Shown here: piece by piece, positions 1 through 64,000 of the stretch
Layout of the letters: each line of letters begins with the position of its first letter
Position numbering within the stretch: the first letter of the stretch is position 1
DNA from: Candidatus Nomurabacteria bacterium
GTDB lineage: Bacteria; Patescibacteriota; Minisyncoccia; Phycocordibacterales; UBA918
Assembly (NCBI GenBank): GCA_023898585.1
Contig: CP060229.1
Span: forward strand, 139,388 to 203,387
Direction of reading: 5' to 3'
DNA length: 64,000 bases
Notes under the pieces: generated by a model
What the model was told of the DNA's origin: nothing
What the model saw: the letters and a program-made list of their open reading frames with translations, nothing else
Databases searched by the model: none
Position numbers and translations under genes: made by a program

Positions 1-268
1 GGTCTCTCTGTATCACAATATCATCAATCTCGTCGGGGAGATAAGTCGCGAGTCTATTTTCAGAATCTCCCGAAACGCCATCGGTTTTTCTGACCATGGA
101 AGCAAGTTTTTCATTGACCGAGGCAACTTTGTCATGTTCGGTTTTGTAGACCTCAATTCTATCTTGAATGACACTGATATTATCGAAAGTGGGTTTAATA
201 AAGGCCATGATTATACCCACTGAAAGGACAATCATGCTAATTTGTGAAAATAATCCTTTAGGTATCAT
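1..268 (-). CDS. Partial 5' end of a membrane protein (start near 268, runs off the window edge). Possibly a PilO-like pilus assembly component, since it lies downstream of the pilM/pilN-like genes.
   Basis: Reverse-strand translation MIPKGLFSQISMIVLSVGIIMAFIKPTFDNISVIQDRIEVYK... has one N-terminal TM helix. It abuts the stop of the upstream gene. Confidence 0.3.
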   Translation of the reverse strand, partial: MIPKGLFSQISMIVLSVGIIMAFIKPTFDNISVIQDRIEVYKTEHDKVASVNEKLASMVRKTDGVSGDSENRLATYLPDEIDDIVIQRD

Positions 269-969
269 ATGTCATCGTTATTATCTTCTAGAAATCCTTC
301 CGAAACCGGTCTCGTTATGATCAATGGCCTGCTTTCATACTCGTCAACCACATACGGGACTTCTGAAAGCGGGATTTTCAATTCGGCGGTAAAGCTGACC
401 GGTTTATCTGAAACAACTTCATCGCTTCCCGCAGAATCGGCGCCACTCTCAGCAAATAACGCATTGTTCAATTCGTCGATAACGACCGACTCGATGATTG
501 TCTCGCCCAGGTAAACCGTGCGCTGAAAAATGGTGGAATCGAGCGAATCCGTCTCCACCGACGCCTTTAAAAGAAAATTACTGTCTCCTTCTCGGGTCAA
601 ATCCAGAGAACTTATCTTGATAGTATCGACTGTAGTAGCTTCTAGGATAGCAAATACCGACGATAACGATACGCTGTTGTAAAGCCTTGCCGATGCCTGC
701 TTAACTCTGGAATCAAACTCTAGCACTCTATACATTTCAGCCTCATTAAAACCACTGATAGCTTCGTTGAATTTAATAACCTCGGCATCCATCTGTTTTT
801 CTATGTAGTCGTGATAAAAATAAATTCCGCCGGAGGCAAGTAGGGTCGCGAACAAAAACACGTAGCTGATTATAGTAAATACATATATCTGTCGTGAAGA
901 CGAGACTCTTCTCTTTTTGACAGCACCTTGTTTGGGTATGAATGAATTACTATTAGAAAGATCTGGCAT
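265..969 (-). CDS. PilN-like bitopic membrane protein (type IV pilus assembly), hypothetical
   Basis: 234-aa ORF with a basic N-terminus, one TM helix (IYVFTIISYVFLFATLLASGGIYF) and an acidic C-terminus. It sits immediately downstream of pilM on the same strand. Confidence 0.35.
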   Translation of the reverse strand: MPDLSNSNSFIPKQGAVKKRRVSSSRQIYVFTIISYVFLFATLLASGGIYFYHDYIEKQMDAEVIKFNEAISGFNEAEMYRVLEFDSRVKQASARLYNSVSLSSVFAILEATTVDTIKISSLDLTREGDSNFLLKASVETDSLDSTIFQRTVYLGETIIESVVIDELNNALFAESGADSAGSDEVVSDKPVSFTAELKIPLSEVPYVVDEYESRPLIITRPVSEGFLEDNNDDI

Positions 970-1023
970 ACTTGTTATTATACTTGCAAAACAAGCTCAA
1001 GAAAGATCAGGCTGTGGACACTC

Positions 1024-1134
1024 TAGATCATGTCCAAAAATCATACACAAAAGAGTAAATTCCTGTCTAACATTTTGTTCCGGCTCGTCGGTTTGCAAAC
1101 CTTTGGAGCTCGGAGGGTTTTTGGACATGCTCTA
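1024..1134. repeat. MITE copy 1 (internally deleted, about 111 bp) with terminal inverted repeats TAGA(g/t)CATGTCCAAAAA... and ...GGGTTTTTGGACATGCTCTA
   Basis: Same termini and internal segment (ttgttccggctcgtcggtttgcaaa ... cctttggagctcggagggtttttggacatgctcta) as the copies at 6343-6541 and 39243-39438. The sequence between the two internal tttgcaaa repeats is missing. Confidence 0.6.
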
Positions 1135-2226
1135 CTCAAAACCCCTCATCGCGGCTCCCAAGGCTACCGAGAAAGAAGGTCCTATTTCACGTAGCGTATC
1201 TTGCATAAACGCCGGATAAGCGACCTTCGAAAAGGGATTTACCATTGTCACGTCCCTGTTAAGAACTTCTTTTAAGTGAATGTCAGTCCCGGGAAACAGC
1301 GAGCCACCGCCTGACAAATGTATCACGTTGAATTCAACTCCGGTTCTACCTTCATACTCACGTATTACTTGTCCAAACTCTCTGAAAGCCCTGTCGTAAC
1401 TTCCATCGTACACTCGCTTTAATTCGGAAAAATTACTCGACTTTCTGTCCGCAGACAACTTCATTTCCTCGGCTTCTTCGAAGCTTACTTGCAAGACTTC
1501 AGCGATCTTTTCAGTAGCAATCGCACCTCCGGCTCGAATGCGATACATTCGCATAAGAAGACCTTTTCGAACAATGTATAATTTTGAAGAATTCGCTCCG
1601 ATGTCTATCACAGCGACGTTTTCTTCGTCGTTACTGTATAAACCTCTGATGGTACTGAAGCATTCTATTTCTGTTGGGGGTTTATTCAAACCGGCAAACT
1701 GCATGAGGATCTTATATCGCTCCAAAGCAGAGTTTTGAATGGCGGCGATGAGGATATTACGTTTGTTCTCATTACCCTTCTTCTCCTCTTTCGTTATCTC
1801 CACCTCAGCCCAGTCAAGCGTAACTTCACTCAGTGAAGCGGGGATAACCTTACGAGCCTCCACTCTTACCATAGCGGACAAGTCTGCGTCGGGATCAGCT
1901 TCAAAACTGACATTGGTAACAAAACTGGATGAAAGAGGCATGGAAAAAACGGCATTTCGCGCCTTGACGGCCGATTCGCGAATAACATCAACCAAAGCTT
2001 CTTGCTCTTGTCTTGCGCCCAAAGAGACAGATTCTCCTATTTTCTTTCCGACATAGGGTCCAAGCTGAACCTCACCGTAAGTGGTCAATGTAACCACCCC
2101 CTTTCTGTCTTGAAGCTCTACCACTTTCATAGAAGAAGACCCGATATCAACACCTACCACGCCCTCCGCTTCGGATATATGATCTTCGTTTTTATGTGAG
2201 GAAAAAATACTGCTTAGTAATGTCAT
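1132..2226 (-). CDS. pilM: Type IV pilus assembly protein PilM (actin-like ATPase fold)
   Basis: 364 aa. N-terminal VVGVDIGSSSMKVVEL and a later VIDIGANSSKLYIV match the paired actin-fold phosphate motifs of PilM/FtsA-like proteins. Confidence 0.75.
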   Translation of the reverse strand: MTLLSSIFSSHKNEDHISEAEGVVGVDIGSSSMKVVELQDRKGVVTLTTYGEVQLGPYVGKKIGESVSLGARQEQEALVDVIRESAVKARNAVFSMPLSSSFVTNVSFEADPDADLSAMVRVEARKVIPASLSEVTLDWAEVEITKEEKKGNENKRNILIAAIQNSALERYKILMQFAGLNKPPTEIECFSTIRGLYSNDEENVAVIDIGANSSKLYIVRKGLLMRMYRIRAGGAIATEKIAEVLQVSFEEAEEMKLSADRKSSNFSELKRVYDGSYDRAFREFGQVIREYEGRTGVEFNVIHLSGGGSLFPGTDIHLKEVLNRDVTMVNPFSKVAYPAFMQDTLREIGPSFSVALGAAMRGFE

Positions 2227-2277
2227 AAATAAAACTCATAATTATTCTACCATGAGAAATCGGTTATACTTAACTTT

Positions 2278-2886
2278 ATGAAGCAGTTACTAACAGGGAT
2301 TATTGACTTCGTCTTTCCCCCGTCGCCGGCCGGAGAATCCTTAAGGTCACTAAAACCAGATGCCGTGAAATCCCTTTATCAGCCCGGTATGTACAGGGAT
2401 ATTCATTACCTCGCCGACTACTCAAATCAGATAGTACGAAACGCCATTCTTGAGAATAAATTTCATAATAATATAAAAGCCACTCGTGTCCTTGCTAAAT
2501 TACTTGAGCAATGGTCACAGAACCAGACCAGCGCGACTATTTATGTACCTGTGCCTTTGGGCAAAAAAAGGTTTCGCGAAAGAGGTTACAACCAGATGGA
2601 GAATATTTTACTCGCAGTTCACTCAAGACTTGCCATCGAGAAAAATCTCATCAAACGGGTGGTGGAAACGGCTCCTCAGTCACATTTAGATAAAAATGCC
2701 AGAAAAAAGAATGTCCGAAACGCTTTTTCTTTTATTGGAAGTAATGTGATTTTTGAAAAAGGAGCACAATTGGTGTTGATTGATGACGTGGTCACAACCG
2801 GAGAAACGTTGCTGGAAGCAAGAAATACTCTAGTGCCAAATTTACCCCGAGGTGTCACTCTGAAATGTCTCGCTATAGCTCATTAA
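2278..2886 (+). CDS. comF: ComF-family phosphoribosyltransferase-domain protein (competence protein ComFC-like)
   Basis: 202 aa. C-terminal PRTase motif LVLIDDVVTTGETL. The size and neighbourhood (pilus genes) are typical of ComFC. Confidence 0.7.
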   Translation: MKQLLTGIIDFVFPPSPAGESLRSLKPDAVKSLYQPGMYRDIHYLADYSNQIVRNAILENKFHNNIKATRVLAKLLEQWSQNQTSATIYVPVPLGKKRFRERGYNQMENILLAVHSRLAIEKNLIKRVVETAPQSHLDKNARKKNVRNAFSFIGSNVIFEKGAQLVLIDDVVTTGETLLEARNTLVPNLPRGVTLKCLAIAH

Positions 2887-2955
2887 TGTTTAACAAGATG
2901 AGTTATAAAAAAGCCGGTTGCACGCAACCGGCTTTCTGCAAAAGTGATTTTAGAC

Positions 2956-3546
2956 TCAGTTGAAGAAGACTTGATTTCTGCCCCTCCCCTTGGCTTGGTA
3001 CAAGGCCTGATCCGCTAATCCCAGCAAATCTGAATTGGTATACGAACATGTCCAAGCACCGCCGATACTGATGGTGACCCGAGATAATCCTTTAATTTTC
3101 GGATCGAGTGATTCGACGGCAAGCCGAATCTTCTCAGCTGTTTCAATCGCTCCTTTCTTGTCGACGTCGACCAAGACAAAGGCGAACTCCTCTCCACCGA
3201 TCCTACCAATCAAATCGGTTCTGCGAATTACCCTTTTCATGGAACTTGCTACAGCTTTTAAAACTTCATCCCCTCCCTTATGAGTGAATCGGTCGTTAAC
3301 ACTTTTGAAAAAGTCTATGTCGGCACAAAGGACTGCGAGACCCTTTCTCTTAAAACGAGACAGCAAGTTGACCTCTCGGAACATGTTGCTAAAGAAGGAA
3401 CGCCTATTCGGAAGACCAGTTAAAAAATCGGTACCAGCAACCTTCTTGAGAAGGCAAATTCTCCTTCTCTGTTCCCAGACGACCACAAGCAGAAATACAA
3501 TAACGACTCCAAGTACAACATTAAAAACGTACGATAAGTGGCTCAC
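2956..3546 (-). CDS. GGDEF-domain diguanylate cyclase with a single N-terminal TM helix
   Basis: 196 aa with motifs LTGLPNRR, ADIDFFKSVND, RIGGEEF (GGEEF active site) and YQAKGRGRN. Confidence 0.8.
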   Translation of the reverse strand: MSHLSYVFNVVLGVVIVFLLVVVWEQRRRICLLKKVAGTDFLTGLPNRRSFFSNMFREVNLLSRFKRKGLAVLCADIDFFKSVNDRFTHKGGDEVLKAVASSMKRVIRRTDLIGRIGGEEFAFVLVDVDKKGAIETAEKIRLAVESLDPKIKGLSRVTISIGGAWTCSYTNSDLLGLADQALYQAKGRGRNQVFFN

Positions 3547-3634
3547 GACACACCCCCCCCAAAGAACCTAAAAAAATAATTTATTCACTTTTACTACAAA
3601 ACAGTTGGTTTATCAATATCGCCCCTTCTAGTTC

Positions 3635-5458
3635 TTATTGGTCACTTTGCATAAAACTAAACTTACTCCATTTTACACTTTCCACAAAATCAACTTCCGA
3701 GGCGATGCTTACCTCGCCGGTTTCTTCATCGCTCTTCAAGAAATAAACAAACTTCAATTCCGGATCGGGCATATTCTTCTCGTTCACATACTTATTAGCC
3801 ATATCTAGAGGTGAAACGATTTTTCTGCCGTTTACCACAGAAGTTTCGAAGTGGAGACCGTTTTTCTCAGGCAAGCGTTCAAAATATGCGTCGTACACCA
3901 ACTCCGAACAAACTAGCGCGTCACGAGTATCAAAATCAAAATTGAAGTCATACGGTTTGCCCATATTAGCAAAAGCCTTTAACAAAGCTTGCAGGATGTC
4001 AGATTTGTTCAAATTTGGTCTTAAGACCACCACAAAATCCGCGTTAGCCGATTTTACCAACGTCTGTAGAACCACTCCCGGCTCAATGGCTTCCACCACC
4101 TTAACCGACTCGCCATTCGAAGTTTTATCCTTGAATTTCTCATAGACTTCCGGTGTTACACTGGCCATTAATTCGGACAGACTGTCGTAACCGTCATAGG
4201 GAAATTCCGAAGCAAAGTATTCATCCATCGTCTCAAGGTCTCCGGTATACAGAGCACTGTGTGTCCAAAAACCGGGAATACCCACGTTGCTTACATGCCA
4301 ATTACGCCGTTGCAACATAATGTCCCCAGGCAACATCTTCTTCTCCATCAGTAAAATATTCTCTTCTTTTATCAACCCCTCTTTGCCTCTAGTCGAAATT
4401 ATCGCTCTCCCCATGGCGGTTGCTACCACTTTTTGAATCGGAAACCATGCGTCAAATAAATTTTGCTCAATACTATCCGACAACGCATCAGGTGCCTGCA
4501 GTAAAGTTTCTCCGAAATTTGAACTCAAGTACTCATAACTTTCATATGCCTTGTCTCGCAAAAGGACAAACGAGTAATTGTCCATATCATCGTCACCGAT
4601 CATTGTCGACTGATACAAGTACCCTCCGGTCAGACGCACTCTGGTTTTCGGTTCATAGAATCTGGACACCATTTCGGTGTAAATATTCCCCCTCCCAACA
4701 GAAGGCACTGTTTGGTTTAGAGCTTTTTTCTTGTGTTCACTACCATCAACCACCATCATCATGCGGTGTATGATTTCGTATTTTTTGATATACAAACTAT
4801 AAGAAATAAGGAACGAGGTCAGTCGTGTGTTCCATAATCGATACGGAATACCGGCATAATATCGATGTTCGTCGGTTAAAGACTCCGAATAAACAACAGC
4901 CTGGATAAAGTCATCGAAGGCCAGTGCTATATCTTCCGTGGCATTTACATCCGTTTTTTCCGTCGACAAAACTTCCAATAAATCATTGCCGGTCGACTCT
5001 AAGTAATCCATGGCGGTAACCGATAGATATAGATCATCCTGAACTCTGCTTTCAATTTCAACATCTGTCATGTCGGCAAACGGTCGATAGTCAAGTGGGC
5101 GCACCCACAAGAACACAGCGGAAACCAACAACAAAAGTGTCGCCAGGATAATCCTCCGGTGTTCTTTTTTTATAAAATCTTTAGCCAGACCGTAAGAGTG
5201 ATAGCGACGCCAAGTATCTCTACTCAAATAAATTCTGTAAACAAACGGTATGTAAGAGAGTATATATAGGGTGACCCCGATCACAACATGAAAGGGGTAA
5301 AACAACTGAGTACCGACAACCGCGAGAGAGGCCAGCGTTATCAAGGCTGATTCCAAAAACAACCGCACGAGTTGGCGACGGCGCTTTTGTAAAGCCTGCA
5401 CCATATCGCCGGTAGTGTTGACCACTCTCTCCTTATGCCGACGAAACCAAGCCATCAT
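3635..5458 (-). CDS. Large membrane-anchored protein with a C-terminal permuted papain-like (YaeF/YiiX, NlpC/P60-superfamily) domain
   Basis: 607 aa. The N-terminus has about 3 TM helices. The C-terminal third carries LPGDIML...WHVSNVGIP...HSALYTGD followed by DALVCSELVYDAYF, matching the conserved His then Cys order of permuted papain-fold amidases and acyltransferases. Confidence 0.5.
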   Translation of the reverse strand: MMAWFRRHKERVVNTTGDMVQALQKRRRQLVRLFLESALITLASLAVVGTQLFYPFHVVIGVTLYILSYIPFVYRIYLSRDTWRRYHSYGLAKDFIKKEHRRIILATLLLLVSAVFLWVRPLDYRPFADMTDVEIESRVQDDLYLSVTAMDYLESTGNDLLEVLSTEKTDVNATEDIALAFDDFIQAVVYSESLTDEHRYYAGIPYRLWNTRLTSFLISYSLYIKKYEIIHRMMMVVDGSEHKKKALNQTVPSVGRGNIYTEMVSRFYEPKTRVRLTGGYLYQSTMIGDDDMDNYSFVLLRDKAYESYEYLSSNFGETLLQAPDALSDSIEQNLFDAWFPIQKVVATAMGRAIISTRGKEGLIKEENILLMEKKMLPGDIMLQRRNWHVSNVGIPGFWTHSALYTGDLETMDEYFASEFPYDGYDSLSELMASVTPEVYEKFKDKTSNGESVKVVEAIEPGVVLQTLVKSANADFVVVLRPNLNKSDILQALLKAFANMGKPYDFNFDFDTRDALVCSELVYDAYFERLPEKNGLHFETSVVNGRKIVSPLDMANKYVNEKNMPDPELKFVYFLKSDEETGEVSIASEVDFVESVKWSKFSFMQSDQ

Positions 5459-5463
5459 GTTAT

Positions 5464-6315
5464 CTAATCATTTAAAATACCGATCGAACGTCGCAAGTCT
5501 TGACTGTATGTCTCACTCTTAACATCAACTTTGCTGTTATCTATGAAATGGTTTTTCTTGACTTCCGCAAAAGGCAAGCTCGAATCTATCAACTCTAGCT
5601 CGTAAAGAATTTCGTCAAAGAAACCGGGCAGAATAGTCTTCCAAGTCAGAGGAAAATCCACGTCAGACATCTTCTCGACCGGCCGGGTGAGTTCATTGGT
5701 GCAATTATGTGTGAGAGTGTTGTACATGCGGGGAGATTCATAAACATCATTCACTTCACGGGCAATCAGATTAAACAATTCGCGTGCTTGGTCTGGAGTG
5801 GCCTTGGTGGGATACAAGTATACTCTTTCGTTGCGATGTCCGGTTCTTACACCAACAATGTCCTCTTCGGAACCGACCACGTAGATGATTTCAAATTGTC
5901 TCAGTATTCCCAAGAGTGGTGAAAAAGTCTCATCCGACTCGCGTCTGGTTTCAAGAGAAACCACTATATTCTTACCGTCGACAAAACCGAAACTCAGGAA
6001 GATGTGGGCGAGACCCTCGAAGTCATCAAAGTGTGAAATAAAAACATCGACTCCGGTCATCTCATCGAGATCGAAAGTGCGGATTTCGTACTTAACATCG
6101 GCCGATTTGACCGCCGTCCATTCAAAATTTCTGTAGTTATCTATTGTGATCTCGTTACCGGCAGAAGAATAGGAAACGTGTGGCAAAGCCTCATGACCCA
6201 ACTCCCAATCGCGCTCGTGCGAGGGGCGAAATAAAACCAGTAAGAGTAAATAAAATAATAAAACAGCAACAGCAAAGTATGCTAGCCAACGAAGCCATCT
6301 GTGTTTTTTAAACAT
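5464..6315 (-). CDS. DUF4105-like membrane-anchored protein (Lnb-like family). The start is most likely the internal Met (MFKKHRWLRW...).
   Basis: N-terminal TM helix, then a domain ending in YNTLTHNCTNELTRPV (the NCT motif typical of DUF4105). The ORF-track N-terminal extension to 6429 runs through MITE sequence and is probably not coding. Confidence 0.45.
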   Translation of the reverse strand: MFKKHRWLRWLAYFAVAVLLFYLLLLVLFRPSHERDWELGHEALPHVSYSSAGNEITIDNYRNFEWTAVKSADVKYEIRTFDLDEMTGVDVFISHFDDFEGLAHIFLSFGFVDGKNIVVSLETRRESDETFSPLLGILRQFEIIYVVGSEEDIVGVRTGHRNERVYLYPTKATPDQARELFNLIAREVNDVYESPRMYNTLTHNCTNELTRPVEKMSDVDFPLTWKTILPGFFDEILYELELIDSSLPFAEVKKNHFIDNSKVDVKSETYSQDLRRSIGILND

Positions 6316-6342
6316 CACTTTATTGTACGCCAGTTTAGTACC

Positions 6343-6541
6343 TAGAGCATGTTGAAAAAACTCTACACAAAAGAATAAGTTGTTGTCTAATATTTTGTTC
6401 CGGCTCGTCGGTTTGCAAAATTTGGTCAAAAAACCGCTATAATTTCTTGCCGTACATCAGTATGGCTCGAAATTCTATCAATTTTTTGTCTCAAATTTTG
6501 CAAACCTTTTGGAGCTCGAAAGGTTTTTAACCATGCTCTAC
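6343..6541. repeat. MITE copy 2 (about 199 bp, degenerate termini)
   Basis: About 90% identical by eye to copy 3 across cggctcgtcggtttgcaaaatttggtcaaaaaaccgctataatttcttgccgtacatcagtatggctcgaaattctatcaattttttgtctcaaattttgcaaacc. The termini are gagcatgttgaaaaaactctacac and ggtttttaaccatgctcta. Confidence 0.6.
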
Positions 6542-6806
6542 CGTGAATCCATAAACTCATCCGCCCTTATGTAGAACCATAATAATGGGTATCGTAACCG
6601 TTTCGGGTTCGGTGATACAAGGTGGTCTACCGGTACGATATACAATGGTTGGGATATGGCTATCTACCCAACAGTACAAATCCACGATATGCTGTGAAGA
6701 CAAAAAGAGCATAGTACGTTGTATTAAGTTGGTACTTATATATCGTACGTGCTCTTTTTGTGTTATGTGGCCTTAATTAACAAGTTTGGAGTTTATGGAT
6801 TCACGG
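6541..6806. repeat. About 265-bp fold-back element with nested inverted repeats. Either a second MITE-like family or a structured ncRNA.
   Basis: The outer 19-bp perfect inverted repeat is ACCGTGAATCCATAAACTC (6541-6559) with GAGTTTATGGATTCACGGT (6788-6806). Inner inverted repeats are caaaaagagcatagtacg/cgtacgtgctctttttg and ggtacgatata/tatatcgtac. There is no ORF. Confidence 0.5.
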
Positions 6807-6898
6807 TCTGCTGAATTGACGGTTTTCGTTTATAACGTGTGGTATATTTACCTGGTATTCTAAATTATAAAAAATTTATTACTTAACCCCAGCTATAT

Positions 6899-8404
6899 AT
6901 GAGCAACAACAATCAACAATTGCTCGATTACATTAAAGATCAATTAAGGGCGGGTTTTCCCGTAGAATCCATCAAGAGGTTATTACTAGAGAACGATTGG
7001 GCGGAAGACGTAGTCACGGAAGCTTTTTCCGAGTTGGGCATAGAAGTGGCAGTTGGTAATGAACACGAGAATTCATTAGATGGAACATTTTCCGTGAATG
7101 AAAAAATTCGCGAGAAAAACTTTGCCCGAGAAAACCTAACCATGGACAAAATAATCGAGAAGTTCATACCGATTGCGGGTGCGATTTTTCTTATTGTTGG
7201 TTTTGGATACTTAATCTACGCGAACGCGTGGGTTCATTTACCAATGGAAATAAGGATCGGCTTAGGTTTCTTCTTTAGCGTCGTAATCATCGGTGGTTCA
7301 TTCTCCTTTTCCGAAAAGATGCGATATTTCGCCGATATCGGAATCGGTTCCGGAGTCCTGTTGCTCTACGCCACTTTGATTTTTGGCTCAAGAACAACCG
7401 AGCTGGCGACTGATTTTGTAATCCCGGAAATAGTGACACTTTACACAGCGGTAATGTTCACTGTCGCCATCTCTTATTTTGCTTCAAAAAGAAATTCGAA
7501 AGTTATATTGATGCTAGGAATGATTGGTGCCTACATCACACCTTTCGTGATCGGACAAAATGATGTCTGGGTAAATAACGTTTCGTTTAATGCTTATTTG
7601 ATATATTTCTTTGCGGTGAATGTTTCCGTTTTCTTGATGGGAAGGGAAATTTCAGTACGTGACATCATACCTTTAAACATAATCGGTTTGTTTATAGGTG
7701 TTTCAACTCTATGGGGACTTGCCGCCTCAGAAGGCATTAATGCGACTAGGGCAGATAACTTCTTCACCAGTGAGTTGGTAACAGCGATATTATTCTTGGC
7801 ACTGGTGGTATTCTCCATCTGGAGCATTCTACTTTCCGCTAAAAGATTCAGTGAGAAAGACGACGGTTATTTGTCTCTCGGTTATTTGGCGCCGATTATC
7901 TGGTTTGCCTACAACGTAGGCAACCTGGATTCCGTCAATGACGTGACGGTTGGAATTCTATATGCCGTCATCGCCATTTCCTGTTTTGTGGGGTGGCACG
8001 TCTTGCTTGGTACCCAAACCAGATTCCAACACACTGCCTTGTATGCCGCCGGTCTACTCTCCGCCTTTCTGGCTGTTTTTGCCTTTTTCGAAGAATTCGA
8101 TATCTATACCAGCATGCTAATTGCTTACTCCAGCCTTATTTTCGGCGTCCTGCATATCGTCGACTCCGGAAAATCAGAGCGTTATATCAGCTACATCATA
8201 GTTTCATTAGCCGGATCAATTCTCTCCATTCAGCACATACTGGAAGCCAACGTACAGTACGAAACATTCCTAATCGTAGTCTCACTCTTGCCAGCCATGA
8301 TTGGCTGGGTACAAAGGCCACGGGTACGGTCAGTCTCCTTGAACACAACAAACTCAAGAAGGAAAACGAACAACTCAAACAAATCATCGGTGACCTCACC
8401 ATAA
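6899..8404 (+). CDS. Polytopic membrane protein (about 12 TM helices, short cytoplasmic N-terminal domain). Its 3' end is fused to and disrupted by an IS3 fragment.
   Basis: 501-aa ORF. The last roughly 35 codons (VQRPRVRSVSLNTTNSRRK...) are read from IS3 orfA sequence in another frame, so the native C-terminus is lost. Confidence 0.5.
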   Translation: MSNNNQQLLDYIKDQLRAGFPVESIKRLLLENDWAEDVVTEAFSELGIEVAVGNEHENSLDGTFSVNEKIREKNFARENLTMDKIIEKFIPIAGAIFLIVGFGYLIYANAWVHLPMEIRIGLGFFFSVVIIGGSFSFSEKMRYFADIGIGSGVLLLYATLIFGSRTTELATDFVIPEIVTLYTAVMFTVAISYFASKRNSKVILMLGMIGAYITPFVIGQNDVWVNNVSFNAYLIYFFAVNVSVFLMGREISVRDIIPLNIIGLFIGVSTLWGLAASEGINATRADNFFTSELVTAILFLALVVFSIWSILLSAKRFSEKDDGYLSLGYLAPIIWFAYNVGNLDSVNDVTVGILYAVIAISCFVGWHVLLGTQTRFQHTALYAAGLLSAFLAVFAFFEEFDIYTSMLIAYSSLIFGVLHIVDSGKSERYISYIIVSLAGSILSIQHILEANVQYETFLIVVSLLPAMIGWVQRPRVRSVSLNTTNSRRKTNNSNKSSVTSP

Positions 8405-8995
8405 AAATGTCCATTGAGGCTAAAAAGGGGCTCTCCAAGGGATGGTGATCGGTTATTCACGTACGCATCACTATTATCACCATAAACAACCTCAAAAGGA
8501 TTGGCACACCAAGCAACTGATTGAGGCTGTGTTACGTGAGCACCCAGGCTATGGCCACAAGCGCTTGGCCACACACCTCAAGATCAACAAGAAACGAGTG
8601 CTGAGAGTTATGAAGTTGTTTGGTATTAAACCATACCGGAGAACTACTCCTAAAGTGTTTAAAAGCCTAAAGGTAGTGTGTTTCCCAACTATTTAATGAG
8701 TGAGGAACCACGAGGGCCAGGTGATATATATGCCTCAGACTTCACCTATCTTAAATATCGAGGAAAGTGGTTGTATGTGGCTACAGTACTCGATACGTAC
8801 ACTAGAGATAGTTGGTGTATCGATATTGACAACACATCAGACACAGCTCGTCATTAACGCTTTGGCTTCAGCAGTGCTCCATCGAGCTCCTCCACGGATT
8901 ATTCATTCCGATCAAGGGAGTGAGTACTGCTCAAAAGACTACACTGCCTTAACCCAAAAGCTTGGTATCAAACAGTCCATGAGTGCCCCCCGGTC
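8295..8995 (+). mobile_element. Decayed internal fragment of the IS3-family element (3' part of orfA plus a frameshifted, truncated orfB). Both ends are missing.
   Basis: The encoded WLGTKATGTVSLLEHNKLKKENEQLKQIIGDLTIKMSIEAKKGLSKGW and MVIGYSRTHHYYHHKQPQKDWHTKQ... are near-identical to the intact copy at 17424-18549. The orfB region has several frame breaks and stops after ...SMSAP. Confidence 0.75.
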
Positions 8996-9768
8996 ATTCC
9001 CTAGTAACCAATCTTCGCACCGGAAGGGTGCGTTACACTTTGAGTAAGATACTCACCCTAACACATCTGTTCATCGCTTCGCTGTTTATTCTGCGGGTTT
9101 GGCTACCGGATTCATCCGCTCTGTTAGCCGCCTACGGGTTCATTGCTGCCGCCATCGCCTTTTCTATTCAAGACGTCTTCAAAAATGCTATCGGCGGTGT
9201 CTTGATTTTGATTCGCAATCTGTTTAGCGTGGGTGACCGAGTGCAATTAGGAAAAGATTACGGTGATGTTCTCGATATAGGTATTTTATACACAAGAGTA
9301 TTGGAAATAAAAAATTGGGTGGACGGAGACCAGCCGACCGGAAGAATAGTCTCCGTACCAAACGGCATTGTAATCAGTTCCGCAACCCACAACTACACCG
9401 CTGATCACTCATTTATTTGGGATGAGATTCACGTACCAATAACTTACGACAGCGATTGGCGAAAAGCTGAGTCAGTGATGTCTGAGGTGGTTCAAGAACA
9501 TACTGCCCATCTTAGTATACAGGCCACGAAAGAAATGGAACTATTGAAGAATAAATATTTTCTCACCAGTGATTCTATTGAACCGAATGTCTACCTAAAG
9601 ACAACCGACAATTGGATAAGCGTGTATTTGCGCTATATAGTCAGTTCTCGCGAACGCAGAGAGGTCAATAGCCGTATTCATCGAGAAATACTGGTTCGGT
9701 TAAAGAAAGAGCGGAAGGTCAGAATTGCCTCGGCCACCATGTCGATTGACGCAAAAATATCAAAATAA
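8983..9768 (+). CDS. MscS-family mechanosensitive channel, 5'-truncated. The available ATG lies inside the IS remnant.
   Basis: 261 aa. Contains the pore-helix signature AAIAFSIQDVFKNAIGGVLILIRNLFSVGDRVQLG followed by the beta/alpha-beta cytoplasmic domains. Only 1-2 of the expected 3 TM helices remain. Confidence 0.6.
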   Translation: MPPGHSLVTNLRTGRVRYTLSKILTLTHLFIASLFILRVWLPDSSALLAAYGFIAAAIAFSIQDVFKNAIGGVLILIRNLFSVGDRVQLGKDYGDVLDIGILYTRVLEIKNWVDGDQPTGRIVSVPNGIVISSATHNYTADHSFIWDEIHVPITYDSDWRKAESVMSEVVQEHTAHLSIQATKEMELLKNKYFLTSDSIEPNVYLKTTDNWISVYLRYIVSSRERREVNSRIHREILVRLKKERKVRIASATMSIDAKISK

Positions 9769-9806
9769 TATTTTAATGTGTTGATCCTACGCCCGTTTAG
9801 GTAGAG

Positions 9807-10801
9807 TTAATTTCCAACACCCCCTTTGATGTACTTATTATTGATCGTAATTGAAGCATAACCTAGGCCAATGAAGATAAACCCAAGAATCACCAACGCT
9901 ACCGGCCAACCGAGTGAGTCCGCGAAATATTCATTTGTTATATATGTTATGTGAGCGATCAGAAAGATAGTGCTCATAATCAAGAAAATTCGACTCTTAG
10001 TATAGACAGACAAAAACAGCACTCCGAACACAACCAAAAAGTAGAACAATTCCCAGAAACCGGACTCAAACACTCTGGCAAAAGAAGCGCCAAGAAAACC
10101 GGTGACACCGAAAAAGTTCAACGCCCCAATCAACTTGTCATTCCAACCGTCCTTAAACGAGTGGGCGAGAAGTACGTAACTTACACCAAGGATCATGGTC
10201 AGGTACTGAAACAGTACTTCCATATCGTTATAATCCAGTATCGGGTCAAACAAAGCAGTAACTGTGAGATAAGTAGCTAATGTTCCATTAGCAATGGCAA
10301 AGAAAGTCAGGACGGCATTCCTGTGTACAAAATTCAAGACCAGATAAAATACAAAAACACCAATAAACACCAAAGCAAATGACCAATCCGTATGAAGATT
10401 AAACTCATCGAGAGTGACTAATGCCCCACCCGGTATTAGCATTCCTCCGATAAAATAAAATATGGTACCAAGTTCCGTCTCTGGTCTTTGTTTTAGTAAA
10501 ACTGATCCGAGCAGAGACATCAGTAAACCGAGGCCAAGCGTGATTAAAATATGTCCGAAAGATCCCATGTCATCCCAAATCTGAGCTATAAAGATAATCG
10601 CTCCGATGACCACAACACCGCCACCAAGTACGTACAACATTTTTGTGACCGAAAGATGCTGACCGATGTTGAATCCCGCCATTTTACTTTCGTCCAGACG
10701 TTTGTTCTCAACTAGGCCAAGTCTCGCTATAATCTCATCCCGACTCAACTCCCCACTGTTTATCCTCAGGGACAATTCCTCTATTAATTGTTCTTTATCC
10801 A
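9807..10801 (-). CDS. Polytopic membrane protein, paralog of the 6899-8404 gene (short cytoplasmic N-terminal domain then about 10 TM helices)
   Basis: Start taken at MDKEQLIEELSLRINSGELSRDEII... The further upstream extension overlaps the next gene. Confidence 0.45.
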
Positions 10802-10812
10802 TAATAATTAAA

Positions 10813-11406
10813 TTAATTACGCCCCGGTAATACCCAACCGATAAATTGAAAATCGTCATTGTAATAATAGCGTTCCCTATCATTTATCAAATTCAGCTTT
10901 CTCTTTGCGTTTCCTTTTACCAGATACAGTCCGTACGACGAGCCTCCGTCAAACAAAATGAAGAAATCGCCACCTCGGGAATAATGACTAGAGACAGACA
11001 CTCCGTCAGGCGAAGTTATGAGTTCATTCAAGTTAAGTGACTGTGCCTCTTCCAAAGTGATTTCTCTACTTTCGTTCAACTTTGTGTCGTGTAAAAAGAG
11101 TCGTACGGTGTACCCTTCTTTGACGTCAGGTATGTCATCGTTATCAGAATCAAGTGTAGGATCGATATCATTTAAAACCAACCGACCATTCACAACTGAG
11201 TGTCTTTTTTGTAGATAGTTTTCACAACGGTAAGAATAGTAACCGTAACCATCGGTACAAGAGGAGTAGACGAAATTATAATTTGTAGAAATAAATAAAG
11301 ACGGCAAAAGCGAACTAAGTGCAATTACAACAATAAACAACACTGGTAAAGAAAACGCGATGATGATTACAACATTTTCTTTAAGAAATTTTTTCATATT
11401 ATACAA
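10813..11406 (-). CDS. Hypothetical N-terminally anchored or secreted protein
   Basis: 197 aa with an N-terminal hydrophobic helix (VVIIIAFSLPVLFIVVIALSSLL). No recognisable motifs. Confidence 0.35.
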   Translation of the reverse strand: MYNMKKFLKENVVIIIAFSLPVLFIVVIALSSLLPSLFISTNYNFVYSSCTDGYGYYSYRCENYLQKRHSVVNGRLVLNDIDPTLDSDNDDIPDVKEGYTVRLFLHDTKLNESREITLEEAQSLNLNELITSPDGVSVSSHYSRGGDFFILFDGGSSYGLYLVKGNAKRKLNLINDRERYYYNDDFQFIGWVLPGRN

Positions 11407-11731
11407 ATACTACAATGGATTTCCGTGTGTGGCCAGTGGTTTGGGAATACTTATCAGTTTAGACAAATGGTGTAAGAGATAATCAATCTGTATGCGCCTT
11501 GCCTCACTTTTTTCAGTTTTTTTAATTTTATTTCACCTTTCTAACCCACAACCAAGTATATCAGTTACGCTCGAGACACTATCAACCCAGAATTTGAAAC
11601 TAGCTAAAACGGTCAAGCAAGGCTTGACCGACCACGGTTCTAACTCGAGACCGCCCGCAAATCATCTTCTTCACAAAACTGGCAATCAATTTGTAACCAA
11701 ACAAACCAAAACTCCCATCATAAGACTGTGA

Positions 11732-12238
11732 CTAGCTAGCACGAGAACGACGGCTCTTCTCCTTAGCTGCATCTAAAGCGGCTGCTTCTGCGGCAGCCTT
11801 CTGAGCTGCTAATTGAGCGGCTGCTTCTGCGGCGGCAAGCTCAGCTACTAATTGGGCTTCCTTTTGGGCTGTTAATTGTGCCTCGACTCTAGCTGCTTCT
11901 TCAGCGGCTTTTTGAGCCGCTACTGCTCGTAATCTTTCGGCTTCAGCTGCGTTGGATTCAGCCTCAGCTTTGGCTATAGCAGCTTCCTCGGCAGCTTTAG
12001 CCTCAGCCTCTTTTCTGGCTTCTTCTAGTTTTTTAGCCAAGAGTTCTGCCTGGAGTAGCCTTTCCCTCTCAAACAAAATCTCGTTTAGTTTTTCTTCTGT
12101 CTTCAATTCTTCATCAGCTAAATTAGCTTCTAGGAGAGCCAGGGTTTTGGCTTGTTTATGATAAAAAAGTGAACCAACAATAGCCAAGGTTATTACAAGC
12201 CCAAAAGTGACTAATACATTGTTAACTTCTTTCCGCAT
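11732..12238 (-). CDS. Membrane-anchored Ala/Glu/Lys-rich coiled-coil protein (TolA-like low-complexity)
   Basis: 168 aa. One N-terminal TM helix, then AEEAARVEAQLTAQKEAQ... repeats. Confidence 0.4.
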   Translation of the reverse strand: MRKEVNNVLVTFGLVITLAIVGSLFYHKQAKTLALLEANLADEELKTEEKLNEILFERERLLQAELLAKKLEEARKEAEAKAAEEAAIAKAEAESNAAEAERLRAVAAQKAAEEAARVEAQLTAQKEAQLVAELAAAEAAAQLAAQKAAAEAAALDAAKEKSRRSRAS

Positions 12239-12266
12239 AGACTTTTTAAGTTATAAACTTATTAGA

Positions 12267-12437
12267 TTAATCAATCTTCTGCCACATATGAGCATCCCTT
12301 TTTGTCGTCTCACATTCAGCACATTTGAAGTTATCAGGTAAATCTTCCCATTTGGTTCCGGCGGAATATCCCCGATCCGGATCGCCGACTGCTTCATCAT
12401 AGATCCATCCACATTCTAAACATACATATTGTGACAT
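12267..12437 (-). CDS. rd: Rubredoxin
   Basis: MSQYVCLECGWIYDEAVGDPDRGYSAGTKWEDLPDNFKCAECE: CxxCG...(about 30 aa)...CxxC with the conserved GDPD and WEDLPD rubredoxin hallmarks. Confidence 0.75.
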   Translation of the reverse strand: MSQYVCLECGWIYDEAVGDPDRGYSAGTKWEDLPDNFKCAECETTKRDAHMWQKID

Positions 12438-12500
12438 AAATAATCTCAAGTTAATTACTTTTCCTGTTCCTAAATATGGTACAAAATGAACATGAATAGT

Positions 12501-13547
12501 TTATGAAGAAGATGGGATAGTCACAGTCATCTTTGTACCCTTTCCAATTTCGCTCACCAAATCTATTTCTGCACCAATTTTATCAGCAATATTCCGAACA
12601 ATAGATAGTCCTAGACCAGCTCCATTTTCTGAGGTCTGCTTACGTGACGTGTCTAGTTTTGTAAAACGTGAAAAAACAGTTTCCAACTTGTCATTTGGAA
12701 TACCAATACCGGTATCCTCAACAACCAATTCTACTGTGTTTCCGGTTTGTTTAAGACCAACCCGGATATTGCCATTTTTCTTATTATAATCAACCGCATT
12801 TTTGAGGATGTTTTGTAGCAACTGAATGTAACTGTCTGCATCAATCATCAATTTGACATCCTTGTCCATGTCAGAAGAGATGACGATATTTTTTTGATCA
12901 GCGTAGTAGAAAAATCGTTCTAGTTCTTTTTGAGTTATGGTTGTTAGATTTTGAATCGTTACATTATCATCGATCGTAAGTGAATCAGAGCGTAATAGTT
13001 GCAGGAGTTGGTTAGCTAGCCTAGTTAGTCTTTCGGACTCTTCTTTGACGTCGAGAATGAATTCTTGATATTTTTTTGTTTTTTGTTCTTTGTGCAACAT
13101 AGTGCAGGCGCCGAGTTGTATAACCGAAAGAGGAGTCCTTAATTCGTGTGCCACGTCTCCCAGAAACTGTTGTTGTCTGTCTTGGTTCTCTTTGATTGGT
13201 CTTAGAGTACGTTTAGAAAACTGGTAAGAGGTCATACTTACCAATAACAGAATGATAATATCAACAAGAGCAATGACGCTCGATAAATGTTCTCTGAATT
13301 CATAAGTATTCCATTTTTCATGCAGTAAATAATCTTCTTCCACTTCATCCTCAAAAAATTCAAAGGTTGGTTTGGTCCCACTTTCTTCGGCAGGACTAAA
13401 TAAGACCAGTATAGAAACACTACTGATTAAAAGAATTATTGCTGTACTTAATACATAGTAAAATGTCAGCTTTCGTGTCGCTTTTTCAAATTCGTTAGTT
13501 TTGGAAAGCGTAGCCGACACCGCGAATGGTTTTAATATATTTATCAT
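12501..13547 (-). CDS. Sensor histidine kinase (HisKA plus HATPase_c, two TM helices)
   Basis: H-box VAHELRTPLSVIQ, N-box LKNAVDYNKKNGNIRV, G-boxes EDTGIGIP and GAGLGLSIVRNIADKIG. Confidence 0.8.
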   Translation of the reverse strand: MINILKPFAVSATLSKTNEFEKATRKLTFYYVLSTAIILLISSVSILVLFSPAEESGTKPTFEFFEDEVEEDYLLHEKWNTYEFREHLSSVIALVDIIILLLVSMTSYQFSKRTLRPIKENQDRQQQFLGDVAHELRTPLSVIQLGACTMLHKEQKTKKYQEFILDVKEESERLTRLANQLLQLLRSDSLTIDDNVTIQNLTTITQKELERFFYYADQKNIVISSDMDKDVKLMIDADSYIQLLQNILKNAVDYNKKNGNIRVGLKQTGNTVELVVEDTGIGIPNDKLETVFSRFTKLDTSRKQTSENGAGLGLSIVRNIADKIGAEIDLVSEIGKGTKMTVTIPSSS

Positions 13548-14160
13548 GTTGACCTCCTAATTTTTGGCGTAACTGTTTAATGTATACGTCAGTAATATTG
13601 CTGAATGCACTGTAAGAAAAGTCCCAGCAATGGTCAAGTAGCTGTTCTCTAGTCACTACTGAACCAGCGTTACGCATGAGATATTCTAGAACTGCATACT
13701 CTTTCAGAGTCAGCGTGACCGGATTACGACCCACCTTAACCGTTCTCGAGTTACAGTTTAATGATACATCTTGGACTATTATCTGATCACAGACGGAGGA
13801 GGTTGGACGGCGCAATAAAGCCCTCGTACGGGCTATTAGTTCTTCCATTGCAAAAGGTTTAATGAGATAATCATCAGCGCCACTATCGAGACCTTCGACT
13901 CTGTCTTCTATCTCTCCTTTAGCTGTCAGCATTAGTATTGGCGTCACGTCACCAACAGCTCGAACATTTCTACAAGTGACGACACCATTTTGTTCGGGGA
14001 GCATGACATCGAGGATAATCAAATCATAGCCTCCGTTTATAATACGCCGTTCGGCAGTTGCACCATCACCAACAACATCGACAGCGTAAGATTCATATTC
14101 CAATGCTTGCTTGATGTATTTCGCTAGTTTGTCTGTGTCTTCAACCACCAATATCTTCAT
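13495..14160 (-). CDS. OmpR-family response regulator (receiver plus winged-helix DNA-binding domain)
   Basis: MKILVVEDTDKL...DLIILDVMLP...LMLTAKGEIEDRVEGLDSGADDYLIKPF, and C-terminal VGYAF. Confidence 0.85.
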   Translation of the reverse strand: MKILVVEDTDKLAKYIKQALEYESYAVDVVGDGATAERRIINGGYDLIILDVMLPEQNGVVTCRNVRAVGDVTPILMLTAKGEIEDRVEGLDSGADDYLIKPFAMEELIARTRALLRRPTSSVCDQIIVQDVSLNCNSRTVKVGRNPVTLTLKEYAVLEYLMRNAGSVVTREQLLDHCWDFSYSAFSNITDVYIKQLRQKLGGQHDKYIKTIRGVGYAFQN

Positions 14161-14221
14161 ATTGTTAATATTAACGCTTATTCATGATAACTTCATCTTA
14201 GACTTTTAACATGAACATATT

Positions 14222-15121
14222 ATGAATGAATATTCCTATTCGGAAAGACACATGGGGACCGATACCACGGTATCTTTAATAATGGATGACAGAAAAAAAT
14301 CTGAGAGGTTAGCAAAGCAGACATTTTCGGTAATTAATACTTACGAGACCTTGTTCTCACGGTTTTTATCAGACAGTGAGTTGTCTATTTTGAACCGAAC
14401 CGGATCGCATATAGTGTGTGAAGAATTTATTGATGTATTAGAATGTAGTTTGGAACTATCGAGGTTAACCAAGGGAGGGTTTAACCCTTTGGTGCAAGTA
14501 TCTAAACTTGGCTACCGTCAAAATTTTTCTGAAATCAATAACCATGGAAGTGAAATTGAAGATGCTATATATGATATTGATGTAAATAAAATAAGGATTG
14601 ATAAAGAGACAAGAAAAGTAACTTTAGGAATCAGTCAGAAACTGGATATGGGGGGTGTCTTAAAAGGTTATCTGGCATCCAAGTTGGCTGATGAGATAAT
14701 GTCAGATAACAACGACTGCCATGGTTGTATTATTAACATCGGGGGTGACTTGGCAACTCGTGGTCTGGATGAACTTCACGAACCATTCATCTTCTTACTG
14801 TACAATCCAATCACCGGTGAAGAGACTGCGCTTCCCCTCACCGACACCTCACTATCTACTAGTGGGACTTATGCCAGAGTATGGCAAACTAATCATGGAA
14901 AAAAACATCACATCGTTGATGGTTTAAGTAGAAAAAACCCTGAGACTGACTTAACTTCTGTCAGCATAAATCATCATGACGGTTCAATGAGTGAAGCCTT
15001 GACTAAACTTTTTTTAGTCCATGGTCTAAAACAAGCATTAAAAATAGTTCCGCCCACTATTTTCAATTATCAATATTTTTGTGTTTCAAACGACGGAAAA
15101 ATTAGTTCTAACATGGTATGA
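14222..15121 (+). CDS. apbE: FAD:protein FMN transferase (ApbE/Ftp family), apparently without a signal peptide
   Basis: 299 aa with ApbE motifs MGTDTTVS, DMGGVLKGY, INIGGDLATRG, STSGTYARVW and HHIVDG. Confidence 0.75.
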   Translation: MNEYSYSERHMGTDTTVSLIMDDRKKSERLAKQTFSVINTYETLFSRFLSDSELSILNRTGSHIVCEEFIDVLECSLELSRLTKGGFNPLVQVSKLGYRQNFSEINNHGSEIEDAIYDIDVNKIRIDKETRKVTLGISQKLDMGGVLKGYLASKLADEIMSDNNDCHGCIINIGGDLATRGLDELHEPFIFLLYNPITGEETALPLTDTSLSTSGTYARVWQTNHGKKHHIVDGLSRKNPETDLTSVSINHHDGSMSEALTKLFLVHGLKQALKIVPPTIFNYQYFCVSNDGKISSNMV

Positions 15122-15744
15122 AAGCTTATTTTAATTTCATCAAATACTTCCAAAATATATTAATGGCCTCGGGAATAGTAATTCTTGCGACATTGCCTAT
15201 CTCGCTAGCATTGGTACCAAAATGGTTCACTGACAATGTTTATTTTTGGTTGTTTGCAGTCGCCCATTTTACCTTGTTTCTAGTCATGTTGGTGCGACCA
15301 CTAGCTGACATACTTAGGGGCATAACCTGGCTTCGTCCACTTGTTATCTTACGTAAAGGAATGGGTGTATTGTCTGCTTCGATTATCGTATCCTTTATCT
15401 TAAGCAAACTCATTATTGACGCTTCTGGTTATCTGCACAGCCTTACGACTGTTGACTATTGGTCATTGCAAAATCTGGCCCTTTTTGCACATTTAGCGGA
15501 CATATCAGCAGTATTACTGCTTGTTACTTCTAACAATCTGTCCAAACGACTTCTGGGCAAAAATTGGAAGCGACTTCAACGACTGTCTTATGTCTATTTC
15601 TACGCGAGTGGTCTCTATGTTTATTTTATCTTGGAAGAAACCCATGTTCTAGGTTATTTGATCATAGTAACTATCTTTACCTTGTTGGCCTGGATGCGTA
15701 ATCACGGTTTTATTTTGAAAAATAACGAGCCTCAAACTATTTAA
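15118..15744 (+). CDS. Ferric-reductase-like transmembrane domain protein (MsrQ/YedZ-like, about 6 TM)
   Basis: 208 aa. The C-terminal LGKNWKRLQRLSYVYFYASGLYVYFIL parallels the MsrQ LGKHWQQLHNFVYLVAIL region. Only 2 of the usual 4 heme-ligating His are obvious. Confidence 0.5.
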   Translation: MKAYFNFIKYFQNILMASGIVILATLPISLALVPKWFTDNVYFWLFAVAHFTLFLVMLVRPLADILRGITWLRPLVILRKGMGVLSASIIVSFILSKLIIDASGYLHSLTTVDYWSLQNLALFAHLADISAVLLLVTSNNLSKRLLGKNWKRLQRLSYVYFYASGLYVYFILEETHVLGYLIIVTIFTLLAWMRNHGFILKNNEPQTI

Positions 15745-15747
15745 TTT

Positions 15748-16455
15748 ATGAACCCCATCAAACAAATTGCAGGCACAGTTAATAAGGTGCGCGATCTCTC
15801 CCCAACAGCACGAGAATACACCATTAGACCGGACAACCCTTTTCCTTTTGTGGCCGGAACTTTCGTAAACCTGTTTGTTACCCATGAGGGAGAGGTAATT
15901 AGACGAGCTTTTTCCATCTCCTCAAATGATGATAATAATCTGGAATTTACTTTATCCATACGCTTGAGCCCCGACGGTAAACTCACACCAATCATGTGGT
16001 CAAAAAATATGATTGGAGAAAAAGTGAAAATAATGGGACCTTTAGGACTTAACACGGTTGACCGGATACAATCAAACAAAATATTTCTTTTTGGTTTTGG
16101 AATTGGCGCCGGGGTAGTTAAGTCATTAGCTGAGCATATAGTAAACAATCGCCAAGAGTTGGAATCATTAACAATAGTCACAGGCAATCGCAGTGCGAGT
16201 GAGATATTACACAAAGATTTTTTTGATAACTTAGCTGAGAAAAATGAAAAAGTATCAGTCAAGTATGTGGTCTCTGATAAAAAAGAACCGCATGGGCACC
16301 CAACCGGTTACATCCAAGAACACATAAATACATACGACTTTAATGATTCTGATATTTATATATGTGGACAGTCAATTGCATGTGTCGACTTGGAGGAAAA
16401 AATAAAACTTACCAAACCCCGAAACAGCCACTTTCTAATTGAAGATTTTCACTAG
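15748..16455 (+). CDS. FNR-like FAD/NAD(P)-binding oxidoreductase (ferredoxin-reductase-type flavoprotein)
   Basis: 235 aa with RRAFSISS (an RxYS-type FAD-binding motif) and a GFGIGAGV glycine-rich nucleotide-binding loop. It starts 4 nt after the ferric-reductase-like gene. Confidence 0.55.
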   Translation: MNPIKQIAGTVNKVRDLSPTAREYTIRPDNPFPFVAGTFVNLFVTHEGEVIRRAFSISSNDDNNLEFTLSIRLSPDGKLTPIMWSKNMIGEKVKIMGPLGLNTVDRIQSNKIFLFGFGIGAGVVKSLAEHIVNNRQELESLTIVTGNRSASEILHKDFFDNLAEKNEKVSVKYVVSDKKEPHGHPTGYIQEHINTYDFNDSDIYICGQSIACVDLEEKIKLTKPRNSHFLIEDFH

Positions 16456-16571
16456 AATGTAAATGGGGTACACTTTGGGAATATGATTGGTTATACATCC
16501 AAATTTATACGACTTACTTATCTGGGTCGATAATCATCTAAGAGACTATACGGACATCAACCTTAACCACT

Positions 16572-16600
16572 AAAAAAACCGCCCATGAGGGCGGTTTTTT
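16572..16600. terminator. Bidirectional rho-independent terminator
   Basis: aaaaaaaccgcccatgagggcggttttttt: a GC stem flanked by A and T runs. Confidence 0.6.
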
Positions 16601-17423
16601 TATTTTGTATTTTTCGGGCTAAAGAAACAATCTAGGACCTAAAACACCAAAACCACGGCTCTGTATAGCCGTGGTTTTATGTTTATCTAGCTCGCATGGT
16701 TAATAAACGAGTTAGATGTCCCTATTGTTTATCATTACAAACTAAAAAGAAAGGTAAACAAAGTGGTAGACAGCGCTATGGTTGCAACGATTGTGGTAAA
16801 CGATTTCAAACTAAGCAGAGAGAAACAGGGTTGGTTAATAAATTATGGGAAGAGTATACACATCAAAAACAAACGCTGACCGAACTGTCTAACAAATACA
16901 AGAAGAGTCACGTCTGGGTACGTACACGATTAGATCAAGTTAAAACCTCAATACCAAACATACAACCACAAAAGACGGTTATCGTAGCTGACACCACCTT
17001 CTGGGGACGACACTACGGTGTCTGTGTCTTTAGATCATGGAACTTACGAAGAAACATTTGGTGGGGTGAGGTTGAGACTGAGAAAGTGTCTCACTATCAC
17101 TACGCTCGTAAATTATTAGAAGAACGTGGTTGGACATTCATCGCTGCCGTAGTGGACGGAAGGCGTGGATTAGCAACGGTTTTTAAGGATATACCAGTAC
17201 AAATCTGTCAGTTTCATCAACTGAAGACCGTGACCAAGTACTTAACTAGAAAGCCAAAGACTGAAGCTGGTAAAGAACTGCGAAAACTGGCTTTAACACT
17301 CACGAAAACAAACGAAGAAGACTTTGCTAAAGCTCTAACTATTTGGGAGGAGAAGTATCATAATTTCTATACTGAGAAAACGTACGTTACCTGTACTAAC
17401 CATTGGTACTACACACACAAGAA
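16601..17423 (+). mobile_element. Zinc-ribbon DDE IS element (IS1595/IS1-like) copy A, 3'-truncated by the nested IS3 insertion
   Basis: Identical to copy B (42570-43610) from the left end through ...TCTNHWYYTHKN. It then abuts the IS3 terminal IR at 17424. Confidence 0.7.
16696..17423 (+). pseudogene. Transposase of IS copy A (truncated after about 242 codons)
   Basis: N-terminal CPYC...CNDCGKRF zinc ribbon. The sequence diverges from copy B at residue about 243, where IS3 begins. Confidence 0.7.
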
Positions 17424-17440
17424 TGGAAGGTACCCCAAAA

Positions 17441-18217
17441 TTAAGACACCTTTTGCAAGTCTTTTAATAATACCTCATGTTGGTCTCTAAACAACTGTGG
17501 TGGTTGCTTTAGAGCGGAGTGGATACGTTTTTGATTGTAATAATTAATAGTCTGATAAATATTAGCCACTAACTCACCGAGAGTATCAAACCGGTTTGGG
17601 TCACCTAAGTCCAATTTGAACCCTTTATAGAAACTCTCTTGGTAACCATTCTCCCAGGGACAACCGGGGGCACTCATGGATTGCTTGATACCAAGTGATT
17701 GTACTAGGTTGGTATAGTCTTGACTGGTGTACTCACTCCCTTGATCAGAGTGAATGATACGAGGTGGTGGGCGGTGAAGCACGGCACTCGCTAAAGCATT
17801 TAATACCAGTTGAGTATTATGGGTGGTTAAGACTGACACTCCAACTATCTCTCTGGTATAGACATCTAGTACCGTTGCTACGTATAACCATCTATCTTGA
17901 TACTTAAGATGAGTGAAATCGGAAACGTAAATGTCACCAGGTCCAACTGGAGATTCACTCATCAGGTAGTTGGGAAACACACTACCTTTAGGCTTTCTAT
18001 AGACTTTTTTGGCTGTTCTTCGATAAGGTTTGATGTCAAAGAGTTTCATCACCCGTAGCACCTTCTTCTTGTTCATCTTGAGGTGTTGCGATAACCGTTT
18101 GTGTCCGTACCCTGGATGCTCACGAAGAGCCATCTCAATCTGTTGTTTGGTGTGCCAATCCTTTTGAGGTTGTTTATGGTGATAATAGTGATGCGTACGT
18201 GAATAACCGATCACCAT
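17441..18217 (-). CDS. IS3-family transposase OrfB (DDE/rve integrase core)
   Basis: 258 aa with DDE region ...YVSDFTHL...IIHSDQGSEYTS...WENGYQESFYKGFK. Confidence 0.8.
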   Translation of the reverse strand: MVIGYSRTHHYYHHKQPQKDWHTKQQIEMALREHPGYGHKRLSQHLKMNKKKVLRVMKLFDIKPYRRTAKKVYRKPKGSVFPNYLMSESPVGPGDIYVSDFTHLKYQDRWLYVATVLDVYTREIVGVSVLTTHNTQLVLNALASAVLHRPPPRIIHSDQGSEYTSQDYTNLVQSLGIKQSMSAPGCPWENGYQESFYKGFKLDLGDPNRFDTLGELVANIYQTINYYNQKRIHSALKQPPQLFRDQHEVLLKDLQKVS

Positions 18218-18486
18218 CCCTTGGAGAGCCCCTTTTTAGCCTCAATGGACATTTTTATGGTGAGGTCACCGATGATTTGTTTGAGTTGTTCGTTTTCTTT
18301 CTTCACCTTGTTGTGTTCAAGAAGACTCACGGTACCTGTGGCTTTGGTGCCGAGCCAATCATAGATGGTTCGACTACTGATACCGTATTGCTTAGCCGTA
18401 TCACTGACACTCAAGCCTTCGTGTTTGATTTTATTGATAACTTCGGCTTTTATCTCAGCTGAGATCTTGTATCCTTTCTTGGACAT
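18211..18486 (-). CDS. IS3-family transposase OrfA (HTH)
   Basis: 91 aa: MSKKGYKISAEIKAEVINKIKHEGLSVSDTAKQYGISSRTIYDW..., a helix-turn-helix. Confidence 0.8.
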   Translation of the reverse strand: MSKKGYKISAEIKAEVINKIKHEGLSVSDTAKQYGISSRTIYDWLGTKATGTVSLLEHNKVKKENEQLKQIIGDLTIKMSIEAKKGLSKGW

Positions 18487-18639
18487 ATTGCTTGTATTGT
18501 TTAAGTGATAATACTTGCAAAAGTTGTCTTAAGAAAGGGGTACCTTTCAACAAGCCGCTTTTTTGTCGGACTCAGAGGATTATCTAAAGATAAAACAGTT
18601 TATCCAAAAAATCGGAACGAACCCCACGGTTCGTGACAA

Positions 18640-18968
18640 ATCCGCCCGCTTCGCCGCGCCCGCCCCGTCCGAATTTGTCTCGAAACGACGGCGTTTTTTG
18701 CTTTCCTCGCCCCGCCGCGTTCGGTCGTGTAGCGACCTCACGGAACGGGAAGTTTCAATTTGCGGTGCTTTTTGAACGAAGTTCGAACGCTCTACGAACA
18801 AAATCCGCAAGAGTTTGACTAATAACCCGCTCAGCCGCGCCCTCGGCTCCACTCCGTTCCGCCGACCGAAACAAACTCTTTTCTTTTCCGCTTTTAACAA
18901 GAAAAAATGGGGGGCGAAAAAAATGAAAAAGCAAAGAAAAGAGATTTGTTTCGGGAGTTCGCGAGGTG
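18640..18968. repeat. GC-rich repeat arm R1 (inverted relative to R2 at 22080-22440)
   Basis: 18750-18968 is about 97% identical to the reverse complement of 22080-22300. Further upstream the similarity weakens. No convincing ORF. Confidence 0.6.
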
Positions 18969-19349
18969 CTGCAAAGTAGCTCACTAAACCAGTTTATTGC
19001 TTACGCAATACCGTTCGCTACTTCTCCGCACCTCGCTCACTCGGGCGCCACCTTCAAGCGTTTGTGGTAATGTAACGTCCGCTCACACCTGCAACACCTC
19101 GCACGCTTTGCTCGCATAAGATGCTCGCGTGGGCTGCTCTGGTGTTGCGGGTGTTCGCTTAGTGGCTTCGATTTGAGTTCGTGGTGCCCACGTACATGCA
19201 TGTTTGACTATGTTTGCTCTTGGTCTGTTATCGCTGACGTCTGTATATTTTTACGAATACCTCGACCAAATCGAAACGTCTCTGTCGGAATAGGATTCTT
19301 CGGCTTTGCGTGGTACGCAAACAAAAATCATCACCGACGTTGTATTCGT

Positions 19350-20198
19350 TTAACCAGCTATGCGACACTGTGTGGCCACAGTACAATATCGCACTGATCT
19401 GAGAAAATTCATCCATCTCCATGAATGTTGCAGGCACATTGTATTCGCCTCCGATTGCTTTCTTGGGAATTGTAGGAACAGGTTTGTAAAACCACCCTGT
19501 AACTTTTCTTTGCCGGGAACTTTCACAAGTACGTCAGGCCCTTGCCCAAACACGGCTCGTTTGAAAAGCATATTCGGATCAGCAAAATGTTGTATCGCGC
19601 TACCGTTAATTGCGACGATTAAGCAGTCCTTGTCCTTGACACCGCTGTGCTCTGAGTCTTTCAGATATTGTTTGAACTTCTCATACTTTGTCCCTATCGC
19701 GTTGGTTATTCTGAGTGCGCGCGGACGATGCGTATCTTCAATATTTCCGCCAAAGGAATAGATGACACCTGACTCCATATGTGGATGTGGTTCTACGGGG
19801 TCTACTGTTCCCCAGATCACAAGTAATCGCTTCAATCCAAATATTTTTGCGCTCGGTAGTGTTATACAAAAATCTGGTCCATAATCCCAAGCCTTTTCTT
19901 TGAGTATAAAGCCCTTGTCGAGAAGCGTCGCTGCAAGATGAAATTCCCAAACACGAGCTTGATGCTCTTGTTCTAGCTTGAAGCGATCAAGAAAATCACT
20001 ATCAAGATATTTATGCACCTTGGGCCAGCGATCCTCATACCATTTTCGTAGATCTTCCCAGTACACGGCAGTCTGTACGTAGGTGTGCGAGTATTCAGCG
20101 TGCTGTTGAAATGCCGCATCAAGCTCTTCCTGGCTTGTGACCGGATCAGTCACAATATCTTTCGGAAACAAGGGCGATAGTTGTTTTAACTGTTTCAT
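19350..20198 (-). CDS. Hypothetical 282-aa protein (island cargo)
   Basis: A long ORF of intermediate GC. It contains a YGPDFCI segment, possibly a PD-(D/E)xK-like PD motif, but I cannot assign a family. Confidence 0.35.
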   Translation of the reverse strand: MKQLKQLSPLFPKDIVTDPVTSQEELDAAFQQHAEYSHTYVQTAVYWEDLRKWYEDRWPKVHKYLDSDFLDRFKLEQEHQARVWEFHLAATLLDKGFILKEKAWDYGPDFCITLPSAKIFGLKRLLVIWGTVDPVEPHPHMESGVIYSFGGNIEDTHRPRALRITNAIGTKYEKFKQYLKDSEHSGVKDKDCLIVAINGSAIQHFADPNMLFKRAVFGQGPDVLVKVPGKEKLQGGFTNLFLQFPRKQSEANTMCLQHSWRWMNFLRSVRYCTVATQCRIAG

Positions 20199-20620
20199 AT
20201 GCGCATTGTATCAATTTGTGTGACATTAGTCCTTATTTGAAGCCGTGTAGCAAAATCTTGGGCTTGACATATTGACAATATTGTGTATACTAGCATTAGT
20301 TTTCGGCATTTGTATGCCGAAATTTTTGAACCTTAACATAGAGGAGGAATTACGATTGAAAACGTAAGGCTAAAAGGCTTCGTTATTGGCTCTGACAGAG
20401 TCGGTGACGATACGGTTTGGAAGGTCCGAGTCAATGACAAGACCAATAAGCTTCATTGGAAAAAGTTTGAAGTTGCTTCCGTTCACGGAGGTATTCAGCT
20501 TGCCAAGGGGCTTGAGGTTGAGTTTTTGCTCGGCAACTTCCTGAAAGACGGACATCCTGTCCAAAGGCCGTGGATGTCGCGCTTCTGTGACTCCACACAA
20601 CAGACACAAAGAGGTAACTC

Positions 20621-22023
20621 ATGTTAAATATTCCCTTCTTGTCGGTCGGACTCATTCTGGTCGGCATCCTGCTCGTTTTGTCATCATTCTGGCGATCCTC
20701 TTCCGCAAGGTCGTGAGCACCAATATGGTGCATATCGTCCAGAGTAGCCATAAGACCACACCCTACGGCACCGGCAACAACAGTGGCAACGTCTATTACC
20801 GTTGGCCGAGCTGGATTCCGAGGTTTGGGGTCACTGTCATCGAACTTCCTGTGTCCAACTTCGATCGCAGCCTCAAGGGCTACGAAGCGTATGACAAGGA
20901 CCGGGTACCGTTCATGGTCGACGTTACGGCGTTCTTCCGGATTGCCGATACGGCGCGTGCTGCACAGCGTGTAGCGAGTATGGGAGACCTCGACGAGCAA
21001 TTGGACCTGATCGTCCAAGGCGCCGTCCGCAAGGTGCTCGCCTCTGACGTGATCGACAAGATCATGCTCGAGCGCGCACAGTTTGGCGACCTCTTCACTA
21101 ACGAGGTTACCGAACAACTCGCCGAGTGGGGTGTGGAACCAGTCAAGGCAATGGAGCTCATGGACATCCGTGACAGCCACGACAGCCACGTAATTTCCAA
21201 CATCATGGCGAAGAAGAAGTCTCACATCGAGATGGAAAGCCGGAAGGAAGTCGCGTCGAACAAACGTGAGGCCGAAATGGCGGAGATAACCGCGCAACGT
21301 GAAGTCGACATCCAACGCCAGCAGGCCGAACAGGCTGTCGGTGAACGGACGGCCGAGAAGGAAAAGGTCGTCGGCATCGCGCAGCAGCAGGCGTCGCAGG
21401 AGGTGAAGACCGAAGAAGCCAACACCAAAGCCAAGGAAATGGCAGTCGTCAAAGTCGGTCAGGTGCAACAAGCCGAGATCGATCGCGACGCGGCCATTGT
21501 CGCTGCTGACCAGCAGCGCGAGGTTGCTATCCGTGAAGCGGATGGTAAGCTCGAAGCTGCCAAGCGTGAAGCCGAGGGTGTGCGTGTGAACGGTGTCGCT
21601 AAAGGTGAGGCCGAACAGGCAATCCTCATGGCGCCGGTCAATGCCCAGATCGCTCTGGCGGAGAAGATCGCTTCGTTGCCCGAGTACCAGGAGTACCTGC
21701 GGGCGATCGAGGCGATCGGAGCCTACCGGACGGTCGGCAGCGAGCAGGCGAAAGCACTGCAGTCGGCCGACGTCAAGGTCATCTCCAACGCCGGTAAGCC
21801 TGGCGAAGGGATGACCAACGTCATGGACCTATTCACTTCCAAGGGTGGCACCACCTGGCCTCGGCGGTCGAAGCGTTCGCACAGAGCCCGCTCGGCAAGT
21901 CCATCATGGGCAAGCTGGCCAACTCGACTTCAGACAAGGTGGTGGACACTCCGGAGAAGCCGCAACCAACTGAAGAAGAGCAGACGCAGCTCGACGAAGA
22001 GAAGTAAGCCTTCTGTCCTCTAA
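20621..22023 (+). pseudogene. Flotillin/SPFH (band-7, YqiK-like) protein. High-GC foreign gene with a -1 frame break after the N-terminal TM helix.
   Basis: The ATG at 20621 gives MLNIPFLSVGLILVGILLVL (TM helix) and hits a stop after 31 codons. The body resumes in another frame at ...ILAILFRKVVSTNMVHIV... through the SPFH domain and a long EA-rich coiled coil (REAEMAEITAQREVDIQRQQAEQA...). The break falls at a T4 run near 20680. Confidence 0.7.
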
Positions 22024-22079
22024 CCTAAACCAAGTCCCCGAGTACTCGCAAGAGTGCTCAGGGCTTCTTTATATGAGCT

Positions 22080-22440
22080 AGCCAATTTTGCAGCACCTCG
22101 CGAACTCCCGAAACAAATCTCTTTTCTTTGCTTTTTCATTTTTCGCCCCCCATTTTTTCTTGTTAAAAGCGGAAAAGAAAAGAGTTTGTTTCGGTCGGCG
22201 AAACGGAGTGGAGCCGAGGGCGCAACTGAGCGGGTTATTAGTCAAACTCTTGCGGATTTTGTTCGTAGAGCGTTCGAACTTCGTTCAAAAGCACCGCACT
22301 TTAGGACAATCAACGGAAACAGAACCCGAGGGCCGCCGCCGCGCAAGCGGCGGCGCCGTGCCATGTGGCGGCAAAGCAAAGGGCGAACGGCGCGGCACAG
22401 AGAGCGTGCGCACGGAAATGGACGGGTTCGTCGTGCTTGT
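22080..22440. repeat. GC-rich repeat arm R2
   Basis: Reverse complement of R1. Its inner part (22300-22440) is also repeated, again inverted, at 24040-24180 inside the recombinase 3' end. Confidence 0.6.
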
Positions 22441-22602
22441 TGTGAATATTTAAGGTTCACAACCACGCACGCGTTTTGTTGCACAAAACAACCGATCTTT
22501 TGTCTGCTCTATTTGAGCGGCGTGAAGCGATTTTGAGTATTTGGATTGTCCGAAAATTTTGCTCTGTTTATTCTGTGTATGATAGAATGTGAGTGTACCC
22601 AA

Positions 22603-22679
22603 CCAAATCGAGAAGGTCTTTTTAATGGCCGTCTTTGGGCAATTCGAGGTCTTCTCGGGTTGGGTACACCAAGGACGGC
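22603..22679. promoter_or_regulatory. Imperfect inverted repeat immediately upstream of the serine recombinase gene. Candidate recombination (att/res-like) site or operator.
   Basis: GTGTACCCAACCAAATCGAGAAGGTC ... GAGGTCTTCTCGGGTTGGGTACAC flank a 26-bp AT-rich core. Confidence 0.3.
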
Positions 22680-22687
22680 TATTATAG

Positions 22688-24212
22688 TTTCCATATGAAA
22701 GATACTCCGCAAAATTTTATCTCTACGCTCGCAAGTCCACGGACGAAGCGCAGAGGCAAGTGCTAAGCATAGAGGCGCAGCTCCATGAATTGAGAGAGTT
22801 TGCACGAAAAGAGAATTTGCATATCGTCCGTGAGTTTGTTGAGAGCAAGACGGCGAAAGAACCAGGACGAGAAGTTTTCAATGAGATGCTTGCGAGCGTC
22901 GAGAACGGCGATGTTGAAGGTATCGTAGCGTGGCACGCGGATAGGTTGGCGCGCAATAGTGTAGATGGCGGCAAGATTATTTATCTGCTGGATGTTGGTA
23001 AGTTGAAGTACTTGAAGTTTCCAACCCTGTGGTTTGAAAATACACCGCAAGGTAAGTTCATGCTCAACATCGCCTTCGGCCAATCCAAATACTACGTTGA
23101 TAACCTTTCGGAGAACATCAGGAGGGTATTCGCCAGAAGCTCCGCAATGGCGTATGGCCAGGATATGCACCTATCGGATATTTGAATGACAAAACAAATC
23201 GCACTATTGTCCCCGATACAGACAAGGCAACCCTCATCCGCAAAGCATTTGAGCTTTATGCAACTGGCGAATACCCCTTATTGAAACTCCGAAAGGTTAT
23301 CAACGAATCTGGCTTGGTTGGGAAGCGGGATAAACTCCTTTCAATTTCAAACTATCAGTACCTACTCAAGAATCCAATCTACTACGGAGCTATCAGATAT
23401 GGTGGTGAACTCTATGACGGAGTCCATGAACCGATTATCACTAAGAAACTTTTGATGCGGTACAGAGCATCATGGGAAGCAAGTCGCGCACTACTCGCGC
23501 ACCCAAACTGAAGCCGTACAGTTACCGCGGCGTGTTCCGTTGTGGCGAGTGTGATTGCATGATAACCACCGAGACTCAGAAAGGACACAACTACCTTCGC
23601 TGCACCAAACGCCGCGGAGTATGTACCCAACCCTATGTGCGCGAGGAAGCAATAGCCGAGCAAGTACGAGAAGAAGTCCAAAAAGTTTCTTTGCCGTCCG
23701 CGTGGGTGGATGCGTGCGTGCAAATTTTAGAAAAAGAACGCACGCACCACCAACACGCGGAACGGTCGTCCGTTCAAAAACTCGAAAGTGAGATAACAAC
23801 GATCGAGAAGAAACTCGACGCTTTGCTTGATCTCCAACTTGATGGTTCCATTACACACACCGAGTACACAAACAAAAAGCAAGTGCTCCTAAATCGCAAG
23901 ACCGACCTCAAAGAGCAAATCGCCGTTTTTGAGCGAACGAGTGATAATCGGTTCGAACCTTTGACCCGCTTCCTTAAATCGCTCAACCAAGCCGGAAAAA
24001 TCACTTCACGAGGAAATCTCGAAGAAAATCGAGATTTCCTCAAAAAGATCGGTTCGAACCCGTCCATTTCCGCGCGCACGCTGTGCGTGCCGCGCCGTTC
24101 GCCCTTTGCTTTGGCCGCCACATGGCACGCCGCCGCTTGCGCGGCGGCGGCCTCGGGTTCTGTTTCCGTTGATTGTCCTAAAGTGCGGAGAGTATGGGAT
24201 TTGAACCCATGA
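22688..24212 (+). pseudogene. Large serine recombinase (resolvase catalytic domain, recombinase domain, zinc ribbon and coiled coil) with at least two homopolymer frameshifts and no canonical start codon
   Basis: Catalytic YLYARKSTDEAQRQVLSIEAQ (Ser nucleophile), then GIRQKLRNGVWPGYAPIGYLNDKTNRTIV in the -1 frame after a G3 run near 23125, then ...IITKKL/SIMGSKSRTTRAPKLKPYSYRGVFRCGECDCMITTE (zinc ribbon) after a T4 run near 23440. Confidence 0.75.
24040..24180. repeat. GC-rich repeat R3 (third, partial copy of the R2 inner segment, R1 orientation)
   Basis: The reverse complement of 24040-24180 matches 22300-22440 (ggacaatcaacggaaacagaacccgag...gcaaagggcgaacggcgcggcac...). Confidence 0.55.
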
Positions 24213-24272
24213 AGGGGGTTAGCCCTTACCTCGTTAGCAGTGAGGCGCTTTCGACCACTCAGCCAACTCTCC
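24186..24272 (-). tRNA. tRNA-Ser (anticodon GCU), class II with long variable arm
   Basis: Reverse-strand sequence is GGAGAGTTGGCTGAGTGGTCGAAAGCGCCTCACTGCTAACGAGGTAAGGGCTAACCCCCTTCATGGGTTCAAATCCCATACTCTCCG. Acceptor stem of 7 bp, T-loop TTCAAAT, anticodon loop CTGCTAA. Confidence 0.85.
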
Positions 24273-24356
24273 GTCTTTCTTCGAGTTGGCTTCGGGTCGA
24301 ACGAGTTCGTCCTCCTCCTTTCAGTCGGTTGAAAAGCAAATCAATTTTGCTTTTCA

Positions 24357-24374
24357 ACCACTCAGCCAACTCTC
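24357..24374 (-). repeat. 18-nt duplicate of the 5' end of tRNA-Ser (GAGAGTTGGCTGAGTGGT), followed on the same strand by a perfect 14-bp hairpin
   Basis: Direct repeat of 24255-24272. The adjacent hairpin is GGTTGAAAAGCAAA-ATTGA-TTTGCTTTTCAACC (24324-24356). Confidence 0.5.
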
Positions 24375-24590
24375 TAATTCAAATTCATTTACAACGCTCA
24401 GATTTTTGCGAGCGTTTGACTCTGTTTCCTCCTTCGCTACTGTGCCAGCTAGGATAACATAGTTTCTGTGAGGAAAAAAGATTTTGATATCATTTACCGA
24501 CACTCAAAAGTACAAGCTTTTTATTCTGCAACTATACCCTATTTCTGTTAGAGTAGTGAAGTTCAATATCGGTAATCAACCCGAATTGAA

Positions 24591-25409
24591 TCACCCGAGA
24601 GCAACATCGAGAGTCATCATCAAAGCAAAACCGATCATCGCTCCCATTGTAGCAAAATCAGCCATACCCGGTCCTCCACGTTGTGCTTCCGGTACAAGCT
24701 CTTCCACCACCACAAAGAGCATCGCTCCAGCGGCAAAAGAGAGAGCGTAAGGAAGAACGGGCGTAAACACAACCACCAGAAAGGCTCCGGCAACGGCCGA
24801 AATCGGTTCTACAGCACCGGAGAGTTGTCCATAAGTGAAAGCTTTGAGGCGAGAAAACCCTTCACGCCGGAGAGGAACCGAAACCGCTGCTCCTTCCGGA
24901 AAATTTTGAATCCCGATACCTATAGCCAATGCTATAGCGACAGCGATAGACGCTCCCTCGACCCCGGCCGCTGCAGCTCCAAAAGCCACACCAACAGCTA
25001 AGCCTTCCGGTATGTTATGTAAGGTAATGGCTGATATAAGTAAAATACTTCTGTGCCAAGAAGTTTTGGGACCTTCAGCATCAGATTCAGGGAAACCCAA
25101 ATGAAGATGTGGGATCATTTTATCCATCAACCACAAAGTCATGGCTCCGAGTAAAAAACCAATAAGAGGTGGTATCCAGCGAGGTAAATCTCCACCTTCG
25201 GAGAGCTCAATGGCTGGAGAAAGTAACGACCAGAAACTGGCTGCGATCATCACGCCGGCTGCAAAAGCCAACATGCCATTAAGAATTCTTTTGTTTATTT
25301 CTTTAAAGAAAATCACGGCTGAGGCACCAAGCGCTGTCACCCCCCAAGTAAAACACCCAGCCAGGAAAGCCTGGGTCACAGGACCCTGTGTAAGAAACCA
25401 TTCAGTCAT
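24591..25409 (-). CDS. zupT: ZIP-family zinc/metal transporter (ZupT-like)
   Basis: 272 aa, 8 TM helices, signature [16 protein letters not shown] and HNFPEG-like second motif [10 protein letters not shown]. Confidence 0.8.
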
Positions 25410-25545
25410 TTTTATTTTGATTTAATTACTAAGCGTGAGACCAAAGGAGAAAAAACTTCACAGGTCAAGGAGTTGCTCAACTTTCATATATTCAAACACA
25501 TGTTGGAGGACACAGCAACACCATGTGGGTTGATTATAGACTCCT

Positions 25546-26709
25546 TTATTTTTCAGATTTTATAGTGCTCGCGACCGCTTTAACCAAATTCGGGGTCATG
25601 ATCGGCGGAATAACATTATCTGCTGTGGGTTTTTTAATCAATCCGGCAATCTTGATAGCTGCTTCTAATTTCATGTCATCAGTAATTGCTCTTACTCCCC
25701 TATCTAGAGCACCCCTAAATACACCCGGAAAAGCCAGCGCGTTGTTGATTTGATTAGGAAAATCAGAACGACCGGTTGCTACCACCGTTGCTCCGGCGCG
25801 AATGGCATCTTTCGGCATAATCTCAGGAATCGGGTTGGCTAATGCAAATACTATCGGTTGATGCGACATATTTTCGATATGAGCTTGTGCAATTGTGCCA
25901 GGACCGGAAACCCCGATAATCACGTCAGCTCCATCAACCACTCGCATAACATCACCGGATAATTTATGTGGATTGGTTATCGCAGACAACTCCTGTTTGT
26001 ACCCACCAAGTCCGGGACGACCCTCGTAAATGGCACCTTTTGAATCAACCACGATAATTTCACTGATACCGGCCTTAATAAGCAAGAGTGTAATAGCGCG
26101 CCCGGCGGCTCCAGCGCCAACTACCACCACCCGCAAACCGGTAAACTTCTTTTCGACTACTTTGGTAGCGTTTATCAGCCCGGCCAGTACCACAATAGCA
26201 GTGCCGTGCTGATCGTCGTGCATGACTGGAATATCTAATTCCGCTTTAAGTCTCTCTTCAATTTCAAAACACTTCGGCGCAGAGATATCTTCCAAATTGA
26301 TTCCACCAAAACCAGGAGCGATGGCTTTCACGACTCTAATTATTTCTTCTGGTTCTTGTGTATCTAACACAATCGGTATCGCGTCTATGTCGGCCATTTC
26401 TTTAAAAATTGCAGCCTTACCTTCCATCACCGGCAAAGCCGCTATCGGACCGATGTTACCAAGACCAAGAACCGCCGAACCATCGCTCGCCACTGCCACC
26501 GTATTTCTTTTCATCGTATAGCTACGTGCTTCAGATGGTTTTTTGGCCAGATGCGAAGAAACAGCTCCTACTCCCGGAGTGTACATGATACTCCAATCAG
26601 TCTTGGTCTTAAGACTATGTTTGGCCGTTACTTCTATCTTCCCTTTGAGTTTTTTGTGAAGTTGCAGAGCTAGTTTGTTATAGTCTTTTTTAGCTGGCAT
26701 GGATGACAA
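25546..26709 (-). CDS. maeB: Malic enzyme (NAD(P)-dependent malate dehydrogenase, decarboxylating), short bacterial type
   Basis: 387 aa: TPGVG...VVSDGSAVLGLGNIG...GINLEDI...VVVGAGAAGRAI...FALANPIPE. Confidence 0.85.
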   Translation of the reverse strand: MSSMPAKKDYNKLALQLHKKLKGKIEVTAKHSLKTKTDWSIMYTPGVGAVSSHLAKKPSEARSYTMKRNTVAVASDGSAVLGLGNIGPIAALPVMEGKAAIFKEMADIDAIPIVLDTQEPEEIIRVVKAIAPGFGGINLEDISAPKCFEIEERLKAELDIPVMHDDQHGTAIVVLAGLINATKVVEKKFTGLRVVVVGAGAAGRAITLLLIKAGISEIIVVDSKGAIYEGRPGLGGYKQELSAITNPHKLSGDVMRVVDGADVIIGVSGPGTIAQAHIENMSHQPIVFALANPIPEIMPKDAIRAGATVVATGRSDFPNQINNALAFPGVFRGALDRGVRAITDDMKLEAAIKIAGLIKKPTADNVIPPIMTPNLVKAVASTIKSEK

Positions 26710-27114
26710 TTTTTATATTAAAATTATGAACACGACTGCACTAGTATACTCTACTGATTTTAAGGGGCAAATCTCCTTCAGAAGTTTGCCGACCAGAATC
26801 CAGACAATAAAAAACCCCGCTGTTAGCTGGCGGGGCCACGACACACGGCCGTGAAATGACTAAAATTAAATGATTGTGGACCACAAGATGATCCTCATCA
26901 TACCAGTAATCCCGTTAGCGTAGGTACTGGCCACCAACTTATACCATATAAAGATACATATTGTAAGTTGTTGCCGGCGGAACTGCTATTAAAAATTTAG
27001 AGGCTTTAAATAAAAAACCCATCACAAAGATGGGATTTACTGCGGGGCGCTTGCGCGCCCCGCTACAATGCCTAGTCACACACTACGTGACTGGCAACTC
27101 ATGCGGCCGGAAGG

Positions 27115-27291
27115 TTACTCGTTCTGCTGGTGCCAGGACATCGCGGTATCAGCAGCCGAAAGGCCCGTTGCGCCGGTGTTCATCACATGTGCCGGGTTCG
27201 CGCGGGTATCGTTGTCATGGCCCAAAGATCCGATATCGTTGTTGGCAGCCACGGAGGTGGACTCGGAATGGCGGTACTGTCGATTTTTCAT
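27115..27291 (-). CDS. Small hydrophilic hypothetical protein (58 aa, S/T/N/A/D-rich), GC-rich
   Basis: AGGAG RBS 7 nt upstream of the ATG, and a strong rho-independent terminator downstream (gcggggcgcgcaagcgccccgcag, then a T-run). There are antisense ORFs on the opposite strand, so coding status is uncertain. Confidence 0.3.
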   Translation of the reverse strand: MKNRQYRHSESTSVAANNDIGSLGHDNDTRANPAHVMNTGATGLSAADTAMSWHQQNE

Positions 27292-27478
27292 AGAGAGTTT
27301 CTCCTCTTGATTGTTGATTGATGTACTCTCAGTGATCACATGTCTTAAGAAGACAACACTGATTACTTCTCTTTGTATCATCTGCAAAAAAAATAGCAAC
27401 CACTTTGTCCACCAAACCTACATTGGAAGATTTTGTCAAAACCCCTAACCCTCAATTATCCTGATACAATGAATATCT

Positions 27479-29791
27479 ATGAAAACCGTTAGAATGAATC
27501 TTTCAGATAGTCTTTCTGCACATTTCCGTATCGACACCGCTCACGCCAAAGCTCTTAAACGACTCGGTATTGAGACAGTCTCTGATCTTCTTTACCACCT
27601 ACCGGCTCGCTATGAGGATATTTCTGATGTGCAGTCAGTCGGCGGGCTGAAAAAAGGTCAGGAAGCAGTGGTGTACGGACAACTATCCGGACTCAACACC
27701 CGTAAAGCTTGGAAGAGCAAGAGACCGATCGCTGAGGGTTACATCGAAGACGGTTCAGCCAAAATGAAGATCATGTGGTTCAACCAGCCTTACATTGCCA
27801 AGATGTACACTGACGGCATGTATGTAAAGCTAGCGGGCAAAGTAGCCGGCAGTGGAGGTAAGTTGTATCTGTCGAATCCTGAAATGGAACCACTCGACTC
27901 CCTGCCGATCGATCGTCATGACAGTATATTCGCGGGAACAGAACAGACAGACGATACTCTTTATCCTATCTACCGCGAAACCAAGGGCGTTACCAGCAAG
28001 TGGTTTTATCACACTGTTTTGAAATGTTTTGAACAACACGTTCTCGACACCCTGATTGATCCGATTCCTTCAGAGATTCTCAGGAAATACAATCTGCCGG
28101 AATTGAAAACCGCGCTCATATGGATTCATTCACCCAGGAAGGCTAAAGACGCCGAATCTGCTCGAAAACGCTTTGCTTTTGAGGAGGTGTTCTATATTCA
28201 AGTGCAAAAAGCACAGGAACGGGCGGCGGTGAGCGTAGCGCAGACTTATACCGTCAAAACCAGTAAAAAACACTTGTCCGAATTCACCAAGCGTTTCCCT
28301 TTCAAGCTCACCGCCGCCCAGAATTCTGCCATCGACTCTATCCTCTCCGACTTCTCTGGCAACCACGCCATGTCACGCCTCTTAGAGGGAGATGTGGGAA
28401 GTGGCAAGACCGCCGTCGCTGCAACGACTGCCTACGCTGTCGCCACTTCTCGCCCACCAGAGGGATTAAAAAATGTTAGCGCTGATAATTTTGAGGACAA
28501 TTCCAGGCGTGGAGAAAGTGACGAGGAAGACGTACAAGAGTACGATGACCGAGGCACAGAGGCTCCACAACGAAGAAGTGTCCCAAAATTATCAGCGCTA
28601 GAATATGGGAATCTGCAGGTTGCCTACATGGCTCCGACTGAGATATTAGCCAAACAACACTTCGAAAGTTTTATTGAATACTTTCAGCATCTTCCGGTCC
28701 AGGTTGGCCTTATTACCGGAAGCGGTTGTATGAAATTTCCTTCCAAAACAGACCCCACCAAACCAACCAAAATTTCCAAAGCGCAGTTACTAAAATGGGT
28801 TAAAAGTGGTGAGATTCCAATTCTGATTGGCACCCACGCGCTTATTTACAAGAGCGTTGAGTTTAAACATCTAGCCTACGTAATTATTGACGAACAACAT
28901 CGCTTTGGCACCAACCAACGCAAACAGCTCGCCAAGAAAGACGCACGAATGCCACACTTACTGTCTATGACAGCTACTCCAATCCCTCGCACTCTTGCGC
29001 TCACAATTTACGGTGATTTAGATATTACTTTGCTCGATGAGATGCCGGCCGGCCGGAAGCCGGTCATCACCAAAATTGTCGGACCTAGCCAGAGCAAAGA
29101 AATGTACGACCATGTAAAAAGCGAACTCGAAGCCGACCGGCAAGCCTACGTCATCTGCCCACGCATTGACGAACCTGACCCCGATCAGGAACGAACTATC
29201 AATATGAAAAGTGTTATCGCTGAAGCCAAGCGACTGAAGAAAGATGTTTTTCAACAATGGAAGATTGAGCCTCTGCACGGCAAGATGACTCCAGCTGAAA
29301 AAGAAAAGATTATGAATGATTTTAATAATCATAAGATAGATATTCTGGTAGCTACCAGCGTGGTTGAAGTGGGGGTAAATGTTCCGAATGCCACCAACAT
29401 TATTATTGAAGGTGCTGAGCGCTTTGGCTTGGCCCAATTGCATCAACTGCGCGGTAGGGTCATTCGCGGCACCCATCAGCCATATTGTTTTGCGGTCACC
29501 GAAAGCAAAAGCGAAAAAACCCGCGACCGCCTCAAGGCGCTCGCGACTGCCAAAAACGGTTTCGAGCTGTCTGAACACGACCTGCAATTCCGAGGCTCCG
29601 GCGAACTCTACGGCGGCAAGCAAAGCGGCCTCTCCGATCTCGGCATGGAGGCCATCCGCAATCTTAAACTAGTCGAAGCTGCCCGCAATGAAGCCAAGCA
29701 CTTGGTCGAGAATCACCCCGACTTTGAGAAAGGCTTTCCTCTCATTGCCAAGAAAGTCGCTCGATTGGGAGAGGTGCTACATATGGAGTAG
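27479..29791 (+). CDS. recG: ATP-dependent DNA helicase RecG
   Basis: 770 aa. N-terminal wedge/OB region, then GDVGSGKT, DEQHRFG, SMTATPIPRTLAL and the RecG-specific C-terminal helicase motifs (LHGKM...ILVATSVVEVGVNVPNAT...QLRGRV). Confidence 0.9.
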   Translation: MKTVRMNLSDSLSAHFRIDTAHAKALKRLGIETVSDLLYHLPARYEDISDVQSVGGLKKGQEAVVYGQLSGLNTRKAWKSKRPIAEGYIEDGSAKMKIMWFNQPYIAKMYTDGMYVKLAGKVAGSGGKLYLSNPEMEPLDSLPIDRHDSIFAGTEQTDDTLYPIYRETKGVTSKWFYHTVLKCFEQHVLDTLIDPIPSEILRKYNLPELKTALIWIHSPRKAKDAESARKRFAFEEVFYIQVQKAQERAAVSVAQTYTVKTSKKHLSEFTKRFPFKLTAAQNSAIDSILSDFSGNHAMSRLLEGDVGSGKTAVAATTAYAVATSRPPEGLKNVSADNFEDNSRRGESDEEDVQEYDDRGTEAPQRRSVPKLSALEYGNLQVAYMAPTEILAKQHFESFIEYFQHLPVQVGLITGSGCMKFPSKTDPTKPTKISKAQLLKWVKSGEIPILIGTHALIYKSVEFKHLAYVIIDEQHRFGTNQRKQLAKKDARMPHLLSMTATPIPRTLALTIYGDLDITLLDEMPAGRKPVITKIVGPSQSKEMYDHVKSELEADRQAYVICPRIDEPDPDQERTINMKSVIAEAKRLKKDVFQQWKIEPLHGKMTPAEKEKIMNDFNNHKIDILVATSVVEVGVNVPNATNIIIEGAERFGLAQLHQLRGRVIRGTHQPYCFAVTESKSEKTRDRLKALATAKNGFELSEHDLQFRGSGELYGGKQSGLSDLGMEAIRNLKLVEAARNEAKHLVENHPDFEKGFPLIAKKVARLGEVLHME

Positions 29792-30081
29792 TTAAATCAA
29801 GTTGTTTTCATTTAAAAATTGAAACCACTTTTGATAACATTCTTTAGCTGACTCATAACAATCATACTTTTCTCCTTGGTATACGAAATCCCATCTATAT
29901 TGATTGCGCACCAGGCAAGCGTTTTTTCTGACACGCCGACAAAACCTACATTTCAATCTCTCCTTCCTTTGTTAGGGAGACAAAAACTGTCGGAATGTTA
30001 ATTTTTGTGTGTTGGTGTTTAATAGAACTTTCCGGATCACTCGATCCTTTCTTGGTACTTTTTTCAAAGTGTTTATGCCCA

Positions 30082-30351
30082 TTAGCAAGTTCGGCACAAA
30101 TGACAAAGCACTTTTTGTTTAGTTAGAGTATCAACTTTATCTTCATATTCACCGGAATTGTAATATTTTACCCAGTCTTTCAGATGATGGATGTTTAAAT
30201 ATGAAATGTAAACTATACCAAGCAAATCTTTATGCTCAAGATTTTTGTAGTAACCATGCTTAACAAAGAGTAATTTTTTATACCATCTTTGAACTCGTTC
30301 CCATTGCTCGAGATAATCTTTTCCTTTAAACTCTGCGTACAGACTATCCAT
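30082..30351 (-). CDS. Hypothetical small protein (89 aa)
   Basis: An ORF co-directional with and 9 nt downstream of the EEP-family gene. It ends ...LCHLCRTC. Confidence 0.3.
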   Translation of the reverse strand: MDSLYAEFKGKDYLEQWERVQRWYKKLLFVKHGYYKNLEHKDLLGIVYISYLNIHHLKDWVKYYNSGEYEDKVDTLTKQKVLCHLCRTC

Positions 30352-30359
30352 AATAGATT

Positions 30360-31100
30360 CTAAATCTCAAGCAACAACGGTGAGTGGTCGGACACTTCAT
30401 CGGGTAAAACTTGAAAATCTTTTACTTCAATTCCCTGAGAAATAAAAACGTAATCAGCAAAACCGATCGGTTTATCGTACAAAGATGTCCTGGTCGAAGT
30501 GATTTCATGCTCTGTTATCAAGTTCTTGAGTCCGAGGTCATTTTCTATCATCTGTAAACTTTGTGTGCCGGGCAATAGATTAAAGTCACCTCCCAGAACG
30601 ATATCGTGAGGAATATTTTTTATAAAATCAATAATTCTTTTCGACTGTTTGATTCTATCGTCAGAATCTGATTTACCTTCGCCATTCCATAGTCCATGAA
30701 AATTTATCATTGTTAGTGGTTTTTGATCATGAAGAATAGTCGCGTACTGAATATTCCTCCCCACTGTCGTGGCGTCTCGACCAACCATAGACTCTCTATG
30801 GTTATGTACAAAAATATCACCAATCTCATTAACCTGGATGTCTTTTTTAATAAACATAGCCAAACCCCACTCGTCAAAAACAGCTGGCGCGAAATACCCG
30901 CGATGTAGATCGAGAACATTATCAATCGCACTAAATATTTCTTTTTCTTCATCAGGCTCCCAACAAGTGACACTCGTGGCCTGATGCATTACTTCTTGGA
31001 GTAAAAATACTTCTGTTTCTCTGAGTTTTTCAAGAAAAACGAGTAGATCTTTACTCATTCTGCCTCCCCATATATTCAACACTACGATTTTCATATCCAT
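30360..31100 (-). CDS. Endonuclease/exonuclease/phosphatase (EEP, DNase I-like) family protein
   Basis: 246 aa: N-terminal VVLNIWGG, internal GDFN, C-terminal SDHSPLLLEI. Confidence 0.7.
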   Translation of the reverse strand: MDMKIVVLNIWGGRMSKDLLVFLEKLRETEVFLLQEVMHQATSVTCWEPDEEKEIFSAIDNVLDLHRGYFAPAVFDEWGLAMFIKKDIQVNEIGDIFVHNHRESMVGRDATTVGRNIQYATILHDQKPLTMINFHGLWNGEGKSDSDDRIKQSKRIIDFIKNIPHDIVLGGDFNLLPGTQSLQMIENDLGLKNLITEHEITSTRTSLYDKPIGFADYVFISQGIEVKDFQVLPDEVSDHSPLLLEI

Positions 31101-31615
31101 TACTCTTCATCACCATTCTTTTTCCGGCGGTGCCACCAATAAGCGAGAACAATGAATATAACAGTAATTATATACAGCCTGTAATCTTGGTAACTGGAAA
31201 CGGTTATTGAATCCAAGGGTCCGACGAGATCCTCGGGTGGGCCGGAAGCTTCGCTTCCGGCCCCGCCTTCCGCCATTAGATCACTAAGCTCAACCGTTTT
31301 CTTCCTTTCTAATTGGCCGGACCCTTCTCCTGACACTCTTGACACCCCTCCCTCCGAATTTAAAGTGAGAAAAGTGTCGAACTCTCCATTTCCACTTATA
31401 TCGTGAGCTTCCAACACCGCTTCATTGTTCTGATACAAAAACATAACCACTCCGTGCTCAGAAGCCACCAACTCACCACCGGAGTAATACAAAACCCCCG
31501 ATTCAACCCGCTTACTACTATCGTACAAAACGGTTTGCTCTCCAACAGTCAATTCGCCCGCCTCTGCAAAAGCCAGCATTGGAAGTAGTAGTAGTGTGAG
31601 TGTGATTTTTTTCAT
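31100..31615 (-). CDS. Hypothetical secreted protein with a signal peptide and a C-terminal TM anchor
   Basis: MKKITLTLLLLPMLAFA... and a C-terminal YRLYIITVIFIVLAYWWHRRKK. Confidence 0.4.
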   Translation of the reverse strand: MKKITLTLLLLPMLAFAEAGELTVGEQTVLYDSSKRVESGVLYYSGGELVASEHGVVMFLYQNNEAVLEAHDISGNGEFDTFLTLNSEGGVSRVSGEGSGQLERKKTVELSDLMAEGGAGSEASGPPEDLVGPLDSITVSSYQDYRLYIITVIFIVLAYWWHRRKKNGDEE

Positions 31616-31619
31616 AGAC

Positions 31620-32780
31620 TTATCCTTTGTCTTTACACTGATTTTCTAAACCGTCCTTCACTCTTTGATATTCTTTAAACTTCCACTCTTGTAGCAAGTT
31701 GTACTTATCGGTAATTCTGTTTTCTATCTCCAACAATTCAATTCGCTTGGTGGCCGATTCTGCGTAACTGACCGCCAGAGCCTCATCAATCGCCTTATTA
31801 CTTAAATGTTGCTCCTTTAGTATCGCCACTTCTTCATCGGTAATATCTGGACCACCAGCAATAGCGACTTTGATATCCTTCATGCCTTGCTTGGCTATTT
31901 CAGCCGGATTTGCCACACTTTCAATTGTCTCCAAAGTCGCGTTCCAAGCAATGGAACCAATTTTGCCGGTGGTTGATGCTGTATTAAATTGCAATGCTTT
32001 TTCGTGAGGTGGTATGTGTGCTTGAACAACCTTCATGGTCGCACCCACCCCCTCAACCACATTATCCGGGCTAAGCATTTTTTGCACCGAACCGGCCGTT
32101 CCCCTTCCCCCTTGCACAGTATTATATGTCACCCAAGCCAAACGAAAAATCGCCTTGGTGATGTTGTTGCGAAGATTCTGCACCAAGGCAGTTTTATACT
32201 CTCTCATTTCCAGACGGATCTCAGCCTCTATCGCCATATCGTATTTAATTTGATGAGCTCTCGCGACCAAATCTGCAATTTCATTTAACGTGACATTAAA
32301 CTGTTGCACTTCATAACTCACTTCGCCACCCAAACGATCGTCGAAATCCGAATATTTGATCCAGTCGTTTTTAATATTTTTCATCGCCTCTTTACATTCT
32401 TTTACTTCGGAATCAACCTTTTCAAAAGGGACACATTTTGTGCCTTCACGAATATCACCATCGGTGCACATTGTGCATGTCCAACTATCCTTATCCCAAG
32501 AGCCATCAACCCGCAGGCAGGCTTCCGCGATTTGTTGAATCTTTTTACGATTCCATTCCCTGAATTCTGTCAGCACGTGAGAATGGGCGCCTTCAGAATC
32601 GAGATTCAACTCGTTACAGTATTCGCTATGAAAAGCGCACTTGCAGTACTTAAAATCAATATCGACTCCACAGAAATCATTCTTCACATCCGGTACTTGG
32701 TAGGTTTGGATATCCTTACCTGCGTAAACATAAGGAACAAGGAGGAGAAGCATCAGCGAGAGAGAAAAGAGTATTTTCAT
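31620..32780 (-). CDS. Hypothetical secreted Cys-rich protein (signal peptide)
   Basis: 386 aa. MKILFSLSLMLLLLVPYVYA, then about 10 Cys in the first 130 residues. Confidence 0.4.
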   Translation of the reverse strand: MKILFSLSLMLLLLVPYVYAGKDIQTYQVPDVKNDFCGVDIDFKYCKCAFHSEYCNELNLDSEGAHSHVLTEFREWNRKKIQQIAEACLRVDGSWDKDSWTCTMCTDGDIREGTKCVPFEKVDSEVKECKEAMKNIKNDWIKYSDFDDRLGGEVSYEVQQFNVTLNEIADLVARAHQIKYDMAIEAEIRLEMREYKTALVQNLRNNITKAIFRLAWVTYNTVQGGRGTAGSVQKMLSPDNVVEGVGATMKVVQAHIPPHEKALQFNTASTTGKIGSIAWNATLETIESVANPAEIAKQGMKDIKVAIAGGPDITDEEVAILKEQHLSNKAIDEALAVSYAESATKRIELLEIENRITDKYNLLQEWKFKEYQRVKDGLENQCKDKG

Positions 32781-33175
32781 AGTAATGAGTATACGCTTAT
32801 CTTGTTACGGCGCAACAAAATAAAAAGACTGCGCCGATACTCCTGACGCAGTCAATAATTTGTAGAGGGGATTAGCCTCTTGAAACAGACCTTCTATCTC
32901 AATAATTCAGAAATATGAATTTGGTAAACAGACTAAACAACAGTCAAAATGAATCTGTTCCTAAGATATGCCCGAAGGCTGATCACCTCCTTTTAGAAAT
33001 TTGGGAGAGAAAGACAGAAGTTGTGTTTTGCTTTAAGCGCATGTTTATTGTACCTCCTATCTATATATAACGGACGGCAAATACCGCCCACTTATGTAAC
33101 ACCTGAAATGATGACAAATGTAAACAGGAAGAACTCTTGTTACTTACATAAAACTAACGAACGATTGTCCAAAGC

Positions 33176-33204
33176 CCTTGATTGCGTTATAGTATCAATC
33201 ACCA
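33176..33204 (+). promoter_or_regulatory. Sigma-70-like promoter for tRNA-Ile
   Basis: TTGATT - 17 nt - TATCAAT (TTGATTgcgttatagtatcaatc), ending about 5 nt before the tRNA 5' end. Confidence 0.35.
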
Positions 33205-33207
33205 AAA

Positions 33208-33280
33208 CCGTCATTAGCTCAGTTGGTAGAGCGCGGAGCTTATACCTCCGTGGTCCTTGGTTCGAGTCCAAGATGACGGA
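33208..33280 (+). tRNA. tRNA-Ile with anticodon UAU (AUA-decoding tRNA-Ile2 type)
   Basis: CCGTCATTAGCTCAGTTGGTAGAGCGCGGAGCTTATACCTCCGTGGTCCTTGGTTCGAGTCCAAGATGACGGA folds as a cloverleaf. Anticodon stem CGGAG/CTCCG, loop CTTATAC. Confidence 0.75.
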
Positions 33281-33382
33281 CAAACGAACGCGAACCGATT
33301 TACTTCACTTCATGTGAGGTGTTTTTTGCACTTCAGTTAACAAACACAAATAATCTGAGTAAACTTGGTATAATAACTTGGC

Positions 33383-34894
33383 ATGAAACAGTTCCTCGAC
33401 CACAAAGCGACTTATATCAGTATTGCAATAATAGTTATTGTTATTGTAGGCTTAATGATAAACGGCGTTAGTAATCGCGACAATGTTGAGATAACAACCA
33501 CCGTGGTAGAAAGAGGCATAGTACGAGAACTCGTTTCCGTCTCAGGAATAGCAAAAGCGGAGCAAGTGGCCAATTTGGCCTTCCCGGCGTCCGGATTAGT
33601 GCGTGAGGTTAAGGTCAAGGTGGGAGACAGTGTTCAAGCTGGAGATGTCTTGGCAACAATTGACGTCAGTTCACTCTGGGCTGATCGGAAAGACGCTCTC
33701 GGTTCTTTGGCACAAGCAAAAGCCAATCTCGACGAACTCTTAAAAGGACCTACTACCTACAGTCGAAATGTCACCGAAGAAACCCTGATTAACGCTGAGG
33801 AAGCACTCAAAACCACCAAACTCAGCGAGACACAAAAAGTCAAAAACGCTTACCGGTCTCTACTTTCATCCGGCCTCACCGCTTACTCAGAGGATATAAA
33901 GGAAGACGCCATTCCACCAACCGTCTCAGGCACCTATACTTGCGACATGGAAGGGACTTATCAGCTTGAAATTTTTAGTTCCAAAGCCGATTCGGGTTAT
34001 TCATACAGACTGACTGGTCTCGAAACCGGCACCTACTCAGTCGCAACCAATCAACCTGGTGCTCTCGGGGTTTGTGGTTTGTTAATCCTGTTTGACCCAA
34101 GCTCAAACTATAACAACTCCAAGTGGAAAATTGATGTACCAAACATACGCTCTGATTCTTACGTAATCAACAGAAACGCCTATTCCTTGGCCGTCACACA
34201 ATCAGAAACTGCAATCACTCTAGCCGAACAATCTTTAGCGCTTGCTAAGGCCAACGCTGACAATCAAAACGCACCGGCACGCAGTGAAGCGGTTCTACGA
34301 GCCAACGCGATTGTCTCTCAAGCGGAAGCCCGTCTTAATCGAGTAGACGCTACCATAGCCGATCGAACTTTAACCTCTCCTTTTTCCGGAGTCATTACCA
34401 AGGTAGATATTCTTCCCGGCGAAACCGTCACCACTATTCCTGTCATCACACTTTTGTCGAGTAATGAATTTGAAGTGATTGCTCGTGTTCCAGAAATTGA
34501 CATCGGCAAGCTATCGGTCGGACAAATTGCCTTAATGATGTTTGACGCTAAGTCCGATGAAACAATTCGGGGTGATATCAGTTTCATCTCACCTGAAGCA
34601 ACCAAGATCGATGGTGTGGCCTACTACGAAGCAACCATCCAATTCAGAGATTTGCCGGACTGGATACGAAGCGGTCTCAACACAGATGTGGAAATTATTG
34701 TGAAAGAAGAGACGGCCGGCCTTAGGGTACCCAAGAGATTTGTTACTAAAACCGAAAACGGTTATGAGGTATTGACCCGGGCTACAAAAGAAGGCGCTTG
34801 GGCATCGACCACCATTGAAGTGACACTGGAAGGTAACGACGGCTACTATGCAATTACTGGCTTAGACGAGGGTACTATCCTCGCCACTCCTTAA
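33383..34894 (+). CDS. Efflux membrane-fusion (periplasmic adaptor, HlyD/MacA-like) protein
   Basis: 503 aa. N-terminal TM anchor, a biotinyl/lipoyl-like hairpin (VKVKVGDSVQAGDVLATID ... LTSPFSGVITKVDILPGETV) and coiled-coil regions. Confidence 0.7.
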   Translation: MKQFLDHKATYISIAIIVIVIVGLMINGVSNRDNVEITTTVVERGIVRELVSVSGIAKAEQVANLAFPASGLVREVKVKVGDSVQAGDVLATIDVSSLWADRKDALGSLAQAKANLDELLKGPTTYSRNVTEETLINAEEALKTTKLSETQKVKNAYRSLLSSGLTAYSEDIKEDAIPPTVSGTYTCDMEGTYQLEIFSSKADSGYSYRLTGLETGTYSVATNQPGALGVCGLLILFDPSSNYNNSKWKIDVPNIRSDSYVINRNAYSLAVTQSETAITLAEQSLALAKANADNQNAPARSEAVLRANAIVSQAEARLNRVDATIADRTLTSPFSGVITKVDILPGETVTTIPVITLLSSNEFEVIARVPEIDIGKLSVGQIALMMFDAKSDETIRGDISFISPEATKIDGVAYYEATIQFRDLPDWIRSGLNTDVEIIVKEETAGLRVPKRFVTKTENGYEVLTRATKEGAWASTTIEVTLEGNDGYYAITGLDEGTILATP

Positions 34895-34901
34895 TTAGCC
34901 T

Positions 34902-36149
34902 ATGCGCAATCTACGTATAGGTCTCCTACTCGGCTTACGTCAGATACAAAGAGCCAACAAATGGACGACGCTCCTGATCATTTTTGTGATGATGTTCACC
35001 TTTTTAAACCTGATCGCAGTTTCTGGAATTCTGGTCGGTCTTATTACCGGCGCCGAGCGGGCAGTAAAAGCTGAAGCGCTTGGCGATCTTATTCTGACCG
35101 AGAAAGACAGTGAGGACCGCCTTCTCGATACTGAATCTATTCTTCGGGAACTGGCCACCTATCCTGAAATCGAAGCGTTCTCGGTCAGATATACCGGTGG
35201 CGGAGAATTAGAAGCTCACTACAAGGAACGAAGAAGTTTAACCGCCGAGCGTGACATCGCCCAAGTAACAGTAACCGGGGTTGACCCAATACTGGAAGAT
35301 CAAATGTCAGGACTCAGTGATACTGTGATTAAAGGTGAGTATTTAGACCCTAACGAAGAGGGTTACATTTTGATCGGCTACTACTACCTGGAGGAATTTG
35401 CGGAACAGTTTGGAGACATCTTCGACACTATTGCCAATGTGGAACCGGGAGATACAGTTAGACTCACCGTAGGGGACATTTCCAAAGAATTAATTGTGAA
35501 AGGTATTATCCAGTCGAAAGTTGATCAAGTTTCTCTCAATACCTATATTACCGAACGTGAGTTTCGCCGTCTGTTTGGTCGTCTAGATCGGAACGCAGAC
35601 CAGATTGTTATCCGCGTCAAAACCCCCGGCACAGAAGCAACATTAAAAGAAGCTTTTGTTGCCAACGGACTTGATAGGCTCGCCAAAATACAAACTTACG
35701 ATGAGGGCAAGCCTAAATTCATAACCGATATCAAAAACACTTTCAACACTTTAGGTTCTTTTATCGGCTCAATCGGTATTGTCGTTGCTTCAATCACTAT
35801 CTTCATCATTATTTTCATCAACGCCATGTCACGCCGGCAACAAATCGGTATCTTGAAAGGAATCGGAATCGAGAGACGTGTAATTGAAATCGCTTACGTT
35901 TTTCAAGCGGCGACCTACGCGCTCATCGGTTCCGGTCTCGGTGCTCTTCTCACCTACGGCTTCCTAATTGGCTACTTTGAGAAAAATCCGATTCACTTCC
36001 CTTTTAGCGACGGCATTCTGGTAGCGCCCCCGGAAGAAACCTTTATTCGTTTTCTGGTCTTGTTTGTCATCACTTTGATCGCTGGCTTTCTACCGGCCTG
36101 GATGATTGTTCGACAAAACACCCTTAATTCCATCTTGGGACGAAAGTAA
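34902..36149 (+). CDS. ABC transporter permease (FtsX/MacB-type, 4 TM)
   Basis: 415 aa. N-terminal TM, a large extracytoplasmic domain and a C-terminal FtsX-like 3-TM bundle. Confidence 0.7.
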   Translation: MRNLRIGLLLGLRQIQRANKWTTLLIIFVMMFTFLNLIAVSGILVGLITGAERAVKAEALGDLILTEKDSEDRLLDTESILRELATYPEIEAFSVRYTGGGELEAHYKERRSLTAERDIAQVTVTGVDPILEDQMSGLSDTVIKGEYLDPNEEGYILIGYYYLEEFAEQFGDIFDTIANVEPGDTVRLTVGDISKELIVKGIIQSKVDQVSLNTYITEREFRRLFGRLDRNADQIVIRVKTPGTEATLKEAFVANGLDRLAKIQTYDEGKPKFITDIKNTFNTLGSFIGSIGIVVASITIFIIIFINAMSRRQQIGILKGIGIERRVIEIAYVFQAATYALIGSGLGALLTYGFLIGYFEKNPIHFPFSDGILVAPPEETFIRFLVLFVITLIAGFLPAWMIVRQNTLNSILGRK

Positions 36150-36264
36150 AAATGAACAAACGAGCGAAGCGACTATTGTGAATTTTGTTCCGAATCTGCG
36201 CCATACCTAGCGCAGATTCCTGGGACTCTCCAATAATGTTACTGAACACTCTGGTATTATTAAA

Positions 36265-36960
36265 TTGAAAATGACAACAATCATCAACGCAACCAATATT
36301 CATAGGAAGTTCGGTGAAGGAAACCTTGTTACGCATGTTTTGAAGGGCATAGATTTCCAGGTCAAGCAAGGTGAGTTTGTAGCAATAATGGGACGATCCG
36401 GCGCCGGAAAGTCCACCCTCTTATATCAACTTTCAGTTTTAGACCAACCAACCGAAGGCTCTGTAGTTATCGATGACACAGATGTGTTGAAATTGAACGA
36501 GAAGGAACGCACATCTTTTCGTCTCAATACTCTCGGCTACATCTTTCAAAACTACGCGTTGATACCAGACTTATCAGCTGAAGAAAACGTCATGGTGCCT
36601 CTTTTAATGAAGGGTCTGACTTGGGAAGAAGCTAGAAGCAAGGCTCAGAAATCTATCGACGACGTGGGTATGTCCGGAAAGTACAACAATTTGCCGGCAG
36701 AACTATCGGGTGGCGAGCAACAGCGTATTTCAATCGCCCGTGCCATTGCCGGCAAACCGAAAATCCTTTTTGCCGATGAACCGACTGCCAATCTCGACAG
36801 CGTGTCCGGTCAACAAGTGATAGACCTAATAACAACACTTAACCGAGAAAACGGCCAAACGATAGTGATGGTCACGCACGAGAGAGAGTACGCGGTCAAC
36901 TGCCAAAGAGTCGTTCACATTGAGGACGGCAAGATCGTCGACGAGGAGAGATTGCGCTAG
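36265..36960 (+). CDS. ABC transporter ATP-binding protein (MacB/LolD-like)
   Basis: Walker A GRSGAGKST, signature LSGGEQQRISIARAI, Walker B ILFADEPT and H-loop VTHE. Confidence 0.9.
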   Translation: MKMTTIINATNIHRKFGEGNLVTHVLKGIDFQVKQGEFVAIMGRSGAGKSTLLYQLSVLDQPTEGSVVIDDTDVLKLNEKERTSFRLNTLGYIFQNYALIPDLSAEENVMVPLLMKGLTWEEARSKAQKSIDDVGMSGKYNNLPAELSGGEQQRISIARAIAGKPKILFADEPTANLDSVSGQQVIDLITTLNRENGQTIVMVTHEREYAVNCQRVVHIEDGKIVDEERLR

Positions 36961-37005
36961 CGACAAACCACTAAACTTACTTAACTCCAATGGTTTGTCA
37001 CTTTT

Positions 37006-39123
37006 CTACCTAATTTCTCTTTCCCCGTCCGGTCTGATTTCAAGACTTCTGGTCGGATCACCGACTTTCTCATCTTCTTTGTACATTTCTTCAAAAGCAT
37101 CTTTTATTTCGACTCCCTCTTTTTTTAACAAGGCTTCGTATTCATCTCGCTCCAAAGTTTCTACCTCAATCAAGCGCTTGGATATGACGTCGAGTGCTTT
37201 ACGATGTTTGGTAAGAATCTCTCTCGCCTTATTTTTTCCTTCTTCAATAATACGAGAAACTTCCTCGTCGATAGCTTTGGCTACTTGTGGTGAATAACCT
37301 CTATCTTCAGAAGAACCTCCCCCGATTAATCTACCGCCTGTTCCTTCCAAAGCTACCGGACCAAGCCTTTCGCTCATACCATATTTAGTAACCATATCTC
37401 GTGCCATGTTAGCGACAACCTGCAGATCATTTGATGGACCAGTAGAAAGATCGTCAAAGACCATCTGTTCTGTTACGTAGCCACCGAGCGTCATGGCGAT
37501 ATCATCCAAGAATTCTTTTCTGGTGTGCATGCGACGATCTTGATCAGGGAGCTTGAGAGTATAGCCAGCCGCTCTACCTCGGGAAATGACAGATATCTTT
37601 TGTACCGGATCAGCATAAGGAAGCACGGAAGCAACAAGAGCGTGCCCCACTTCATGATAAGCGGTTACAAGCTTCTCATGTTTTGAAAGCACATGACTCT
37701 TCCTTTCCGGACCAAGCATGACTTTTTCGATTGAACGTATTAAATCAAATTGACCGACTTTCTTTCGCTGTTCCCTAGCGGCCAAGATTGCTCCCTCATT
37801 CATAAGTGAATATAAATCAGCTCCTGAAAAACCCGGGGTACGTTGAGCAATTATTTCCAGATTCACGTCTTCTTGCAAAGGCTTCTTACGTGCGTGTACT
37901 TTAAGGATCGCTTCACGGTCCTTCCGGTCTGGTAGGTCAATCGTCACTCTTCTATCGAAGCGCCCTGGTCTAAGTAACGCTGGATCAAGCACATCAGGAC
38001 GATTGGTGGCAGCCATCACAATGACTTTTGCGTTTGGTTCAAAACCGTCCATCTCAACTAAAATCTGGTTGAGGGTTTGTTCTCGTTCGTCATTTCCTCC
38101 ACCCACTCCGGTGCCTCGCACCCTACCAACCGCGTCTATTTCATCGACAAATATTATTGACGGGGCTGACTTCTTAGCCATCTGAAACAAGTCTCGCACC
38201 CGAGAAGCGCCAACGCCGACAAACATCTCAACAAATTCAGAACCTGAGATCGAGAAGAAAGGCACACCGGCTTCGCCAGCTACCGCCCGCGCCAATAATG
38301 TCTTCCCTGTACCGGGCGCACCCATCATCATTACTCCTTTCGGTATCTCCGCGCCGATATCAAGAAACTTCTTTGGGTTTTTGAGGAAATCAACGATTTC
38401 TTCCAACTCTTGCTTAGCTTCTTTGGCGCCAGCCACATCCTTGAAGGTAACTTTTTGTGTAGAGTCATTCGGATCAATCATCCGCGCTTTGGAATTGCCG
38501 AAATTTAAAGCCTGCATACCGGCTCCTTTTACCGACCGTGTAAAGAACCAAATAATCACACCCAGAAATAGTATAGGAAACAAAAACGGAGCGAAGTTAC
38601 CAAACCAGTACATGAATCCTGTCTCACGTTGCACGTCAATCGTAACTTTGGAAAGCTCCTCGACTGTCACGCCCAAGTTGATTAGTGATTCGGTAATGGA
38701 AGCATCGACTTCACGCCTCGCCTCGCCGGGATTTTTAGTTTCGTCGACATAGGAAATTTCCAAGGCCGACCCGCGCACCACTATCTCTTTAACTTCGCCA
38801 GCTTTTACCTGTTTTACAACTTCTGTAATAGTAAGTTCTTCGGGCTTAACTCTTGATTCTGTGATGTACGAAAAAACGGCAGTTATAAAGATGAGTAGCA
38901 ACACCGTCGAGAGCATGTTGTTCCAGAAATTTCCCGGGCCAACGTGCATTTTTTTTCCAACCTGTCGCAAATTACCACCTACCTTATTAGGCCCGGCAAA
39001 GGGTGGTGCAGGCTTCGGAGTTTTCTCTTTGTCCTCAGAATTGCTGTCGTTTGAGACCTCGGGATTTTCCGCAATTTCCGATTTTTCATCTTTTATTTTT
39101 TCAGTGTTTTCAGATTTATCCAT
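37006..39123 (-). CDS. ftsH: ATP-dependent zinc metalloprotease FtsH
   Basis: 705 aa: [31 protein letters not shown], the second-region homology and zinc site HEVGHAL. Two N-terminal TM helices and an acidic C-terminal extension. Confidence 0.9.
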
Positions 39124-39242
39124 ATGTTGGCCATTATACAGAAAAACCCTTTAATTGCCATGGAAATTGCGAGAAGTGTGTCGCTAAAAATATTACAGTG
39201 TTGTGAAAAGACTGTCCCCCAAGTTTGTTTTTTAATCTAGTC

Positions 39243-39438
39243 TAGAGCATGTCCAAAAACCCTACACGAAAGAGTAAATTCTTCTCTAATATTCTGTTCC
39301 GGCTCGTCGGTTTGTAAAATTTGGTCAAAAAACCGCTATAATTTCTTACCGTACATCAGTATGGCTCGAAATTCTATCAATTTTTTGTCTCAAATTTTGC
39401 AAACCTTTGGAGCTCGGAGGGTTTTTGGACATGCTCTA
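39243..39438. repeat. MITE copy 3 (full length, 196 bp) with perfect 20-bp terminal inverted repeats
   Basis: TAGAGCATGTCCAAAAACCC ... GGGTTTTTGGACATGCTCTA. It carries an internal TTGTAA-N19-TATAAT promoter-like box oriented toward smpB. Confidence 0.7.
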
Positions 39439-39526
39439 GAAATTTTATGTTATTTTCATTCATCACTGATTCTTGAACCAACTTGTGGTATATTCCACTA
39501 GTTGGGGTTATCCATATTTCAAATCC

Positions 39527-39973
39527 ATGACCACTTACATAAAAAACAGAAAGGCCCATTTTAACTATGAAATACTTGAAACATTCGAGGCTGGTTTGGT
39601 TTTGTGTGGTCATGAAGTAAAGGCGGTTCGAACAGGTAAAGGTAAGTTTGATGGATCATACATAATAATCCGTGGTGGTGAGGCTTTTTTAACCGGCGCC
39701 AGCATAGCACCTTACCAACCACTGAATACTCCTAAAGACTACGACCCGGAGCGAGTGCGCAAAATTCTTTTATCTAAAAAAGAATTGCTCCGCTTGGAAA
39801 ACCAGACAGAAACAGCTCGCTTGACAGCTATCCCACTTAAATTGTATAATTCGGGACGGAAAATCAAACTTGAAATCGCTCTAGCGAGAGGCAAGAAAAA
39901 ATACGATAAACGAGAGACTCTAAAAGCTCGTGACAGTAAGCGCGATATTGAGAGAACTTTGAAAAATCAGTAA
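39527..39973 (+). CDS. smpB: SsrA-binding protein SmpB
   Basis: KNRKAHFNYEILETFEAGLVLCGHEVKAVR...IIRGGEAFL. The start is taken at the internal MTTYIKNRK rather than the ORF-track extension. Confidence 0.85.
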   Translation: MTTYIKNRKAHFNYEILETFEAGLVLCGHEVKAVRTGKGKFDGSYIIIRGGEAFLTGASIAPYQPLNTPKDYDPERVRKILLSKKELLRLENQTETARLTAIPLKLYNSGRKIKLEIALARGKKKYDKRETLKARDSKRDIERTLKNQ

Positions 39974-40031
39974 TTTGGATACAAAATGGTGAGAGGGGCT
40001 CACCTATAAGTACATAAAAGAGGAGAAATTA

Positions 40032-40337
40032 ATGTCTAAAGAAATACGGAACTGGTCCGAGGAAGACGCAAGGAGATTGGCGGACGAGGGGATATTGCAA
40101 AACTGGATGCAACATCACATGCATCTGGAAGAGGAATTTCCGAGAATCGACGATGGAGACTTTGAAGAGGCTTGTTGGATTTGCGAGGTGCTGGAGAAAC
40201 TCTTACCGGAAATACCAACGAGGCCTTTGATCGCAGCCCTGGCCGAAGACCCGGAGGCATTCAGGCTAATCGAATGTGAATTGCTGGGTCTCCAAGCCAA
40301 GATAATGGCGATGAACCCGACCAAACCCAGACATTAA
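40032..40337 (+). CDS. Hypothetical small acidic protein (101 aa)
   Basis: Strong RBS (aaagaggagaaattaATG). Glu/Asp-rich. Confidence 0.4.
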   Translation: MSKEIRNWSEEDARRLADEGILQNWMQHHMHLEEEFPRIDDGDFEEACWICEVLEKLLPEIPTRPLIAALAEDPEAFRLIECELLGLQAKIMAMNPTKPRH

Positions 40338-40452
40338 GCAGTAACCGGACACGGAATTATTTCAACCCCGTGTCCGGCCCACCATTTTGTATCCAAATTG
40401 AACTCAATTTATCTGACTACAAAGAACCAACCGACAGCAGGGGTAAAGAAGT

Positions 40453-40812
40453 ATGACAACAATCAGTACGTTGAAAGTGAACCGTGGTGCCAGAAAATAC
40501 AAGAGCCTTAGCGGTCTAAGAACAGACAATAGTCTGGGTAAAAACGGAAAAGCACAAAGCGAGCTCACAAAAAAAGTTTGGGCAACAGATGTACAATTCA
40601 AGCATACCGTAAAGTTGGGTAGGATTTGCGACACCAAGTCCAACCGCTATGACCTGTTAGTTAATTATTTAACAAGTCAAAAAGGTTACAGTCCGGATAC
40701 AGTAGTAATGGCCGGCGACAATAGCCGGGGCACGTGCGCGATCATAACCCCAGACGAAACAGAGTACCGAGCGCATAAATTCCGTATTTGCGAGAGACCT
40801 GTCAAAACTTGA
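40453..40812 (+). CDS. Hypothetical small basic protein (119 aa)
   Basis: An ORF with a moderate RBS. Lys/Arg-rich, no motif recognised. Confidence 0.3.
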   Translation: MTTISTLKVNRGARKYKSLSGLRTDNSLGKNGKAQSELTKKVWATDVQFKHTVKLGRICDTKSNRYDLLVNYLTSQKGYSPDTVVMAGDNSRGTCAIITPDETEYRAHKFRICERPVKT

Positions 40813-40876
40813 ACCTTGACTTAAGGAGGGCGCAGAGCGCCCTCTACAATTCTTTGTAGCCAGATTAGTTTTTTAT

Positions 40877-40922
40877 GTACACCGTTCCCAGCCCTAGATC
40901 CATCCGACTTGTCGGATGGATC
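40877..40922. repeat. Perfect 46-bp palindrome (22-bp stem, 2-nt loop)
   Basis: CCCAGCCCTAGATCCATCCGAC-TT-GTCGGATGGATCTAGGGCTGGG, with no following T-run. Confidence 0.7.
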
Positions 40923-41416
40923 TAGGGCTGGGGATGCTAGGCATCGACGGTTAGTCGTGTCGGTTGTGTGCAGTGTCGAAATTGGTAATCAATTCGTTAA
41001 AAGGTTCCAACTTGTACATGCAAAGAAAGCTGTACCAAGTCCTTACGCTCGCGCGTTTGGATTCAGTCCCGCCTTCGCGTAAACATACGCCAGCCGGATT
41101 GACGCTCGAAAGTTAAACGTCTCATACGACTTTTCGGGTGGAATAGACACGAGACTGTGAAAGCCTTTGTCGTTGTCGTAGGTTTTCAAGATTCTAACAA
41201 CTCGAGTAATTAGTGTTTTGTTCATTCTTTAACTAATTACTCCAAACCAAAGAATGTACTATGCACTGTAGACCCACAATCACACCCTAATTCGGACGCG
41301 GATTCGATTTCCGCCATCTCCACATTAACGAACCTTATTCTGCATAAGCTTATTTGCGTGTTTTTGAGATAAGAGTGAAATGTTAGAACCTATAATATCT
41401 TTGTTATACTTGATAT

Positions 41417-42262
41417 ATGGAAAGAATTGAAGACCGCACAGAAAGAGTTAGAACCTATCAAGAAAGGTACTTACCTGAAGGGATGCGTTCTCAAAAGAAG
41501 GTGAACTTAGTTATTTCTGCTGGAATGGAGTTGATGTACGCTCGACAAGCAAACATTGAAGGAATAGAAAACTTGCCTGAAAAAGGCCCTTTCATTATTG
41601 TGGCTAATCACTTCAACCTTAAAGAAACTGAGATACTCCTCGCATTGCTTAAGAACTATGATGCTCACGTTATAGCGTCAGAAAAGGTACACGGTGAACA
41701 TCCTGTACGAGGTATCGGTCTTAGAGCTATTCGAGGCCTCACCGCACCAGACAGTCTCGCTCACCTCACACCTGAAGAAAAGACTGCTCTACTTGAACGA
41801 GTGTCAGACGATTTTGTCAAACAAAAGTACCAAGAGATAATTGAGCGAGAGGAAGCGGGAGAGGTTGATAGAAGTGGCCTTATAGAGCTTATTCGATCTT
41901 CTGTCGCACTATTGTCGAGAGGCGATGTGCTTGTAATTTATCCCGAAGGTCTATGGCTCTACGATGGTGAGGAAGGTGCGCCACGAAGCCATTCTCTTTA
42001 CAAAGGCTACGATGGCTTTGCGGTTATAGCCGAACAATACAAGAGGCTCACTAGTGAAGATGTTCCAATTGTACCTATAGGCTTTTATGAGGAAGGAGAA
42101 AAGAAGCAAGTAAAGATTGGTAACGCTAGTACACTTCAAGATAATGATACCGAGCTTTCAAATACCGATTGGTATATGGGACAAATCGCTGAACAATTAC
42201 CGGAGGAACAACGAGGATATTACGCTCAAAAATCTCAATCACCAGAAGTCGACAATTTTTAG
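41417..42262 (+). CDS. Lysophospholipid acyltransferase (PlsC/LPLAT)-family protein
   Basis: 281 aa. FIIVANHFNLKETE (HxxxxE variant of the HxxxxD motif) and LVIYPEG (motif III). Confidence 0.45.
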   Translation: MERIEDRTERVRTYQERYLPEGMRSQKKVNLVISAGMELMYARQANIEGIENLPEKGPFIIVANHFNLKETEILLALLKNYDAHVIASEKVHGEHPVRGIGLRAIRGLTAPDSLAHLTPEEKTALLERVSDDFVKQKYQEIIEREEAGEVDRSGLIELIRSSVALLSRGDVLVIYPEGLWLYDGEEGAPRSHSLYKGYDGFAVIAEQYKRLTSEDVPIVPIGFYEEGEKKQVKIGNASTLQDNDTELSNTDWYMGQIAEQLPEEQRGYYAQKSQSPEVDNF

Positions 42263-42313
42263 AAAATTTGCACACTCCATTTCAATCAAAGAGGTTTTAA
42301 CCCCATGTAAACT

Positions 42314-42368
42314 GCTCCACGAGCAAAATTAAGCCCGCTTTCGCGGGTTTTAATTTTGCTCGTGGAGA
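42314..42368. terminator. Nested hairpin terminator-like structure
   Basis: CTCCACGAGCAAAATTAA-gcccgctttcgcgggt-TTTAATTTTGCTCGTGGAG: an 18-bp outer stem enclosing a GC inner hairpin. Confidence 0.5.
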
Positions 42369-42569
42369 TGGAAGCAGTGTGTCTGCACATACTGCGGGGC
42401 AATCGAAAGCGCCACAGTATATTTTCTTTCACCTGCCTAGCGAAAGAAAAATCGAGGCGCCGTCCAGGAGCCTTAGTATCTTTTGGAGCGTGGCGAACAA
42501 AAGTACTTAGGACTCCAAGAATCAATCCCCCATCAAAAAACTGAACAAAGGGGCAGAAAGTACTACACC

Positions 42570-43610
42570 ACGCATTTTCGGGCTAAAGAAACAATCTAGG
42601 ACCTAAAACACCAAAACCACGGCTCTGTATAGCCGTGGTTTTATGTTTATCTAGCTCGCATGGTTAATAAACGAGTTAGATGTCCCTATTGTTTATCATT
42701 ACAAACTAAAAAGAAAGGTAAACAAAGTGGTAGACAGCGCTATGGTTGCAACGATTGTGGTAAACGATTTCAAACTAAGCAGAGAGAAACAGGGTTGGTT
42801 AATAAATTATGGGAAGAGTATACACATCAAAAACAAACGCTGACCGAACTGTCTAACAAATACAAGAAGAGTCACGTCTGGGTACGTACACGATTAGATC
42901 AAGTTAAAACCTCAATACCAAACATACAACCACAAAAGACGGTTATCGTAGCTGACACCACCTTCTGGGGACGACACTACGGTGTCTGTGTCTTTAGATC
43001 ATGGAACTTACGAAGAAACATTTGGTGGGGTGAGGTTGAGACTGAGAAAGTGTCTCACTATCACTACGCTCGTAAATTATTAGAAGAACGTGGTTGGACA
43101 TTCATCGCTGCCGTAGTGGACGGAAGGCGTGGATTAGCAACGGTTTTTAAGGATATACCAGTACAAATCTGTCAGTTTCATCAACTGAAGACCGTGACCA
43201 AGTACTTAACTAGAAAGCCAAAGACTGAAGCTGGTAAAGAACTGCGAAAACTGGCTTTAACACTCACGAAAACAAACGAAGAAGACTTTGCTAAAGCTCT
43301 AACTATTTGGGAGGAGAAGTATCATAATTTCTATACTGAGAAAACGTACGTTACCTGTACTAACCATTGGTACTACACACACAAGAATGTACGTAGTGCC
43401 TATATGTCACTGAAACGAAACTTGCCTAATTTATTTACCTACCAAAAATATCCAGAGCTTAATATTCCTAACACCACCAATACTATTGATGGATACTTTG
43501 CGTCACTCAAAAAGAAAATCGCCCAACACCATGGACTGAGGAGAGACAGAAGGCTTAGGGTTATTTCTGAGCTACTAAATAGGTCCTAAAAAGTTTCTTT
43601 ACTCCGCATT
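42570..43610 (+). mobile_element. Zinc-ribbon DDE IS element (IS1595/IS1-like) copy B, apparently intact, with a putative 8-9-bp target duplication (cgcattttc)
   Basis: Imperfect terminal inverted repeats GGGCTAAAGAAACAATCTAGGACCTA and GAGTAAAGAAACTTTTTAGGACCTA (reverse complement), flanked by cgcattttc on both sides. Confidence 0.7.
42660..43589 (+). CDS. IS transposase (N-terminal CxxC...CxxC zinc ribbon plus DDE domain), 309 aa
   Basis: MVNKRVRCPYCLSLQ...YGCNDCGKRF, then IVADTTFWG...AAVVDGRRG...CQFH. Confidence 0.75.
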   Translation: MVNKRVRCPYCLSLQTKKKGKQSGRQRYGCNDCGKRFQTKQRETGLVNKLWEEYTHQKQTLTELSNKYKKSHVWVRTRLDQVKTSIPNIQPQKTVIVADTTFWGRHYGVCVFRSWNLRRNIWWGEVETEKVSHYHYARKLLEERGWTFIAAVVDGRRGLATVFKDIPVQICQFHQLKTVTKYLTRKPKTEAGKELRKLALTLTKTNEEDFAKALTIWEEKYHNFYTEKTYVTCTNHWYYTHKNVRSAYMSLKRNLPNLFTYQKYPELNIPNTTNTIDGYFASLKKKIAQHHGLRRDRRLRVISELLNRS

Positions 43611-43803
43611 TTCTCAAAAAACCATGACTGCCCCCGTTTCTGCTTATTAGAACATCGGCTGATAGTGATGGGTATTTTTTGCTGAGAACTTATACTTCCA
43701 TCTACCCAATACCAAACTGACATGACGTTGACAAGAATGTTCTTTAGGTTTAAATAACATCGGAGGTAAAAAGTGAAACAAGAATCTTTTAATTGGAGGT
43801 GTA

Positions 43804-44037
43804 ATGATGGCATTAATTACCCCGGAACAACACCGAATCAACGAAAGAAATATTTTGACCGCGCCCTCAGGCATGTTCGTGTTGGTCTATACCGACCCAA
43901 GAGATCACTGGCCACACCGTGAAGGCCGACCAGTAGGTAGCGTCGAGGAAGCAATTACAAAGAAACGTAGACTGATGCACGACCAACAGCTGTGTGTAAC
44001 CATACACAATGACAAAGGAGAGCTGGTGAATCACTAA
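43804..44037 (+). CDS. Hypothetical small protein (77 aa)
   Basis: RBS ggaggtgtaATG. Terminator hairpin downstream (aatagccccagcgggctatttt). Confidence 0.35.
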   Translation: MMALITPEQHRINERNILTAPSGMFVLVYTDPRDHWPHREGRPVGSVEEAITKKRRLMHDQQLCVTIHNDKGELVNH

Positions 44038-44259
44038 CTCACACCACTCATCCTTCTTTTAATAGCCCCAGCGGGCTATTTTATTTACACTTTATGCCCT
44101 CTGTGTACTGACAAAATCTATTGCGATGGGAGAGGAAGCGAGTTGGTGCTCAATGATGACACGACTCGTTACGAACCAAAGTGAAATCTGCTCGTTAACA
44201 CCGACTCTTTACCCGCAGAGAAAGTCGCATATATTGAAAAATGAGTTACACTATAGGAT

Positions 44260-44631
44260 ATGTCAAAGAAATCAATTCTCATTATTGAAGACTCGCCCTA
44301 CTTGGCAGAATCTTTGGTCGACATGATCAACATAAGAGGTTTCAATGCTATGATGTCTCCAACCGGGCGCGAGGGTGTAATTACCGCAATTGAGAACAAG
44401 CCAGATTTGATACTACTTGATATTCGCCTGCCCGACATAGACGGATACGAAGTATACCGGAGAATTCGCAAAGACAAATGGGGGGCTAAGGCTAAGATAC
44501 TGGTTTTGACAGCTTCCGAGTCGATTGAAAATATTTCAAAAAATATTGACCTGCCGACTGACAGAATCCTCTTCAAACCCAACTGGAGTGTTAAGGATCT
44601 TTTAGACAGAATTGCCGAGGAATTAAAATAA
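44260..44631 (+). CDS. Stand-alone response-regulator receiver domain protein (CheY-like)
   Basis: ILIIEDSPYL...DLILLDIRLPDIDG...ILVLTASE. Confidence 0.8.
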   Translation: MSKKSILIIEDSPYLAESLVDMINIRGFNAMMSPTGREGVITAIENKPDLILLDIRLPDIDGYEVYRRIRKDKWGAKAKILVLTASESIENISKNIDLPTDRILFKPNWSVKDLLDRIAEELK

Positions 44632-44638
44632 TCAAGTC

Positions 44639-45946
44639 TCAATCTTTATCCGGTAACTCGAGTGGCAAGACAACCTCAAACGTTGTGCCGATGTTTTCGG
44701 TAGTGGTGAATGAGATATTCCCTTTCAAAACAACGACCGCTTCATGAACGATATACAAGCCAAGACCGGTCCCATCGGGAACATCACGCACCGCATTGGA
44801 AGCCCTGAATAATTTAGAAAAGATACTGTCTTGGTCTTCTGCTGGAATACCCATACCATTGTCTGCTACGGTGATGATTATGTTGTCATTTTTACGACCA
44901 AAACCTAAATGTATCGTCCCTTCTTCGCGAGTATACTTCACCGCATTTGAATAAAGATTGGTTACTATCATGCGCAATAGATTTTGATCTGTCACAACTT
45001 CATCGAGGGTTTCATCAAAAAACGTCTTGACGATTATTTTTTTCTGCTCAACTTTCTGTGCTTGTTCGGAAACGATATCTTCAAACAGCTTGACCAAAGA
45101 TATGGTGCGATACTCAGCTTGAAAAGTACCTAGTTCAAAACGCGAAACTCGTAAGAAATCGTCCACCAAGACCGCCATACGTTTTATACTGATGAGTAAT
45201 CTTTCAATGTATTTATGTTGTCTTTCAGTGAGGGTTTCCGGATTGTCCATTTGCAATAACTCCGCGCTCCACTTCATACCGGCAATCGGGGTTCGTAATT
45301 GATGAGAAGCCAGAGACACAAACTCTGACTTAGCATCTTCGGCTTTTTTCTGTTTGGTGATATCGACGAGGGTAAGAAGGCCGATTTTTTGACCAACCAT
45401 ACTGGTACAACTAAACAGCGATAGCAAAGCCCAGGATTCGCGCTTGTCAGGCTTCTTAACCATAACCATTTCATCGCTAACAGCCACTCCGTTACGATAC
45501 TTCTCAATAAGGAAATCAAGATGTTCGAGTTTGTCACTTTGCAATCGACTGAAAATGTTAATGCCTTTAACTTTATCTTGAGATGATCCGAGCAATCTGA
45601 CAGCTGAGATGTTTGCCGACTTAACGTGTCCATCATAGTCTATGATTAAATAAGGGACCGGACTGTTTTTGTACAGTTGCGTATACAACTCTTCTGAAGA
45701 AACCGACGTGTCACCATAAACAATTCCTTCAAAATCGACAGTGTGAGTAGATTCTTTGACTGAATCAAAGGTGTTCTTGGCCACGAAAATACAACAAAGT
45801 AGTGACGTAAGGAACAACAACCCACCAAGATCAGCGTCCGAAAAGTCATAATACCCAACCAAGATAATCAAAGAACCTACCAATATCGCAAAAACGGCGC
45901 TTGATTGTGCCAAAGCTTTTCTGTTTTGCTTAAACCAAGAAATCAT
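44639..45946 (-). CDS. Sensor histidine kinase with TM helices and a PAS domain
   Basis: H-box SHQLRTPIAGM, N-box LYSNAVKYT, G-box DNGMGIP...GTGLGLYIV. Confidence 0.8.
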   Translation of the reverse strand: MISWFKQNRKALAQSSAVFAILVGSLIILVGYYDFSDADLGGLLFLTSLLCCIFVAKNTFDSVKESTHTVDFEGIVYGDTSVSSEELYTQLYKNSPVPYLIIDYDGHVKSANISAVRLLGSSQDKVKGINIFSRLQSDKLEHLDFLIEKYRNGVAVSDEMVMVKKPDKRESWALLSLFSCTSMVGQKIGLLTLVDITKQKKAEDAKSEFVSLASHQLRTPIAGMKWSAELLQMDNPETLTERQHKYIERLLISIKRMAVLVDDFLRVSRFELGTFQAEYRTISLVKLFEDIVSEQAQKVEQKKIIVKTFFDETLDEVVTDQNLLRMIVTNLYSNAVKYTREEGTIHLGFGRKNDNIIITVADNGMGIPAEDQDSIFSKLFRASNAVRDVPDGTGLGLYIVHEAVVVLKGNISFTTTENIGTTFEVVLPLELPDKD

Positions 45947-45996
45947 AATTGAGTATATCTTTGCTCACATCATAACACTACAAAAGTAATATTTTG

Positions 45997-47184
45997 TTAT
46001 GTATTTTGCATAGCGAGCTGATTCGCCACTTGGACCATTTCACCCATTTCATCTGTTCTCATTACGACCACTTTAACTTCACTTTTGTCTTCACTTATTA
46101 CTCCGTCCTTACCTACCAAGAGATCGTTTTTGTCTTTATTTATATGAATACCTAGGTGCGACAGACCTTGTAACACTATACTCCTAAGCTCTGAGCTACG
46201 GACCGAGGCGGTCGCGGTCAAGACCAGCACATCAAGACCGCCAAGTGAGACAGTCTCAAAAGCAATGGCTTTCTGAATGTTGTAGGCAAAGACATCAAGC
46301 GCGTGCGTGGCAACAGGTTCTTTTTGAGCCCTTCTGTCCAGCAGTTTTCTTATATCGGAATCATTTGACATTCCCAATAAACCGCCGTTTGTGTTGAGGT
46401 ACATTTCGGCTTCTCTCGGTCGAAAATTTTTGACTCGCATTAATTCAAGTAGTGCGGCAGTATCCACATCGCCGGCCCGAGTTCCCATTGGTAAGCCGGT
46501 CGAAGGAGAAAAGCCCATGGTGGTTTCAACACTCTTACCTTCTTTCACCGCAGTTACACTGGTGCCGTTTCCAATATGGCAGACGATCATCCGCCCGGGC
46601 TCTCTTCCTATCAAAGAGTGAATGCGACGTGCAACCGATGCTATCGATAACCCGTGGTAACCAAAGCGATAGACATCGTACTTACTGGCATCGTCAGCTT
46701 TTATACTGTATTCACGAGCTTTCGGTGGCATTTCGGCGTGAAAAGCACTGTCAGAGGCGGCGATGATTTTAACACTCGGGTAATGCTTTTTGACCGCTTC
46801 TATTTCCTTTAAGATGACCGGGATGTGCAACGGAGCAACAGACTCCTTTTCTTTTAACCTTTTTATATAACTATCACTTATCAGAGAATGGTGCTGAAAA
46901 TAAGTGCCGGGAGCCACCACCCTGATAACAACCACATCCGGTTTTTTACCAATAGATTCTTTGATTAAATGCACCTTTACTGCATCAACCACCTGGGAAA
47001 ACGCGCTTAAGAAATCAGATTCACTGATCGCTTCACAGGTCTGATGCAATCCGGACACTTGTGAACACATTTCAAATCCGGTGTTTGTCTTTTCAAATCG
47101 TAGCTCCACCTCAACCTTTCCGTCACAGTAAAGAGCGTATTTTCTAGATGAGCTTCCGGGATTTACCACTAACGTCGCTCCCAT
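45997..47184 (-). CDS. ackA: Acetate kinase
   Basis: LVVNPGSSSRKYALY, HIGNGTSV, and C-terminal motifs of the ASKHA acetate/propionate kinase family. Confidence 0.9.
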   Translation of the reverse strand: MGATLVVNPGSSSRKYALYCDGKVEVELRFEKTNTGFEMCSQVSGLHQTCEAISESDFLSAFSQVVDAVKVHLIKESIGKKPDVVVIRVVAPGTYFQHHSLISDSYIKRLKEKESVAPLHIPVILKEIEAVKKHYPSVKIIAASDSAFHAEMPPKAREYSIKADDASKYDVYRFGYHGLSIASVARRIHSLIGREPGRMIVCHIGNGTSVTAVKEGKSVETTMGFSPSTGLPMGTRAGDVDTAALLELMRVKNFRPREAEMYLNTNGGLLGMSNDSDIRKLLDRRAQKEPVATHALDVFAYNIQKAIAFETVSLGGLDVLVLTATASVRSSELRSIVLQGLSHLGIHINKDKNDLLVGKDGVISEDKSEVKVVVMRTDEMGEMVQVANQLAMQNT

Positions 47185-49523
47185 ACCCAGTTAGTGACTT
47201 CCTTGATGTCTTCACCGTGTTCCATTACATAAGCACGGTGTTCGGCCAACTTTTCTTGAAATGACGATATGAGATCGTGAGCTTCTTTTTCTTTTAGTAT
47301 TCCCTGCTCGGTGGATTTGGCGATTGCTTCCATAGCCAGATGATATCGATCAACTCTATTACGCACCATCATGTCAAACGGCGTGGTAGTGGAACCACTT
47401 TCTTCGTAGCCATGGACAATAAAGCGCTCCGGATGTTGGGCGTAATCAAACAATATTTGCTTGATGGTCTGAGGATAACCGTGGAAATTTATAATCACTG
47501 GTTTATCGTCAGTAAAGTAGTGGTTAAAATCATGGCGTAAAACTCGACATCTTGAATTCCCCATACCAAGCGCAGACAAAGCAGTGATGTTTACAAACCG
47601 CATCTTGATGGCCGGTGCGCATTTACGAACCAGACTCATGGCAGCGAGGGCCTCAAGGGTGGGATAATCTCCGGCCGCACTGAAGACTATGTTGGGATCA
47701 ACATCGCTCGCAAAATCCCAAATTGAAATTCCGTCTTCAACATCGACTTTTGCTTCCTCAAGTGTCCTCCACACCGGCAAAGGTCTTTTAGAACAAACAA
47801 TGGCGTTGATTTCTTTGGTCGATGACATTATTCTGTTGAATGTAATGAGTGCGGTGTTGGCGTCGGCCGGGAAGTATACGTTGGTAAAGCAACCCTGTCT
47901 TTGTAGTAAACCATCGATGAAGCCGGGGTTTTGGTGGGAAAAACCGTTGTGTTCCTGTCGCCAGGCACCTGACGTGAGAATGTAGTTGAATGAGGGAATG
48001 TCTCCGCGCCACTTAACGTCACGTGCCACCTTGAGAAACTTGGCGTATTGGTCGGCCATACTGGCAACAATTTGCACAAAGGCTTCATATGAGGCAAATA
48101 CCCCATGACGTCCGGTCAAAACGTAACCTTGTAGCATACCCTGGAGACTATGCTCAGAAAGCACCTCCATCACTCTACCATCCCAGGCCAAGTCTCTGTC
48201 CCACTCCTTGTGAGGCCATACAAAAGCTCGGCTGGTGTGTTCAAAAACCGCTCCCAACTTATTGGAATAGGTTTCGTCCGGTGACATTAGGCGTAGATTT
48301 CTGTTACTTTCGTTGTCGCGCATCAGATCACGAAGATATGAACCTATCAGTTCCATACTGCTCTCGGTTCCACAAATCGGATCGTCCAAGTTGCACAAAC
48401 CTTTGTTGGCATAATTTTCAACCGGTGGCATGATTAAAGGTTTATAAACCGGATCGCCACCCCGCGCATGTGGAGTGTCCCCCATCTTTCGTCCCTCTCG
48501 AGGAATCAGACTCTGGATATCGGCATCAAATTTTTCACCATCAAACAGTTCGTTGAAATTGTATGATCGAAGCCATTCTTCCAATTGCGCCAGTTGTCCC
48601 TCATTGTGTCTTGCTTCTTCCGCAATCACTTGATGGGAGTAATGGTTGTCCTCTATCTTTTTATCACCAATATATTTGATACTATTCCAACCCTTCGGAG
48701 TGCGGAGTATAATCATCGGAAAACGTGGTGTCTCATGTAGAGTACCCTCCCTGGTGCAATGTTGAGTGAAGCGTATTGATTCAATAGCTTCGTCCATAAC
48801 CTCCATCATGCGTGCATGAACATCTTCCTCGGTGTAGACATCGACTATGTGAGGTTCGTAACCGTAGCCATAAAAGAGTGAACGTAGTTCATCGTCGGAC
48901 ATTCTCCCTAAGAAAGTCGGCCCGGAAATCTTGTAACCATTGAGATGAAGGATCGGGAGGACTGCTCCGTTGGTAGCCGGATCGATCAGTTTACTCAGAT
49001 GCCAGGCGGTAGCGATCGGGCCGGTTTCCGCTTCTCCGTCACCGACTAAACAAGCAACTACCAAATCAGGGTTGTCCAAAACTGCACCATAGGCGGTTGA
49101 AAGTGAGTAGCCCAACTCACCGCCTTCAAGAATAACTCCCGGCGCTTCAGGATTACTGTGACTTGGATAACCATACGGCCAACTGAATTGATGTGCCATA
49201 TGCGCAATACCTTCTGTGTTGTGAGGAATCTTGTCAAAATACTTAGACAGTGTGCCTTCAAGAAAAAGATTGGACTGAACAGCGGGAAAGCCGTGGCCAG
49301 GTCCGAGTACGAACATCATGTTCAAATCATGCGCAATAATAGCTCGGTTGAGATGGGCGTAAGTAAAATTGATTCCCGGACAAGTTCCCCAGTGACCAAG
49401 CAGGCGGGGTTTAATATGCTCAGGCTTAAGAGGCTCGGTTAATAAAACATTATCCTGTAAATATATTTGAATTGCGGACAGGTAATCTGTCGCTCGAACG
49501 AACTTTTTAAGAACATCACTCAT
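47169..49523 (-). CDS. xfp: Xylulose-5-phosphate/fructose-6-phosphate phosphoketolase
   Basis: 784 aa with GHWGTCPG, EGGELGYS and GDGEAETG thiamine-diphosphate motifs. It overlaps ackA by 16 nt (operon). Confidence 0.9.
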   Translation of the reverse strand: MSDVLKKFVRATDYLSAIQIYLQDNVLLTEPLKPEHIKPRLLGHWGTCPGINFTYAHLNRAIIAHDLNMMFVLGPGHGFPAVQSNLFLEGTLSKYFDKIPHNTEGIAHMAHQFSWPYGYPSHSNPEAPGVILEGGELGYSLSTAYGAVLDNPDLVVACLVGDGEAETGPIATAWHLSKLIDPATNGAVLPILHLNGYKISGPTFLGRMSDDELRSLFYGYGYEPHIVDVYTEEDVHARMMEVMDEAIESIRFTQHCTREGTLHETPRFPMIILRTPKGWNSIKYIGDKKIEDNHYSHQVIAEEARHNEGQLAQLEEWLRSYNFNELFDGEKFDADIQSLIPREGRKMGDTPHARGGDPVYKPLIMPPVENYANKGLCNLDDPICGTESSMELIGSYLRDLMRDNESNRNLRLMSPDETYSNKLGAVFEHTSRAFVWPHKEWDRDLAWDGRVMEVLSEHSLQGMLQGYVLTGRHGVFASYEAFVQIVASMADQYAKFLKVARDVKWRGDIPSFNYILTSGAWRQEHNGFSHQNPGFIDGLLQRQGCFTNVYFPADANTALITFNRIMSSTKEINAIVCSKRPLPVWRTLEEAKVDVEDGISIWDFASDVDPNIVFSAAGDYPTLEALAAMSLVRKCAPAIKMRFVNITALSALGMGNSRCRVLRHDFNHYFTDDKPVIINFHGYPQTIKQILFDYAQHPERFIVHGYEESGSTTTPFDMMVRNRVDRYHLAMEAIAKSTEQGILKEKEAHDLISSFQEKLAEHRAYVMEHGEDIKEVTNWVWERR

Positions 49524-49650
49524 GTTTTCAATTCTATCAGGTTTTTTAACAATAGTTTTCCACTACTGTGTAAAGTTTTCTCATTGGAAAATTTCACTGT
49601 CAGCAACCGAGTAATATCTACTAATGAAATTTCTGTTATACTGTCGGGCA

Positions 49651-50040
49651 ATGGAAAATGTACGCGTGAAAAAAAGCAGTGCCGGTCTGGGACTTTTTGC
49701 CAACAAACAGTTTAAGCGTGGCGATCTTATTATTGAATATACCGGAGAAACGATAAGTGAGGAAGAAGTTAATCGACGGGGTGGAAAATACTTATTTGAG
49801 TTGAATGACGATTGGGCGATAGACGGCAAAGGAAGAGATAATATCGCGAGGTACATTAACCACAGTTGCAAACCAAACTGCTATCCTGAATTGAATGAAG
49901 AAGAAACCAGAGTCTTCATCTACGCTAAAAAGAAAATCACTCCGGGAGAAGAACTCACTTACGACTACGGCAAAGATTATTTCGACAAAATCATAAAGCC
50001 GGTGGGATGTAAGTGTGCAAACTGCGCTATTCGGAGATAG
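49651..50040 (+). CDS. SET-domain protein (putative protein-lysine methyltransferase)
   Basis: GLGLFANKQFKRGDLIIEYTGE...RYINHSCKPNC...ELTYDYG, then a post-SET Cys cluster CKCANC. The start may be the ATG at 49624. Confidence 0.75.
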   Translation: MENVRVKKSSAGLGLFANKQFKRGDLIIEYTGETISEEEVNRRGGKYLFELNDDWAIDGKGRDNIARYINHSCKPNCYPELNEEETRVFIYAKKKITPGEELTYDYGKDYFDKIIKPVGCKCANCAIRR

Positions 50041-50680
50041 ATTCAACCGGCAATCCGGTTTCTGAAGACTCCTCTTCTGTATCCTCTGATTCCGGCGCGT
50101 TAGAGTCTTCATCCGCAACAGACTCAGAACTGCTAGCTGTCTCGTCAGTTGAAGTAGCGGTGGAAGTCGGCACCGCCGGTTCCGGAGTCGGTTTTGGTAT
50201 GTCCTGAAGACCAAGACCAACCAAACCACCGTCAGCCTTTTGATTCGTATTTTGGACCGGCACAGCGACGGTACTATGCTTTATATCTCTTTCATCGGCT
50301 GTGTTGGTGCGTATTCTTTCGTTCCTGGCCTCAATTGTTTTTTCCACATCTATTTGACCTTCGTCTGTATAGCCAACCAACGCGGAGAAGCCCAACCCCA
50401 CCATTATTATCACGTTGGTAATAAGAAAGTGTTTTCTGCTCTGCCGTCTTCTGAGTTTATCTTTCGAGAGTGGGGTCGGTGCCTTGCGTGCAACTTTTTC
50501 TCCCACCCTTTCAACCACTTCTTGCCTCTCGACCACCCTGTTTATTTCCGGAGCCGGTGCCACAACTCTTCGAGTGGCCCTTTTACGAGGAGATTTGGTT
50601 GAGACACTATCAACACGCCTCGCAGTAGCGCGCCTGCGAGTTGTCCGCCCGGCAATATTGTTTTCTTCAGACGAACCCAT
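50027..50680 (-). CDS. Hypothetical bitopic membrane protein (basic N-terminus, one TM, acidic S/T/E-rich C-terminus)
   Basis: 217 aa. TM helix FLITNVIIMVGLGFSALVGY. Confidence 0.4.
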   Translation of the reverse strand: MGSSEENNIAGRTTRRRATARRVDSVSTKSPRKRATRRVVAPAPEINRVVERQEVVERVGEKVARKAPTPLSKDKLRRRQSRKHFLITNVIIMVGLGFSALVGYTDEGQIDVEKTIEARNERIRTNTADERDIKHSTVAVPVQNTNQKADGGLVGLGLQDIPKPTPEPAVPTSTATSTDETASSSESVADEDSNAPESEDTEEESSETGLPVESISE

Positions 50681-50842
50681 GACAATGATTGTACCATCAG
50701 AAAGATTTCTGCCATAGTTAATTTAGTGGCTGTTGTCAACATCATCTGTTATAGCAAATAAAAAAGAAGACCTTATCACCCTCCGGTGATAAGGTCTATA
50801 GTGATACAGAAGCTGTACCTAACAATACAAAACGAAACAAAA

Positions 50843-51649
50843 CTAGAAGTCAATCAACTGAACAACTGCGCAAGGGCCGGAAAACCTATCCTTACTTAGC
50901 CCGATGCTGACCCTAAATAATCGACCAGCAATCTTCATTTCGATAATCCCAAGGTCAGGATTGTAGTCTGGACCCGAAGGATTGCTTTTCCATGCGTGTC
51001 TTATACCAGACTTATGTAACCGTTTGTTAATTTCTTTGACCAAATCCCAGTCACTCCAGTAACCGGTAATTTCAGATCTGGCGCTATTAAGCACAGTTAG
51101 AATCTTGCTTTTAAGATCAACCGCATCCTCGTGTTCTGCAATAGAGGTGGGTGTTTCCGACACCAACTCCGCAAACGACTTACCTGTTGAAGGAGGTGGT
51201 CCGACATCGTTAATGTAAGGCATGACGTACGCGATAACCTTATGAAGTTCGTCGGGGTTTGCGTCTGCCCTTACCAGTTCCTTACTGACTTCAGCTTGGA
51301 AGTATACCATGACATTGGGCCACTCCGTTCCTTCAGCAGTCCCTACCTTTTCATCGCTGGACGTCCTAAAATAATGGAGTTGATCTTTACTATGGGAATT
51401 GGGATTTCCAAGACACAGTGACCACCCAAAAATTTCACCGGTTTCTTGATCAGAGCCTATGACGCTAACTGTCGGACAGACACAACCCTGTTCACCAATA
51501 AGACTGAGCCCGGCCACAACCATAGCCTTTACCTGGCCATCTGCGTTGTAAGGAAGAGGCTTAATAGTTGTCGGAATTGGTGGAAGCTTTCTTGCTTTCA
51601 GGTAACCCCAATATTTGCTGGCACGTATATACTTCTGTAAGAGTCTCAT
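50843..51649 (-). CDS. Hypothetical protein (268 aa)
   Basis: A long ORF with ordinary codon usage and no recognised motif. Confidence 0.4.
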   Translation of the reverse strand: MRLLQKYIRASKYWGYLKARKLPPIPTTIKPLPYNADGQVKAMVVAGLSLIGEQGCVCPTVSVIGSDQETGEIFGWSLCLGNPNSHSKDQLHYFRTSSDEKVGTAEGTEWPNVMVYFQAEVSKELVRADANPDELHKVIAYVMPYINDVGPPPSTGKSFAELVSETPTSIAEHEDAVDLKSKILTVLNSARSEITGYWSDWDLVKEINKRLHKSGIRHAWKSNPSGPDYNPDLGIIEMKIAGRLFRVSIGLSKDRFSGPCAVVQLIDF

Positions 51650-51736
51650 CGCTCACCTCGTTTGTTGATTGTATATAAAACAACTTATTACTAATGCAAA
51701 CTATATAATGTATTTCGGATTTTGTCTAGCGGACCG

Positions 51737-52653
51737 TAATGGTTCAATAGCTTGTGAACACTAGTCACTTAAACTAGTGTCATGTACACAACCAATCCTA
51801 AGATGCCCAAGATTCGTAGAGACGCTGTATTGTTTGCCAATAAACACGGAGTACGGTGTGCTGCCAGGCACTTCGGTTTCTCACCAGGAGCGATTGTGGA
51901 GTGGCGCAAGAAAGCTAAAGTCATTGGTCTTCACCCTATTCCCACAAAGAGCAGTCGACCTAAACATAGTCATCGGACGTTAGACAATGGGTTGGTCGAA
52001 AAGATTGTTGACGTTCGTTTGCGTACCAAACGATCATCGGAAGTGGTACACCGGGTACTGGCAGAGAATGGCATTCATGTATCACTAAGTACCGTGAAGC
52101 GTACTCTAGACCGAGGTGGCTATACCAAGAAACGGAGTCCGTGGAAGCGATATCACCCACCAAGTCCACGACCATTAGTTAACGCTCCAGGAGCCTTAAT
52201 ACAAGCCGATACGGTACATCTGGCGGTGCAAGGCAAGACGGTACTGTATGTCTTCACCTGTATTGATGTGTACTCGAGGTGGGCCTATGCTCGTTGCTAT
52301 ACAAGAGCCAACTGTCGTACCGCCACAGACTTCATTAAACAAGCTCAAGTGGCAGCACCGTTTCTGTTTCAGTGTGTACAAACGGACAATGGGAGTGAGT
52401 TCAGTACCCACTTTACGGAGCGTATACAAATACGTCATCGACATACCCGGGTTAGGAAGTCCAATGACAATGCTCACGTTGAACGCTTTAACCGGACTCT
52501 GCGGGAAGAGTGTCTGGACGCACTACCGGTTGACCATCGAGTGATCAATCAGCATCTCCCGAAGTACCTTGCTCACTATGTGAACGATCGACATCACTTC
52601 GGTATTAACTTGGTGAAACCAGTCCAATTACTAGAGAGGTGTTCACAAGCTAT
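51737..52653 (+). mobile_element. IS481-like insertion sequence with 17-19-bp perfect terminal inverted repeats
   Basis: CAATAGCTTGTGAACAC (51739-51755) with GTGTTCACAAGCTATTG (52635-52651). Confidence 0.7.
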
Positions 52654-52660
52654 TGATTAG
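51782..52660 (+). CDS. IS481-family transposase (HTH plus rve integrase core)
   Basis: 292 aa. DDE region ...ALIQADTVHL...VQTDNGSEF...HVERFNRTLREE. Confidence 0.75.
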   Translation: MYTTNPKMPKIRRDAVLFANKHGVRCAARHFGFSPGAIVEWRKKAKVIGLHPIPTKSSRPKHSHRTLDNGLVEKIVDVRLRTKRSSEVVHRVLAENGIHVSLSTVKRTLDRGGYTKKRSPWKRYHPPSPRPLVNAPGALIQADTVHLAVQGKTVLYVFTCIDVYSRWAYARCYTRANCRTATDFIKQAQVAAPFLFQCVQTDNGSEFSTHFTERIQIRHRHTRVRKSNDNAHVERFNRTLREECLDALPVDHRVINQHLPKYLAHYVNDRHHFGINLVKPVQLLERCSQAID

Positions 52661-52698
52661 AAAACGGCGGACATCTTTTTCTATGGCATACTTGAAGT

Positions 52699-53328
52699 AT
52701 GTCTAAGCAAAAAAGAATACTTGTGGTTTTTGTTATTGTTGTCGGTCTTTACTTTTTACTCTCGTCTTTTTGGCAGAAACAAGAGCCCTTGTACCCCGCA
52801 AACGGCACGAGTATTGTTGTTTTTGGCGATAGTCTGGCCTACGGAGTCGGCGCGACAGCCAACAACGACATTGCTTCACGCCTTGAGACGAAACTCAATA
52901 CACCGGTTATAAACTCAGGGGTCTCTGGAAACACGACCGCGGACGCGCTTAACCGAATTGATGAGTTGCTCAAGCTGGACCCAAAAGTAGTTATTGTTAT
53001 ACTGGGAGGAAACGATGCTCTGAGACGCTTACCAATCAAAGACACTTTTAATAACTTGGAAAAAATTATCGTATCCTTAACTGATTATGGGTCGGCTGTT
53101 GTTTTGGTCGGCGAACCGGGTGGTCTCTACGGCCAGCAATATGAAAAAGAATATGAGAGATTGGCCGAAGAACACCGTACTTTTTATGTATCAAATATAT
53201 TGTCAGGTTTGCTGGGAAGACCGGAATACATGAGTGATTTGATCCACCCCAATGACTCAGGCTACGAAATGGCGACGGAAAGAATTTTGCCGGTTATTGA
53301 AGAAATTATCGCAAAAACAAAACAATAG
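52699..53328 (+). CDS. SGNH/GDSL hydrolase (TesA-like esterase/lipase) with N-terminal TM or signal anchor
   Basis: VVFGDSLAYG, GGNDAL, DLIHPND: the Ser, Gly/Asn and Asp/His catalytic blocks. Confidence 0.75.
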   Translation: MSKQKRILVVFVIVVGLYFLLSSFWQKQEPLYPANGTSIVVFGDSLAYGVGATANNDIASRLETKLNTPVINSGVSGNTTADALNRIDELLKLDPKVVIVILGGNDALRRLPIKDTFNNLEKIIVSLTDYGSAVVLVGEPGGLYGQQYEKEYERLAEEHRTFYVSNILSGLLGRPEYMSDLIHPNDSGYEMATERILPVIEEIIAKTKQ

Positions 53329-53417
53329 ACATCTGCGAGTATGTCTGTCTTCCCGAGATTGACCTTGCAAACCATAGTCTGTATGGTACATTTTGCTAAT
53401 CATTACACCGCTTAATA

Positions 53418-54146
53418 ATGTTAAGACGTGTAGTTTATTTCATAACCCAAATCAAATTGCCAGAACCACAAAGAAAATATTTAGGGCCGGACACAAGAAC
53501 CAGAATCAACAAGGCGATCAGAGCGCCTGAACTGAGAGTGGTTGGTCCTAAAGGTGAAAATCTTGGTACACTCTCCCTTGCTGAAGCTCTCAAAGAGGCA
53601 GAAAAAAGGAAACTTGATTTAATTGAGATATCCCCCAAAGCCAAGCCCCCGGTCGCTAAAATCACTGACTTTGGGCAATATCGCTACGACACTAAACGCA
53701 AGGCCAGCAGAGCTAAAGCGAAAGCTCATGTGACAGAAACTAAAAGTGTTCAAGTGAAAATCGGCACCGGTGAACATGACCAACTTTTGAAAGCCAAGCG
53801 TATTGCGGAGTGGTTGGAAGAAGGCCATCGTGTAAAAATCGATCTTTTTCTTTGGGGACGCTACAAGTATATGGAACAGGCGTTTCTGAAAGAGCGACTG
53901 GACCGCTTTATGAAAGTCATTCCCTTTGAATACAAAATCGCTGATCCGATAAAAAAGAGTCCCAAAGGATTTACCGCGACTATCGAAAGAGTACCGGGCG
54001 CCAAGAAACAAAAAGTCAAAGTGATAGAAGAAAGTAAGCCGGAAGAGTCTAAAAAAGAAGAGGACAAAGATGAACCAGAAGACAGGAAAGATAATAAATC
54101 AAAAAAGAAGTCTTTGGATGAGCTTTTAGAGGAAGGGATGATTTAG
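53418..54146 (+). CDS. infC: Translation initiation factor IF-3 (with K/E-rich C-terminal extension). The true start may be a non-AUG codon downstream of 53418.
   Basis: RINKAIRAPELRVVGPKGENLG...DLIEISPKAKPPVAKITDFGQY...VQVKIGTGEHDQLLKAKRIAEWLEEGHRVKI. Confidence 0.85.
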   Translation: MLRRVVYFITQIKLPEPQRKYLGPDTRTRINKAIRAPELRVVGPKGENLGTLSLAEALKEAEKRKLDLIEISPKAKPPVAKITDFGQYRYDTKRKASRAKAKAHVTETKSVQVKIGTGEHDQLLKAKRIAEWLEEGHRVKIDLFLWGRYKYMEQAFLKERLDRFMKVIPFEYKIADPIKKSPKGFTATIERVPGAKKQKVKVIEESKPEESKKEEDKDEPEDRKDNKSKKKSLDELLEEGMI

Positions 54147-54371
54147 ATGGTGTTTTTTGCTGGACTTTTTGGCCAGAATCCTGTATATTTTGCGCACTTT
54201 GACGCGATTTCCCAGTGTCTAAAGCCCGATCAAGCTCGACTGTATTGATTTAGTGAAATTGGATGCAGTACGAGACGCACAAAGAATTTGCGGTGAGCTT
54301 TACTTAGATGTAAAGTGAACAGTAAATTTCTGCAGTGCAACGATGTAATGCGCCAATTTCACTAAATCAAT

Positions 54372-54563
54372 ATGAAAACAAACAAATCTTATACCAAACG
54401 CATTAAAGTGACCAAAAATGGCAAACTGGTTGCCAGACGTCCAGGCCAAAATCACTTTAACGCCCGCCAAACCGGTCAGCAAAGACTCGCTAGAAAACGA
54501 ACTCAGCTACTAAATTTAAGCAAACGTATCACTCGACGTTTTCTCCCGAAATCAGGCGCTTAA
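54372..54563 (+). CDS. rpmI: 50S ribosomal protein L35
   Basis: MKTNKSYTKRIKVTKNGKLVARRPGQNHF... Confidence 0.85.
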   Translation: MKTNKSYTKRIKVTKNGKLVARRPGQNHFNARQTGQQRLARKRTQLLNLSKRITRRFLPKSGA

Positions 54564-54608
54564 AACAGCTAAACTATTCATTTTATTCCTTATTTACTAT
54601 TTTAATTT

Positions 54609-54956
54609 ATGGCACGTATAAAAGGTGGCCTGATGGCCCAAAAACGCAGACGAAATATTTTGTCTGAAGCAAAGGGATACCGTTTCGGTCGTGGAACCAA
54701 AAAAGCCCAAGCACGTGAAGCGATTTATCACGCACAAACACACGCTTTCGATCACCGCAAAGACAAGAAGGGTGATTTTCGCCGACTTTGGACCGTCCGT
54801 ATTAACGCCTCTCTCATGAGACATGGTCTGAAATACAGTCGATTCATTAAGGCTCTAAGAGGCAAGAACATCGAACTCGACCGTAAAGTACTTGCCACCA
54901 TAGCTATCCAAAACCCGGAAGCATTTGATCGAATAGTGGCAGAGGTTGCAAAATAA
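54609..54956 (+). CDS. rplT: 50S ribosomal protein L20
   Basis: MARIKGG...RRRNILSEAKGYRFGRG...LWTVRINA. Confidence 0.9.
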   Translation: MARIKGGLMAQKRRRNILSEAKGYRFGRGTKKAQAREAIYHAQTHAFDHRKDKKGDFRRLWTVRINASLMRHGLKYSRFIKALRGKNIELDRKVLATIAIQNPEAFDRIVAEVAK

Positions 54957-54964
54957 CTCCTACA

Positions 54965-55040
54965 CTAAATCTCTCCTTAAAAGACCCGGCTCGAAAGAGC
55001 CGGGTCTTTGGTGTTTTAGTCCTAGGTTGTTTCTTTAGCC
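54965..55040 (-). mobile_element. Solo left-end remnant of the zinc-ribbon DDE IS (terminal IR plus its internal hairpin). The hairpin doubles as the rplT terminator.
   Basis: Reverse complement reads cgggctaaagaaacaacctaggactaaaacaccaaagacccggctctttcgagccgggtctttt. The IS left end is gggctaaagaaacaatctaggacctaaaacaccaaaaccacggctctgtatagccgtggtttt. Confidence 0.6.
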
Positions 55041-55052
55041 CGTCTTATCTGA

Positions 55053-56420
55053 TTAAAAATCAATCTCCATCTCAGCATTCAGCTCCGGAGCAATAGCCTT
55101 CACGCCAAGATAATCTCGCAGACGTTGGGTTAAAAAGAGCGAAGCTCTTTCCTCCCCCATAGTAACGAACACTTGTTTGGGCATATGCTCTTCAGAACCG
55201 CCATAGACTAAATCAACCAGCTGGTTACGGTCGGCATGACCTGAATAACCGCTAATCGTGACTACTTCTGCTTTCACTCGTACATTCACCCCGTCAATTC
55301 GGACTTGTTTGGCACCATCCTGCAACAATCTACCAACACTCCCCACCGTCTGATAACCGACCAAGAGCAAAATTGTGTTCGTGTCGTCAAGGAATTGCTT
55401 TTCATGTTCGCGGATCCTACCACCATGACTCATACCAGAACCGGCAATGATTATTTTCGGCCCACCAAACTTGGCGATTTGCTTTGATTCTTTTATTGTT
55501 TCAGTAAACGACAATCCTTCGAAAGAAAAAATATCGTCACCTGCCTCAATCTGCCCTCGGACTTCTGGCTTTAGATAATCGGTCGCGTTTCTATAGACAT
55601 CGGTTACTCTAATAGCAAGCGGGGAATCCAAGTACGTCTTAATGGGAGGAATTATCTTTGATTCAATCATGTTATTGATTTCAAATAGAATTCCTTGGGT
55701 ACGTTCGAGAGAAAACGCCGGAATGATCAGCGTCCCCTTCTTACGGATTGTCTCTTCGATATAGTGCTGTAAGGCAAGACTACGCTCCTCAACCTCCTCA
55801 TGAACCCTATCGCCGTAGACACTTTCCATTACCATGTAATCATACCCTTTCGGCACTTCCGGTGGAGCAAGTAGTGGTTGAGGGACATTGCCAATATCAC
55901 CTGTGAAGACGACCTTTTTACCGTTTCGAGTGAAATTGACCATAGCAGAACCCAATATATGTCCAGCGTCGGTAAGCAAAACAGTGATGTTGTCTTCCAG
56001 TAAAAGCGGTTCGTTGTAACTTAATGTCTGCCAAAGAGACAGGGTTAAGTCGATATCATCCTGGCTGTAGATCGGCTTTTCACCTTCTCCTTTCGCTTCA
56101 TACTCCATGATACGAAGCGCATCGTCAAACATTATCTCTGCCAAATCTTTGGTGGGTGGTGTCGAATAAATCACACCTCGAAAACCATCGCGCACTAATT
56201 TGGGAATCCTGCCGATATGGTCGGCGTGGGCGTGAGTGACAAACAAAACATCGACCTTTGCCGGATCGTACACAAAAGGTTGTGAATTGACTTTGGTTGC
56301 AAATTTATCTCCCTGTATCAAACCACAGTCAACCAAGACGGCCAGCTCGCCGGTATCAAGCATGAAATTAGCGCCGGTAACGGAACCGACCCCACCGTAA
56401 AATCCTAAAGTTGAACTCAT
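55053..56420 (-). CDS. MBL-fold metallo-hydrolase with beta-CASP and RNA-specificity domains (RNase J/CPSF-like ribonuclease)
   Basis: 455 aa. VTHAHADHIG, then beta-CASP motifs and a C-terminal ...SGHADRNQL. Confidence 0.7.
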   Translation of the reverse strand: MSSTLGFYGGVGSVTGANFMLDTGELAVLVDCGLIQGDKFATKVNSQPFVYDPAKVDVLFVTHAHADHIGRIPKLVRDGFRGVIYSTPPTKDLAEIMFDDALRIMEYEAKGEGEKPIYSQDDIDLTLSLWQTLSYNEPLLLEDNITVLLTDAGHILGSAMVNFTRNGKKVVFTGDIGNVPQPLLAPPEVPKGYDYMVMESVYGDRVHEEVEERSLALQHYIEETIRKKGTLIIPAFSLERTQGILFEINNMIESKIIPPIKTYLDSPLAIRVTDVYRNATDYLKPEVRGQIEAGDDIFSFEGLSFTETIKESKQIAKFGGPKIIIAGSGMSHGGRIREHEKQFLDDTNTILLLVGYQTVGSVGRLLQDGAKQVRIDGVNVRVKAEVVTISGYSGHADRNQLVDLVYGGSEEHMPKQVFVTMGEERASLFLTQRLRDYLGVKAIAPELNAEMEIDF

Positions 56421-56791
56421 GAGCTTATTGTACTTTTACTCAAAATATAATGCGCCAGTAATCCCCCACTAAAACCGACGATGACATCTTTTATCGTATC
56501 AGGTAAATAGGTGGCCGGTTCATAGAGACCGGCAAAGTATTCAAAAACCTCCCAAGCGCCAGTCATTACAACCAGAGTAATAACGACCATTTGTAAGGTC
56601 GCCGGACAATTAAACCGACTGAAAGTGCAAATAGAATGGACACCAAGACCAACCAAGACACCTCCCCAAAAATGCATCAAGATGTCGAACCACCAGTAGT
56701 ACCAATACAAAGAGGCCACCACCGCTACCAGATGCGTGATTGCAAATACGACAGAAAGAATCAAAAAGATTATTACTTTGCCATGAACCAT
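56417..56791 (-). CDS. Small polytopic membrane protein (4 TM), hypothetical
   Basis: 124 aa, hydrophobic, W/Y-rich loops. Confidence 0.4.
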   Translation of the reverse strand: MVHGKVIIFLILSVVFAITHLVAVVASLYWYYWWFDILMHFWGGVLVGLGVHSICTFSRFNCPATLQMVVITLVVMTGAWEVFEYFAGLYEPATYLPDTIKDVIVGFSGGLLAHYILSKSTISS

Positions 56792-57029
56792 ATGATTATA
56801 ATAGCAGTTTTAAGTGACAAGAAAAAACTCCCTAGAGGGGGAGTCTTTTCAGCGGAACCACAAACGCATGCCCCCGATTAAAAATCAGGTGGGCGTCATA
56901 TCTGACTCGACTATTCGATGACCCCTGATGGTCTTCGGCACGAGGCACGACTTCCGACTGCCCTTACAATACGTAATCGGAACATACGTAATATGGTTCC
57001 ACCTTTTATATTATCAGAAAAACGGTCGG

Positions 57030-57062
57030 CCCTAAAGGGCCGACCGTTTAACAACCAAACCA
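57030..57062. terminator. Bidirectional rho-independent terminator
   Basis: aaaaacggtcggccctaaagggccgaccgtttaac. Confidence 0.5.
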
Positions 57063-57066
57063 AACA

Positions 57067-57672
57067 CTACTCAGCTTCCCCGTCAAGATTCACATCGTAC
57101 ATGATACGCTCTTGGGCGGTTGTATACTGCATAATCTCCTCGTCTTTGAACCAAATCTTTATTTCTCTTTCTGCTTCCACCGGTGATTCCGACTGATGAA
57201 CCAAGTTTCTCACGGCTCGATTCTCGTAAGTGGCATGACCAAATGAATCGACAGTGTAATCTCCACGAATCGTTCCCACATCAGAAGTGGAAGGTTCGGT
57301 TGAGCCGACAATTTTTGTAACAACAGAAGTAGCCTTATTCCCTTCAAGGACCAGTGCTACGATAGGGCTTGCCTGCATGTACTTCACAACCGTGCGGATG
57401 ATGTCCTTGCCGTATTCTATGGCTTCTTTTTCAACCTCCTTTCCTTGTTCTGTTAACTCTTTAACAATCCCCTCGCCTTTTTTTTGATACCAAACATCAT
57501 CTTTGTTGTAGTGTTCGAGTAGCTGAACCTCGGTAGCCTCCACCATCTTCATCGCGCTGATTTTCAAGCCCGTCTGTTCGAAACGCTTAATAAGCTCCCC
57601 AACCAAACTGCGTTGTACAGCGTCTGTCTTAAGGAGTACTAGTGATCTTTCTTGATTAGGTCGTTTTGTCAT
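57067..57672 (-). CDS. ndk: Nucleoside diphosphate kinase with a roughly 45-aa internal insertion
   Basis: ERSLVLLKTDAVQRSLVGELIKRFEQTGLKISAMK ... NLVHQSES (active-site His). Insert NKDDVWYQKKGEGIVKELTEQGKEVEKEAIEYGKD. Confidence 0.65.
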   Translation of the reverse strand: MTKRPNQERSLVLLKTDAVQRSLVGELIKRFEQTGLKISAMKMVEATEVQLLEHYNKDDVWYQKKGEGIVKELTEQGKEVEKEAIEYGKDIIRTVVKYMQASPIVALVLEGNKATSVVTKIVGSTEPSTSDVGTIRGDYTVDSFGHATYENRAVRNLVHQSESPVEAEREIKIWFKDEEIMQYTTAQERIMYDVNLDGEAE

Positions 57673-57770
57673 AAATAATATTTAAATATTGTCGGTAGTA
57701 TAGCAAAAAAGCCGAAAAAAGCACGTTAAATTGGTCTAAGTTCAAGAAATAATTGCAACTTACAATCTAA

Positions 57771-58214
57771 CTAATCGAAGTTGCACTTTGGCTCGGTCAA
57801 CATATTTTCGGTCAGACTGTCTCCCGTATAACCATTCTCCTTGGAATGGGAGTCAACACAGTAATAGTATTTCCGGCTATATTTTATGGACACAGCAAAA
57901 TTATTTTCCTCGGCAAAACAAGTGGCTGTTTCTCCTAAAATATTTTCCGCTTCCCTCACCGCTCCCGCAAAACTGAGGGTATGGGACTTACCGGGAATCA
58001 CATCACTCACAAAAATACTTTTAACAGTATTACAATTGCCACTGGCAAAACCATAGCTTCTGTGTGAAATTAGATACTGTTCCGCGTCTTCATAAACGCC
58101 AAGAGCGCTGATAGCTGTCGCTCGTAAGTGTGAGTTGTACATATAAAACGCCACCACGATAAAAACACAAGTGATCGCCACGATAAACCCCAGGAAATAC
58201 TTCATATGGTTCAT
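57771..58214 (-). CDS. Hypothetical N-terminally anchored protein (147 aa)
   Basis: TM helix FLGFIVAITCVFIVVAFYMY, 4 Cys. Confidence 0.4.
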   Translation of the reverse strand: MNHMKYFLGFIVAITCVFIVVAFYMYNSHLRATAISALGVYEDAEQYLISHRSYGFASGNCNTVKSIFVSDVIPGKSHTLSFAGAVREAENILGETATCFAEENNFAVSIKYSRKYYYCVDSHSKENGYTGDSLTENMLTEPKCNFD

Positions 58215-58981
58215 TTAGTCAAAATCAAAGGACCTTTTTCGGTGATAGCTACAGTATGTTCGAAATGAGCGCTTAAGGAACCGTCTTGAGTATAAACACT
58301 GTAACCGTCTCCGGCATCATCAAAGTATACATCCTCACTACCGATATTCACAATCGGCTCTATGGCATAGACATGACCAACCTCAATAGTCGGGCCGGTA
58401 CCGGCTCGCCCAAAATTTGGGATGGTTGGATCCTCATGAACTGCATAACCAACACCATGACCACAAAGCACCTTCACTACGGAAAAACCCCGAGACTCAA
58501 CGAACTTCTGAATCGCTTCACTGACGTCGCCAATCTTCCCTCCCGGCTTGGCCACTTTGATTCCAACAGCTAGAGCTTCCTCCGTACAGGCTAAAAGTTT
58601 TCTGGCTTCAGCACCAATCTGACCAACTCCTAGCGTGAATCCGGCGTCGACTATCATTCCTTTGTAACCAATCGACATATCAAGATCAACAACATCACCT
58701 TCTCTAAGAACAACGTCTTCCGATGGAATTCCGTGTTGGACACAATCATTAACTGAAATACACATCGAGGCCGGATAAGGACGGTCGGCAAAGCCCGGGT
58801 GATACCCGAGCAAGACTGGCTCCACTTTCAAGTCTTCAACCAGCTCCATAGCCCTATCATCAAGAGACAGAGTGGTAACGCCCGGCACTACCTCCTTAGC
58901 TACATCCTTTAATATCTTGGCGAGAATAGCCCCTGCCTCTTTTAGCACTGTGATTTCCTCAGGGGTTTTCTTTGTTATCAT
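58211..58981 (-). CDS. map: Methionine aminopeptidase type I
   Basis: 256 aa. Metal ligands in ...DVVDLDMS..., GHGVGYAVHE and the MAP-I fold. Confidence 0.9.
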   Translation of the reverse strand: MITKKTPEEITVLKEAGAILAKILKDVAKEVVPGVTTLSLDDRAMELVEDLKVEPVLLGYHPGFADRPYPASMCISVNDCVQHGIPSEDVVLREGDVVDLDMSIGYKGMIVDAGFTLGVGQIGAEARKLLACTEEALAVGIKVAKPGGKIGDVSEAIQKFVESRGFSVVKVLCGHGVGYAVHEDPTIPNFGRAGTGPTIEVGHVYAIEPIVNIGSEDVYFDDAGDGYSVYTQDGSLSAHFEHTVAITEKGPLILTK

Positions 58982-59583
58982 AATTGACGATTAATACCCA
59001 ACGCCCGCAAAATCTGTTGGTGCACTCCCTCTATTGTGTCTGTGCCGACAAGATCATGGACCTTCGTGTCAGGTCGGACTCGATAATAATCTAAAACAGG
59101 TAAAGTATCATTGCTGTACCAACTCAATCGAGCCTCAATTGATTCTTCCGTGTCATCCTTACGGGCTCTTCCCTGCATTCTTTTCCTCACAACTTCTTCC
59201 GGGGTGTCTAGGTTGACAACATGTAGTCTTTCGCGCTCAAAAAATTGAAAAGCGTCTTCCAGAACCAAAGCTTGGGTAACAGTTCGTGGGAAGCCGTCGA
59301 TCAACAAATGGCTCTTAGGGTCAAGCTGATCAAGCATGGCTTGGCCCCACAATATATGAGTCAGAAAATCAGGTTGTAGAACACCGGTGTTCAAAGTCTG
59401 TTCGATCTTTCTTTCGGCGAAGGTCTCGTGCTTGGCTGCAAGCGCGCGGAAGCGTCGACCGGTCTGAATGTCAACAATTCGTCTGGTCGGGTCTTTTTCA
59501 GCTATCACTTTGTATAGGCGATCAATTTGAGTTCCTTTTCCACTCCCTTGCGGGCCAATGAAGATCACTGTTATCGGTTCCAT
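58978..59583 (-). CDS. adk: Adenylate kinase
   Basis: VIFIGPQGSGKGTQ... and the short LID type. Confidence 0.8.
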   Translation of the reverse strand: MEPITVIFIGPQGSGKGTQIDRLYKVIAEKDPTRRIVDIQTGRRFRALAAKHETFAERKIEQTLNTGVLQPDFLTHILWGQAMLDQLDPKSHLLIDGFPRTVTQALVLEDAFQFFERERLHVVNLDTPEEVVRKRMQGRARKDDTEESIEARLSWYSNDTLPVLDYYRVRPDTKVHDLVGTDTIEGVHQQILRALGINRQL

Positions 59584-59584
59584 G

Positions 59585-60199
59585 TTATGAATTTAAATAC
59601 GTAAAAATCTGTTCTCTAACCTCTTCTGGTGTTTTTGTGCCGTCTATGTCGATCAACGTGCCTCGCTCGCGAAAGAATTCTATCGATTTTGCGGTGTAGG
59701 TATGATATTCGTCCAGTCTTTTTTCAACCACCTTACCTGAATCGACTACGTCTCGCGCTCTTCCCGAACTACGCTCCCTTACTATATCGTCGGAAATTTC
59801 CAGATTGAACACAACATATGGTCGATCCACCCACTCATGTATTTCGTGAAAAAGTTCCGCCTCGTTTGGTTTTTTCGCCACTCCTTCAAACACCACACGC
59901 TCATCTTCGTGTTGCGAAACAAGAGCGTGAGTCATCCAATATGAAGCGACCCATTCCGGCATAAGATAACCGCCCTCGTACATATTCTTCATTCGCAAGC
60001 CAAAAGGAGTTGGTAATTTGGCTGTCTCTCGTACTTTGTCTCCGTTTGAATACAACACCCCTCCGTAGTGTTCGAGTATTAAACGCGCTTGGGTTCCTTT
60101 ACCTGAAGCTATCTTTCCCATCAATACAATACTCTTGTATTTTGTCGAATCTTGCATAAGCCTATGGAGAGTAGCAACTTTTTCATCTATATGCAACAT
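59585..60199 (-). CDS. Second adenylate-kinase-family NMP kinase (divergent paralog)
   Basis: IVLMGKIASGKGTQARLI P-loop. A 204-aa ORF immediately upstream of adk. Confidence 0.55.
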   Translation of the reverse strand: MLHIDEKVATLHRLMQDSTKYKSIVLMGKIASGKGTQARLILEHYGGVLYSNGDKVRETAKLPTPFGLRMKNMYEGGYLMPEWVASYWMTHALVSQHEDERVVFEGVAKKPNEAELFHEIHEWVDRPYVVFNLEISDDIVRERSSGRARDVVDSGKVVEKRLDEYHTYTAKSIEFFRERGTLIDIDGTKTPEEVREQIFTYLNS

Positions 60200-60219
60200 T
60201 GTGTTATGCTTATTTCCGC

Positions 60220-60852
60220 ATGGAAAAGAAACATATAATCACCCTTTCAGGTAAACCGGGCAGTGGCAAATCATCGACCGCCGACAAAGTAGCTGAGCTT
60301 CTGAATTACACCAGACACTCTTCGGGTGACATGGTACGTCGCATATTGAAGAAAAACCACATGACTCTCGAAGAATACAACGCTAGAGCCGAGACCGATC
60401 ACAGCCTCGACGCTGAAGTTGACGAACAGTTAAGATCCCTTCGCGATCAAGAAGACATAGTGGTGGACTCAAGACTCGGTTTTTATTGGATTCCCGAGTC
60501 GTTCAAGGTTTATCTTGATCTTGACCTGGACCTGGCCACTGCTCGAATTTTTAAAGACACTGTCAGCAACGACCTTAGGCGAGCATCTGAAGCTAACTCA
60601 ACCTCATTAAACGAAGTCTCAAAGCAAGTGAGGGAGAGAATGTTAAACGAACAATCTAGGTTCAAACAAATGTACGGGGTGGATCCTTATAACAAAAATT
60701 ATTTTGATTTCATTATTGATACGTCCCGCCAAAATCCTCAATCAGTAGCCATTGCTGTTTTTGACGCCTATAAGGAGTGGTTGGATTCGGAAGTGTGGGA
60801 GCAACAATACCACACGGTTCCGCTCGGATATTCATTAAAGAACAAGTATTGA
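60220..60852 (+). CDS. cmk: Cytidylate-kinase-like NMP kinase
   Basis: IITLSGKPGSGKSSTADKVAELL... and IVVDSRLG. Divergently transcribed from the adk paralog. Confidence 0.55.
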   Translation: MEKKHIITLSGKPGSGKSSTADKVAELLNYTRHSSGDMVRRILKKNHMTLEEYNARAETDHSLDAEVDEQLRSLRDQEDIVVDSRLGFYWIPESFKVYLDLDLDLATARIFKDTVSNDLRRASEANSTSLNEVSKQVRERMLNEQSRFKQMYGVDPYNKNYFDFIIDTSRQNPQSVAIAVFDAYKEWLDSEVWEQQYHTVPLGYSLKNKY

Positions 60853-61011
60853 TGACTTGATTAGGGAAGAGAAAATGGGTGTGCCCTTCGGGCACACCCA
60901 TTTTCTCTTGTCTAAGTCAAATCAATTAAAATTCTTAAAATTGCTTTAGACGCTAGGCGTAAGCGGAAAATTTTCAGCGAAACAACGATGCAGATGAAGT
61001 AATTTACAAGT

Positions 61012-62286
61012 TTAGTACTCTCTCATTGAGACCTGTGCGTCTAGCCGACGAATAAGGTCAAGCACCACCGACACCACAATCAATACTGCAGTACCGCCGA
61101 TAGCGAGAGCCGTGACTCCGGTTGCGATCTGCATACCAACCGGTAGCACAGCCACAAAACCAAGGAAAGTAGCACCCACCAAAGTCAGTCTGGTTACCAA
61201 GCCACCTAAGTACTCCGAAGTATGAGCGCCCGGTCGAATACCGGGAATAAAACCGCCACTTCGTTGCAGATTTTTTGAAACGGCATCAGGGTCAAAGGTG
61301 ACAGCAGTGTAGAAGAAGGTGAATAGGAAGACCAGAACAAAGTAAATACCTCCGTACGCCCATTGGTTGTTTAAGAAGTTGGTTATTATTTCGTTGGCTT
61401 GATTCACCCATGGTTTTTCAACCACAGCCGAAAGAATATTCAACACCATCTGCGGGAACAACAAGATCGATAGTGCGAAAATGATAGGAATCACACCGGC
61501 TTGATTAAGACGCATTGGCAAGTATGAAGAACTTGAACCATAGGTTGAGCCACCTCGACTTTGTTTAGCGTAAGTAACCGGCACCGGTCGTTCGGCTTCA
61601 GTCATCACCACAACAGCGTAAATAATACCTATAGCAACCATAGTGAATCCGACATACATAGGTAACTGAGAACCGTCGTAAGAGAAGAATAACTGACTGG
61701 CAGTCGCTGGAAGAGACGCTACAATACCGGCAAAGATGATGATGGAGACTCCATTACCAACTCCGTACTCGGTCACCATTTCACCAATCCACATCAAGAG
61801 CATGGAGCCAGCCACGATCAAGATTACATTGACGACGAATTCGAATGAAGACAATCCGGAAAGAACTCCCTGGCTCTTTAACAGAGTAAGGAATCCGAAA
61901 CCTTGCAAAATAGCAAGCGGTAGAGTCAACATTCGGCTGTATTGGGTAAACTTCGCACGTCCGGCTTCCCCTTCTTCCGTGTAAAGACTTTTCAGCTTTG
62001 ATGACATCACCGTCAGCAGTTGCATTATGATGGAAGCGGTAATGAAAGGCCCCACCCCTAGCATCACGATCGACAAGTTTGCCAACCCTCCTCCGGAAAA
62101 GATATTGAGCAAACCGAGAAACTGATTATTTGAGAAGAATTGTTCCAATACTGCCACATCAATTCCAGGAATTGGAATAGCGGCCAACATTCGGAAAATG
62201 ACCAACGCACCGAGCACGAAAAGTACTCGATTGCGAATAGCCGGTTCGGTGAAGATGATTTTTAGTTTGTGAAGGAATTTTTGCAT
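61012..62286 (-). CDS. secY: Preprotein translocase subunit SecY
   Basis: 424 aa, 10 TM. Conserved ...GGLANLSIVMLGVGPFITASIIMQLL... plug/TM2 region. Confidence 0.9.
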   Translation of the reverse strand: MQKFLHKLKIIFTEPAIRNRVLFVLGALVIFRMLAAIPIPGIDVAVLEQFFSNNQFLGLLNIFSGGGLANLSIVMLGVGPFITASIIMQLLTVMSSKLKSLYTEEGEAGRAKFTQYSRMLTLPLAILQGFGFLTLLKSQGVLSGLSSFEFVVNVILIVAGSMLLMWIGEMVTEYGVGNGVSIIIFAGIVASLPATASQLFFSYDGSQLPMYVGFTMVAIGIIYAVVVMTEAERPVPVTYAKQSRGGSTYGSSSSYLPMRLNQAGVIPIIFALSILLFPQMVLNILSAVVEKPWVNQANEIITNFLNNQWAYGGIYFVLVFLFTFFYTAVTFDPDAVSKNLQRSGGFIPGIRPGAHTSEYLGGLVTRLTLVGATFLGFVAVLPVGMQIATGVTALAIGGTAVLIVVSVVLDLIRRLDAQVSMREY

Positions 62287-62302
62287 AAACCTATGGTATC
62301 GC

Positions 62303-62749
62303 TTATTTCACGCTTCCGCCAGCCTGCTCGATCTTTTCTTTAGCTGACCCTGAAACCTGACAATCCTCGACCGATAGTTTTTTGGTTAAATTTCCATTAC
62401 CAAGAATTTTTACCGCCGGGACACGACCCTTGGCGGAAGACAGGACTCCCTTTGTAACGAGGGTTTTAGGAGAGACAGTAGCCCCCGATTCAAACACCTC
62501 AAGAGCGGAAACATTAACCACCAATGGTCGTACTTTACCTGAATTAACTGTTTTCCCTCGGTTTTTTCCGTGCCCTCTAAGCTTAGGAAGTTTCTTTATT
62601 ATCTCGCGCATTTCCGGACGAGTACTGTTTCCGGATCGTGCCGCTTGTCCTTTATGACCCTTTCCGGATGTCTTACCTCTTTTTCCTCCGCGCCCAATGC
62701 GTTTGCTGGTTTTTCGGGGAGACGAAGGTTTTAGTTCATGAAGTTGCAT
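62303..62749 (-). CDS. rplO: 50S ribosomal protein L15
   Basis: MQLHELKPSSPRKTSKRIGRGGKRGKTSGKGHKGQ... Confidence 0.9.
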   Translation of the reverse strand: MQLHELKPSSPRKTSKRIGRGGKRGKTSGKGHKGQAARSGNSTRPEMREIIKKLPKLRGHGKNRGKTVNSGKVRPLVVNVSALEVFESGATVSPKTLVTKGVLSSAKGRVPAVKILGNGNLTKKLSVEDCQVSGSAKEKIEQAGGSVK

Positions 62750-62753
62750 AAGA

Positions 62754-63407
62754 CTAATCTTTATTTAACTGCTTAAGCGCTTCGACTGTAGCGCGGGCAT
62801 TGTTAAGTTTGTTCTTGCTACGAGAAAATATCTTCGCTGTAATGTCTTTTACTCCCGCCAATTCCAACACGGTACGTACGGATGAACCGGCCACCAATCC
62901 TCGACCGGAAGCAGGCATCATCATTACCTCACTTGAGGCATACTTTACGTGTACGTCATGAGGAATTCTACCCTCTTTGTCCATCGGTACCACAATCATG
63001 TGTTTCTTAGCATCACGAACCGCTTTTTCGATAGCAAGCTGTGTGTCACCGGCTTTGCCGATTCCCACTCCAACTTTACCCTTTTTATCACCGATAACGA
63101 TAGCCACAGAGAATGAGAAACGACGACCTCCGGCCATAACTCTGGTTACGCGACGAATACTGACAATCTTTTGATCAAATTCTTGTCTCGGTCGTTCTTG
63201 TCTACCACCTCTTCTAGGGCGTCGTCCCCCTGCTCCGCCTCTTTTATCATTATCACCTCTGCGACGACGGCGTGGACCTCGGTCCTCAGATGTCGCAGCC
63301 GGTGCATCGGTTGCTGACTCCATATTTCGAGTCGCATCTGCTCGTGTTTCCACGGCAGTCCTCGGCTTCTTGCCGGTTGTAGCTTCCTGCTGTTTTTCTT
63401 CTGACAT
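62754..63407 (-). CDS. rpsE: 30S ribosomal protein S5 with about 65-aa R/G-rich N-terminal extension
   Basis: Core IVSIRRVTRVMAGGRRFSFSVAIVIGDKKGKVGVGIGKA... Sits 5 nt from rplO with no L30 gene in between. Confidence 0.85.
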   Translation of the reverse strand: MSEEKQQEATTGKKPRTAVETRADATRNMESATDAPAATSEDRGPRRRRRGDNDKRGGAGGRRPRRGGRQERPRQEFDQKIVSIRRVTRVMAGGRRFSFSVAIVIGDKKGKVGVGIGKAGDTQLAIEKAVRDAKKHMIVVPMDKEGRIPHDVHVKYASSEVMMMPASGRGLVAGSSVRTVLELAGVKDITAKIFSRSKNKLNNARATVEALKQLNKD

Positions 63408-63461
63408 TTTATTTATTTTCTGATTTAGTAATTCAATTCTTCCTTGAAGTCTAGACGTGAG

Positions 63462-63812
63462 CTAAAACTTCAAACCTCCTTCTCTCGCTCCATCGGCCAA
63501 CATTGCCACAATTCCTTGATAGCGAAATCCCCCGCGGTCAAAAACCACTGTGTCGATTTTAGCTTTAATGGCTTTTTCGGCAATTTGGAGACCAACTGCT
63601 TTTGCCTTCTCCAAAGGAGTGCCCTTTGCTTCCTTTCTGGAGTCGGTTGCCACTAGAGTCTTACCCGCTTCGTCGTCAATAATCTGTGCGTACACAAATT
63701 TATTACTTTTAAATACCGCCAAGCGAGGTCTCGTAGCTGTGCCTGACACTTGTGAACGCAATCGCTTATGACGATGTGTCCGCATGGTAGTTTTGTATTG
63801 CGATTTTTCCAT
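63462..63812 (-). CDS. rplR: 50S ribosomal protein L18
   Basis: ...RPRLAVFKSNKFVYAQIIDD...FDRGGFRYQGIVAMLADGAREGGLKF. Confidence 0.9.
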   Translation of the reverse strand: MEKSQYKTTMRTHRHKRLRSQVSGTATRPRLAVFKSNKFVYAQIIDDEAGKTLVATDSRKEAKGTPLEKAKAVGLQIAEKAIKAKIDTVVFDRGGFRYQGIVAMLADGAREGGLKF

Positions 63813-63829
63813 ATTGAATTATGACAAGA

Positions 63830-64000
63830 CTAAACAGCCTTCTTACCTTGCTTACGAATAATGTATTCTCCTTGGTATCGAATACCTTTACCTTTGTACG
63901 GCTCAGGTTTCTTAACTTTGCGAACGTTGGCGGCAAACTGTCCCAACGCTTCTTTGTCTGGACCGGTCAAGGTAACGACGTTTTTTACGATTTCCGCGTT
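63830..64000 (-). CDS. rplF: 50S ribosomal protein L6, 3' end (gene continues beyond window)
   Basis: Reverse translation ends ...[24 protein letters not shown]. Confidence 0.7.

Follow-up and report, generated by a model that had tools for sequence, protein, structure and literature searches.

Probable TA-inserting MITEs, long and short, of a Parcubacteria-type CPR bacterium

Bacterial MITEs that are flanked by TA and occur in long and short forms are known (PMC2229807). Among them, the Correia/NEMIS elements of Neisseria are fold-back sequences of 100-200 nt with terminal inverted repeats (TIRs) of about 20-26 nt and a TA duplication. They exist in long and short forms differing by an internal segment and are located beside or between genes, and the segment restricted to the long form carries an IHF-consensus site and putative promoters (PMC2229807). 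The element described here resembles them in all these respects, the likeness of the long-form segment being one of consensus matches only. However, its host belongs to the CPR and not to the Proteobacteria, four copies were counted in 83 kb against hundreds in Neisseria, and its promoter-like boxes are convergent inside the core instead of being located at the ends. The Correia TIR, TATAGTGGATTAACAAAAATCAGGAC, differs from the terminus TAGAGCATGTCCAAAAACCC of the present element.

Transposons of the IS630/ISY100/Tc1-mariner group, together with the Stowaway-type MITEs, are specific for TA, which is duplicated upon insertion, and need no more in cis than terminal repeats of about 20-30 bp (PMC2170065). 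The present element inserts likewise, but no transposase gene was found within or near it. The RUP element of Streptococcus pneumoniae, associated with IS630-Spn1, is also a small non-coding TIR element inserted at TA, presumably mobilised in trans by an IS630-family transposase. It tends to insert beside other mobile elements (PMC2229807), just as one of our copies (copy 4) abuts a second fold-back sequence, hereafter element B. Unlike our element, RUP has short TIRs, a length of 107 bp and a known parent IS with matching TIRs; for our element no such parent was found in the stretch analysed here. Finally, the ERIC, YPAL and RPE-type palindromic repeats of enterobacteria and rickettsiae share with our element stable stem-loops and intergenic or gene-end positions, and in RPE and YPAL, as here, one reading frame is open through the entire element (PMC2229807). 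In contrast to these repeats, no in-frame gene insertion was seen, and the translated element occurs in no public protein: its open frame had no homologue among 5.8 billion proteins, hence no hidden copy by the protein route. The element is without coding capacity. Comparison with plasmids, phages and Rfam yielded no match, a literature search for the TIR string and for the assembly and sample accessions returned none either, and text searches of a paper library yielded no description of MITEs in Patescibacteria, CPR or Parcubacteria. The kind of element is an ordinary one; the tiny-genome CPR host is unusual.

Copies of the element, their termini and their positions

The stretch of 64,000 nucleotides that was analysed, referred to as the window, comes from a Parcubacteria-type CPR bacterium. 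The MAG GCA_020428745.1 contains the same sequence. BLAST and nhmmer detected exactly three copies of the element in the window, all in the same orientation:

1024..1134, + strand: copy 1, short form, 111 nt including both TA; the 85-nt apical core is absent
6343..6540, + strand: copy 2, full length, 198 nt; its arms are the most diverged of the copies
39243..39438, + strand: copy 3, full length, 196 nt; perfect 20-nt TIRs
39243..39262, + strand: left terminus of copy 3, TA followed by GAGCATGTCCAAAAACCC

The three-copy repeat family reported in an earlier note is thus real and far beyond chance: searching for the 20-mer TAGAGCATGTCCAAAAACCC with up to 3 mismatches gave 4 matches in the window, all of them element ends, where 0.01 were expected. 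That note had named the absence of additional copies as a ground for refutation. Contrary to it, a fourth one was located less than 10 kb from the window (copy 4, L020:11870-12064, about 5.4 kb to its left); it is 97% identical to copy 3 and brings the census to four copies within 83 kb of this species.

The coordinates given previously were confirmed for copies 1 and 3 and for the start of copy 2, whose end had to be moved from 6541 to 6540. The perfect 20-bp TIRs attributed to all three copies are found within the window in copy 3 only, in which the right terminus (39419-39438) is the exact reverse complement of the left one and the repeat reaches 22 nt when the flanking C/G is included. Copy 4 also matches at 20 of 20 positions. 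Copies 1 and 2 match at 17 of 20, in copy 1 because the left end reads TAGATCATGTCCAAAAATCA; in copy 2 both ends are altered at the same triplet. The termini begin with GAGCATGTCC and, excluding the TA, with GAG.

Copy 1 separates the stop codon of pilM from the promoter of pilN and is antisense to the pil genes. Its terminal CTA, read on the minus strand, does provide the pilM stop TAG (ORF 1132-2226; pilM homologues carry PilM_2/FtsA domains). Copy 2, described earlier as lying upstream of the start of a DUF4105 gene, is indeed 27 nt upstream of the ATG (6315) of this gene (Lnb_N, PF13387, formerly DUF4105), in the region separating it from a divergent DUF2339 gene. Copy 3 is comprised between the divergent ftsH and smpB genes, and copy 4 between pilC and a pilin gene. 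No gene is disrupted, because each of the four insertions either precedes a native or native-type promoter by 22-82 nt or sits at the end of a gene.

Target-site duplication and the search for a parent transposon

We consider, with a probability of roughly 0.8, that the element is a lineage-specific MITE of this Parcubacteria-type CPR bacterium, consisting of a non-coding fold-back of about 194 nt with 18-nt TIRs (GAGCATGTCCAAAAACCC) flanked by TA. The designation as a MITE family, already used in the earlier note, holds in the light of the TA duplication, the empty site in three relatives, copy 4, element B, the non-coding sequence and the end-to-end hairpin. As expected of MITEs, the element is short (111-198 nt), has TIRs, a target-site duplication and multiple dispersed copies, and contains no transposase gene. 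The degraded termini of copies 1 and 2 speak against this reading, as do the count of only four copies in 83 kb, the single clean empty site, the identity of all same-species contigs and the lack of a matching transposase in the window.

A TA is present on both flanks of all four copies. The one at the pilM stop could be analysed by alignment with relatives:

1133..1134, no strand: TA target-site duplication of copy 1, partner TA at 1024-1025; supplies the T and the A of the pilM TAG stop on the minus strand

Three relatives (L013, L014 and L015) exhibit at this position the empty site TTTTGA(G/A)-TA-G..TTTCCACAG, whereas the filled site of the window reads TTTTGAG-TA-(109 nt)-TA-GAGTGTCCACAG. 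Since a single TA in the relatives corresponds to a pair of TA around 109 nt in the window, the target TA was duplicated. This is the only one of the four insertion sites for which an empty site could be cleanly aligned. For copies 3 and 4, divergence of the relatives prevents alignment of the insertion point, so that only the spacer lengths and the downstream promoters were compared. The pilM-pilN spacer measures 162 nt in the window and 52-56 nt in four relatives, and the ftsH-smpB spacer 403 nt against 137 nt in one relative (L042); both lengths fit an insertion. In one relative a patatin gene is located between ftsH and smpB. Within the species, the contigs from at least 8 samples are all 100% identical to the window and comprise no empty allele, so that they provide no presence/absence polymorphism demonstrating recent movement. 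Short-read contigs from several samples terminate inside the element, which explains why short-read assembly breaks at these points in this organism.

Insertion at TA accompanied by duplication of these 2 bp is characteristic of the IS630/Tc1-mariner superfamily, to which the transposase would presumably belong. Encoded elsewhere, this enzyme would bind the terminal repeats and excise the element, which would then be inserted at a TA dinucleotide with duplication of the TA, in a cut-and-paste process operating in trans. No autonomous IS or transposase with matching termini was detected in the window. No IS630 protein (DDE_3 or NF033545) was found among about 40 scanned window ORFs, nor in the Pfam-annotated gene calls of the loci covering the remaining window. 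The IS256-family and IS3-family elements of the window were rejected as parents, their termini being unrelated to those of the MITE. Element B (L020:11655-11869) is a fold-back of 215 nt (own fold of -77.7 kcal/mol, z = -9.2) whose ends, GAGCATGTCttCAAAAC and GAGCATGTCCAAAAAt, have termini in common with the MITE and enclose an unrelated interior. Copy 4 and the end of element B share a single TA, as expected if copy 4 inserted into the TA flanking element B.

Exact scans with an invariant 20-mer of the core in the GTDB species genomes and JGI metagenomes, and with an 18-mer in IMG/VR, recovered no true copy, diverged relatives escaping this kind of exact-word search. The matches were attributed to chance because BLAST showed that only 18-21 nt were matching in every one of them. 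A single IMG/VR match of the TIR 18-mer was rejected, as the GC-rich, phage-like contig containing it showed neither a TA nor a transposase. Across the public genomes, metagenomes and viral sequences scanned with these exact 18-20-mers, no copy was found outside this species. Other regions of the genome were sought via the multi-copy IS256 transposase, which returned only collapsed 1.3-kb contigs.

The apical core and the alternative readings

The element folds end to end into a hairpin (-83.7 kcal/mol, z = -13), in which the following features were delineated, with reference to copy 3:

39309..39405, no strand: apical core of the hairpin (6410-6506 in copy 2), nearly invariant among full-length copies
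39312..39342, + strand: TTGTAA-19 nt-TATAAT box (6413-6443 in copy 2, with TTGCAA); no TG upstream of the -10
39371..39402, - strand: opposite-strand TTGCAA-20 nt-TAGAAT box (6472-6503 in copy 2)
39375..39387, + strand: TATCAATTTTTTG, agreeing with the IHF consensus of E. coli, WATCAANNNNTTR (6476-6488 in copy 2), a lead only
39404..39428, + strand: weak terminator-like hairpin and T-run in the right arm, CCTTTGGAGCTCGGAGG GTTTTTGG

The loss in copy 1, estimated before at about 85 bp between direct repeats, amounts to exactly 85 nt between two TTTGCAAA. This 8-mer is found on both sides of the stem because it is its own reverse complement. Copy 1 would be a deletion derivative, in which the hairpin apex was lost by slippage between these palindromic repeats at the base of the apical stem. 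The core comprises 2 variable columns out of 97 and the arms 18 out of 101 (Fisher p = 2e-4), a signal stemming mostly from one copy, copy 2. Such strong conservation leaves some function possible.

Judging from the sequence, it is conceivable, though on the unlikely side, that the MITE was exapted as a regulatory cassette, the conserved core of which would act as a bidirectional promoter, or as a promoter combined with a nucleoid-protein site, and drive or modulate the flanking genes; this extends to both strands the mobilisable promoter cassette proposed in the earlier note. Besides its low variability, the core offers a perfect TATAAT on the plus strand, within the TTG(C/T)AA-19 nt-TATAAT box that had been noted before and that we find in copies 2 and 3 and not in copy 1, and the extended -10 TGATAGAAT on the minus strand (39371-39379). 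The latter 9-mer also occurs at the xfp gene promoter (49531-49539), and 6 of the 12 TGnTAnAAT sites of the window outside the MITE are located 6-17 nt before a start codon. The opposite-strand TGATAGAAT box, absent from the earlier note, fits the native promoters better than the plus-strand box, which has no TGn extended -10, a feature that several leaderless-type native promoters of the genome do have. Moreover, in the three full-length copies the minus-strand box is directed towards the start of a gene (lnb, ftsH and pilin), and each core contains a match to WATCAANNNNTTR (7 in the window for 4.1 expected, with a consensus taken from E. coli). The Correia elements, with putative divergent promoters and an IHF site in the long form only, constitute a precedent (PMC2229807). 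On the other hand, the spacers of 19 nt (plus strand) and 20 nt (minus strand) are such that a sigma-70 scan accepting 16-18 nt called neither box, and TGnTAnAAT shows no overall enrichment in the window (14 found, 13.5 expected). In copy 4 the TATAAT box is directed into the 3' end of pilC in antisense. Promoters of their own, conserved in relatives, have been kept by ftsH, pilN and the pilin gene, and lnb possesses a TACAAT box of native type located 6 nt ahead of its ATG. The core was also lost from copy 1 with no visible consequence, and the signal of its conservation is mostly due to copy 2.

The two convergent boxes of the core would read out through the opposite arms. That the 97-nt core is a selected portable regulatory module, made of convergent outward-reading promoters and a nucleoid-protein site or else of a small-RNA gene, seems to us distinctly doubtful; on this reading, transposition would carry it through a genome with native promoters that are mostly -10-only and leaderless.

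Next, the hairpin could act at the RNA level once co-transcribed, as a cis stabiliser of mRNA 3' ends, as an attenuator or terminator, or as a target for a double-strand RNase, in the manner of Correia/NEMIS and ERIC; we regard this as improbable. As RNA, either strand folds very stably, copy 1 directly follows the pilM stop, copy 4 is downstream of pilC, and the right arm contains the weak terminator-like hairpin and T-run. Several stem substitutions retain pairing via G-U (7 pairs kept by a one-sided change, 1 by a compensatory one), and copy 2, altered at both ends, retains a bulged stem. However, six pairs of the stem are disrupted in one copy or more, and the kept-to-broken ratio is, by our estimate, no better than transitions alone would give, so selection on RNA structure was not retained. 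No canonical U-tract follows the full stem, the inverted repeats of a transposon explain the hairpin equally well, and one would not expect co-transcription of copies 2 and 3, which occupy divergent promoter regions.

A composite origin, in which the 111-nt form would be the original and the 85-nt core a younger palindromic element inserted in the hairpin tip with duplication of the 8-nt TTTGCAAA, is quite unlikely. The 8-nt direct repeats flanking the core, its own inverted termini (AATTTGGTCAAAAAA and AATTTGAGACAAAAAA) and its divergence, much lower than that of the arms as expected of a younger insertion, would agree with it. But the slippage deletion is favoured, because any palindromic 8-mer within a stem necessarily shows up as a direct repeat, and an internal deletion is also how the short form of Correia is interpreted (PMC2229807). 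Furthermore, no solo core exists in the 83 kb of this species, and three independent insertions at the same site would be required, failing which the age difference stays unexplained. The IS256-family element, the sole transposon seen here to make an 8-bp duplication, has termini unrelated to those of the core.

Some IS5 subgroups generate TA-containing duplications of 2-3 bp, including a 2-bp TA, and have ends starting with GA or GG. Mobilisation by an IS5-family (IS427/ISL2-type) transposase instead of an IS630/Tc1-mariner one would suit the GAG start of the element but has little plausibility against the strict TA duplication and the C-TA-C/G context at 3 of the 4 sites, the classic IS630 pattern (PMC2170065), a transposase of neither family being found in the window.

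Mobile elements in a streamlined genome

Besides the MITE family and element B, which shares its termini, the mobile genes of the window comprise two IS256-family copies, an IS3-family element, another rve gene and a serine recombinase. A recombinase-bearing island is also present in the window. Given the small streamlined genomes of CPR/Patescibacteria, the mobile-element load of this stretch is unexpectedly high.

The MITE provides a marker for strain typing. Should its parent transposase be found, an IS630-type system of an uncultivated lineage would have in this element a small substrate of natural origin. If the conserved core were transcriptionally active, the element would represent Correia-like regulatory DNA spread by transposition, in a phylum whose regulation is almost unstudied. 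Were the core a portable module, its spread by transposition would offer a reduced CPR genome a means of rewiring the expression of pilus and housekeeping genes.

Repeat copies, termini and fold

The copies of the repeat and element B are located as follows.

Copy 1: 1024-1134, 111 nt
Copy 2: 6343-6540, 198 nt
Copy 3: 39243-39438, 196 nt
Copy 4: L020:11870-12064, on a contig of the same species that reaches past the window
Element B: L020:11655-11869, a 215-nt fold-back with ends GAGCATGTCttCAAAAC and GAGCATGTCCAAAAAt

The chromosomal orientation is identical in all four copies. Boundaries proposed earlier for copies 1 and 3 were recovered exactly, but the earlier note had set the end of copy 2 one base too far. 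A scan of the window with the 20-mer TAGAGCATGTCCAAAAACCC, tolerating up to 3 mismatches, returned 4 matches against 0.01 expected, all of them element ends. BLAST and profile searches detected no copy in the window besides these three. Perfect 20-nt inverted termini, claimed for all three, hold for copy 3 only: the left end of copy 1 has three mismatches, and the termini of copy 2 match at 17 of 20 positions, the same triplet being changed at both ends. Copy 1 does lack, as had been noticed, an internal stretch, of exactly 85 nt, between two TTTGCAAA repeats; this 8-mer is its own reverse complement and is located at the base of the apical stem.

The entire element is a fold-back, with an RNA minimum free energy of -83.7 kcal/mol compared with -34.8 kcal/mol for shuffled sequences (z = -13, either strand); the z-scores of copies 2 and 1 are -8.8 and -4.8, respectively. 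Substitutions in the stem kept pairing no more often than transitions alone would yield. One frame of copy 3 is open from end to end, and its translation found no relative among 5.8 billion proteins. Neither did the element match the Rfam, plasmid and phage collections.

Searching beyond the window for further copies, as had been suggested, yielded copy 4, whose termini are perfect and whose sequence shares 97% identity with copy 3. It is placed between pilC and the pilin gene, about 5.4 kb to the left of the start of the window. On the right side of the window, 10 kb of adjoining sequence had no copy, and the relatives' loci contain neither a copy nor a terminus-like sequence. Copy 4 and element B have one TA in common at their junction. 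The interior of element B is unrelated to that of copies 1-4 and also folds back (-77.7 kcal/mol, z = -9.2). Were a single transposase to recognise these termini, one would expect to see them around unrelated interiors, as in these two elements.

The pilC-pilin spacer measures 679 nt in this species and 280-390 nt in relatives. Upstream of the left end of element B, at a distance of 60 nt, is another terminus-like sequence, GAGAATGTCTGAAAACC (L020:11594-11660), and the spacer seems to contain several layers of decayed elements.

Insertion at TA and probable mobilisation in trans

Every copy is flanked by TA; a parent element with matching ends would be bounded by TA-GAGCATGTCC. In three relatives (about 70% nucleotide identity), pilM ends TTTTGA(G/A)-TAG followed by (G/TA)TTTCCACAG, whereas the window reads TTTTGAG-TA-[109 nt]-TA-GAGTGTCCACAG. 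This comparison of empty and filled sites, the decisive one, indicates that copy 1 entered the pilM stop codon at its TA, which was duplicated in the process; this is why the end of the element seems to provide the stop. The end of the element does coincide with the TAG that it had been said to supply, but the ancestral stop was already TAG. The pilM-pilN spacer is 162 nt long in the window and 52-56 nt in four relatives; for ftsH-smpB the lengths are 403 nt and, in the closest relative found, 137 nt. Taken together, the TA duplication, the empty site, copy 4, the termini of element B, the fold and the lack of a coding relative make the reading of the copies as a MITE family, already that of the earlier note, well supported.

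Elements of the IS630/Tc1-mariner group insert at TA with TA duplication, their terminal repeats being sufficient in cis (PMC2170065), and bacteria are well known to harbour hairpin MITEs flanked by TA (PMC2229807). On these grounds the copies would be non-autonomous elements moved in trans by a transposase of the IS630/Tc1-mariner type, a step that we infer since no transposase with matching ends was found. No IS630-type protein is encoded in the window. The rival that we keep is a mobilising transposase of the IS5 family, some subgroups of which likewise yield 2-bp TA duplications. Besides a split serine recombinase, the window encodes the following.

16696-17490 and 42660-43589: IS256-family transposases (Zn-binding variant, NF048019)
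17424-18549: IS3-family element with 40-nt TIRs
51782-52660: other integrase-core (rve) ORF, 292 aa, separate from the IS3-family element

The IS256-family element at 42579-43605 has TIRs of about 27 nt and an 8-bp duplication (CGCATTTT); a second copy (16615-17423) is truncated by the IS3-family element, a solo end lies at 55003-55042, and the contigs of the metagenome-assembled genome (MAG) break at this repeat. The rve ORF adds to a mobile-element load unusually high for a CPR genome.

Copy 2 lies in a segment of about 21 kb (3600-24500) with a GGDEF gene on one side and a Zip transporter gene on the other; two of three relatives have these genes side by side, and the third has just a small FUR gene between them. 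Encoded in the segment, along with copy 2, are a C92 peptidase, Lnb_N, DUF2339, MscS, ApbE, a two-component system, a Band7 protein, the IS256 and IS3 elements and the split serine recombinase. A tRNA (24186-24272) marks its end, its GC reaches 0.54 at 20-22 kb, and it looks like an integrated island. Within it, inverted repeats of about 137 nt (22294-22430 and 24055-24188, 92-100% identity) bound 1.6 kb with a resolvase N-domain ORF (22760-23185) and a recombinase zinc-ribbon ORF (23472-24212). The right arm and the tRNA gene share a few bases, and the bounded segment may be an invertible or integrative module.

Core conservation and candidate promoters

We compared the core, the apical hairpin part (39309-39405 in copy 3), with the remaining arms. 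The three full-length copies vary at 18 of 101 columns in the arms (termini included) and at 2 of 97 in the core (Fisher p = 2e-4). Most of this contrast comes from copy 2: its arms show about 13% divergence, while a single base of its core is changed in the window and none in the MAG, this base being the sole SNP that separates the two assemblies over 8.3 kb. The low variability would be accounted for by any of three causes, namely selection on the core, gene conversion or a nested core of younger age, and four copies are too few to choose among these. A match to the IHF consensus WATCAANNNNTTR, the segment TATCAATTTTTTG, also occurs in each core (7 matches in the window vs 4.1 expected); it is a putative site and only a lead, in parallel with the Correia long form.

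The box TTG(C/T)AA-19 nt-TATAAT described earlier is present in copies 2, 3 and 4, but was not called by our promoter scan because the latter accepts spacers of 16-18 nt. The other strand of the core has TTGCAA-20 nt-TAGAAT, with an extended -10, TGATAGAAT, identical to a 9-mer of the xfp promoter. The two candidate boxes are convergent, and each would read through the apex and leave by the far arm. The plus-strand box is directed towards the DUF2339 gene (copy 2), towards smpB (copy 3, as had been stated) and antisense into pilC (copy 4); the minus-strand box is directed towards lnb, the Lnb_N gene (PF13387, formerly DUF4105), ftsH and the pilin gene, respectively.

Native promoters look different: a TAnAAT box precedes the start codon by 5-9 nt (pilN, lnb, recG, ftsH, xfp and others), a leaderless-type arrangement, and several have a TGn extension that the earlier box lacks. 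The pilN and ftsH boxes are kept in relatives. Such boxes at many genes would imply that leaderless transcripts and -10-dependent promoters are widespread in this genome. The window has 12 TGnTAnAAT sites outside the MITE, 6 of which precede a start codon by 6-17 nt; overall, the motif shows no enrichment (14 occurrences vs 13.5 expected). Start-proximal boxes, often TGnTAnAAT, were seen at 969, 6315, 20198, 27479, 33383, 39123, 49523, 50680 and 56420.

The ftsH, pilN and pilin genes have conserved promoters of their own, and a native-type TACAAT box precedes the lnb ATG by 6 nt. These all lie 22-82 nt beyond the element, and with such promoters of their own the four genes would not need it for expression. 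The "mobilisable promoter cassette" of the earlier note, a putative promoter function of the core, is possible but unproven.

Between copy 2 and the DUF2339 gene, an A-run, a stem of about 15 bp and a T-run (AAAAAGAGCA...TGCTCTTTTT, 6701-6759) look like a candidate bidirectional terminator, which a rightward transcript from copy 2 would reach before that gene. The pilN and pilin promoters both have a conserved T(T/G)TCCACA motif about 30-40 nt ahead of the -10 (980-1020, minus strand; L020:12070-12230), and a 5'-UTR hairpin, TTTCAGATACGCAGCTGATATCTGAAA, upstream of the pilin gene is conserved in all relatives; these may serve as a regulatory site or a leader of the pilus genes.

Host and relation to known elements

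PilM and SmpB of the window are 70-83% identical to proteins labelled Candidatus Kaiserbacteria, Pacebacteria and Nomurabacteria, so the source is a Parcubacteria-type CPR bacterium. The same DNA occurs in MAG GCA_020428745.1 and in contigs of at least 8 metagenome samples, 100% identical bar one SNP (counted over 8.3 kb of the MAG); source samples include SRR14493005-7, ERZ27309344 and ERZ28658300. In many samples short-read contigs terminate within the element; this is repeat behaviour, for which the four known copies suffice to account. At 8301-8994 the window has a 694-nt IS3-like fragment, inverted and 72-84% identical to 17666-18368 of the IS3 element, where MAG contigs L021 and L023 have 2062 nt; the DUF2339 gene is intact in these contigs (746 aa) and encodes 501 aa in the window.

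The closest analogues are RUP with IS630-Spn1 and the Correia/NEMIS elements, which likewise show TA duplication and long and short forms; the Correia/NEMIS long form has an IHF site and putative promoters, where the present core has consensus matches and candidate boxes. No sequence relationship to anything searched was detected, scans for exact words in GTDB genomes, JGI metagenomes and IMG/VR yielded chance matches only, and text searches of a paper library turned up no description of MITEs in the CPR phylum. The element is a new, lineage-restricted representative of a known kind.

Follow-up and report, generated by a model that had tools for sequence, protein, structure and literature searches.

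The DNA analysed here, a stretch of 64,000 nucleotides from a Candidatus Nomurabacteria bacterium (the window), encodes an ApbE-family FMN transferase next to a putative membrane-bound electron-transfer unit. What does this ApbE modify, and where would such a unit send electrons in a fermentative bacterium with a reduced genome? The original prediction had assumed a host of this kind, and the phosphoketolase, acetate kinase and malic enzyme genes encoded within the window fit such a cell. It had described six genes between positions 12267 and 16455. All six are found there in the ORF list, with the rubredoxin and the two-component system on the minus strand (12267-14160). Its checkable claims hold, but it was incomplete, since a seventh gene (11732-12238) starts 28 nt downstream of the rubredoxin gene, outside these coordinates.

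The locus is a seven-gene module of two divergent operons, one encoding the response regulator (RR), the histidine kinase (HK), the rubredoxin and a small protein here termed the tail protein, the other encoding ApbE, a six-TM protein and an FNR-like reductase (Table 1). The TM gene overlaps the ApbE gene by 4 nt, the FNR gene follows after a 3-nt gap, and the hairpin that ends the minus-strand operon lies about 100 nt past the tail gene. The mechanically called rubredoxin ORF (12267-12449, minus strand) begins at a TTG at 12449; its true start is likely the ATG at 12437, which would yield the 56 aa found in orthologues.

Table 1. Genes and regulatory features of the module, in window coordinates.
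Feature	Position	Strand	Basis
Terminator-like hairpin, end of RR-HK-rubredoxin-tail operon	11610-11630	-	9-bp stem (6 GC) then T-run
Tail protein, 168 aa	11732-12238	-	ORF list
Rubredoxin, 56 aa	12267-12437	-	PF00301, E 4e-18
Sensor histidine kinase	12501-13547	-	HisKA + HATPase_c
OmpR/CopR-type response regulator	13495-14160	-	Response_reg + Trans_reg_C
Divergent intergenic region, 61 nt, presumed promoters	14161-14221		ORF limits, RR vs ApbE
ApbE-family FAD:protein FMN transferase, 299 aa	14222-15121	+	PF02424, 134 bits
Six-TM FRD-superfamily protein, MsrQ/STEAP-like, 208 aa	15118-15744	+	fold + alignment
FNR-family FAD/NAD(P)H reductase, 235 aa	15748-16455	+	PF00970 + PF00175
Terminator-like hairpin, end of ApbE-TM-FNR operon	16571-16602	+	14-bp stem then T-run

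Conservation of the module and features of ApbE

The ApbE-TM-FNR trio, with a rubredoxin gene next to it, is found again in about 60 CPR genomes at species level. Among 60 GTDB species representatives found via the TM protein, 59 loci contain ApbE, 56 FNR, 54 rubredoxin and 38 the HK/RR pair, the two-component system being present in about two thirds of the genomes that have the trio. The flanking genes vary, and the clustering is far beyond chance. ApbE consistently adjoins the TM protein across these species and in four other architectures. The combination of tail protein, ApbE without a signal peptide and TM protein is likewise seen in loci of different architecture (L070, L076 and L067), and in one minimal locus (L003) only tail, ApbE and TM genes are present. 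Neither a conserved acceptor protein nor a conserved metal transporter was found in the neighbourhood of the module across the 60 loci.

The ApbE motifs DxGGxxKGY, GGD, TSGxYxR, HHI and (S)EALT align to those of TM1553 and of Treponema pallidum Ftp, an ApbE homologue that is among the PDB matches. The enzyme had been predicted to lack a signal peptide, and this is confirmed, since the 61 nt up to the divergently oriented RR gene leave no room for an N-terminal extension. Moreover, about 30 orthologous loci have an in-frame stop just ahead of the conserved start, 1-12 codons away, and the proteins of this clade measure 289-306 aa, beyond which there is a sharp drop to the canonical ApbEs of 312-347 aa.

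The six-TM protein and its proposed redox partners

No Pfam family matches the TM protein, PF01794 being missed, and its NCBIfam match to MsrQ is weak (E 4e-4). Its AlphaFold model (pLDDT 85.5) has STEAP2 (probability 1.0) and STEAP1 (0.98) as top Foldseek matches, with weak E-values of which the best is 0.07. A relative linked through the family profile (P0246) reaches the Pfam threshold for PF01794, and E. coli MsrQ aligns to the TM family HMM. Together, the model, the STEAP matches, the profile link and the MsrQ alignment support the assignment of this protein to the FRD superfamily as a six-helix member with both termini in the cytosol, in line with the MsrQ-like label that it had been given.

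Judging from the alignment, the complete cytosolic flavin pocket of MsrQ and STEAP is kept. The residues that form the FMN pocket of E. coli MsrQ, R77/R78/L131/S135/W147/H151 (PMC12525009), correspond to R79/K80/L134/S138/W150/Q154 in the window protein and are invariant throughout the family; the pattern R-R/K, L, S, W, H/Q is identical, and STEAP proteins likewise have Gln and Lys where MsrQ has H151 and R78. The heme-ligating histidines of MsrQ, in contrast, are missing. F93 and Y167 replace the canonical ligands H91 and H164, and the sole conserved histidines in the family, two as originally predicted, are H50 in TM2 and H125 in TM4, which differ from the canonical FRD ligands and are accompanied by a conserved D128 in TM4. 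T137, S138 and S142 are also invariant, and the TSN motif is invariant in E. coli MsrQ as well.

The FNR-like protein is Fre/BenC-like. It contains FAD_binding_6 and NAD_binding_1 domains, matches BenC and NAD(P)H-flavin reductase in NCBIfam, and in the PDB matches the BenC reductase, flavodoxin reductase and the dehydrogenase domain of SpNOX (E ~5e-6). Distant relatives of the TM protein occur as Fer4-FAD-NAD-TM, TM-Fer4-FAD-NAD and TM-Rd-NAD fusions, and in P0227 the rubredoxin sits between the TM domain and the NAD-binding domain of a single protein. Since ferredoxin or rubredoxin is found between FNR and TM parts, these fusions uphold the proposal that the TM and FNR-like proteins form a split NOX/ferric-reductase-like unit, with rubredoxin as the link, and they place both termini of the TM protein in the cytosol. 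Rubredoxin, which had been described as an upstream neighbour, is indeed adjacent, but we read it as a working part of the chain.

The histidine kinase has two TM helices and a short outer loop of about 35 aa, which is acidic but poorly conserved. The RR, whose gene is divergent from the ApbE operon, has its best NCBIfam matches in the RppA, PmrA and CopR families, and matches HprR with an E-value of 6e-49.

A conserved C-terminal motif in the tail protein

The original prediction had pointed to ApbE, the TM protein and the FNR-like reductase as places to look for the ApbE target motif, written there as D-x-x-[ST]-G-A-[ST] and in its published form D-x-x-[ST]-[GS]-A-[ST] (PMC8238504). It is absent from all orthologues of these three, and was not found in orthologues of any of the six listed proteins. 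ApbE would therefore have no substrate among them. We propose that the seventh gene encodes this substrate. The tail protein is a small anchored protein that had gone unnoticed and matches no Pfam family. Its N-terminus is a signal-anchor (MRKEVNNVLVTFGLVITLAIVGSLFY), followed by an Ala/Glu/Lys-rich low-complexity spacer and, at the extreme C-terminus, by EKSRRSRAS-stop.

This C-terminus has the consensus K-x-S-R-x-[ST]-R-A-S-COOH. The 62 loci contain 3357 ORFs, 56 of which terminate in R-x-[ST]-x-[AV]-S; 55 of these loci have one such ORF, which always adjoins the rubredoxin/ApbE genes. Among 57 tails, R(-5), S/T(-3) and S(0) are present in all 57 and A(-1) in 56, with the stop codon following immediately. 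The motif is strictly terminal and in register with the ApbE target, from which it departs by R instead of G at -2 and by the lack of a D further upstream; it is not embedded in an FMN-binding fold. It occurs in three further architectures, always beside an ApbE without signal peptide, and in L048-type operons about 4 nt separate the tail stop codon from the ApbE start that follows. The tail protein is probably the ApbE substrate, with FMN carried on the terminal Ser. In FMN_red proteins, flavinylation at an unstructured C-terminal site has been shown experimentally (PMC11334425).

The tail N-termini are signal-anchors, signal peptides with an AXA site or lipoboxes (LVAC in L067), which predicts that the C-terminus is exported and would lie outside the cell.

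A proposed electron route, its alternatives and related systems

We consider it moderately probable that the module is a split NOX/STEAP/MsrQ-type chain that runs from NAD(P)H through the FNR-like protein, rubredoxin and the TM protein to a tethered FMN and an external acceptor. We infer the direction of electron flow, the cofactor at H50/H125 and the acceptor as follows. NAD(P)H would reduce the FAD of the FNR-like protein, the cytosolic entry point, and rubredoxin would ferry electrons one at a time to the six-TM protein on its cytosolic side. The six-TM protein would bind a flavin in its MsrQ/STEAP-type inner pocket. A second redox centre, bound by H50/H125 at mid-to-outer membrane depth, would most simply be a b-type heme ligated by an alternative helix pair. 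ApbE would esterify FMN to the C-terminal Ser of the signal-anchored tail protein, electrons would exit from the TM protein to this FMN on its spacer of about 100 residues, and the tethered flavin would pass them to O2, Fe(III) or another oxidant. The two-component system would set expression of the module. Such a chain would let a fermentative cell regenerate NAD(P)+, consume external oxidants, or both, an unexpected electron outlet in tiny CPR bacteria; its physiological role may be oxidative-stress defence or extracytosolic electron transfer, as originally suggested.

Against this model stands the fact that ApbE has no export signal, throughout its clade, yet its proposed substrate looks exported; we know of no precedent for flavinylation before export. 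The departures of the tail motif from the ApbE target, the loss of the canonical heme ligands (F93/Y167) in a group, the CPR bacteria, that is generally not known to synthesize heme, the lack of a conserved acceptor or metal transporter nearby and the weak Foldseek E-values also count against it. The same chain might instead keep the tail flavin in the cytosol, where the FMN would plug into the inner pocket of the TM protein as a covalently held counterpart to the FMN that MsrQ binds loosely, and H50/H125 would reduce the external acceptor directly. A cytosolic site of action is favoured by P0190 and P0212. Both are fusions of FMN_red and TM domains whose C-terminus is the tail motif, some 15-20 residues past the final TM helix and facing the cytosol, and an ApbE gene directly precedes them. 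An EASGAS stretch on the cytosolic N-terminus of P0150, adjacent to ApbE fragments, points the same way, as does the intact inner pocket, which in MsrQ is described as open to the cytoplasm (PMC12525009). We nevertheless regard this arrangement as unlikely. The tail N-termini, with their positive n-region, AXA site or lipobox, predict an N-in/C-out topology, a TolA-like/TonB-like spacer of this length has no apparent purpose if the pocket lies on the same face, and the positive motif would meet a strongly positive inner surface (sequence; MsrQ model). Moreover, in the alternative-code relative L068 an exported FMN-binding lipoprotein with a canonical VDTISGAS site adjoins the TM-Rd-FNR gene, in the slot equivalent to that of the tail.

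It is quite improbable that the tail motif has nothing to do with ApbE and serves, for example, in surface anchoring or sorting. ApbE would then act on an undetected site in the TM protein, such as T137/S138/S142, or, as a FAD pyrophosphatase/flavin-trafficking enzyme, provide the TM pocket with FMN, an activity reported for some ApbE/Ftp homologues; T. pallidum Ftp hydrolyses FAD. The deviation of the motif from [S/T]GA[S/T] at the G position fits this explanation, and two loci show no tail: L073, with ApbE fragments beside an FNR-TM fusion, and L074, with ApbE, a TM fusion and the two-component system. In L074, however, the available DNA ends right after the fusion gene, and a tail may lie beyond it. 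The single motif-bearing ORF in most loci, its constant proximity to ApbE in further architectures and its retention in the minimal locus L003 all argue for a functional link, and the invariant TSN motif is shared with E. coli MsrQ, which needs no ApbE.

Finally, we give little credence to an assimilatory ferric/cupric reductase like STEAP, FRE or VIT1-linked MsrQ-like systems, in which H50/H125/D128 would form or adjoin the site of metal reduction and metal would be the signal for the two-component system: the STEAP metalloreductases as closest structural matches, the PmrA/CopR resemblance of the RR, the acidic kinase loop, a Fe-dependent repressor and Nramp near the L001 cluster, a cation-efflux gene close to that of L005 and the link of MsrQ-like systems to iron uptake (Meheust et al., 2021, PMC8238504) speak for it, but no conserved metal transporter adjoins the module across the 60 loci, no ExxE-type motif is conserved among the kinase loops compared across loci, and the idea concerns the acceptor only and is compatible with the tethered-FMN chain.

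Among known systems, the MsrQ-like flavinylation systems (Meheust et al., 2021, eLife, PMC8238504) share the ApbE gene beside an FRD membrane protein and an FNR module, a flavinylated partner and a proposed electron route that starts at cytosolic NAD(P)H and ends at a flavin outside the cytosol. They are defined by a PF01794 match, by a signal peptide on either ApbE or the FMN-bind protein and by a substrate with an FMN-bind domain, are mostly found in Actinobacteria and usually have a fused FNR, and CPR are strikingly under-represented among flavinylation systems (PMC8238504). Here, in contrast, PF01794 is missed, ApbE lacks a signal peptide, no FMN-bind domain is present, a C-terminal peptide without a fold is the candidate substrate, the chain includes rubredoxin and the host belongs to the CPR. 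E. coli MsrQ and Fre likewise combine a six-TM FRD protein with a separate FNR-family reductase in a two-component NOX-like unit, and the MsrPQ operon, under HprRS, also lies beside a divergent OmpR-type two-component system; the module described here differs in lacking the MsrP molybdoenzyme and in adding rubredoxin, ApbE and the tail protein. STEAP metalloreductases, the best structural match, share one outer redox centre and an inner flavin pocket, but are eukaryotic, carry a fused F420-type NADPH domain and the canonical TM3/TM5 heme histidines, and function without flavinylation, rubredoxin or a tail.

Within CPR, the tripartite protein Vamp_33_45 of Absconditabacteria (Moreira et al., 2021, PMC8080830) combines an FRD-like membrane domain, rubredoxin and an FNR-like domain, an architecture that matches P0227, a homologue found with the TM family profile. 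It differs in being a single polypeptide with histidines at the canonical TM3/TM5 positions and an adjoining lipoprotein with a canonical SGAS site; ApbE and flavinylation are not discussed for it (PMC8080830). The flavinylated FMN_red proteins (PMC11334425) also carry their experimentally confirmed site on an unstructured C-terminal extension, but there a canonical motif lies beside a folded flavin-binding domain, whereas the tail protein consists only of anchor, spacer and terminal peptide. Listeria EET (FmnB/PplA), although it uses Ndh2, quinone, EetA/B, the extracellular ApbE homologue FmnB and FAD export, and does without FRD protein, rubredoxin and FNR, has in common a flavinylated, surface-tethered terminal carrier that passes electrons outward from a fermentative cell.

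Gene content and conservation of the cluster

All six ORFs listed in the original prediction were located in the window, and their domains were confirmed by Pfam and NCBIfam, with the exception of the TM protein, which has no match in Pfam and only a weak one, to MsrQ, in NCBIfam (E = 4e-4). The rubredoxin matches PF00301 with 65.6 bits and has both CxxC pairs (CLEC...CAEC). The FNR-type reductase matches the DH domain of SpNOX only at an E-value of about 5e-6. Moreover, clustering of all ORFs in the homologous loci revealed a conserved small ORF adjoining rubredoxin, termed the tail protein.

Features of the window discussed in the text
Feature	Position	Strand	Remarks
rve fragment	8700-9047		nearly identical in sequence to the downstream IS3-type rve
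Terminator-like hairpin	11630-11610	-	closes the opposite divergent operon
Tail protein	11732-12238	-	28 nt downstream of rubredoxin
Rubredoxin	12267-12449	-	probable true start ATG at 12437, giving 56 aa and matching orthologues
Histidine kinase	12501-13547	-	HisKA/HATPase_c
OmpR-type response regulator	13495-14160	-	Response_reg/Trans_reg_C
ApbE	14222-15121	+	PF02424, 134.5 bits (cut-off 25.6)
TM protein	15118-15744	+	208 aa; overlaps ApbE by 4 nt
FNR-type reductase	15748-16455	+	FAD_binding_6/NAD_binding_1; 3-nt gap after the TM gene
Terminator-like hairpin	16571-16602	+	closes the ApbE-TM-FNR operon
Zn-ribbon/InsA-like ORF	16696-17490		IS gene
IS3-type HTH and rve pair	17441-18486		IS genes
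GC-rich island	18500-23200		up to 54% GC, about 39-46% elsewhere in the window
SPFH/Band-7 protein	20587-22023		within the GC-rich island
Recombinase zinc-ribbon protein	23472-24212		beside tRNA-Ser
Malic enzyme	25546-26709	-	
tRNA-Ile	33208-33281	+	anticodon UAU ('tat'), ARAGORN call
SmpB	39473-39973		
tmRNA	40930-41325		same strand as SmpB
Phosphoketolase-acetate kinase gene pair	45997-49523	-	
rve gene	51782-52660		

The sole extracytosolic segment of the kinase is a Glu/Asp-rich loop of about 35 residues (residues about 51-87, FEFFEDEVEEDYLLHEKWNTYEFREH), which varies among species except for an E-x-x-[EDQ]-[HN]-L stretch where TM2 begins. A PmrB-like ExxE iron-sensing motif in this loop was rejected: the loop is acidic, but conservation of the motif is lacking.

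The TM protein has 623 close relatives, all of about 200 aa, and the few that carry a taxon label belong to CPR lineages; it is 100% identical to a Candidatus Kaiserbacteria database entry named hypothetical protein. A scan of GTDB species representatives yielded 60 loci, each of which was searched with the six window proteins. By label nearly all are Paceibacteria-type CPR (Kaiserbacteria, Nomurabacteria, Campbellbacteria and Parcubacteria), the exceptions being one contig labeled Lutibacter and one labeled Peribacteria. The original prediction had pointed to consistent adjacency of ApbE to unrelated genes as a sign against it. This is not the case: ApbE adjoins the TM gene in 59 of the 60 loci, the FNR gene is found in 56, rubredoxin in 54 and the HK/RR pair in 38, and missing genes mostly coincide with cut contigs. 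Thus, the module genes co-occur far beyond chance. The lineage of loci L003 and L015 keeps ApbE and the TM gene and lacks FNR, rubredoxin and the two-component system. In a further locus from a Candidatus Campbellbacteria MAG (L062, 4972-7324), the ApbE, TM and FNR genes are each broken into two ORFs and neither tail nor rubredoxin was found; either the module is decaying here or the assembly contains errors.

The genes flanking the module vary from genome to genome, and in the window its GC content (38.5%) is slightly lower than that of its surroundings. The module may be mobile or rearranged as a cassette.

Fold family, flavin pocket and histidines of the TM protein

The AlphaFold2 model of the TM protein (pLDDT 85.5) consists of six long helices with the four-helix core of the ferric reductase domain (FRD), and its fold resembles that of solved members. 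In Foldseek searches against the PDB, STEAP2 ranks first (probability 1.0, TM-score 0.51), followed by STEAP1 (0.98, 0.56) and, lower, NOX2, with weak E-values (0.07). A PDB sequence search with the TM-family profile gave no match. E. coli MsrQ reaches 37.6 bits against the family HMM. Searching 1.8 billion representative sequences with the profile recovered 269 relatives, some of which match PF01794, one of them (P0246) with 32.2 bits, above the gathering score of 28. Several of these relatives are fusion proteins: Fer4-FAD-NAD-TM (P0134, P0143, P0145), TM-Fer4-FAD-NAD (P0246), TM-Fer4 (P0192), TM-rubredoxin-NAD (P0227) and FMN_red-TM (P0190). As judged from sequence, the fusions place the TM family within the ferric-reductase-domain superfamily and indicate that the TM domain has its two termini in the cytosol. 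They also position an iron-sulfur or rubredoxin module between FNR and the membrane domain, which argues that the adjacent rubredoxin in the window is a working component. In Absconditabacteria, Vamp_33_45 was previously noted to have the TM-rubredoxin-NAD architecture and suggested to be a possible PMF or ROS system (PMC8080830). Near P0192 both ApbE and tail are absent; thus, the association is not universal within the distant subtype C described below.

The flavin pocket was mapped by aligning E. coli msrQ (NC_000913.3) to the TM-family HMM. In MsrQ the FMN pocket is formed by R77, R78, L131, S135, W147 and H151, and STEAP has Gln and Lys at the positions of H151 and R78 (PMC12525009). The TM protein carries R79, K80, L134, S138, W150 and Q154 at these positions, with identical spacing. 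All six residues are invariant in an alignment of 27 sequences (A1). In the wider family, where five of the positions were tabulated, R79, S138, W150 and Q154 are nearly invariant and position 80 is K, R or Q. The window protein is thereby predicted to possess the cytosolic flavin pocket of the MsrQ/STEAP branch. Its predicted cytosolic face is densely invariant among the 27 homologues.

The heme ligands of MsrQ, H91 and H164 (PMC12525009), align to F93 and Y167, and the TM3/TM5 heme histidines of the FRD are absent. In line with the claim that only two histidines are conserved, the 27 aligned homologues share H50 (TM2) and H125 (TM4) alone. The two are predicted to sit about 15-18 Å from the inner interface, on the helices that form the other diagonal of the four-helix core. 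By analogy, we infer that H50 and H125 may bind heme via this alternative helix pair. One of the hemes of cytochrome b561 is held by a helix pair of this type. Alternatively, the two histidines could bind a non-heme metal or contact a flavin. Three subtypes can be told apart: A, the CPR group of the window, has H50/H125/D128; B has W50/R125/E128 and lacks a histidine pair; and the distant C has the classical H93/H167. Members of subtype B (P0141, P0145-P0147, P0150, P0153, P0190 and P0212) lack both histidine pairs, canonical and alternative, but keep the flavin pocket, and carry fusions to FNR, ferredoxin or FMN_red.

A candidate ApbE substrate and the proposed electron path

The window ApbE belongs to the PF02424 family, and its FAD/Mg-binding and catalytic motifs DxGGxxKGY, GGD, TSGxYxR and HHI align to solved ApbE/Ftp structures. 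Three observations bear out that it lacks a signal peptide. Its clade is of uniform length (289-306 aa), with a sharp fall to longer canonical ApbEs at 27% identity; the conserved M-x-E-[YF] start is preceded, at a distance of 1-12 codons, by an in-frame stop in about 30 loci; and in the window only 61 nt separate the ApbE and RR genes.

Where, then, is the substrate? The original prediction proposed a search for the ApbE target motif in ApbE, the TM protein and FNR, which found it in no orthologue. [ST]GA[ST], D-x-x-[ST][GS]A[ST] and tail-type motifs are absent from all orthologues of the six proteins, and hence none of the six, including rubredoxin, HK and RR, is a motif-type substrate. T137, S138 and S142 of the TM protein were rejected as the leading idea for a flavinylation site, because the TSN motif is invariant throughout the family and also occurs in E. 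coli MsrQ, a protein without an ApbE partner. Likewise, an SLH-domain protein adjoining ApbE in one locus (L074) was rejected since it has no [ST]xA[ST] motif. Literature searches retrieved nothing combining ApbE and Patescibacteria, and nothing relevant on flavinylation and rubredoxin.

The best candidate is the tail protein. It begins with a hydrophobic anchor (consensus MKKDLKNVIITFGLI...), continues with a low-complexity spacer, variable and about 60-140 residues long, that is either Ala/Glu/Lys/Gln-rich (TolA-like) or Pro/Val-rich (TonB-like), and ends with an extreme C-terminus that is invariant across the family. R at position -5, S or T at -3 and S at position 0, directly before the stop, are found in 57/57 tails, A at -1 in 56/57, R at -2 in 44, S at -6 in 42 and K at -8 in 36. 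The ending R-x-[ST]-x-[AV]-S is seen in 56 of the 3357 ORFs of at least 60 aa from 62 loci. In 55 loci a single ORF has this ending, each beside the cluster, and loci without one are cut or degraded. The tail C-terminus S-R-x-[ST]-R-A-S lines up in register with the target site of ApbE, D-x-x-[ST]-[GS]-A-[ST] (PMC8238504), agreeing with it at -3, -1 and 0 only. Known substrates carry [S/T]GA[S/T] within an FMN_bind, NqrB/RnfD, DUF2271, DUF3570, Flavodoxin_4 or FMN_red domain; this is not so for the tail, in which a domain search found no domain. A homology search with the tail alignment, dominated by low-complexity sequences, gave at least 14 matches, and the two named at source are hypothetical proteins. 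In FMN_red proteins, experiments have confirmed flavinylation sites on unstructured C-termini (PMC11334425), and orphan-ApbE genomes imply substrates yet to be identified according to Meheust et al. (PMC8238504).

The association of tail and ApbE recurs in diverse arrangements. The minimal locus L003 keeps exactly tail, ApbE and the TM protein, and in L048-type operons (Rd-tail-ApbE-TM-FNR) the tail stop lies about 4 nt ahead of the ApbE start. L070 has ApbE, a tail ending TRSRAS and a Fer4-FNR-TM fusion. L076, from a 1.56-Mb genome, has a coiled-coil tail ending TNTRTS, an ApbE of 277 aa and Fer4-FNR-TM, followed by a small membrane protein, RR and HK. In L067 the order is a lipoprotein of 90 aa with the lipobox LVAC and the ending KPSRYSEAS, an ApbE of 290 aa and an FMN_red-TM fusion that itself ends GSRHSQAS. 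Finally, in L068, an alternative-code relative, the gene adjoining TM-Rd-FNR encodes a lipoprotein in which the canonical site reads VDTISGAS; it fills the functional slot of the window tail. The small membrane-anchored protein directly after the Fer4-FNR-TM gene in L070 (2876-3403) and L076 (6461-6883), of 140-175 aa, has a similar beta-rich C-terminal domain in both loci (...GFNxIxVTAxD...) and no counterpart in the window; it is possibly an extra extracytosolic partner.

Gene content, conservation, fold family, pocket residues, fusions and the association of the terminal motif with ApbE are the observed basis of a model that we consider somewhat probable. Electrons would pass from NAD(P)H to the FAD of FNR, via rubredoxin to the inner flavin of the TM protein, and on to the H50/H125 center. 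From there they would reach FMN esterified on the terminal Ser of the tail and, ultimately, an external acceptor. Reduced flavin exposed to solvent reacts readily with O2 and can also reduce Fe(III) or other oxidants. The module would thus serve to regenerate NAD(P)+, to remove oxidants outside the fermentative cell, or both. The premise of a fermentative, reduced-genome host is sound, since phosphoketolase, acetate kinase and malic enzyme are encoded in the window. The three enzymes fit an acetate-forming fermentation that makes reducing equivalents and needs an electron sink.

The tail C-terminus is predicted to be exported, because the N-termini show a positive n-region, an AXA site (L048 type) or a lipobox (L067), and the spacers look like envelope-spanning stalks. 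At the sequence level this creates a conflict between an ApbE without an export signal and a best candidate substrate of export-type appearance. In one reading, flavinylation would occur first, in the cytosol, and the chain end would be exported afterwards, which would suit the strictly terminal motif; we know of no precedent for this order of events. The other reading, which we regard as unlikely in view of these N-termini, holds that the tail C-terminus stays in the cytosol and that its tethered FMN occupies the inner pocket of the TM protein. It draws on P0190 and P0212, which carry the motif on the cytosolic side, beyond their last TM helix, and on P0150, which has an EASGAS stretch on its cytosolic N-terminus with ApbE fragments adjoining.

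L067 suggests a flavin-only wire in some lineages, since it combines both kinds of tail, a cytosolic TM end and a lipoprotein, with a TM domain without histidines. A more far-reaching version of the model appears improbable to us. Here, FMN attached in the cytosol to the terminal residue by the signal-peptide-less ApbE, and then exported, would shuttle electrons on a flexible or rod-like tether of ~100 residues from the FRD protein beyond the cell wall, possibly to a host surface. Heme-poor lineages would dispense with the canonical FRD heme in favor of a flavin-only wire, for which subtype B, with no histidine pair, and the two tails of L067 provide the grounds. The whole would be a widespread extracellular outlet for electrons in CPR bacteria, a group regarded as devoid of membrane redox chemistry.

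Comparison with known systems and other features of the window

Among known systems, the module comes closest to the 'MsrQ-like' flavinylation-associated class described by Meheust et al. 2021 (PMC8238504). In contrast to that class, the window TM protein falls below PF01794 and has non-canonical heme ligands, FNR is separate with rubredoxin as the link, ApbE is devoid of a signal peptide, a terminal peptide with no fold is the candidate substrate and the host is a CPR bacterium. In the survey, ApbE or an FMN-bind, DUF2271 or DUF3570 protein had to carry a signal peptide or lipobox; none of these domains occurs in the cluster, where an export-type N-terminus is found on the tail only. CPR were strikingly under-represented in the survey, which filtered for a signal peptide on ApbE, a PF01794 match and known substrate domains (PMC8238504). 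The apparent depletion can be attributed to these filters, which would miss the present module. NOX proteins, including SpNOX, are single chains with four histidines, two hemes and a fused dehydrogenase, whereas the window has separate genes, two non-canonical histidines and the flavin-pocket Gln at the inner-heme position. What is new here is the tail protein, together with the export paradox.

CPR/Patescibacteria account for a large portion of bacterial diversity, and the prevailing view is that they are non-respiring fermenters that lack electron-transport chains. If the model is true, a common CPR class has an NAD(P)H-driven electron outlet, which would bear on redox balance, oxygen tolerance and host interaction. 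It would also define a new minimal class of ApbE substrate, a terminal peptide without a flavin-binding fold, which would help to account for 'orphan' ApbE genomes and be useful as a genetically encoded flavin tag. Moreover, the FRD superfamily would include members that kept the flavin pocket while their heme ligands moved or were lost. The pairing of a cytosolic transferase with an exported substrate would raise the question of whether a chain end that bears a flavin is compatible with export.

The divergent layout of two-component system and operon is likewise seen in E. coli hprRS-msrPQ, as an analogy only. There (L072, NC_000913.3, 2036794-2041118), hprS-hprR lies back-to-back with hiuH-msrP-msrQ, that is, an OmpR-type two-component system with an operon for an FRD protein. 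HprR is just one among many similar matches to the window RR, and the shared layout could be convergent or reflect ancient linkage.

Directly downstream of the module lie the IS genes, followed by the GC-rich island, which contains the SPFH/Band-7 protein, several ORFs without a family and the recombinase zinc-ribbon protein, and looks like integrated foreign DNA. SmpB and tmRNA (tag peptide AKKAVPSPYARAFGFSPAFA) are about 1 kb apart in an ordinary arrangement. Finally, the isoleucine tRNA with a UAU anticodon is unusual, since most bacteria decode AUA with a lysidine-modified CAU tRNA, and this lineage may decode AUA without TilS.

Follow-up and report, generated by a model that had tools for sequence, protein, structure and literature searches.

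A probable large serine recombinase-driven integrative island at the 3' end of a tRNA-Ser(GCT) gene in a Candidatus Nomurabacteria genome

Large serine integrases of phages and ICEs, such as phiC31, Bxb1 and the A118/LI integrase, are three-domain enzymes (resolvase, recombinase and zinc ribbon) whose att sites are short and have a small core, to which the zinc-ribbon motif lies 5 bp nearer in the host arm than in the element arm. They recombine attP with attB and require a directionality factor for excision. SCCmec-type cassettes, moved by CcrAB at the 3' end of rlmH, are small islands driven by large serine recombinases (LSRs) that keep the conserved target gene active, and newer and older elements pile up in tandem at the same site. 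Islands of tyrosine integrases at tRNA genes (P4-like elements, tycheposons and pipolins) target the tRNA 3' end, carry the integrase gene at their edge, form tandem arrays and bear defence cargo. In SSV1-type integrases the att core is part of the integrase ORF, and the encoded protein is thereby altered on integration. Besides, long inverted repeats around segments that contain the recombinase gene or lie next to it, with both orientations coexisting, occur in Hin/Gin/Cin segments and in the FLP repeats of the yeast 2-micron plasmid; in Hin and Gin systems the recombinase gene is placed between or beside the inverted repeats.

In a window of 64,000 nucleotides from contig CP060229.1 of a Candidatus Nomurabacteria bacterium, we delineated a 5.4-kb island (E2, 18762-24188) that shares these traits with each system and lies at the 3' end of tRNA-Ser(GCT), adjoining two nested insertion sequences (Table 1). 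All five items listed by an earlier sequence-only reading of this region, the tRNA-Ser(GCT) gene among them, were recovered where it had placed them. E2 is likely to be one mobile unit, an integrative island put in at the tRNA-Ser(GCT) end by its own LSR, with frame breaks that are consensus errors. Unlike the phage and ICE integrases, it targets a tRNA 3' end, its recombinase ORF crosses the core so that integration alters the last codons, and it holds a putative extra inverted attP, no phage genes and no identified candidate for a recombination directionality factor. No published case of a serine integrase targeting tRNA 3' ends was found in the literature searched, nor a published description of this LSR island family. 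E2 differs from SCCmec in its single recombinase gene, tRNA target, internal inverted attP and defence/membrane cargo in place of resistance genes, and from the tyrosine-integrase islands in its serine enzyme and in a 4-bp core common to the target instead of a duplicated 15-50-bp tRNA 3' segment. Hin, Gin and Cin are small serine invertases that use an enhancer and the 2-micron system relies on FLP, whereas inversion in E2 has no evident regulatory consequence.

Table 1. Features of island E2 and its left flank, with indel positions in the window sequence
Feature	Position	Strand	Description	Indels in window
IS256-family (Zn-binding variant) IS, copy A	16611..17425	+	lacks the 3' ~220 bp	
IS3-family element in copy A	17424..18549	-	orfA 18211-18486, orfB 17441-18217	
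E1, remnant of older LSR element	18550..18761	+	last ~70 LSR codons including P'-type arm X1	
Y1, left end of E2	18762..18975	+	putative P-type att arm and rest of 215-bp inverted repeat; core GCGG 18762-18765	
ORF330 (282 aa as read in window)	19206..20198	-	candidate defence nuclease, PD-T7-5-like	19323, 19488, 19810, 19844
Flotillin module	20263..22063	+	promoter-like site 20264-20291, small ORF, SPFH/flotillin gene 20622-22007 (58% GC)	20676, 21851
Y2, inverted Y1 copy	22087..22297	-	putative P-type arm of internal attP-type site S2; core CCGC 22294-22297	
X2, inverted non-coding copy of LSR 3' tail	22294..22430	-	putative P' arm of S2	
LSR gene	22695..24212	+	506 aa after restoring three 1-nt homopolymer deletions	22711, 23124, 23450
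X3, coding LSR 3' tail	24055..24188	+	putative P' arm of tRNA junction (attL-type site S3); core GCGG 24185-24188	
tRNA-Ser(GCT), integration target (putative B-type arm)	24185..24272	-	ARAGORN and Rfam, 58 bits	

The large serine recombinase proposed earlier was confirmed by its Resolvase (PF00239, E=4e-15), Recombinase (PF07508, E=8e-11) and Zn-ribbon (PF13408, E=1.6e-7) domains, which are spread over three frames in the window. Its catalytic motif is YARKSTDE...SIEAQ, in which S15 and R13 do not vary across an alignment of 20 sequences, and the reconstructed protein matches P0001 and P0267 at 100% identity; these two, like P0264, are intact LSR proteins. The gene marks the extreme edge of the island and faces the tRNA gene in convergent orientation, and its ORF crosses the att core into the tRNA antisense. 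Integration exchanges only the last ~8 LSR codons, whereas the SSV1 enzyme is a tyrosine recombinase whose gene is split in two.

The GC-rich inverted repeat of roughly 220 bp described by the earlier reading is a 215-bp pair (18761-18975 and 22087-22298) with 97% identity in the window and 100% in the reference copies, and Y2 of L094, a short-read scaffold of the same strain, is 100% identical to Y1. A second inverted-repeat pair, which had been overlooked, brackets the LSR gene (22294-22430 and 24055-24188; 93% identity in the window, 97% in reference copies). The GC-rich repeats are best read as duplicated attachment-site arms, a nature that had gone unrecognised: X corresponds to the 3'-terminal 133 nt of the LSR gene (P' arm) and Y to the opposite element end (P arm). 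E2 carries three sites, an attL-type site where the tRNA meets X3, an attR-type site where outside DNA meets Y1, and an extra complete attP-type site, Y2-X2, which lies in inverse orientation upstream of the LSR gene, with the cargo on its other side. Crossover would occur within the 4-bp core GCGG (+ strand), made up of positions 71-72 of the acceptor, the discriminator and the base that follows it. From this core the T-loop motif TTCGAA is separated by 11 nt in the tRNA arm and by 16 nt in the Y arm (TTCGAAC in Y1). This +5 shift between the two arms, which E2 shares with 29 of 35 evaluable relatives, matches the LSR attB/attP geometry, in which the half-sites have a common motif 5 bp nearer the crossover in attB (PMC3783163). 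In the left repeat, the outer (Y) arm shows the spacing of an attP and forms a quasi-palindrome with X. The sequences show the boundaries and sites of E2, its presence in different contexts, both cargo orientations, the pattern of errors and a layout conserved across the family, whereas the recombination chemistry of E2 integration, like any role for its internal attP-type site, is what we infer.

Copies of E2 with 99-100% identity were found in other contexts, as the earlier reading had proposed to check, and the island also occurs in other genomes of the same community. These copies lie beside five different junctions, four of them tRNA genes (the host tRNA-Ser(GCT), a different tRNA-Ser(GCT), tRNA-Ser(TGA) and another tRNA) and one a non-tRNA site. 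Homology between copies in different hosts always stops at the same GCGG. The X end shows five junction types and the Y end three flanks (the window, L087 and L088/L089/L091), with the Y-side boundary falling exactly at 18762 in L087, L088, L089 and L091. The cargo and the two outer boundaries are identical in every context recovered. The L087 copy is the one at the non-tRNA site, which points to relaxed specificity or later rearrangement. Searches for an excised circle (X3-Y1 junction) or a matching protein variant in the LSR cluster found none, and the empty tRNA-Ser site of the host was likewise not found, one metagenome scan also being blank.

The cargo between Y1 and Y2 comprises a candidate PD-T7-5-like nuclease and a flotillin module probably derived from a high-GC Patescibacterium. 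The ORF previously described as unknown and of 282 aa is present, but that length is the frame-broken form of a 330-aa protein (ORF330), which is intact in L001, L087 and others and corresponds to MCB9818385.1. ORF330 matched the PADLOC PD-T7-5 model (E=2.4e-10, about half of the profile covered) and no Pfam family. The flotillin gene carries PF01145 Band_7 (E=4e-17), has thousands of ~450-aa homologues named flotillin or SPFH, and is intact at 462 aa in L087. Its foreign, high-GC character was upheld by a GC content of 58.1%, the remainder of the window having 43.6%, and by the 87.9% nucleotide identity of the module to L004, a Patescibacteria contig of 59.7% GC with housekeeping genes. The promoter-like site of the module matches at 11 of 12 positions, and the cargo genes point outward from this internal promoter.

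The E2-type layout recurs in a widespread family of LSR islands, with 586 loci in GTDB genomes and only 5 family hits in IMG/VR. In 61 of 72 loci the LSR tail directly adjoins a tRNA or tmRNA; 62 of 80 contain a second, inverted tail (median 133 nt, 98.6% identity) and 15 of 28 a distal inverted Y. Defence genes are often among the cargo, and tandem arrangements of older and newer elements, as with the E1 remnant and E2 in the window, were also seen in L062, L030 and L013.

The cargo between Y1 and Y2 can invert, as isomer A was found in the window, L087 and L090 and isomer B in L001, L088, L089 and L091, while in relatives an XRE gene lies beside the proximal Y in 14 loci and beside the distal Y in 3. 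The LSR might accordingly be viewed as an invertase, for which the Y-bounded cargo, perhaps along with the X-bounded LSR segment, forms a Hin/Gin-type programmed switch and not a by-product of att-arm duplication. The occurrence of both orientations in E2 and its relatives, repeats kept at 97-100% identity even among highly diverged family members, and a recombinase gene inside one repeat pair and beside the other, as in Hin/Gin, speak for such a switch. We nevertheless regard it as unlikely, since the cargo reads outward from its internal promoter so that flipping alters no gene fusion or promoter relation, no flipped LSR segment was seen in 62 loci, and RecA-type recombination between 215-bp identical repeats yields the same products. 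Moreover, LSRs are not known to recombine attP with attR (abstract of PMC3783163). With Hin/Gin-type invertases, which are small enzymes with a C-terminal HTH and an enhancer, the 506-aa zinc-ribbon LSR has only the repeat geometry in common.

Equally improbable is an arrangement of two adjacent mobile units, where an IS-like X2-LSR-X3 unit with 133-bp terminal inverted repeats mobilises a non-autonomous, Y-bounded cargo cassette. Some relatives match only over ~40 bp of Y and through X, LSR and X (L016 versus L020, 95%) and have unrelated cargo, which indicates that cargo has been swapped at the Y arms; L018 has the LSR unit alone, between two inverted tRNA-Ser(GGA) genes, and several loci have no distal Y within reach. 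Against this, the constancy of cargo and outer boundaries in all recovered contexts of E2, together with the attP-type spacing and quasi-palindrome of the left repeat's outer arm, fits a single attP better and favours the single integrative island.

The three frame breaks noted earlier are present in the deposited sequence (20676, 23124 and 23450). Additional breaks had been overlooked at 22711 in the LSR N-terminus, at 21851 in the flotillin C-terminus and at four positions in ORF330 (Table 1). We compared the window with L094, which is an independent scaffold. No difference was found over the 10.7-kb right flank (23451-34212); all 17 differing columns fall in 22139-23450, among them six single-nucleotide deletions within the LSR gene or ahead of it, and L094 codes for an intact LSR. 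On the left flank, L095 (7.7 kb) and L097 (4.2 kb) match the window at 100% identity. Flanks of 17.6 kb are matched perfectly by short-read contigs of the same strain, and the differences in the island are nearly all in homopolymer length. Relative to its reference copy L087 (identical to L090), E2 differs by 6 substitutions and by 23 bases deleted and 6 inserted. Homopolymer runs of at least 5 bases are shortened in 12 of 32 cases within E2 against 0 of 123 in the verified flank, and the 1.76-kb LSR segment has 0 substitutions against 6 homopolymer deletions. Run-shortening is a known long-read error mode (abstract of PMC9262707), and the assembly behind the window is probably long-read. The breaks in all three E2 genes are probably homopolymer consensus errors of the assembly and not decay, perhaps confined to the island because its multiple copies in the community and two isomers would hamper short-read polishing.

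Of the three explanations offered earlier for the frame breaks and the GC shift, homopolymer errors are the only one supported, through the intact LSR and identical flank of L094. Decay after acquisition, in which the homopolymer indels are real slippage mutations inactivating all three genes, is very improbable. The indels do stand in the deposited sequence, the genome annotation has fragments only (USN92363, 282 aa; USN92367, 217 aa) and the compensating pair 19810/19844 could in principle be biological, but the intact genes on the same-strain scaffold, the LSR segment free of substitutions, the restriction of affected long runs to the island and the long-read character of nearly all changes argue otherwise. 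A chimeric join to another organism's DNA is hardly credible. For it speak the abrupt GC rise inside the island (~42% to 58-61%), the presence of E2 in other genomes of the community and the odd contig L006, in which L22 is fused to the flotillin gene. Against it, L094 reproduces the junction LSR-tRNA-ZIP-malic enzyme-RecG and L087 and L090 the complete internal order, the high GC does not extend beyond the 1.8-kb flotillin module, which is enclosed in an element with defined ends, and the left junction type (LSR remnant to Y) recurs in L062 and L030.

On the left, the layering proposed for the insertion sequences holds, with an IS3 element nested in IS256-family copy A and the remainder of copy A deleted. 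Copy A matches the intact copy B at 100% identity (42575-43389); copy B encodes a 309-aa transposase (42660-43589). Copy A scores 222.9 bits with NCBIfam NF048019 (cutoff 150; profile positions 2-238 of 304). It ends at 17425, at the IS3 start, and its missing last ~220 bp is not resumed past the IS3 element. The latter has 40-nt terminal inverted repeats (17424-17463 and 18510-18549), HTH (orfA) and DDE rve (orfB) domains in overlapping frames and an NF033516 score of 209 bits, and the same genome holds further identical copies of its transposase. No target-site duplication flanks it, the adjoining bases GAATG and ACAAG being different, which fits an adjacent deletion and not simple insertion. 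E2 may have inserted beside an older related element, of which IS256/IS3 activity would then have deleted nearly all but 18550-18761. The junction from IS3 through the E1 remnant to Y1 (18.55-18.76 kb) was seen in the window only, with structural precedents in L062 and L030, where an equivalent layout occurs; in the window the remnant meets Y1 at the common GCGG core. The stretch 18550-18761, unrecognised in the earlier reading, is what is left of the 3' part of a second LSR gene: in blastx against a 120-protein database, 18542-18685 matched residues ~431-478 of family LSRs (E=5e-5), with the motif ...FIQKIGTNPTVRDK...

Every item that the sequence-only reading had listed in this region, namely the nested IS elements, the repeats, the flotillin gene, the large serine recombinase (LSR) and tRNA-Ser, was found in place, while the X2/X3 repeat pair, a recombinase remnant and several more frame breaks had been overlooked. 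The contig that contains the window is 994,774 bp long and is annotated as a Candidatus Nomurabacteria MAG; the window has a GC content of 44%. The island, E2, lies at the 3' end of tRNA-Ser(GCT) next to the remnant of an older LSR element, E1. From this remnant onward it comprises Y1 (a 215-bp repeat), a frame-broken gene of 330 aa on the minus strand (ORF330), a small ORF and the flotillin gene (58% GC), the inverted copy Y2, a 137-bp GC-rich block (X2) and the LSR gene in three frames, followed by the tRNA on the opposite strand. The last 134 nt of the LSR gene (X3) form an inverted repeat of X2, and GGTTCGAACC in X encodes the conserved motif KIGSN. Structured RNA was sought in the GC-rich repeats and rejected, as nothing beyond the tRNA and chance microRNA matches came out of Rfam scans at gathering and E-value thresholds, Y1 folded no better than shuffled sequence (z = -1.28) and neither ARAGORN nor Rfam found a tRNA remnant within X or Y.

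Features of the island, its surroundings and the loci compared with it
Feature	Location	Details
IS3-related fragment	window 8301-8994	78% identical to the IS3 element at 17666-18368; stands in place of 2,062 nt found in short-read contig L095
Unoccupied intergenic stretch	window 11565-11659	80% similar to the non-tRNA insertion site of the L087 island; terminal sequence ...GGTTCTAACTCGAGACCGCCCGC; has a T-loop-like motif and a CCGC core; neither a tRNA nor an Rfam family called
IS256-family element, Zn-binding variant	window 16611-17425	matches the first 815 bp of the intact copy at 42575-~43612 with 100% identity
IS3-family element, complete	window 17424-18549	40-nt terminal inverted repeats, orfA and orfB; interrupts IS256 at 17425
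E1 remnant	window 18550-18761	
E2	window 18762-24188	
X3/Y1 circle junction (predicted)		...CCTAAAGTGCGGTGCTTTTTGAACG...
Flotillin module	window 20263-22063	
Sigma-70-type promoter, near consensus	window 20264-20291	TTGACA-16-TATACT; coincides with the left boundary of the flotillin module
Hairpin	window 20301-20322	downstream of the promoter-like site
Partial tRNA-Ser(GCT) copy	window 24352-24374	23 nt of the 5' end (22/23 identical), ~80 nt upstream of the intact tRNA, same strand
tRNA-Ile, anticodon TAT	window 33208-33281	uncommon in bacteria
IS256-type left end, apparently solo	window 54987-55042	57-nt match (86%)
L22-flotillin fusion	L006 (ERZ27309305 k141_385154) 620-1789	called as a 389-aa protein
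Two inverted tRNA-Ser(GGA) genes flanking an LSR	L018 7643-9565	inverted repeat spans the whole tRNA
CBASS-like SMODS + HORMA gene pair	L087 2538-3963	on the island's other side
tRNA- or tmRNA-like 3' fragment	L087 12540-12625	...GGGTTCGAGTCCCGGAGCCCCCG

The search for the same island in related genomes, which the sequence-only reading had proposed, recovered E2 at 99-100% identity in several genomic contexts: at a non-tRNA site in L087 (Nomurabacteria MAG GCA_020632015.1), adjoining tRNA-Ser(TGA) in the JGI contig L090 and adjoining a different tRNA-Ser(GCT) in the ENA contigs L001-L003. LSR protein variants whose final residues come from yet another tRNA also exist. Between the copies, homology at the LSR end always stops after ...CCTAAAGTGCGG and at the other end always begins with GCGGTGCTTTTTGAACG, and these constant ends place the crossover within the shared GCGG, which on the tRNA strand spans CC at positions 71-72, then the discriminator G and one more base. 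A search for the Y arm in JGI metagenome contigs gave no matches in a collection that is itself incomplete, as L090 carries this arm. The tRNA- or tmRNA-like fragment of L087 lies exactly at the boundary between island and host flank seen in L088, L089 and L091.

X3 encodes the tail of the LSR, and the annotated proteins of relatives continue into the antisense tRNA, ending for example in '...WRRGRDSNPR'. The T-loop motif (A)TTTGAAC lies 11 nt from the core in the tRNA arm, and (G)TTCGAAC lies 16 nt from it in the Y arm. In serine integrases the zinc-ribbon motif is shifted 5 bp inward in attB relative to attP, according to the published rule (PMC3783163). The match of the 5-bp shift to this rule underlies our assignment of the tRNA-X3 junction as attL-type and of the junction between the outside and Y1 as attR-type. 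By the same motif geometry Y2-X2 is assigned as a full attP in inverted orientation within the element, some 265 bp upstream of where the LSR begins. This internal site could serve as an operator of the LSR or as a second docking site, or it may be a duplication whose copies gene conversion keeps identical. A folded single-strand attP or a hairpin-capped intermediate was considered in theory and rejected, as a serine recombinase acting on it would break the chromosome. The two-tRNA arrangement of L018 is what recombination of the internal attP with a second tRNA gene would be expected to give.

The frame breaks in the flotillin and recombinase genes had been ascribed to decay after acquisition, to homopolymer errors or to a chimeric assembly, and on the sequence comparisons made here the frame breaks of E2 are assembly errors. 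When one base is put back at each of three homopolymers, the LSR reads through to 506 aa and is 100% identical to proteins of other assemblies. L094, a short-read metagenome contig of the same strain, shares the tRNA, ZIP transporter, malic enzyme and RecG with the window and has no differences from it in 23451-34212, whereas all 17 differing columns fall in 22139-23450; on the left flank L095 and L097 match the window at 100% over 7.7 and 4.2 kb. The reference island in L087 is matched without difference by the Illumina contig L090; over 5.4 kb the window departs from it by 6 substitutions, 23 missing bases and 6 additional ones. Homopolymer runs of at least 5 bases were shortened in 12 of 32 cases in the island against none of 123 in 17.6 kb of verified flank, and the genes neighbouring the island are intact. 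The errors may have clustered here because the island, carried by several genomes in one community and existing as two isomers, would have defeated short-read polishing of a long-read consensus. Decay, to which the broken frames themselves had pointed, is not supported, since it would add substitutions and since about 18 kb of identical flank is incompatible with 35 changes in 5 kb. Chimeric mis-assembly is excluded for the right and internal junctions, which are reproduced in other contigs. Three apparent pseudogenes of this genome are artefacts, and the island calls for re-polishing and for re-annotation as a recently mobile element that is intact.

The suggestion of a high-GC donor holds for the flotillin module, as the GC-rich cargo is limited to these 1.8 kb, which show 88% DNA and 91% protein identity to a contig with 60% GC (GCA_964568345.1), where housekeeping genes are also encoded. 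The nearest named relatives of its release factor 1 are Patescibacteria (Pacebacteria, Taylorbacteria) at 65-69% identity. This placement holds at phylum level only; together with the contig match it points to a high-GC member of the same superphylum as the donor lineage. The flotillin module was, to judge from this match, acquired as cargo. In the fusion called in L006, ribosomal protein L22 is in frame with the last ~1 kb of the flotillin gene at 99.8% nucleotide identity, which reflects either chimerism of this short-read contig or a genuine insertion.

The cargo between Y1 and Y2 occurs in both orientations. The flotillin gene lies beside Y2-X2 and ORF330 beside the outer junction in the window, L087 and L090; ORF330 adjoins Y-X2 in L001, and the flotillin gene adjoins the outer junction in L088, L089 and L091. 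Among the relatives an XRE gene lies on the proximal Y side in 14 loci and on the distal Y side in 3, and these opposite placements indicate that both orientations are real. As the Y copies are identical, homologous and site-specific inversion would yield the same product; tracing the crossover through Y1/Y2 variants was dropped for the same reason, and the Y2 variants of the window are probably errors given this identity in the reference copies. The cargo genes are predicted to be transcribed outward from an internal promoter, so inversion has no evident regulatory effect. A flip of the LSR segment as an on/off switch was discarded, as no flipped form occurred in 62 loci.

On the left side no IS256 sequence is found beyond the IS3 element and a target duplication is absent at IS3, which indicates a deletion after, or together with, the IS3 insertion. 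The last ~70 codons of a serine-recombinase gene directly abut the IS3 end (blastx, residues 431-478 of family members). The X1-Y1 junction at 18761/18762 would be the expected outcome of E2 inserting at the tRNA-X junction of a resident E1, the remainder of which may subsequently have been deleted through IS activity. An arrangement of LSR remnant followed by Y is also present in L062 and L030, and LSR tails adjoin a foreign Y arm in L013, L026 and L054. No independent contigs span the left junction, as all short-read contigs end at the IS256 repeat. Elsewhere, at the IS3-related fragment, a 746-aa DUF2339 protein and a 313-aa MscS channel that are intact in L095 are both truncated in the window.

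A scan of one genome per GTDB species recovered 586 relatives, mostly from Patescibacteria and Elusimicrobiota, and IMG/VR held only 5. Among the best 80 of the 586 loci, an opposite-strand tRNA or tmRNA adjoins the LSR tail in 61 of 72 evaluable cases; the target is tRNA-Ser with any anticodon where LSR identity is at least 56%, and tRNA-Gln, Glu, Asp, His, Asn or tmRNA for more distant LSRs. An inverted tail copy lies upstream of the LSR gene in 62 of these 80 loci (median 133 nt, median identity 98.6%). Outside it, 15 of the 28 loci with enough upstream sequence carry a distal inverted repeat of 150-300 bp, which sits 1.3-7.5 kb further on and terminates exactly at the core. The +5 motif shift was found in 29 of 35 evaluable loci. 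Relatives are homologous over ~40 bp of Y and over X, the LSR and X, and the cargo is unrelated. This cargo is rich in defence genes, such as type I and type III restriction-modification systems, a methylase together with an OLD/Gabija-like ATPase, and HEC-05/GmrSD-like and IetA-like proteins, and E2 itself encodes a PD-T7-5-like protein. Besides, many relatives, E2 not among them, have a small XRE-type regulator beside the internal attP, divergent from the LSR. This conserved XRE/Cro-type HTH gene of 65-72 aa lies ~270-700 nt outside the left repeat, beside the internal attP in L007, L011, L013, L014, L016, L020, L021, L043, L056, L064 and others, and at the far cargo end in L037, L062 and L052.

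Compared with canonical LSR systems the enzyme of E2 is itself canonical and its site geometry follows the known attP/attB rule. E2 and its family differ from described systems in their target, a tRNA 3' end, in a recombinase ORF that extends across the core, in the tandem piling up of elements at the occupied site and in the conservation of an inverted internal attP. A limited search of the full-text literature found no published account of such an architecture, and tRNA is not mentioned in the large LSR survey of Durrant et al. We tentatively propose, at somewhat less than even confidence, a family of compact elements with a tRNA-end LSR, a core-crossing frame, tandem stacking and a functional inverted internal attP in every element. 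Such a family, for which no published description was found, could possibly be widespread in Patescibacteria, Elusimicrobiota and other phyla. New copies would then stack in tandem because the occupied site is still usable as a target, and the internal attP might, for example, be an operator through which the recombinase regulates itself, or offer a second docking point at which cargo is exchanged.

Serine integrases are prized tools for genome engineering and, to our knowledge, nearly all of their natural targets lie in protein-coding genes or between genes. A large clade reading the universal T-loop motif of tRNAs would supply many orthogonal enzymes with predictable targets, and genome sequence alone suffices to read off its attP and attB arms. 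In ultra-small CPR bacteria, whose gene exchange is poorly known, these elements also seem to serve as a major vehicle of defence genes. The conserved internal attP offers a concrete, testable puzzle on the regulation of unidirectional recombinases.

Apart from these, the partial tRNA-Ser(GCT) copy may be left over from an older rearrangement or may be a second tRNA that has degenerated, and it lies inside the range that L094 matches without differences. The tRNA-Ile of the window is also present in the related Patescibacteria locus L023.
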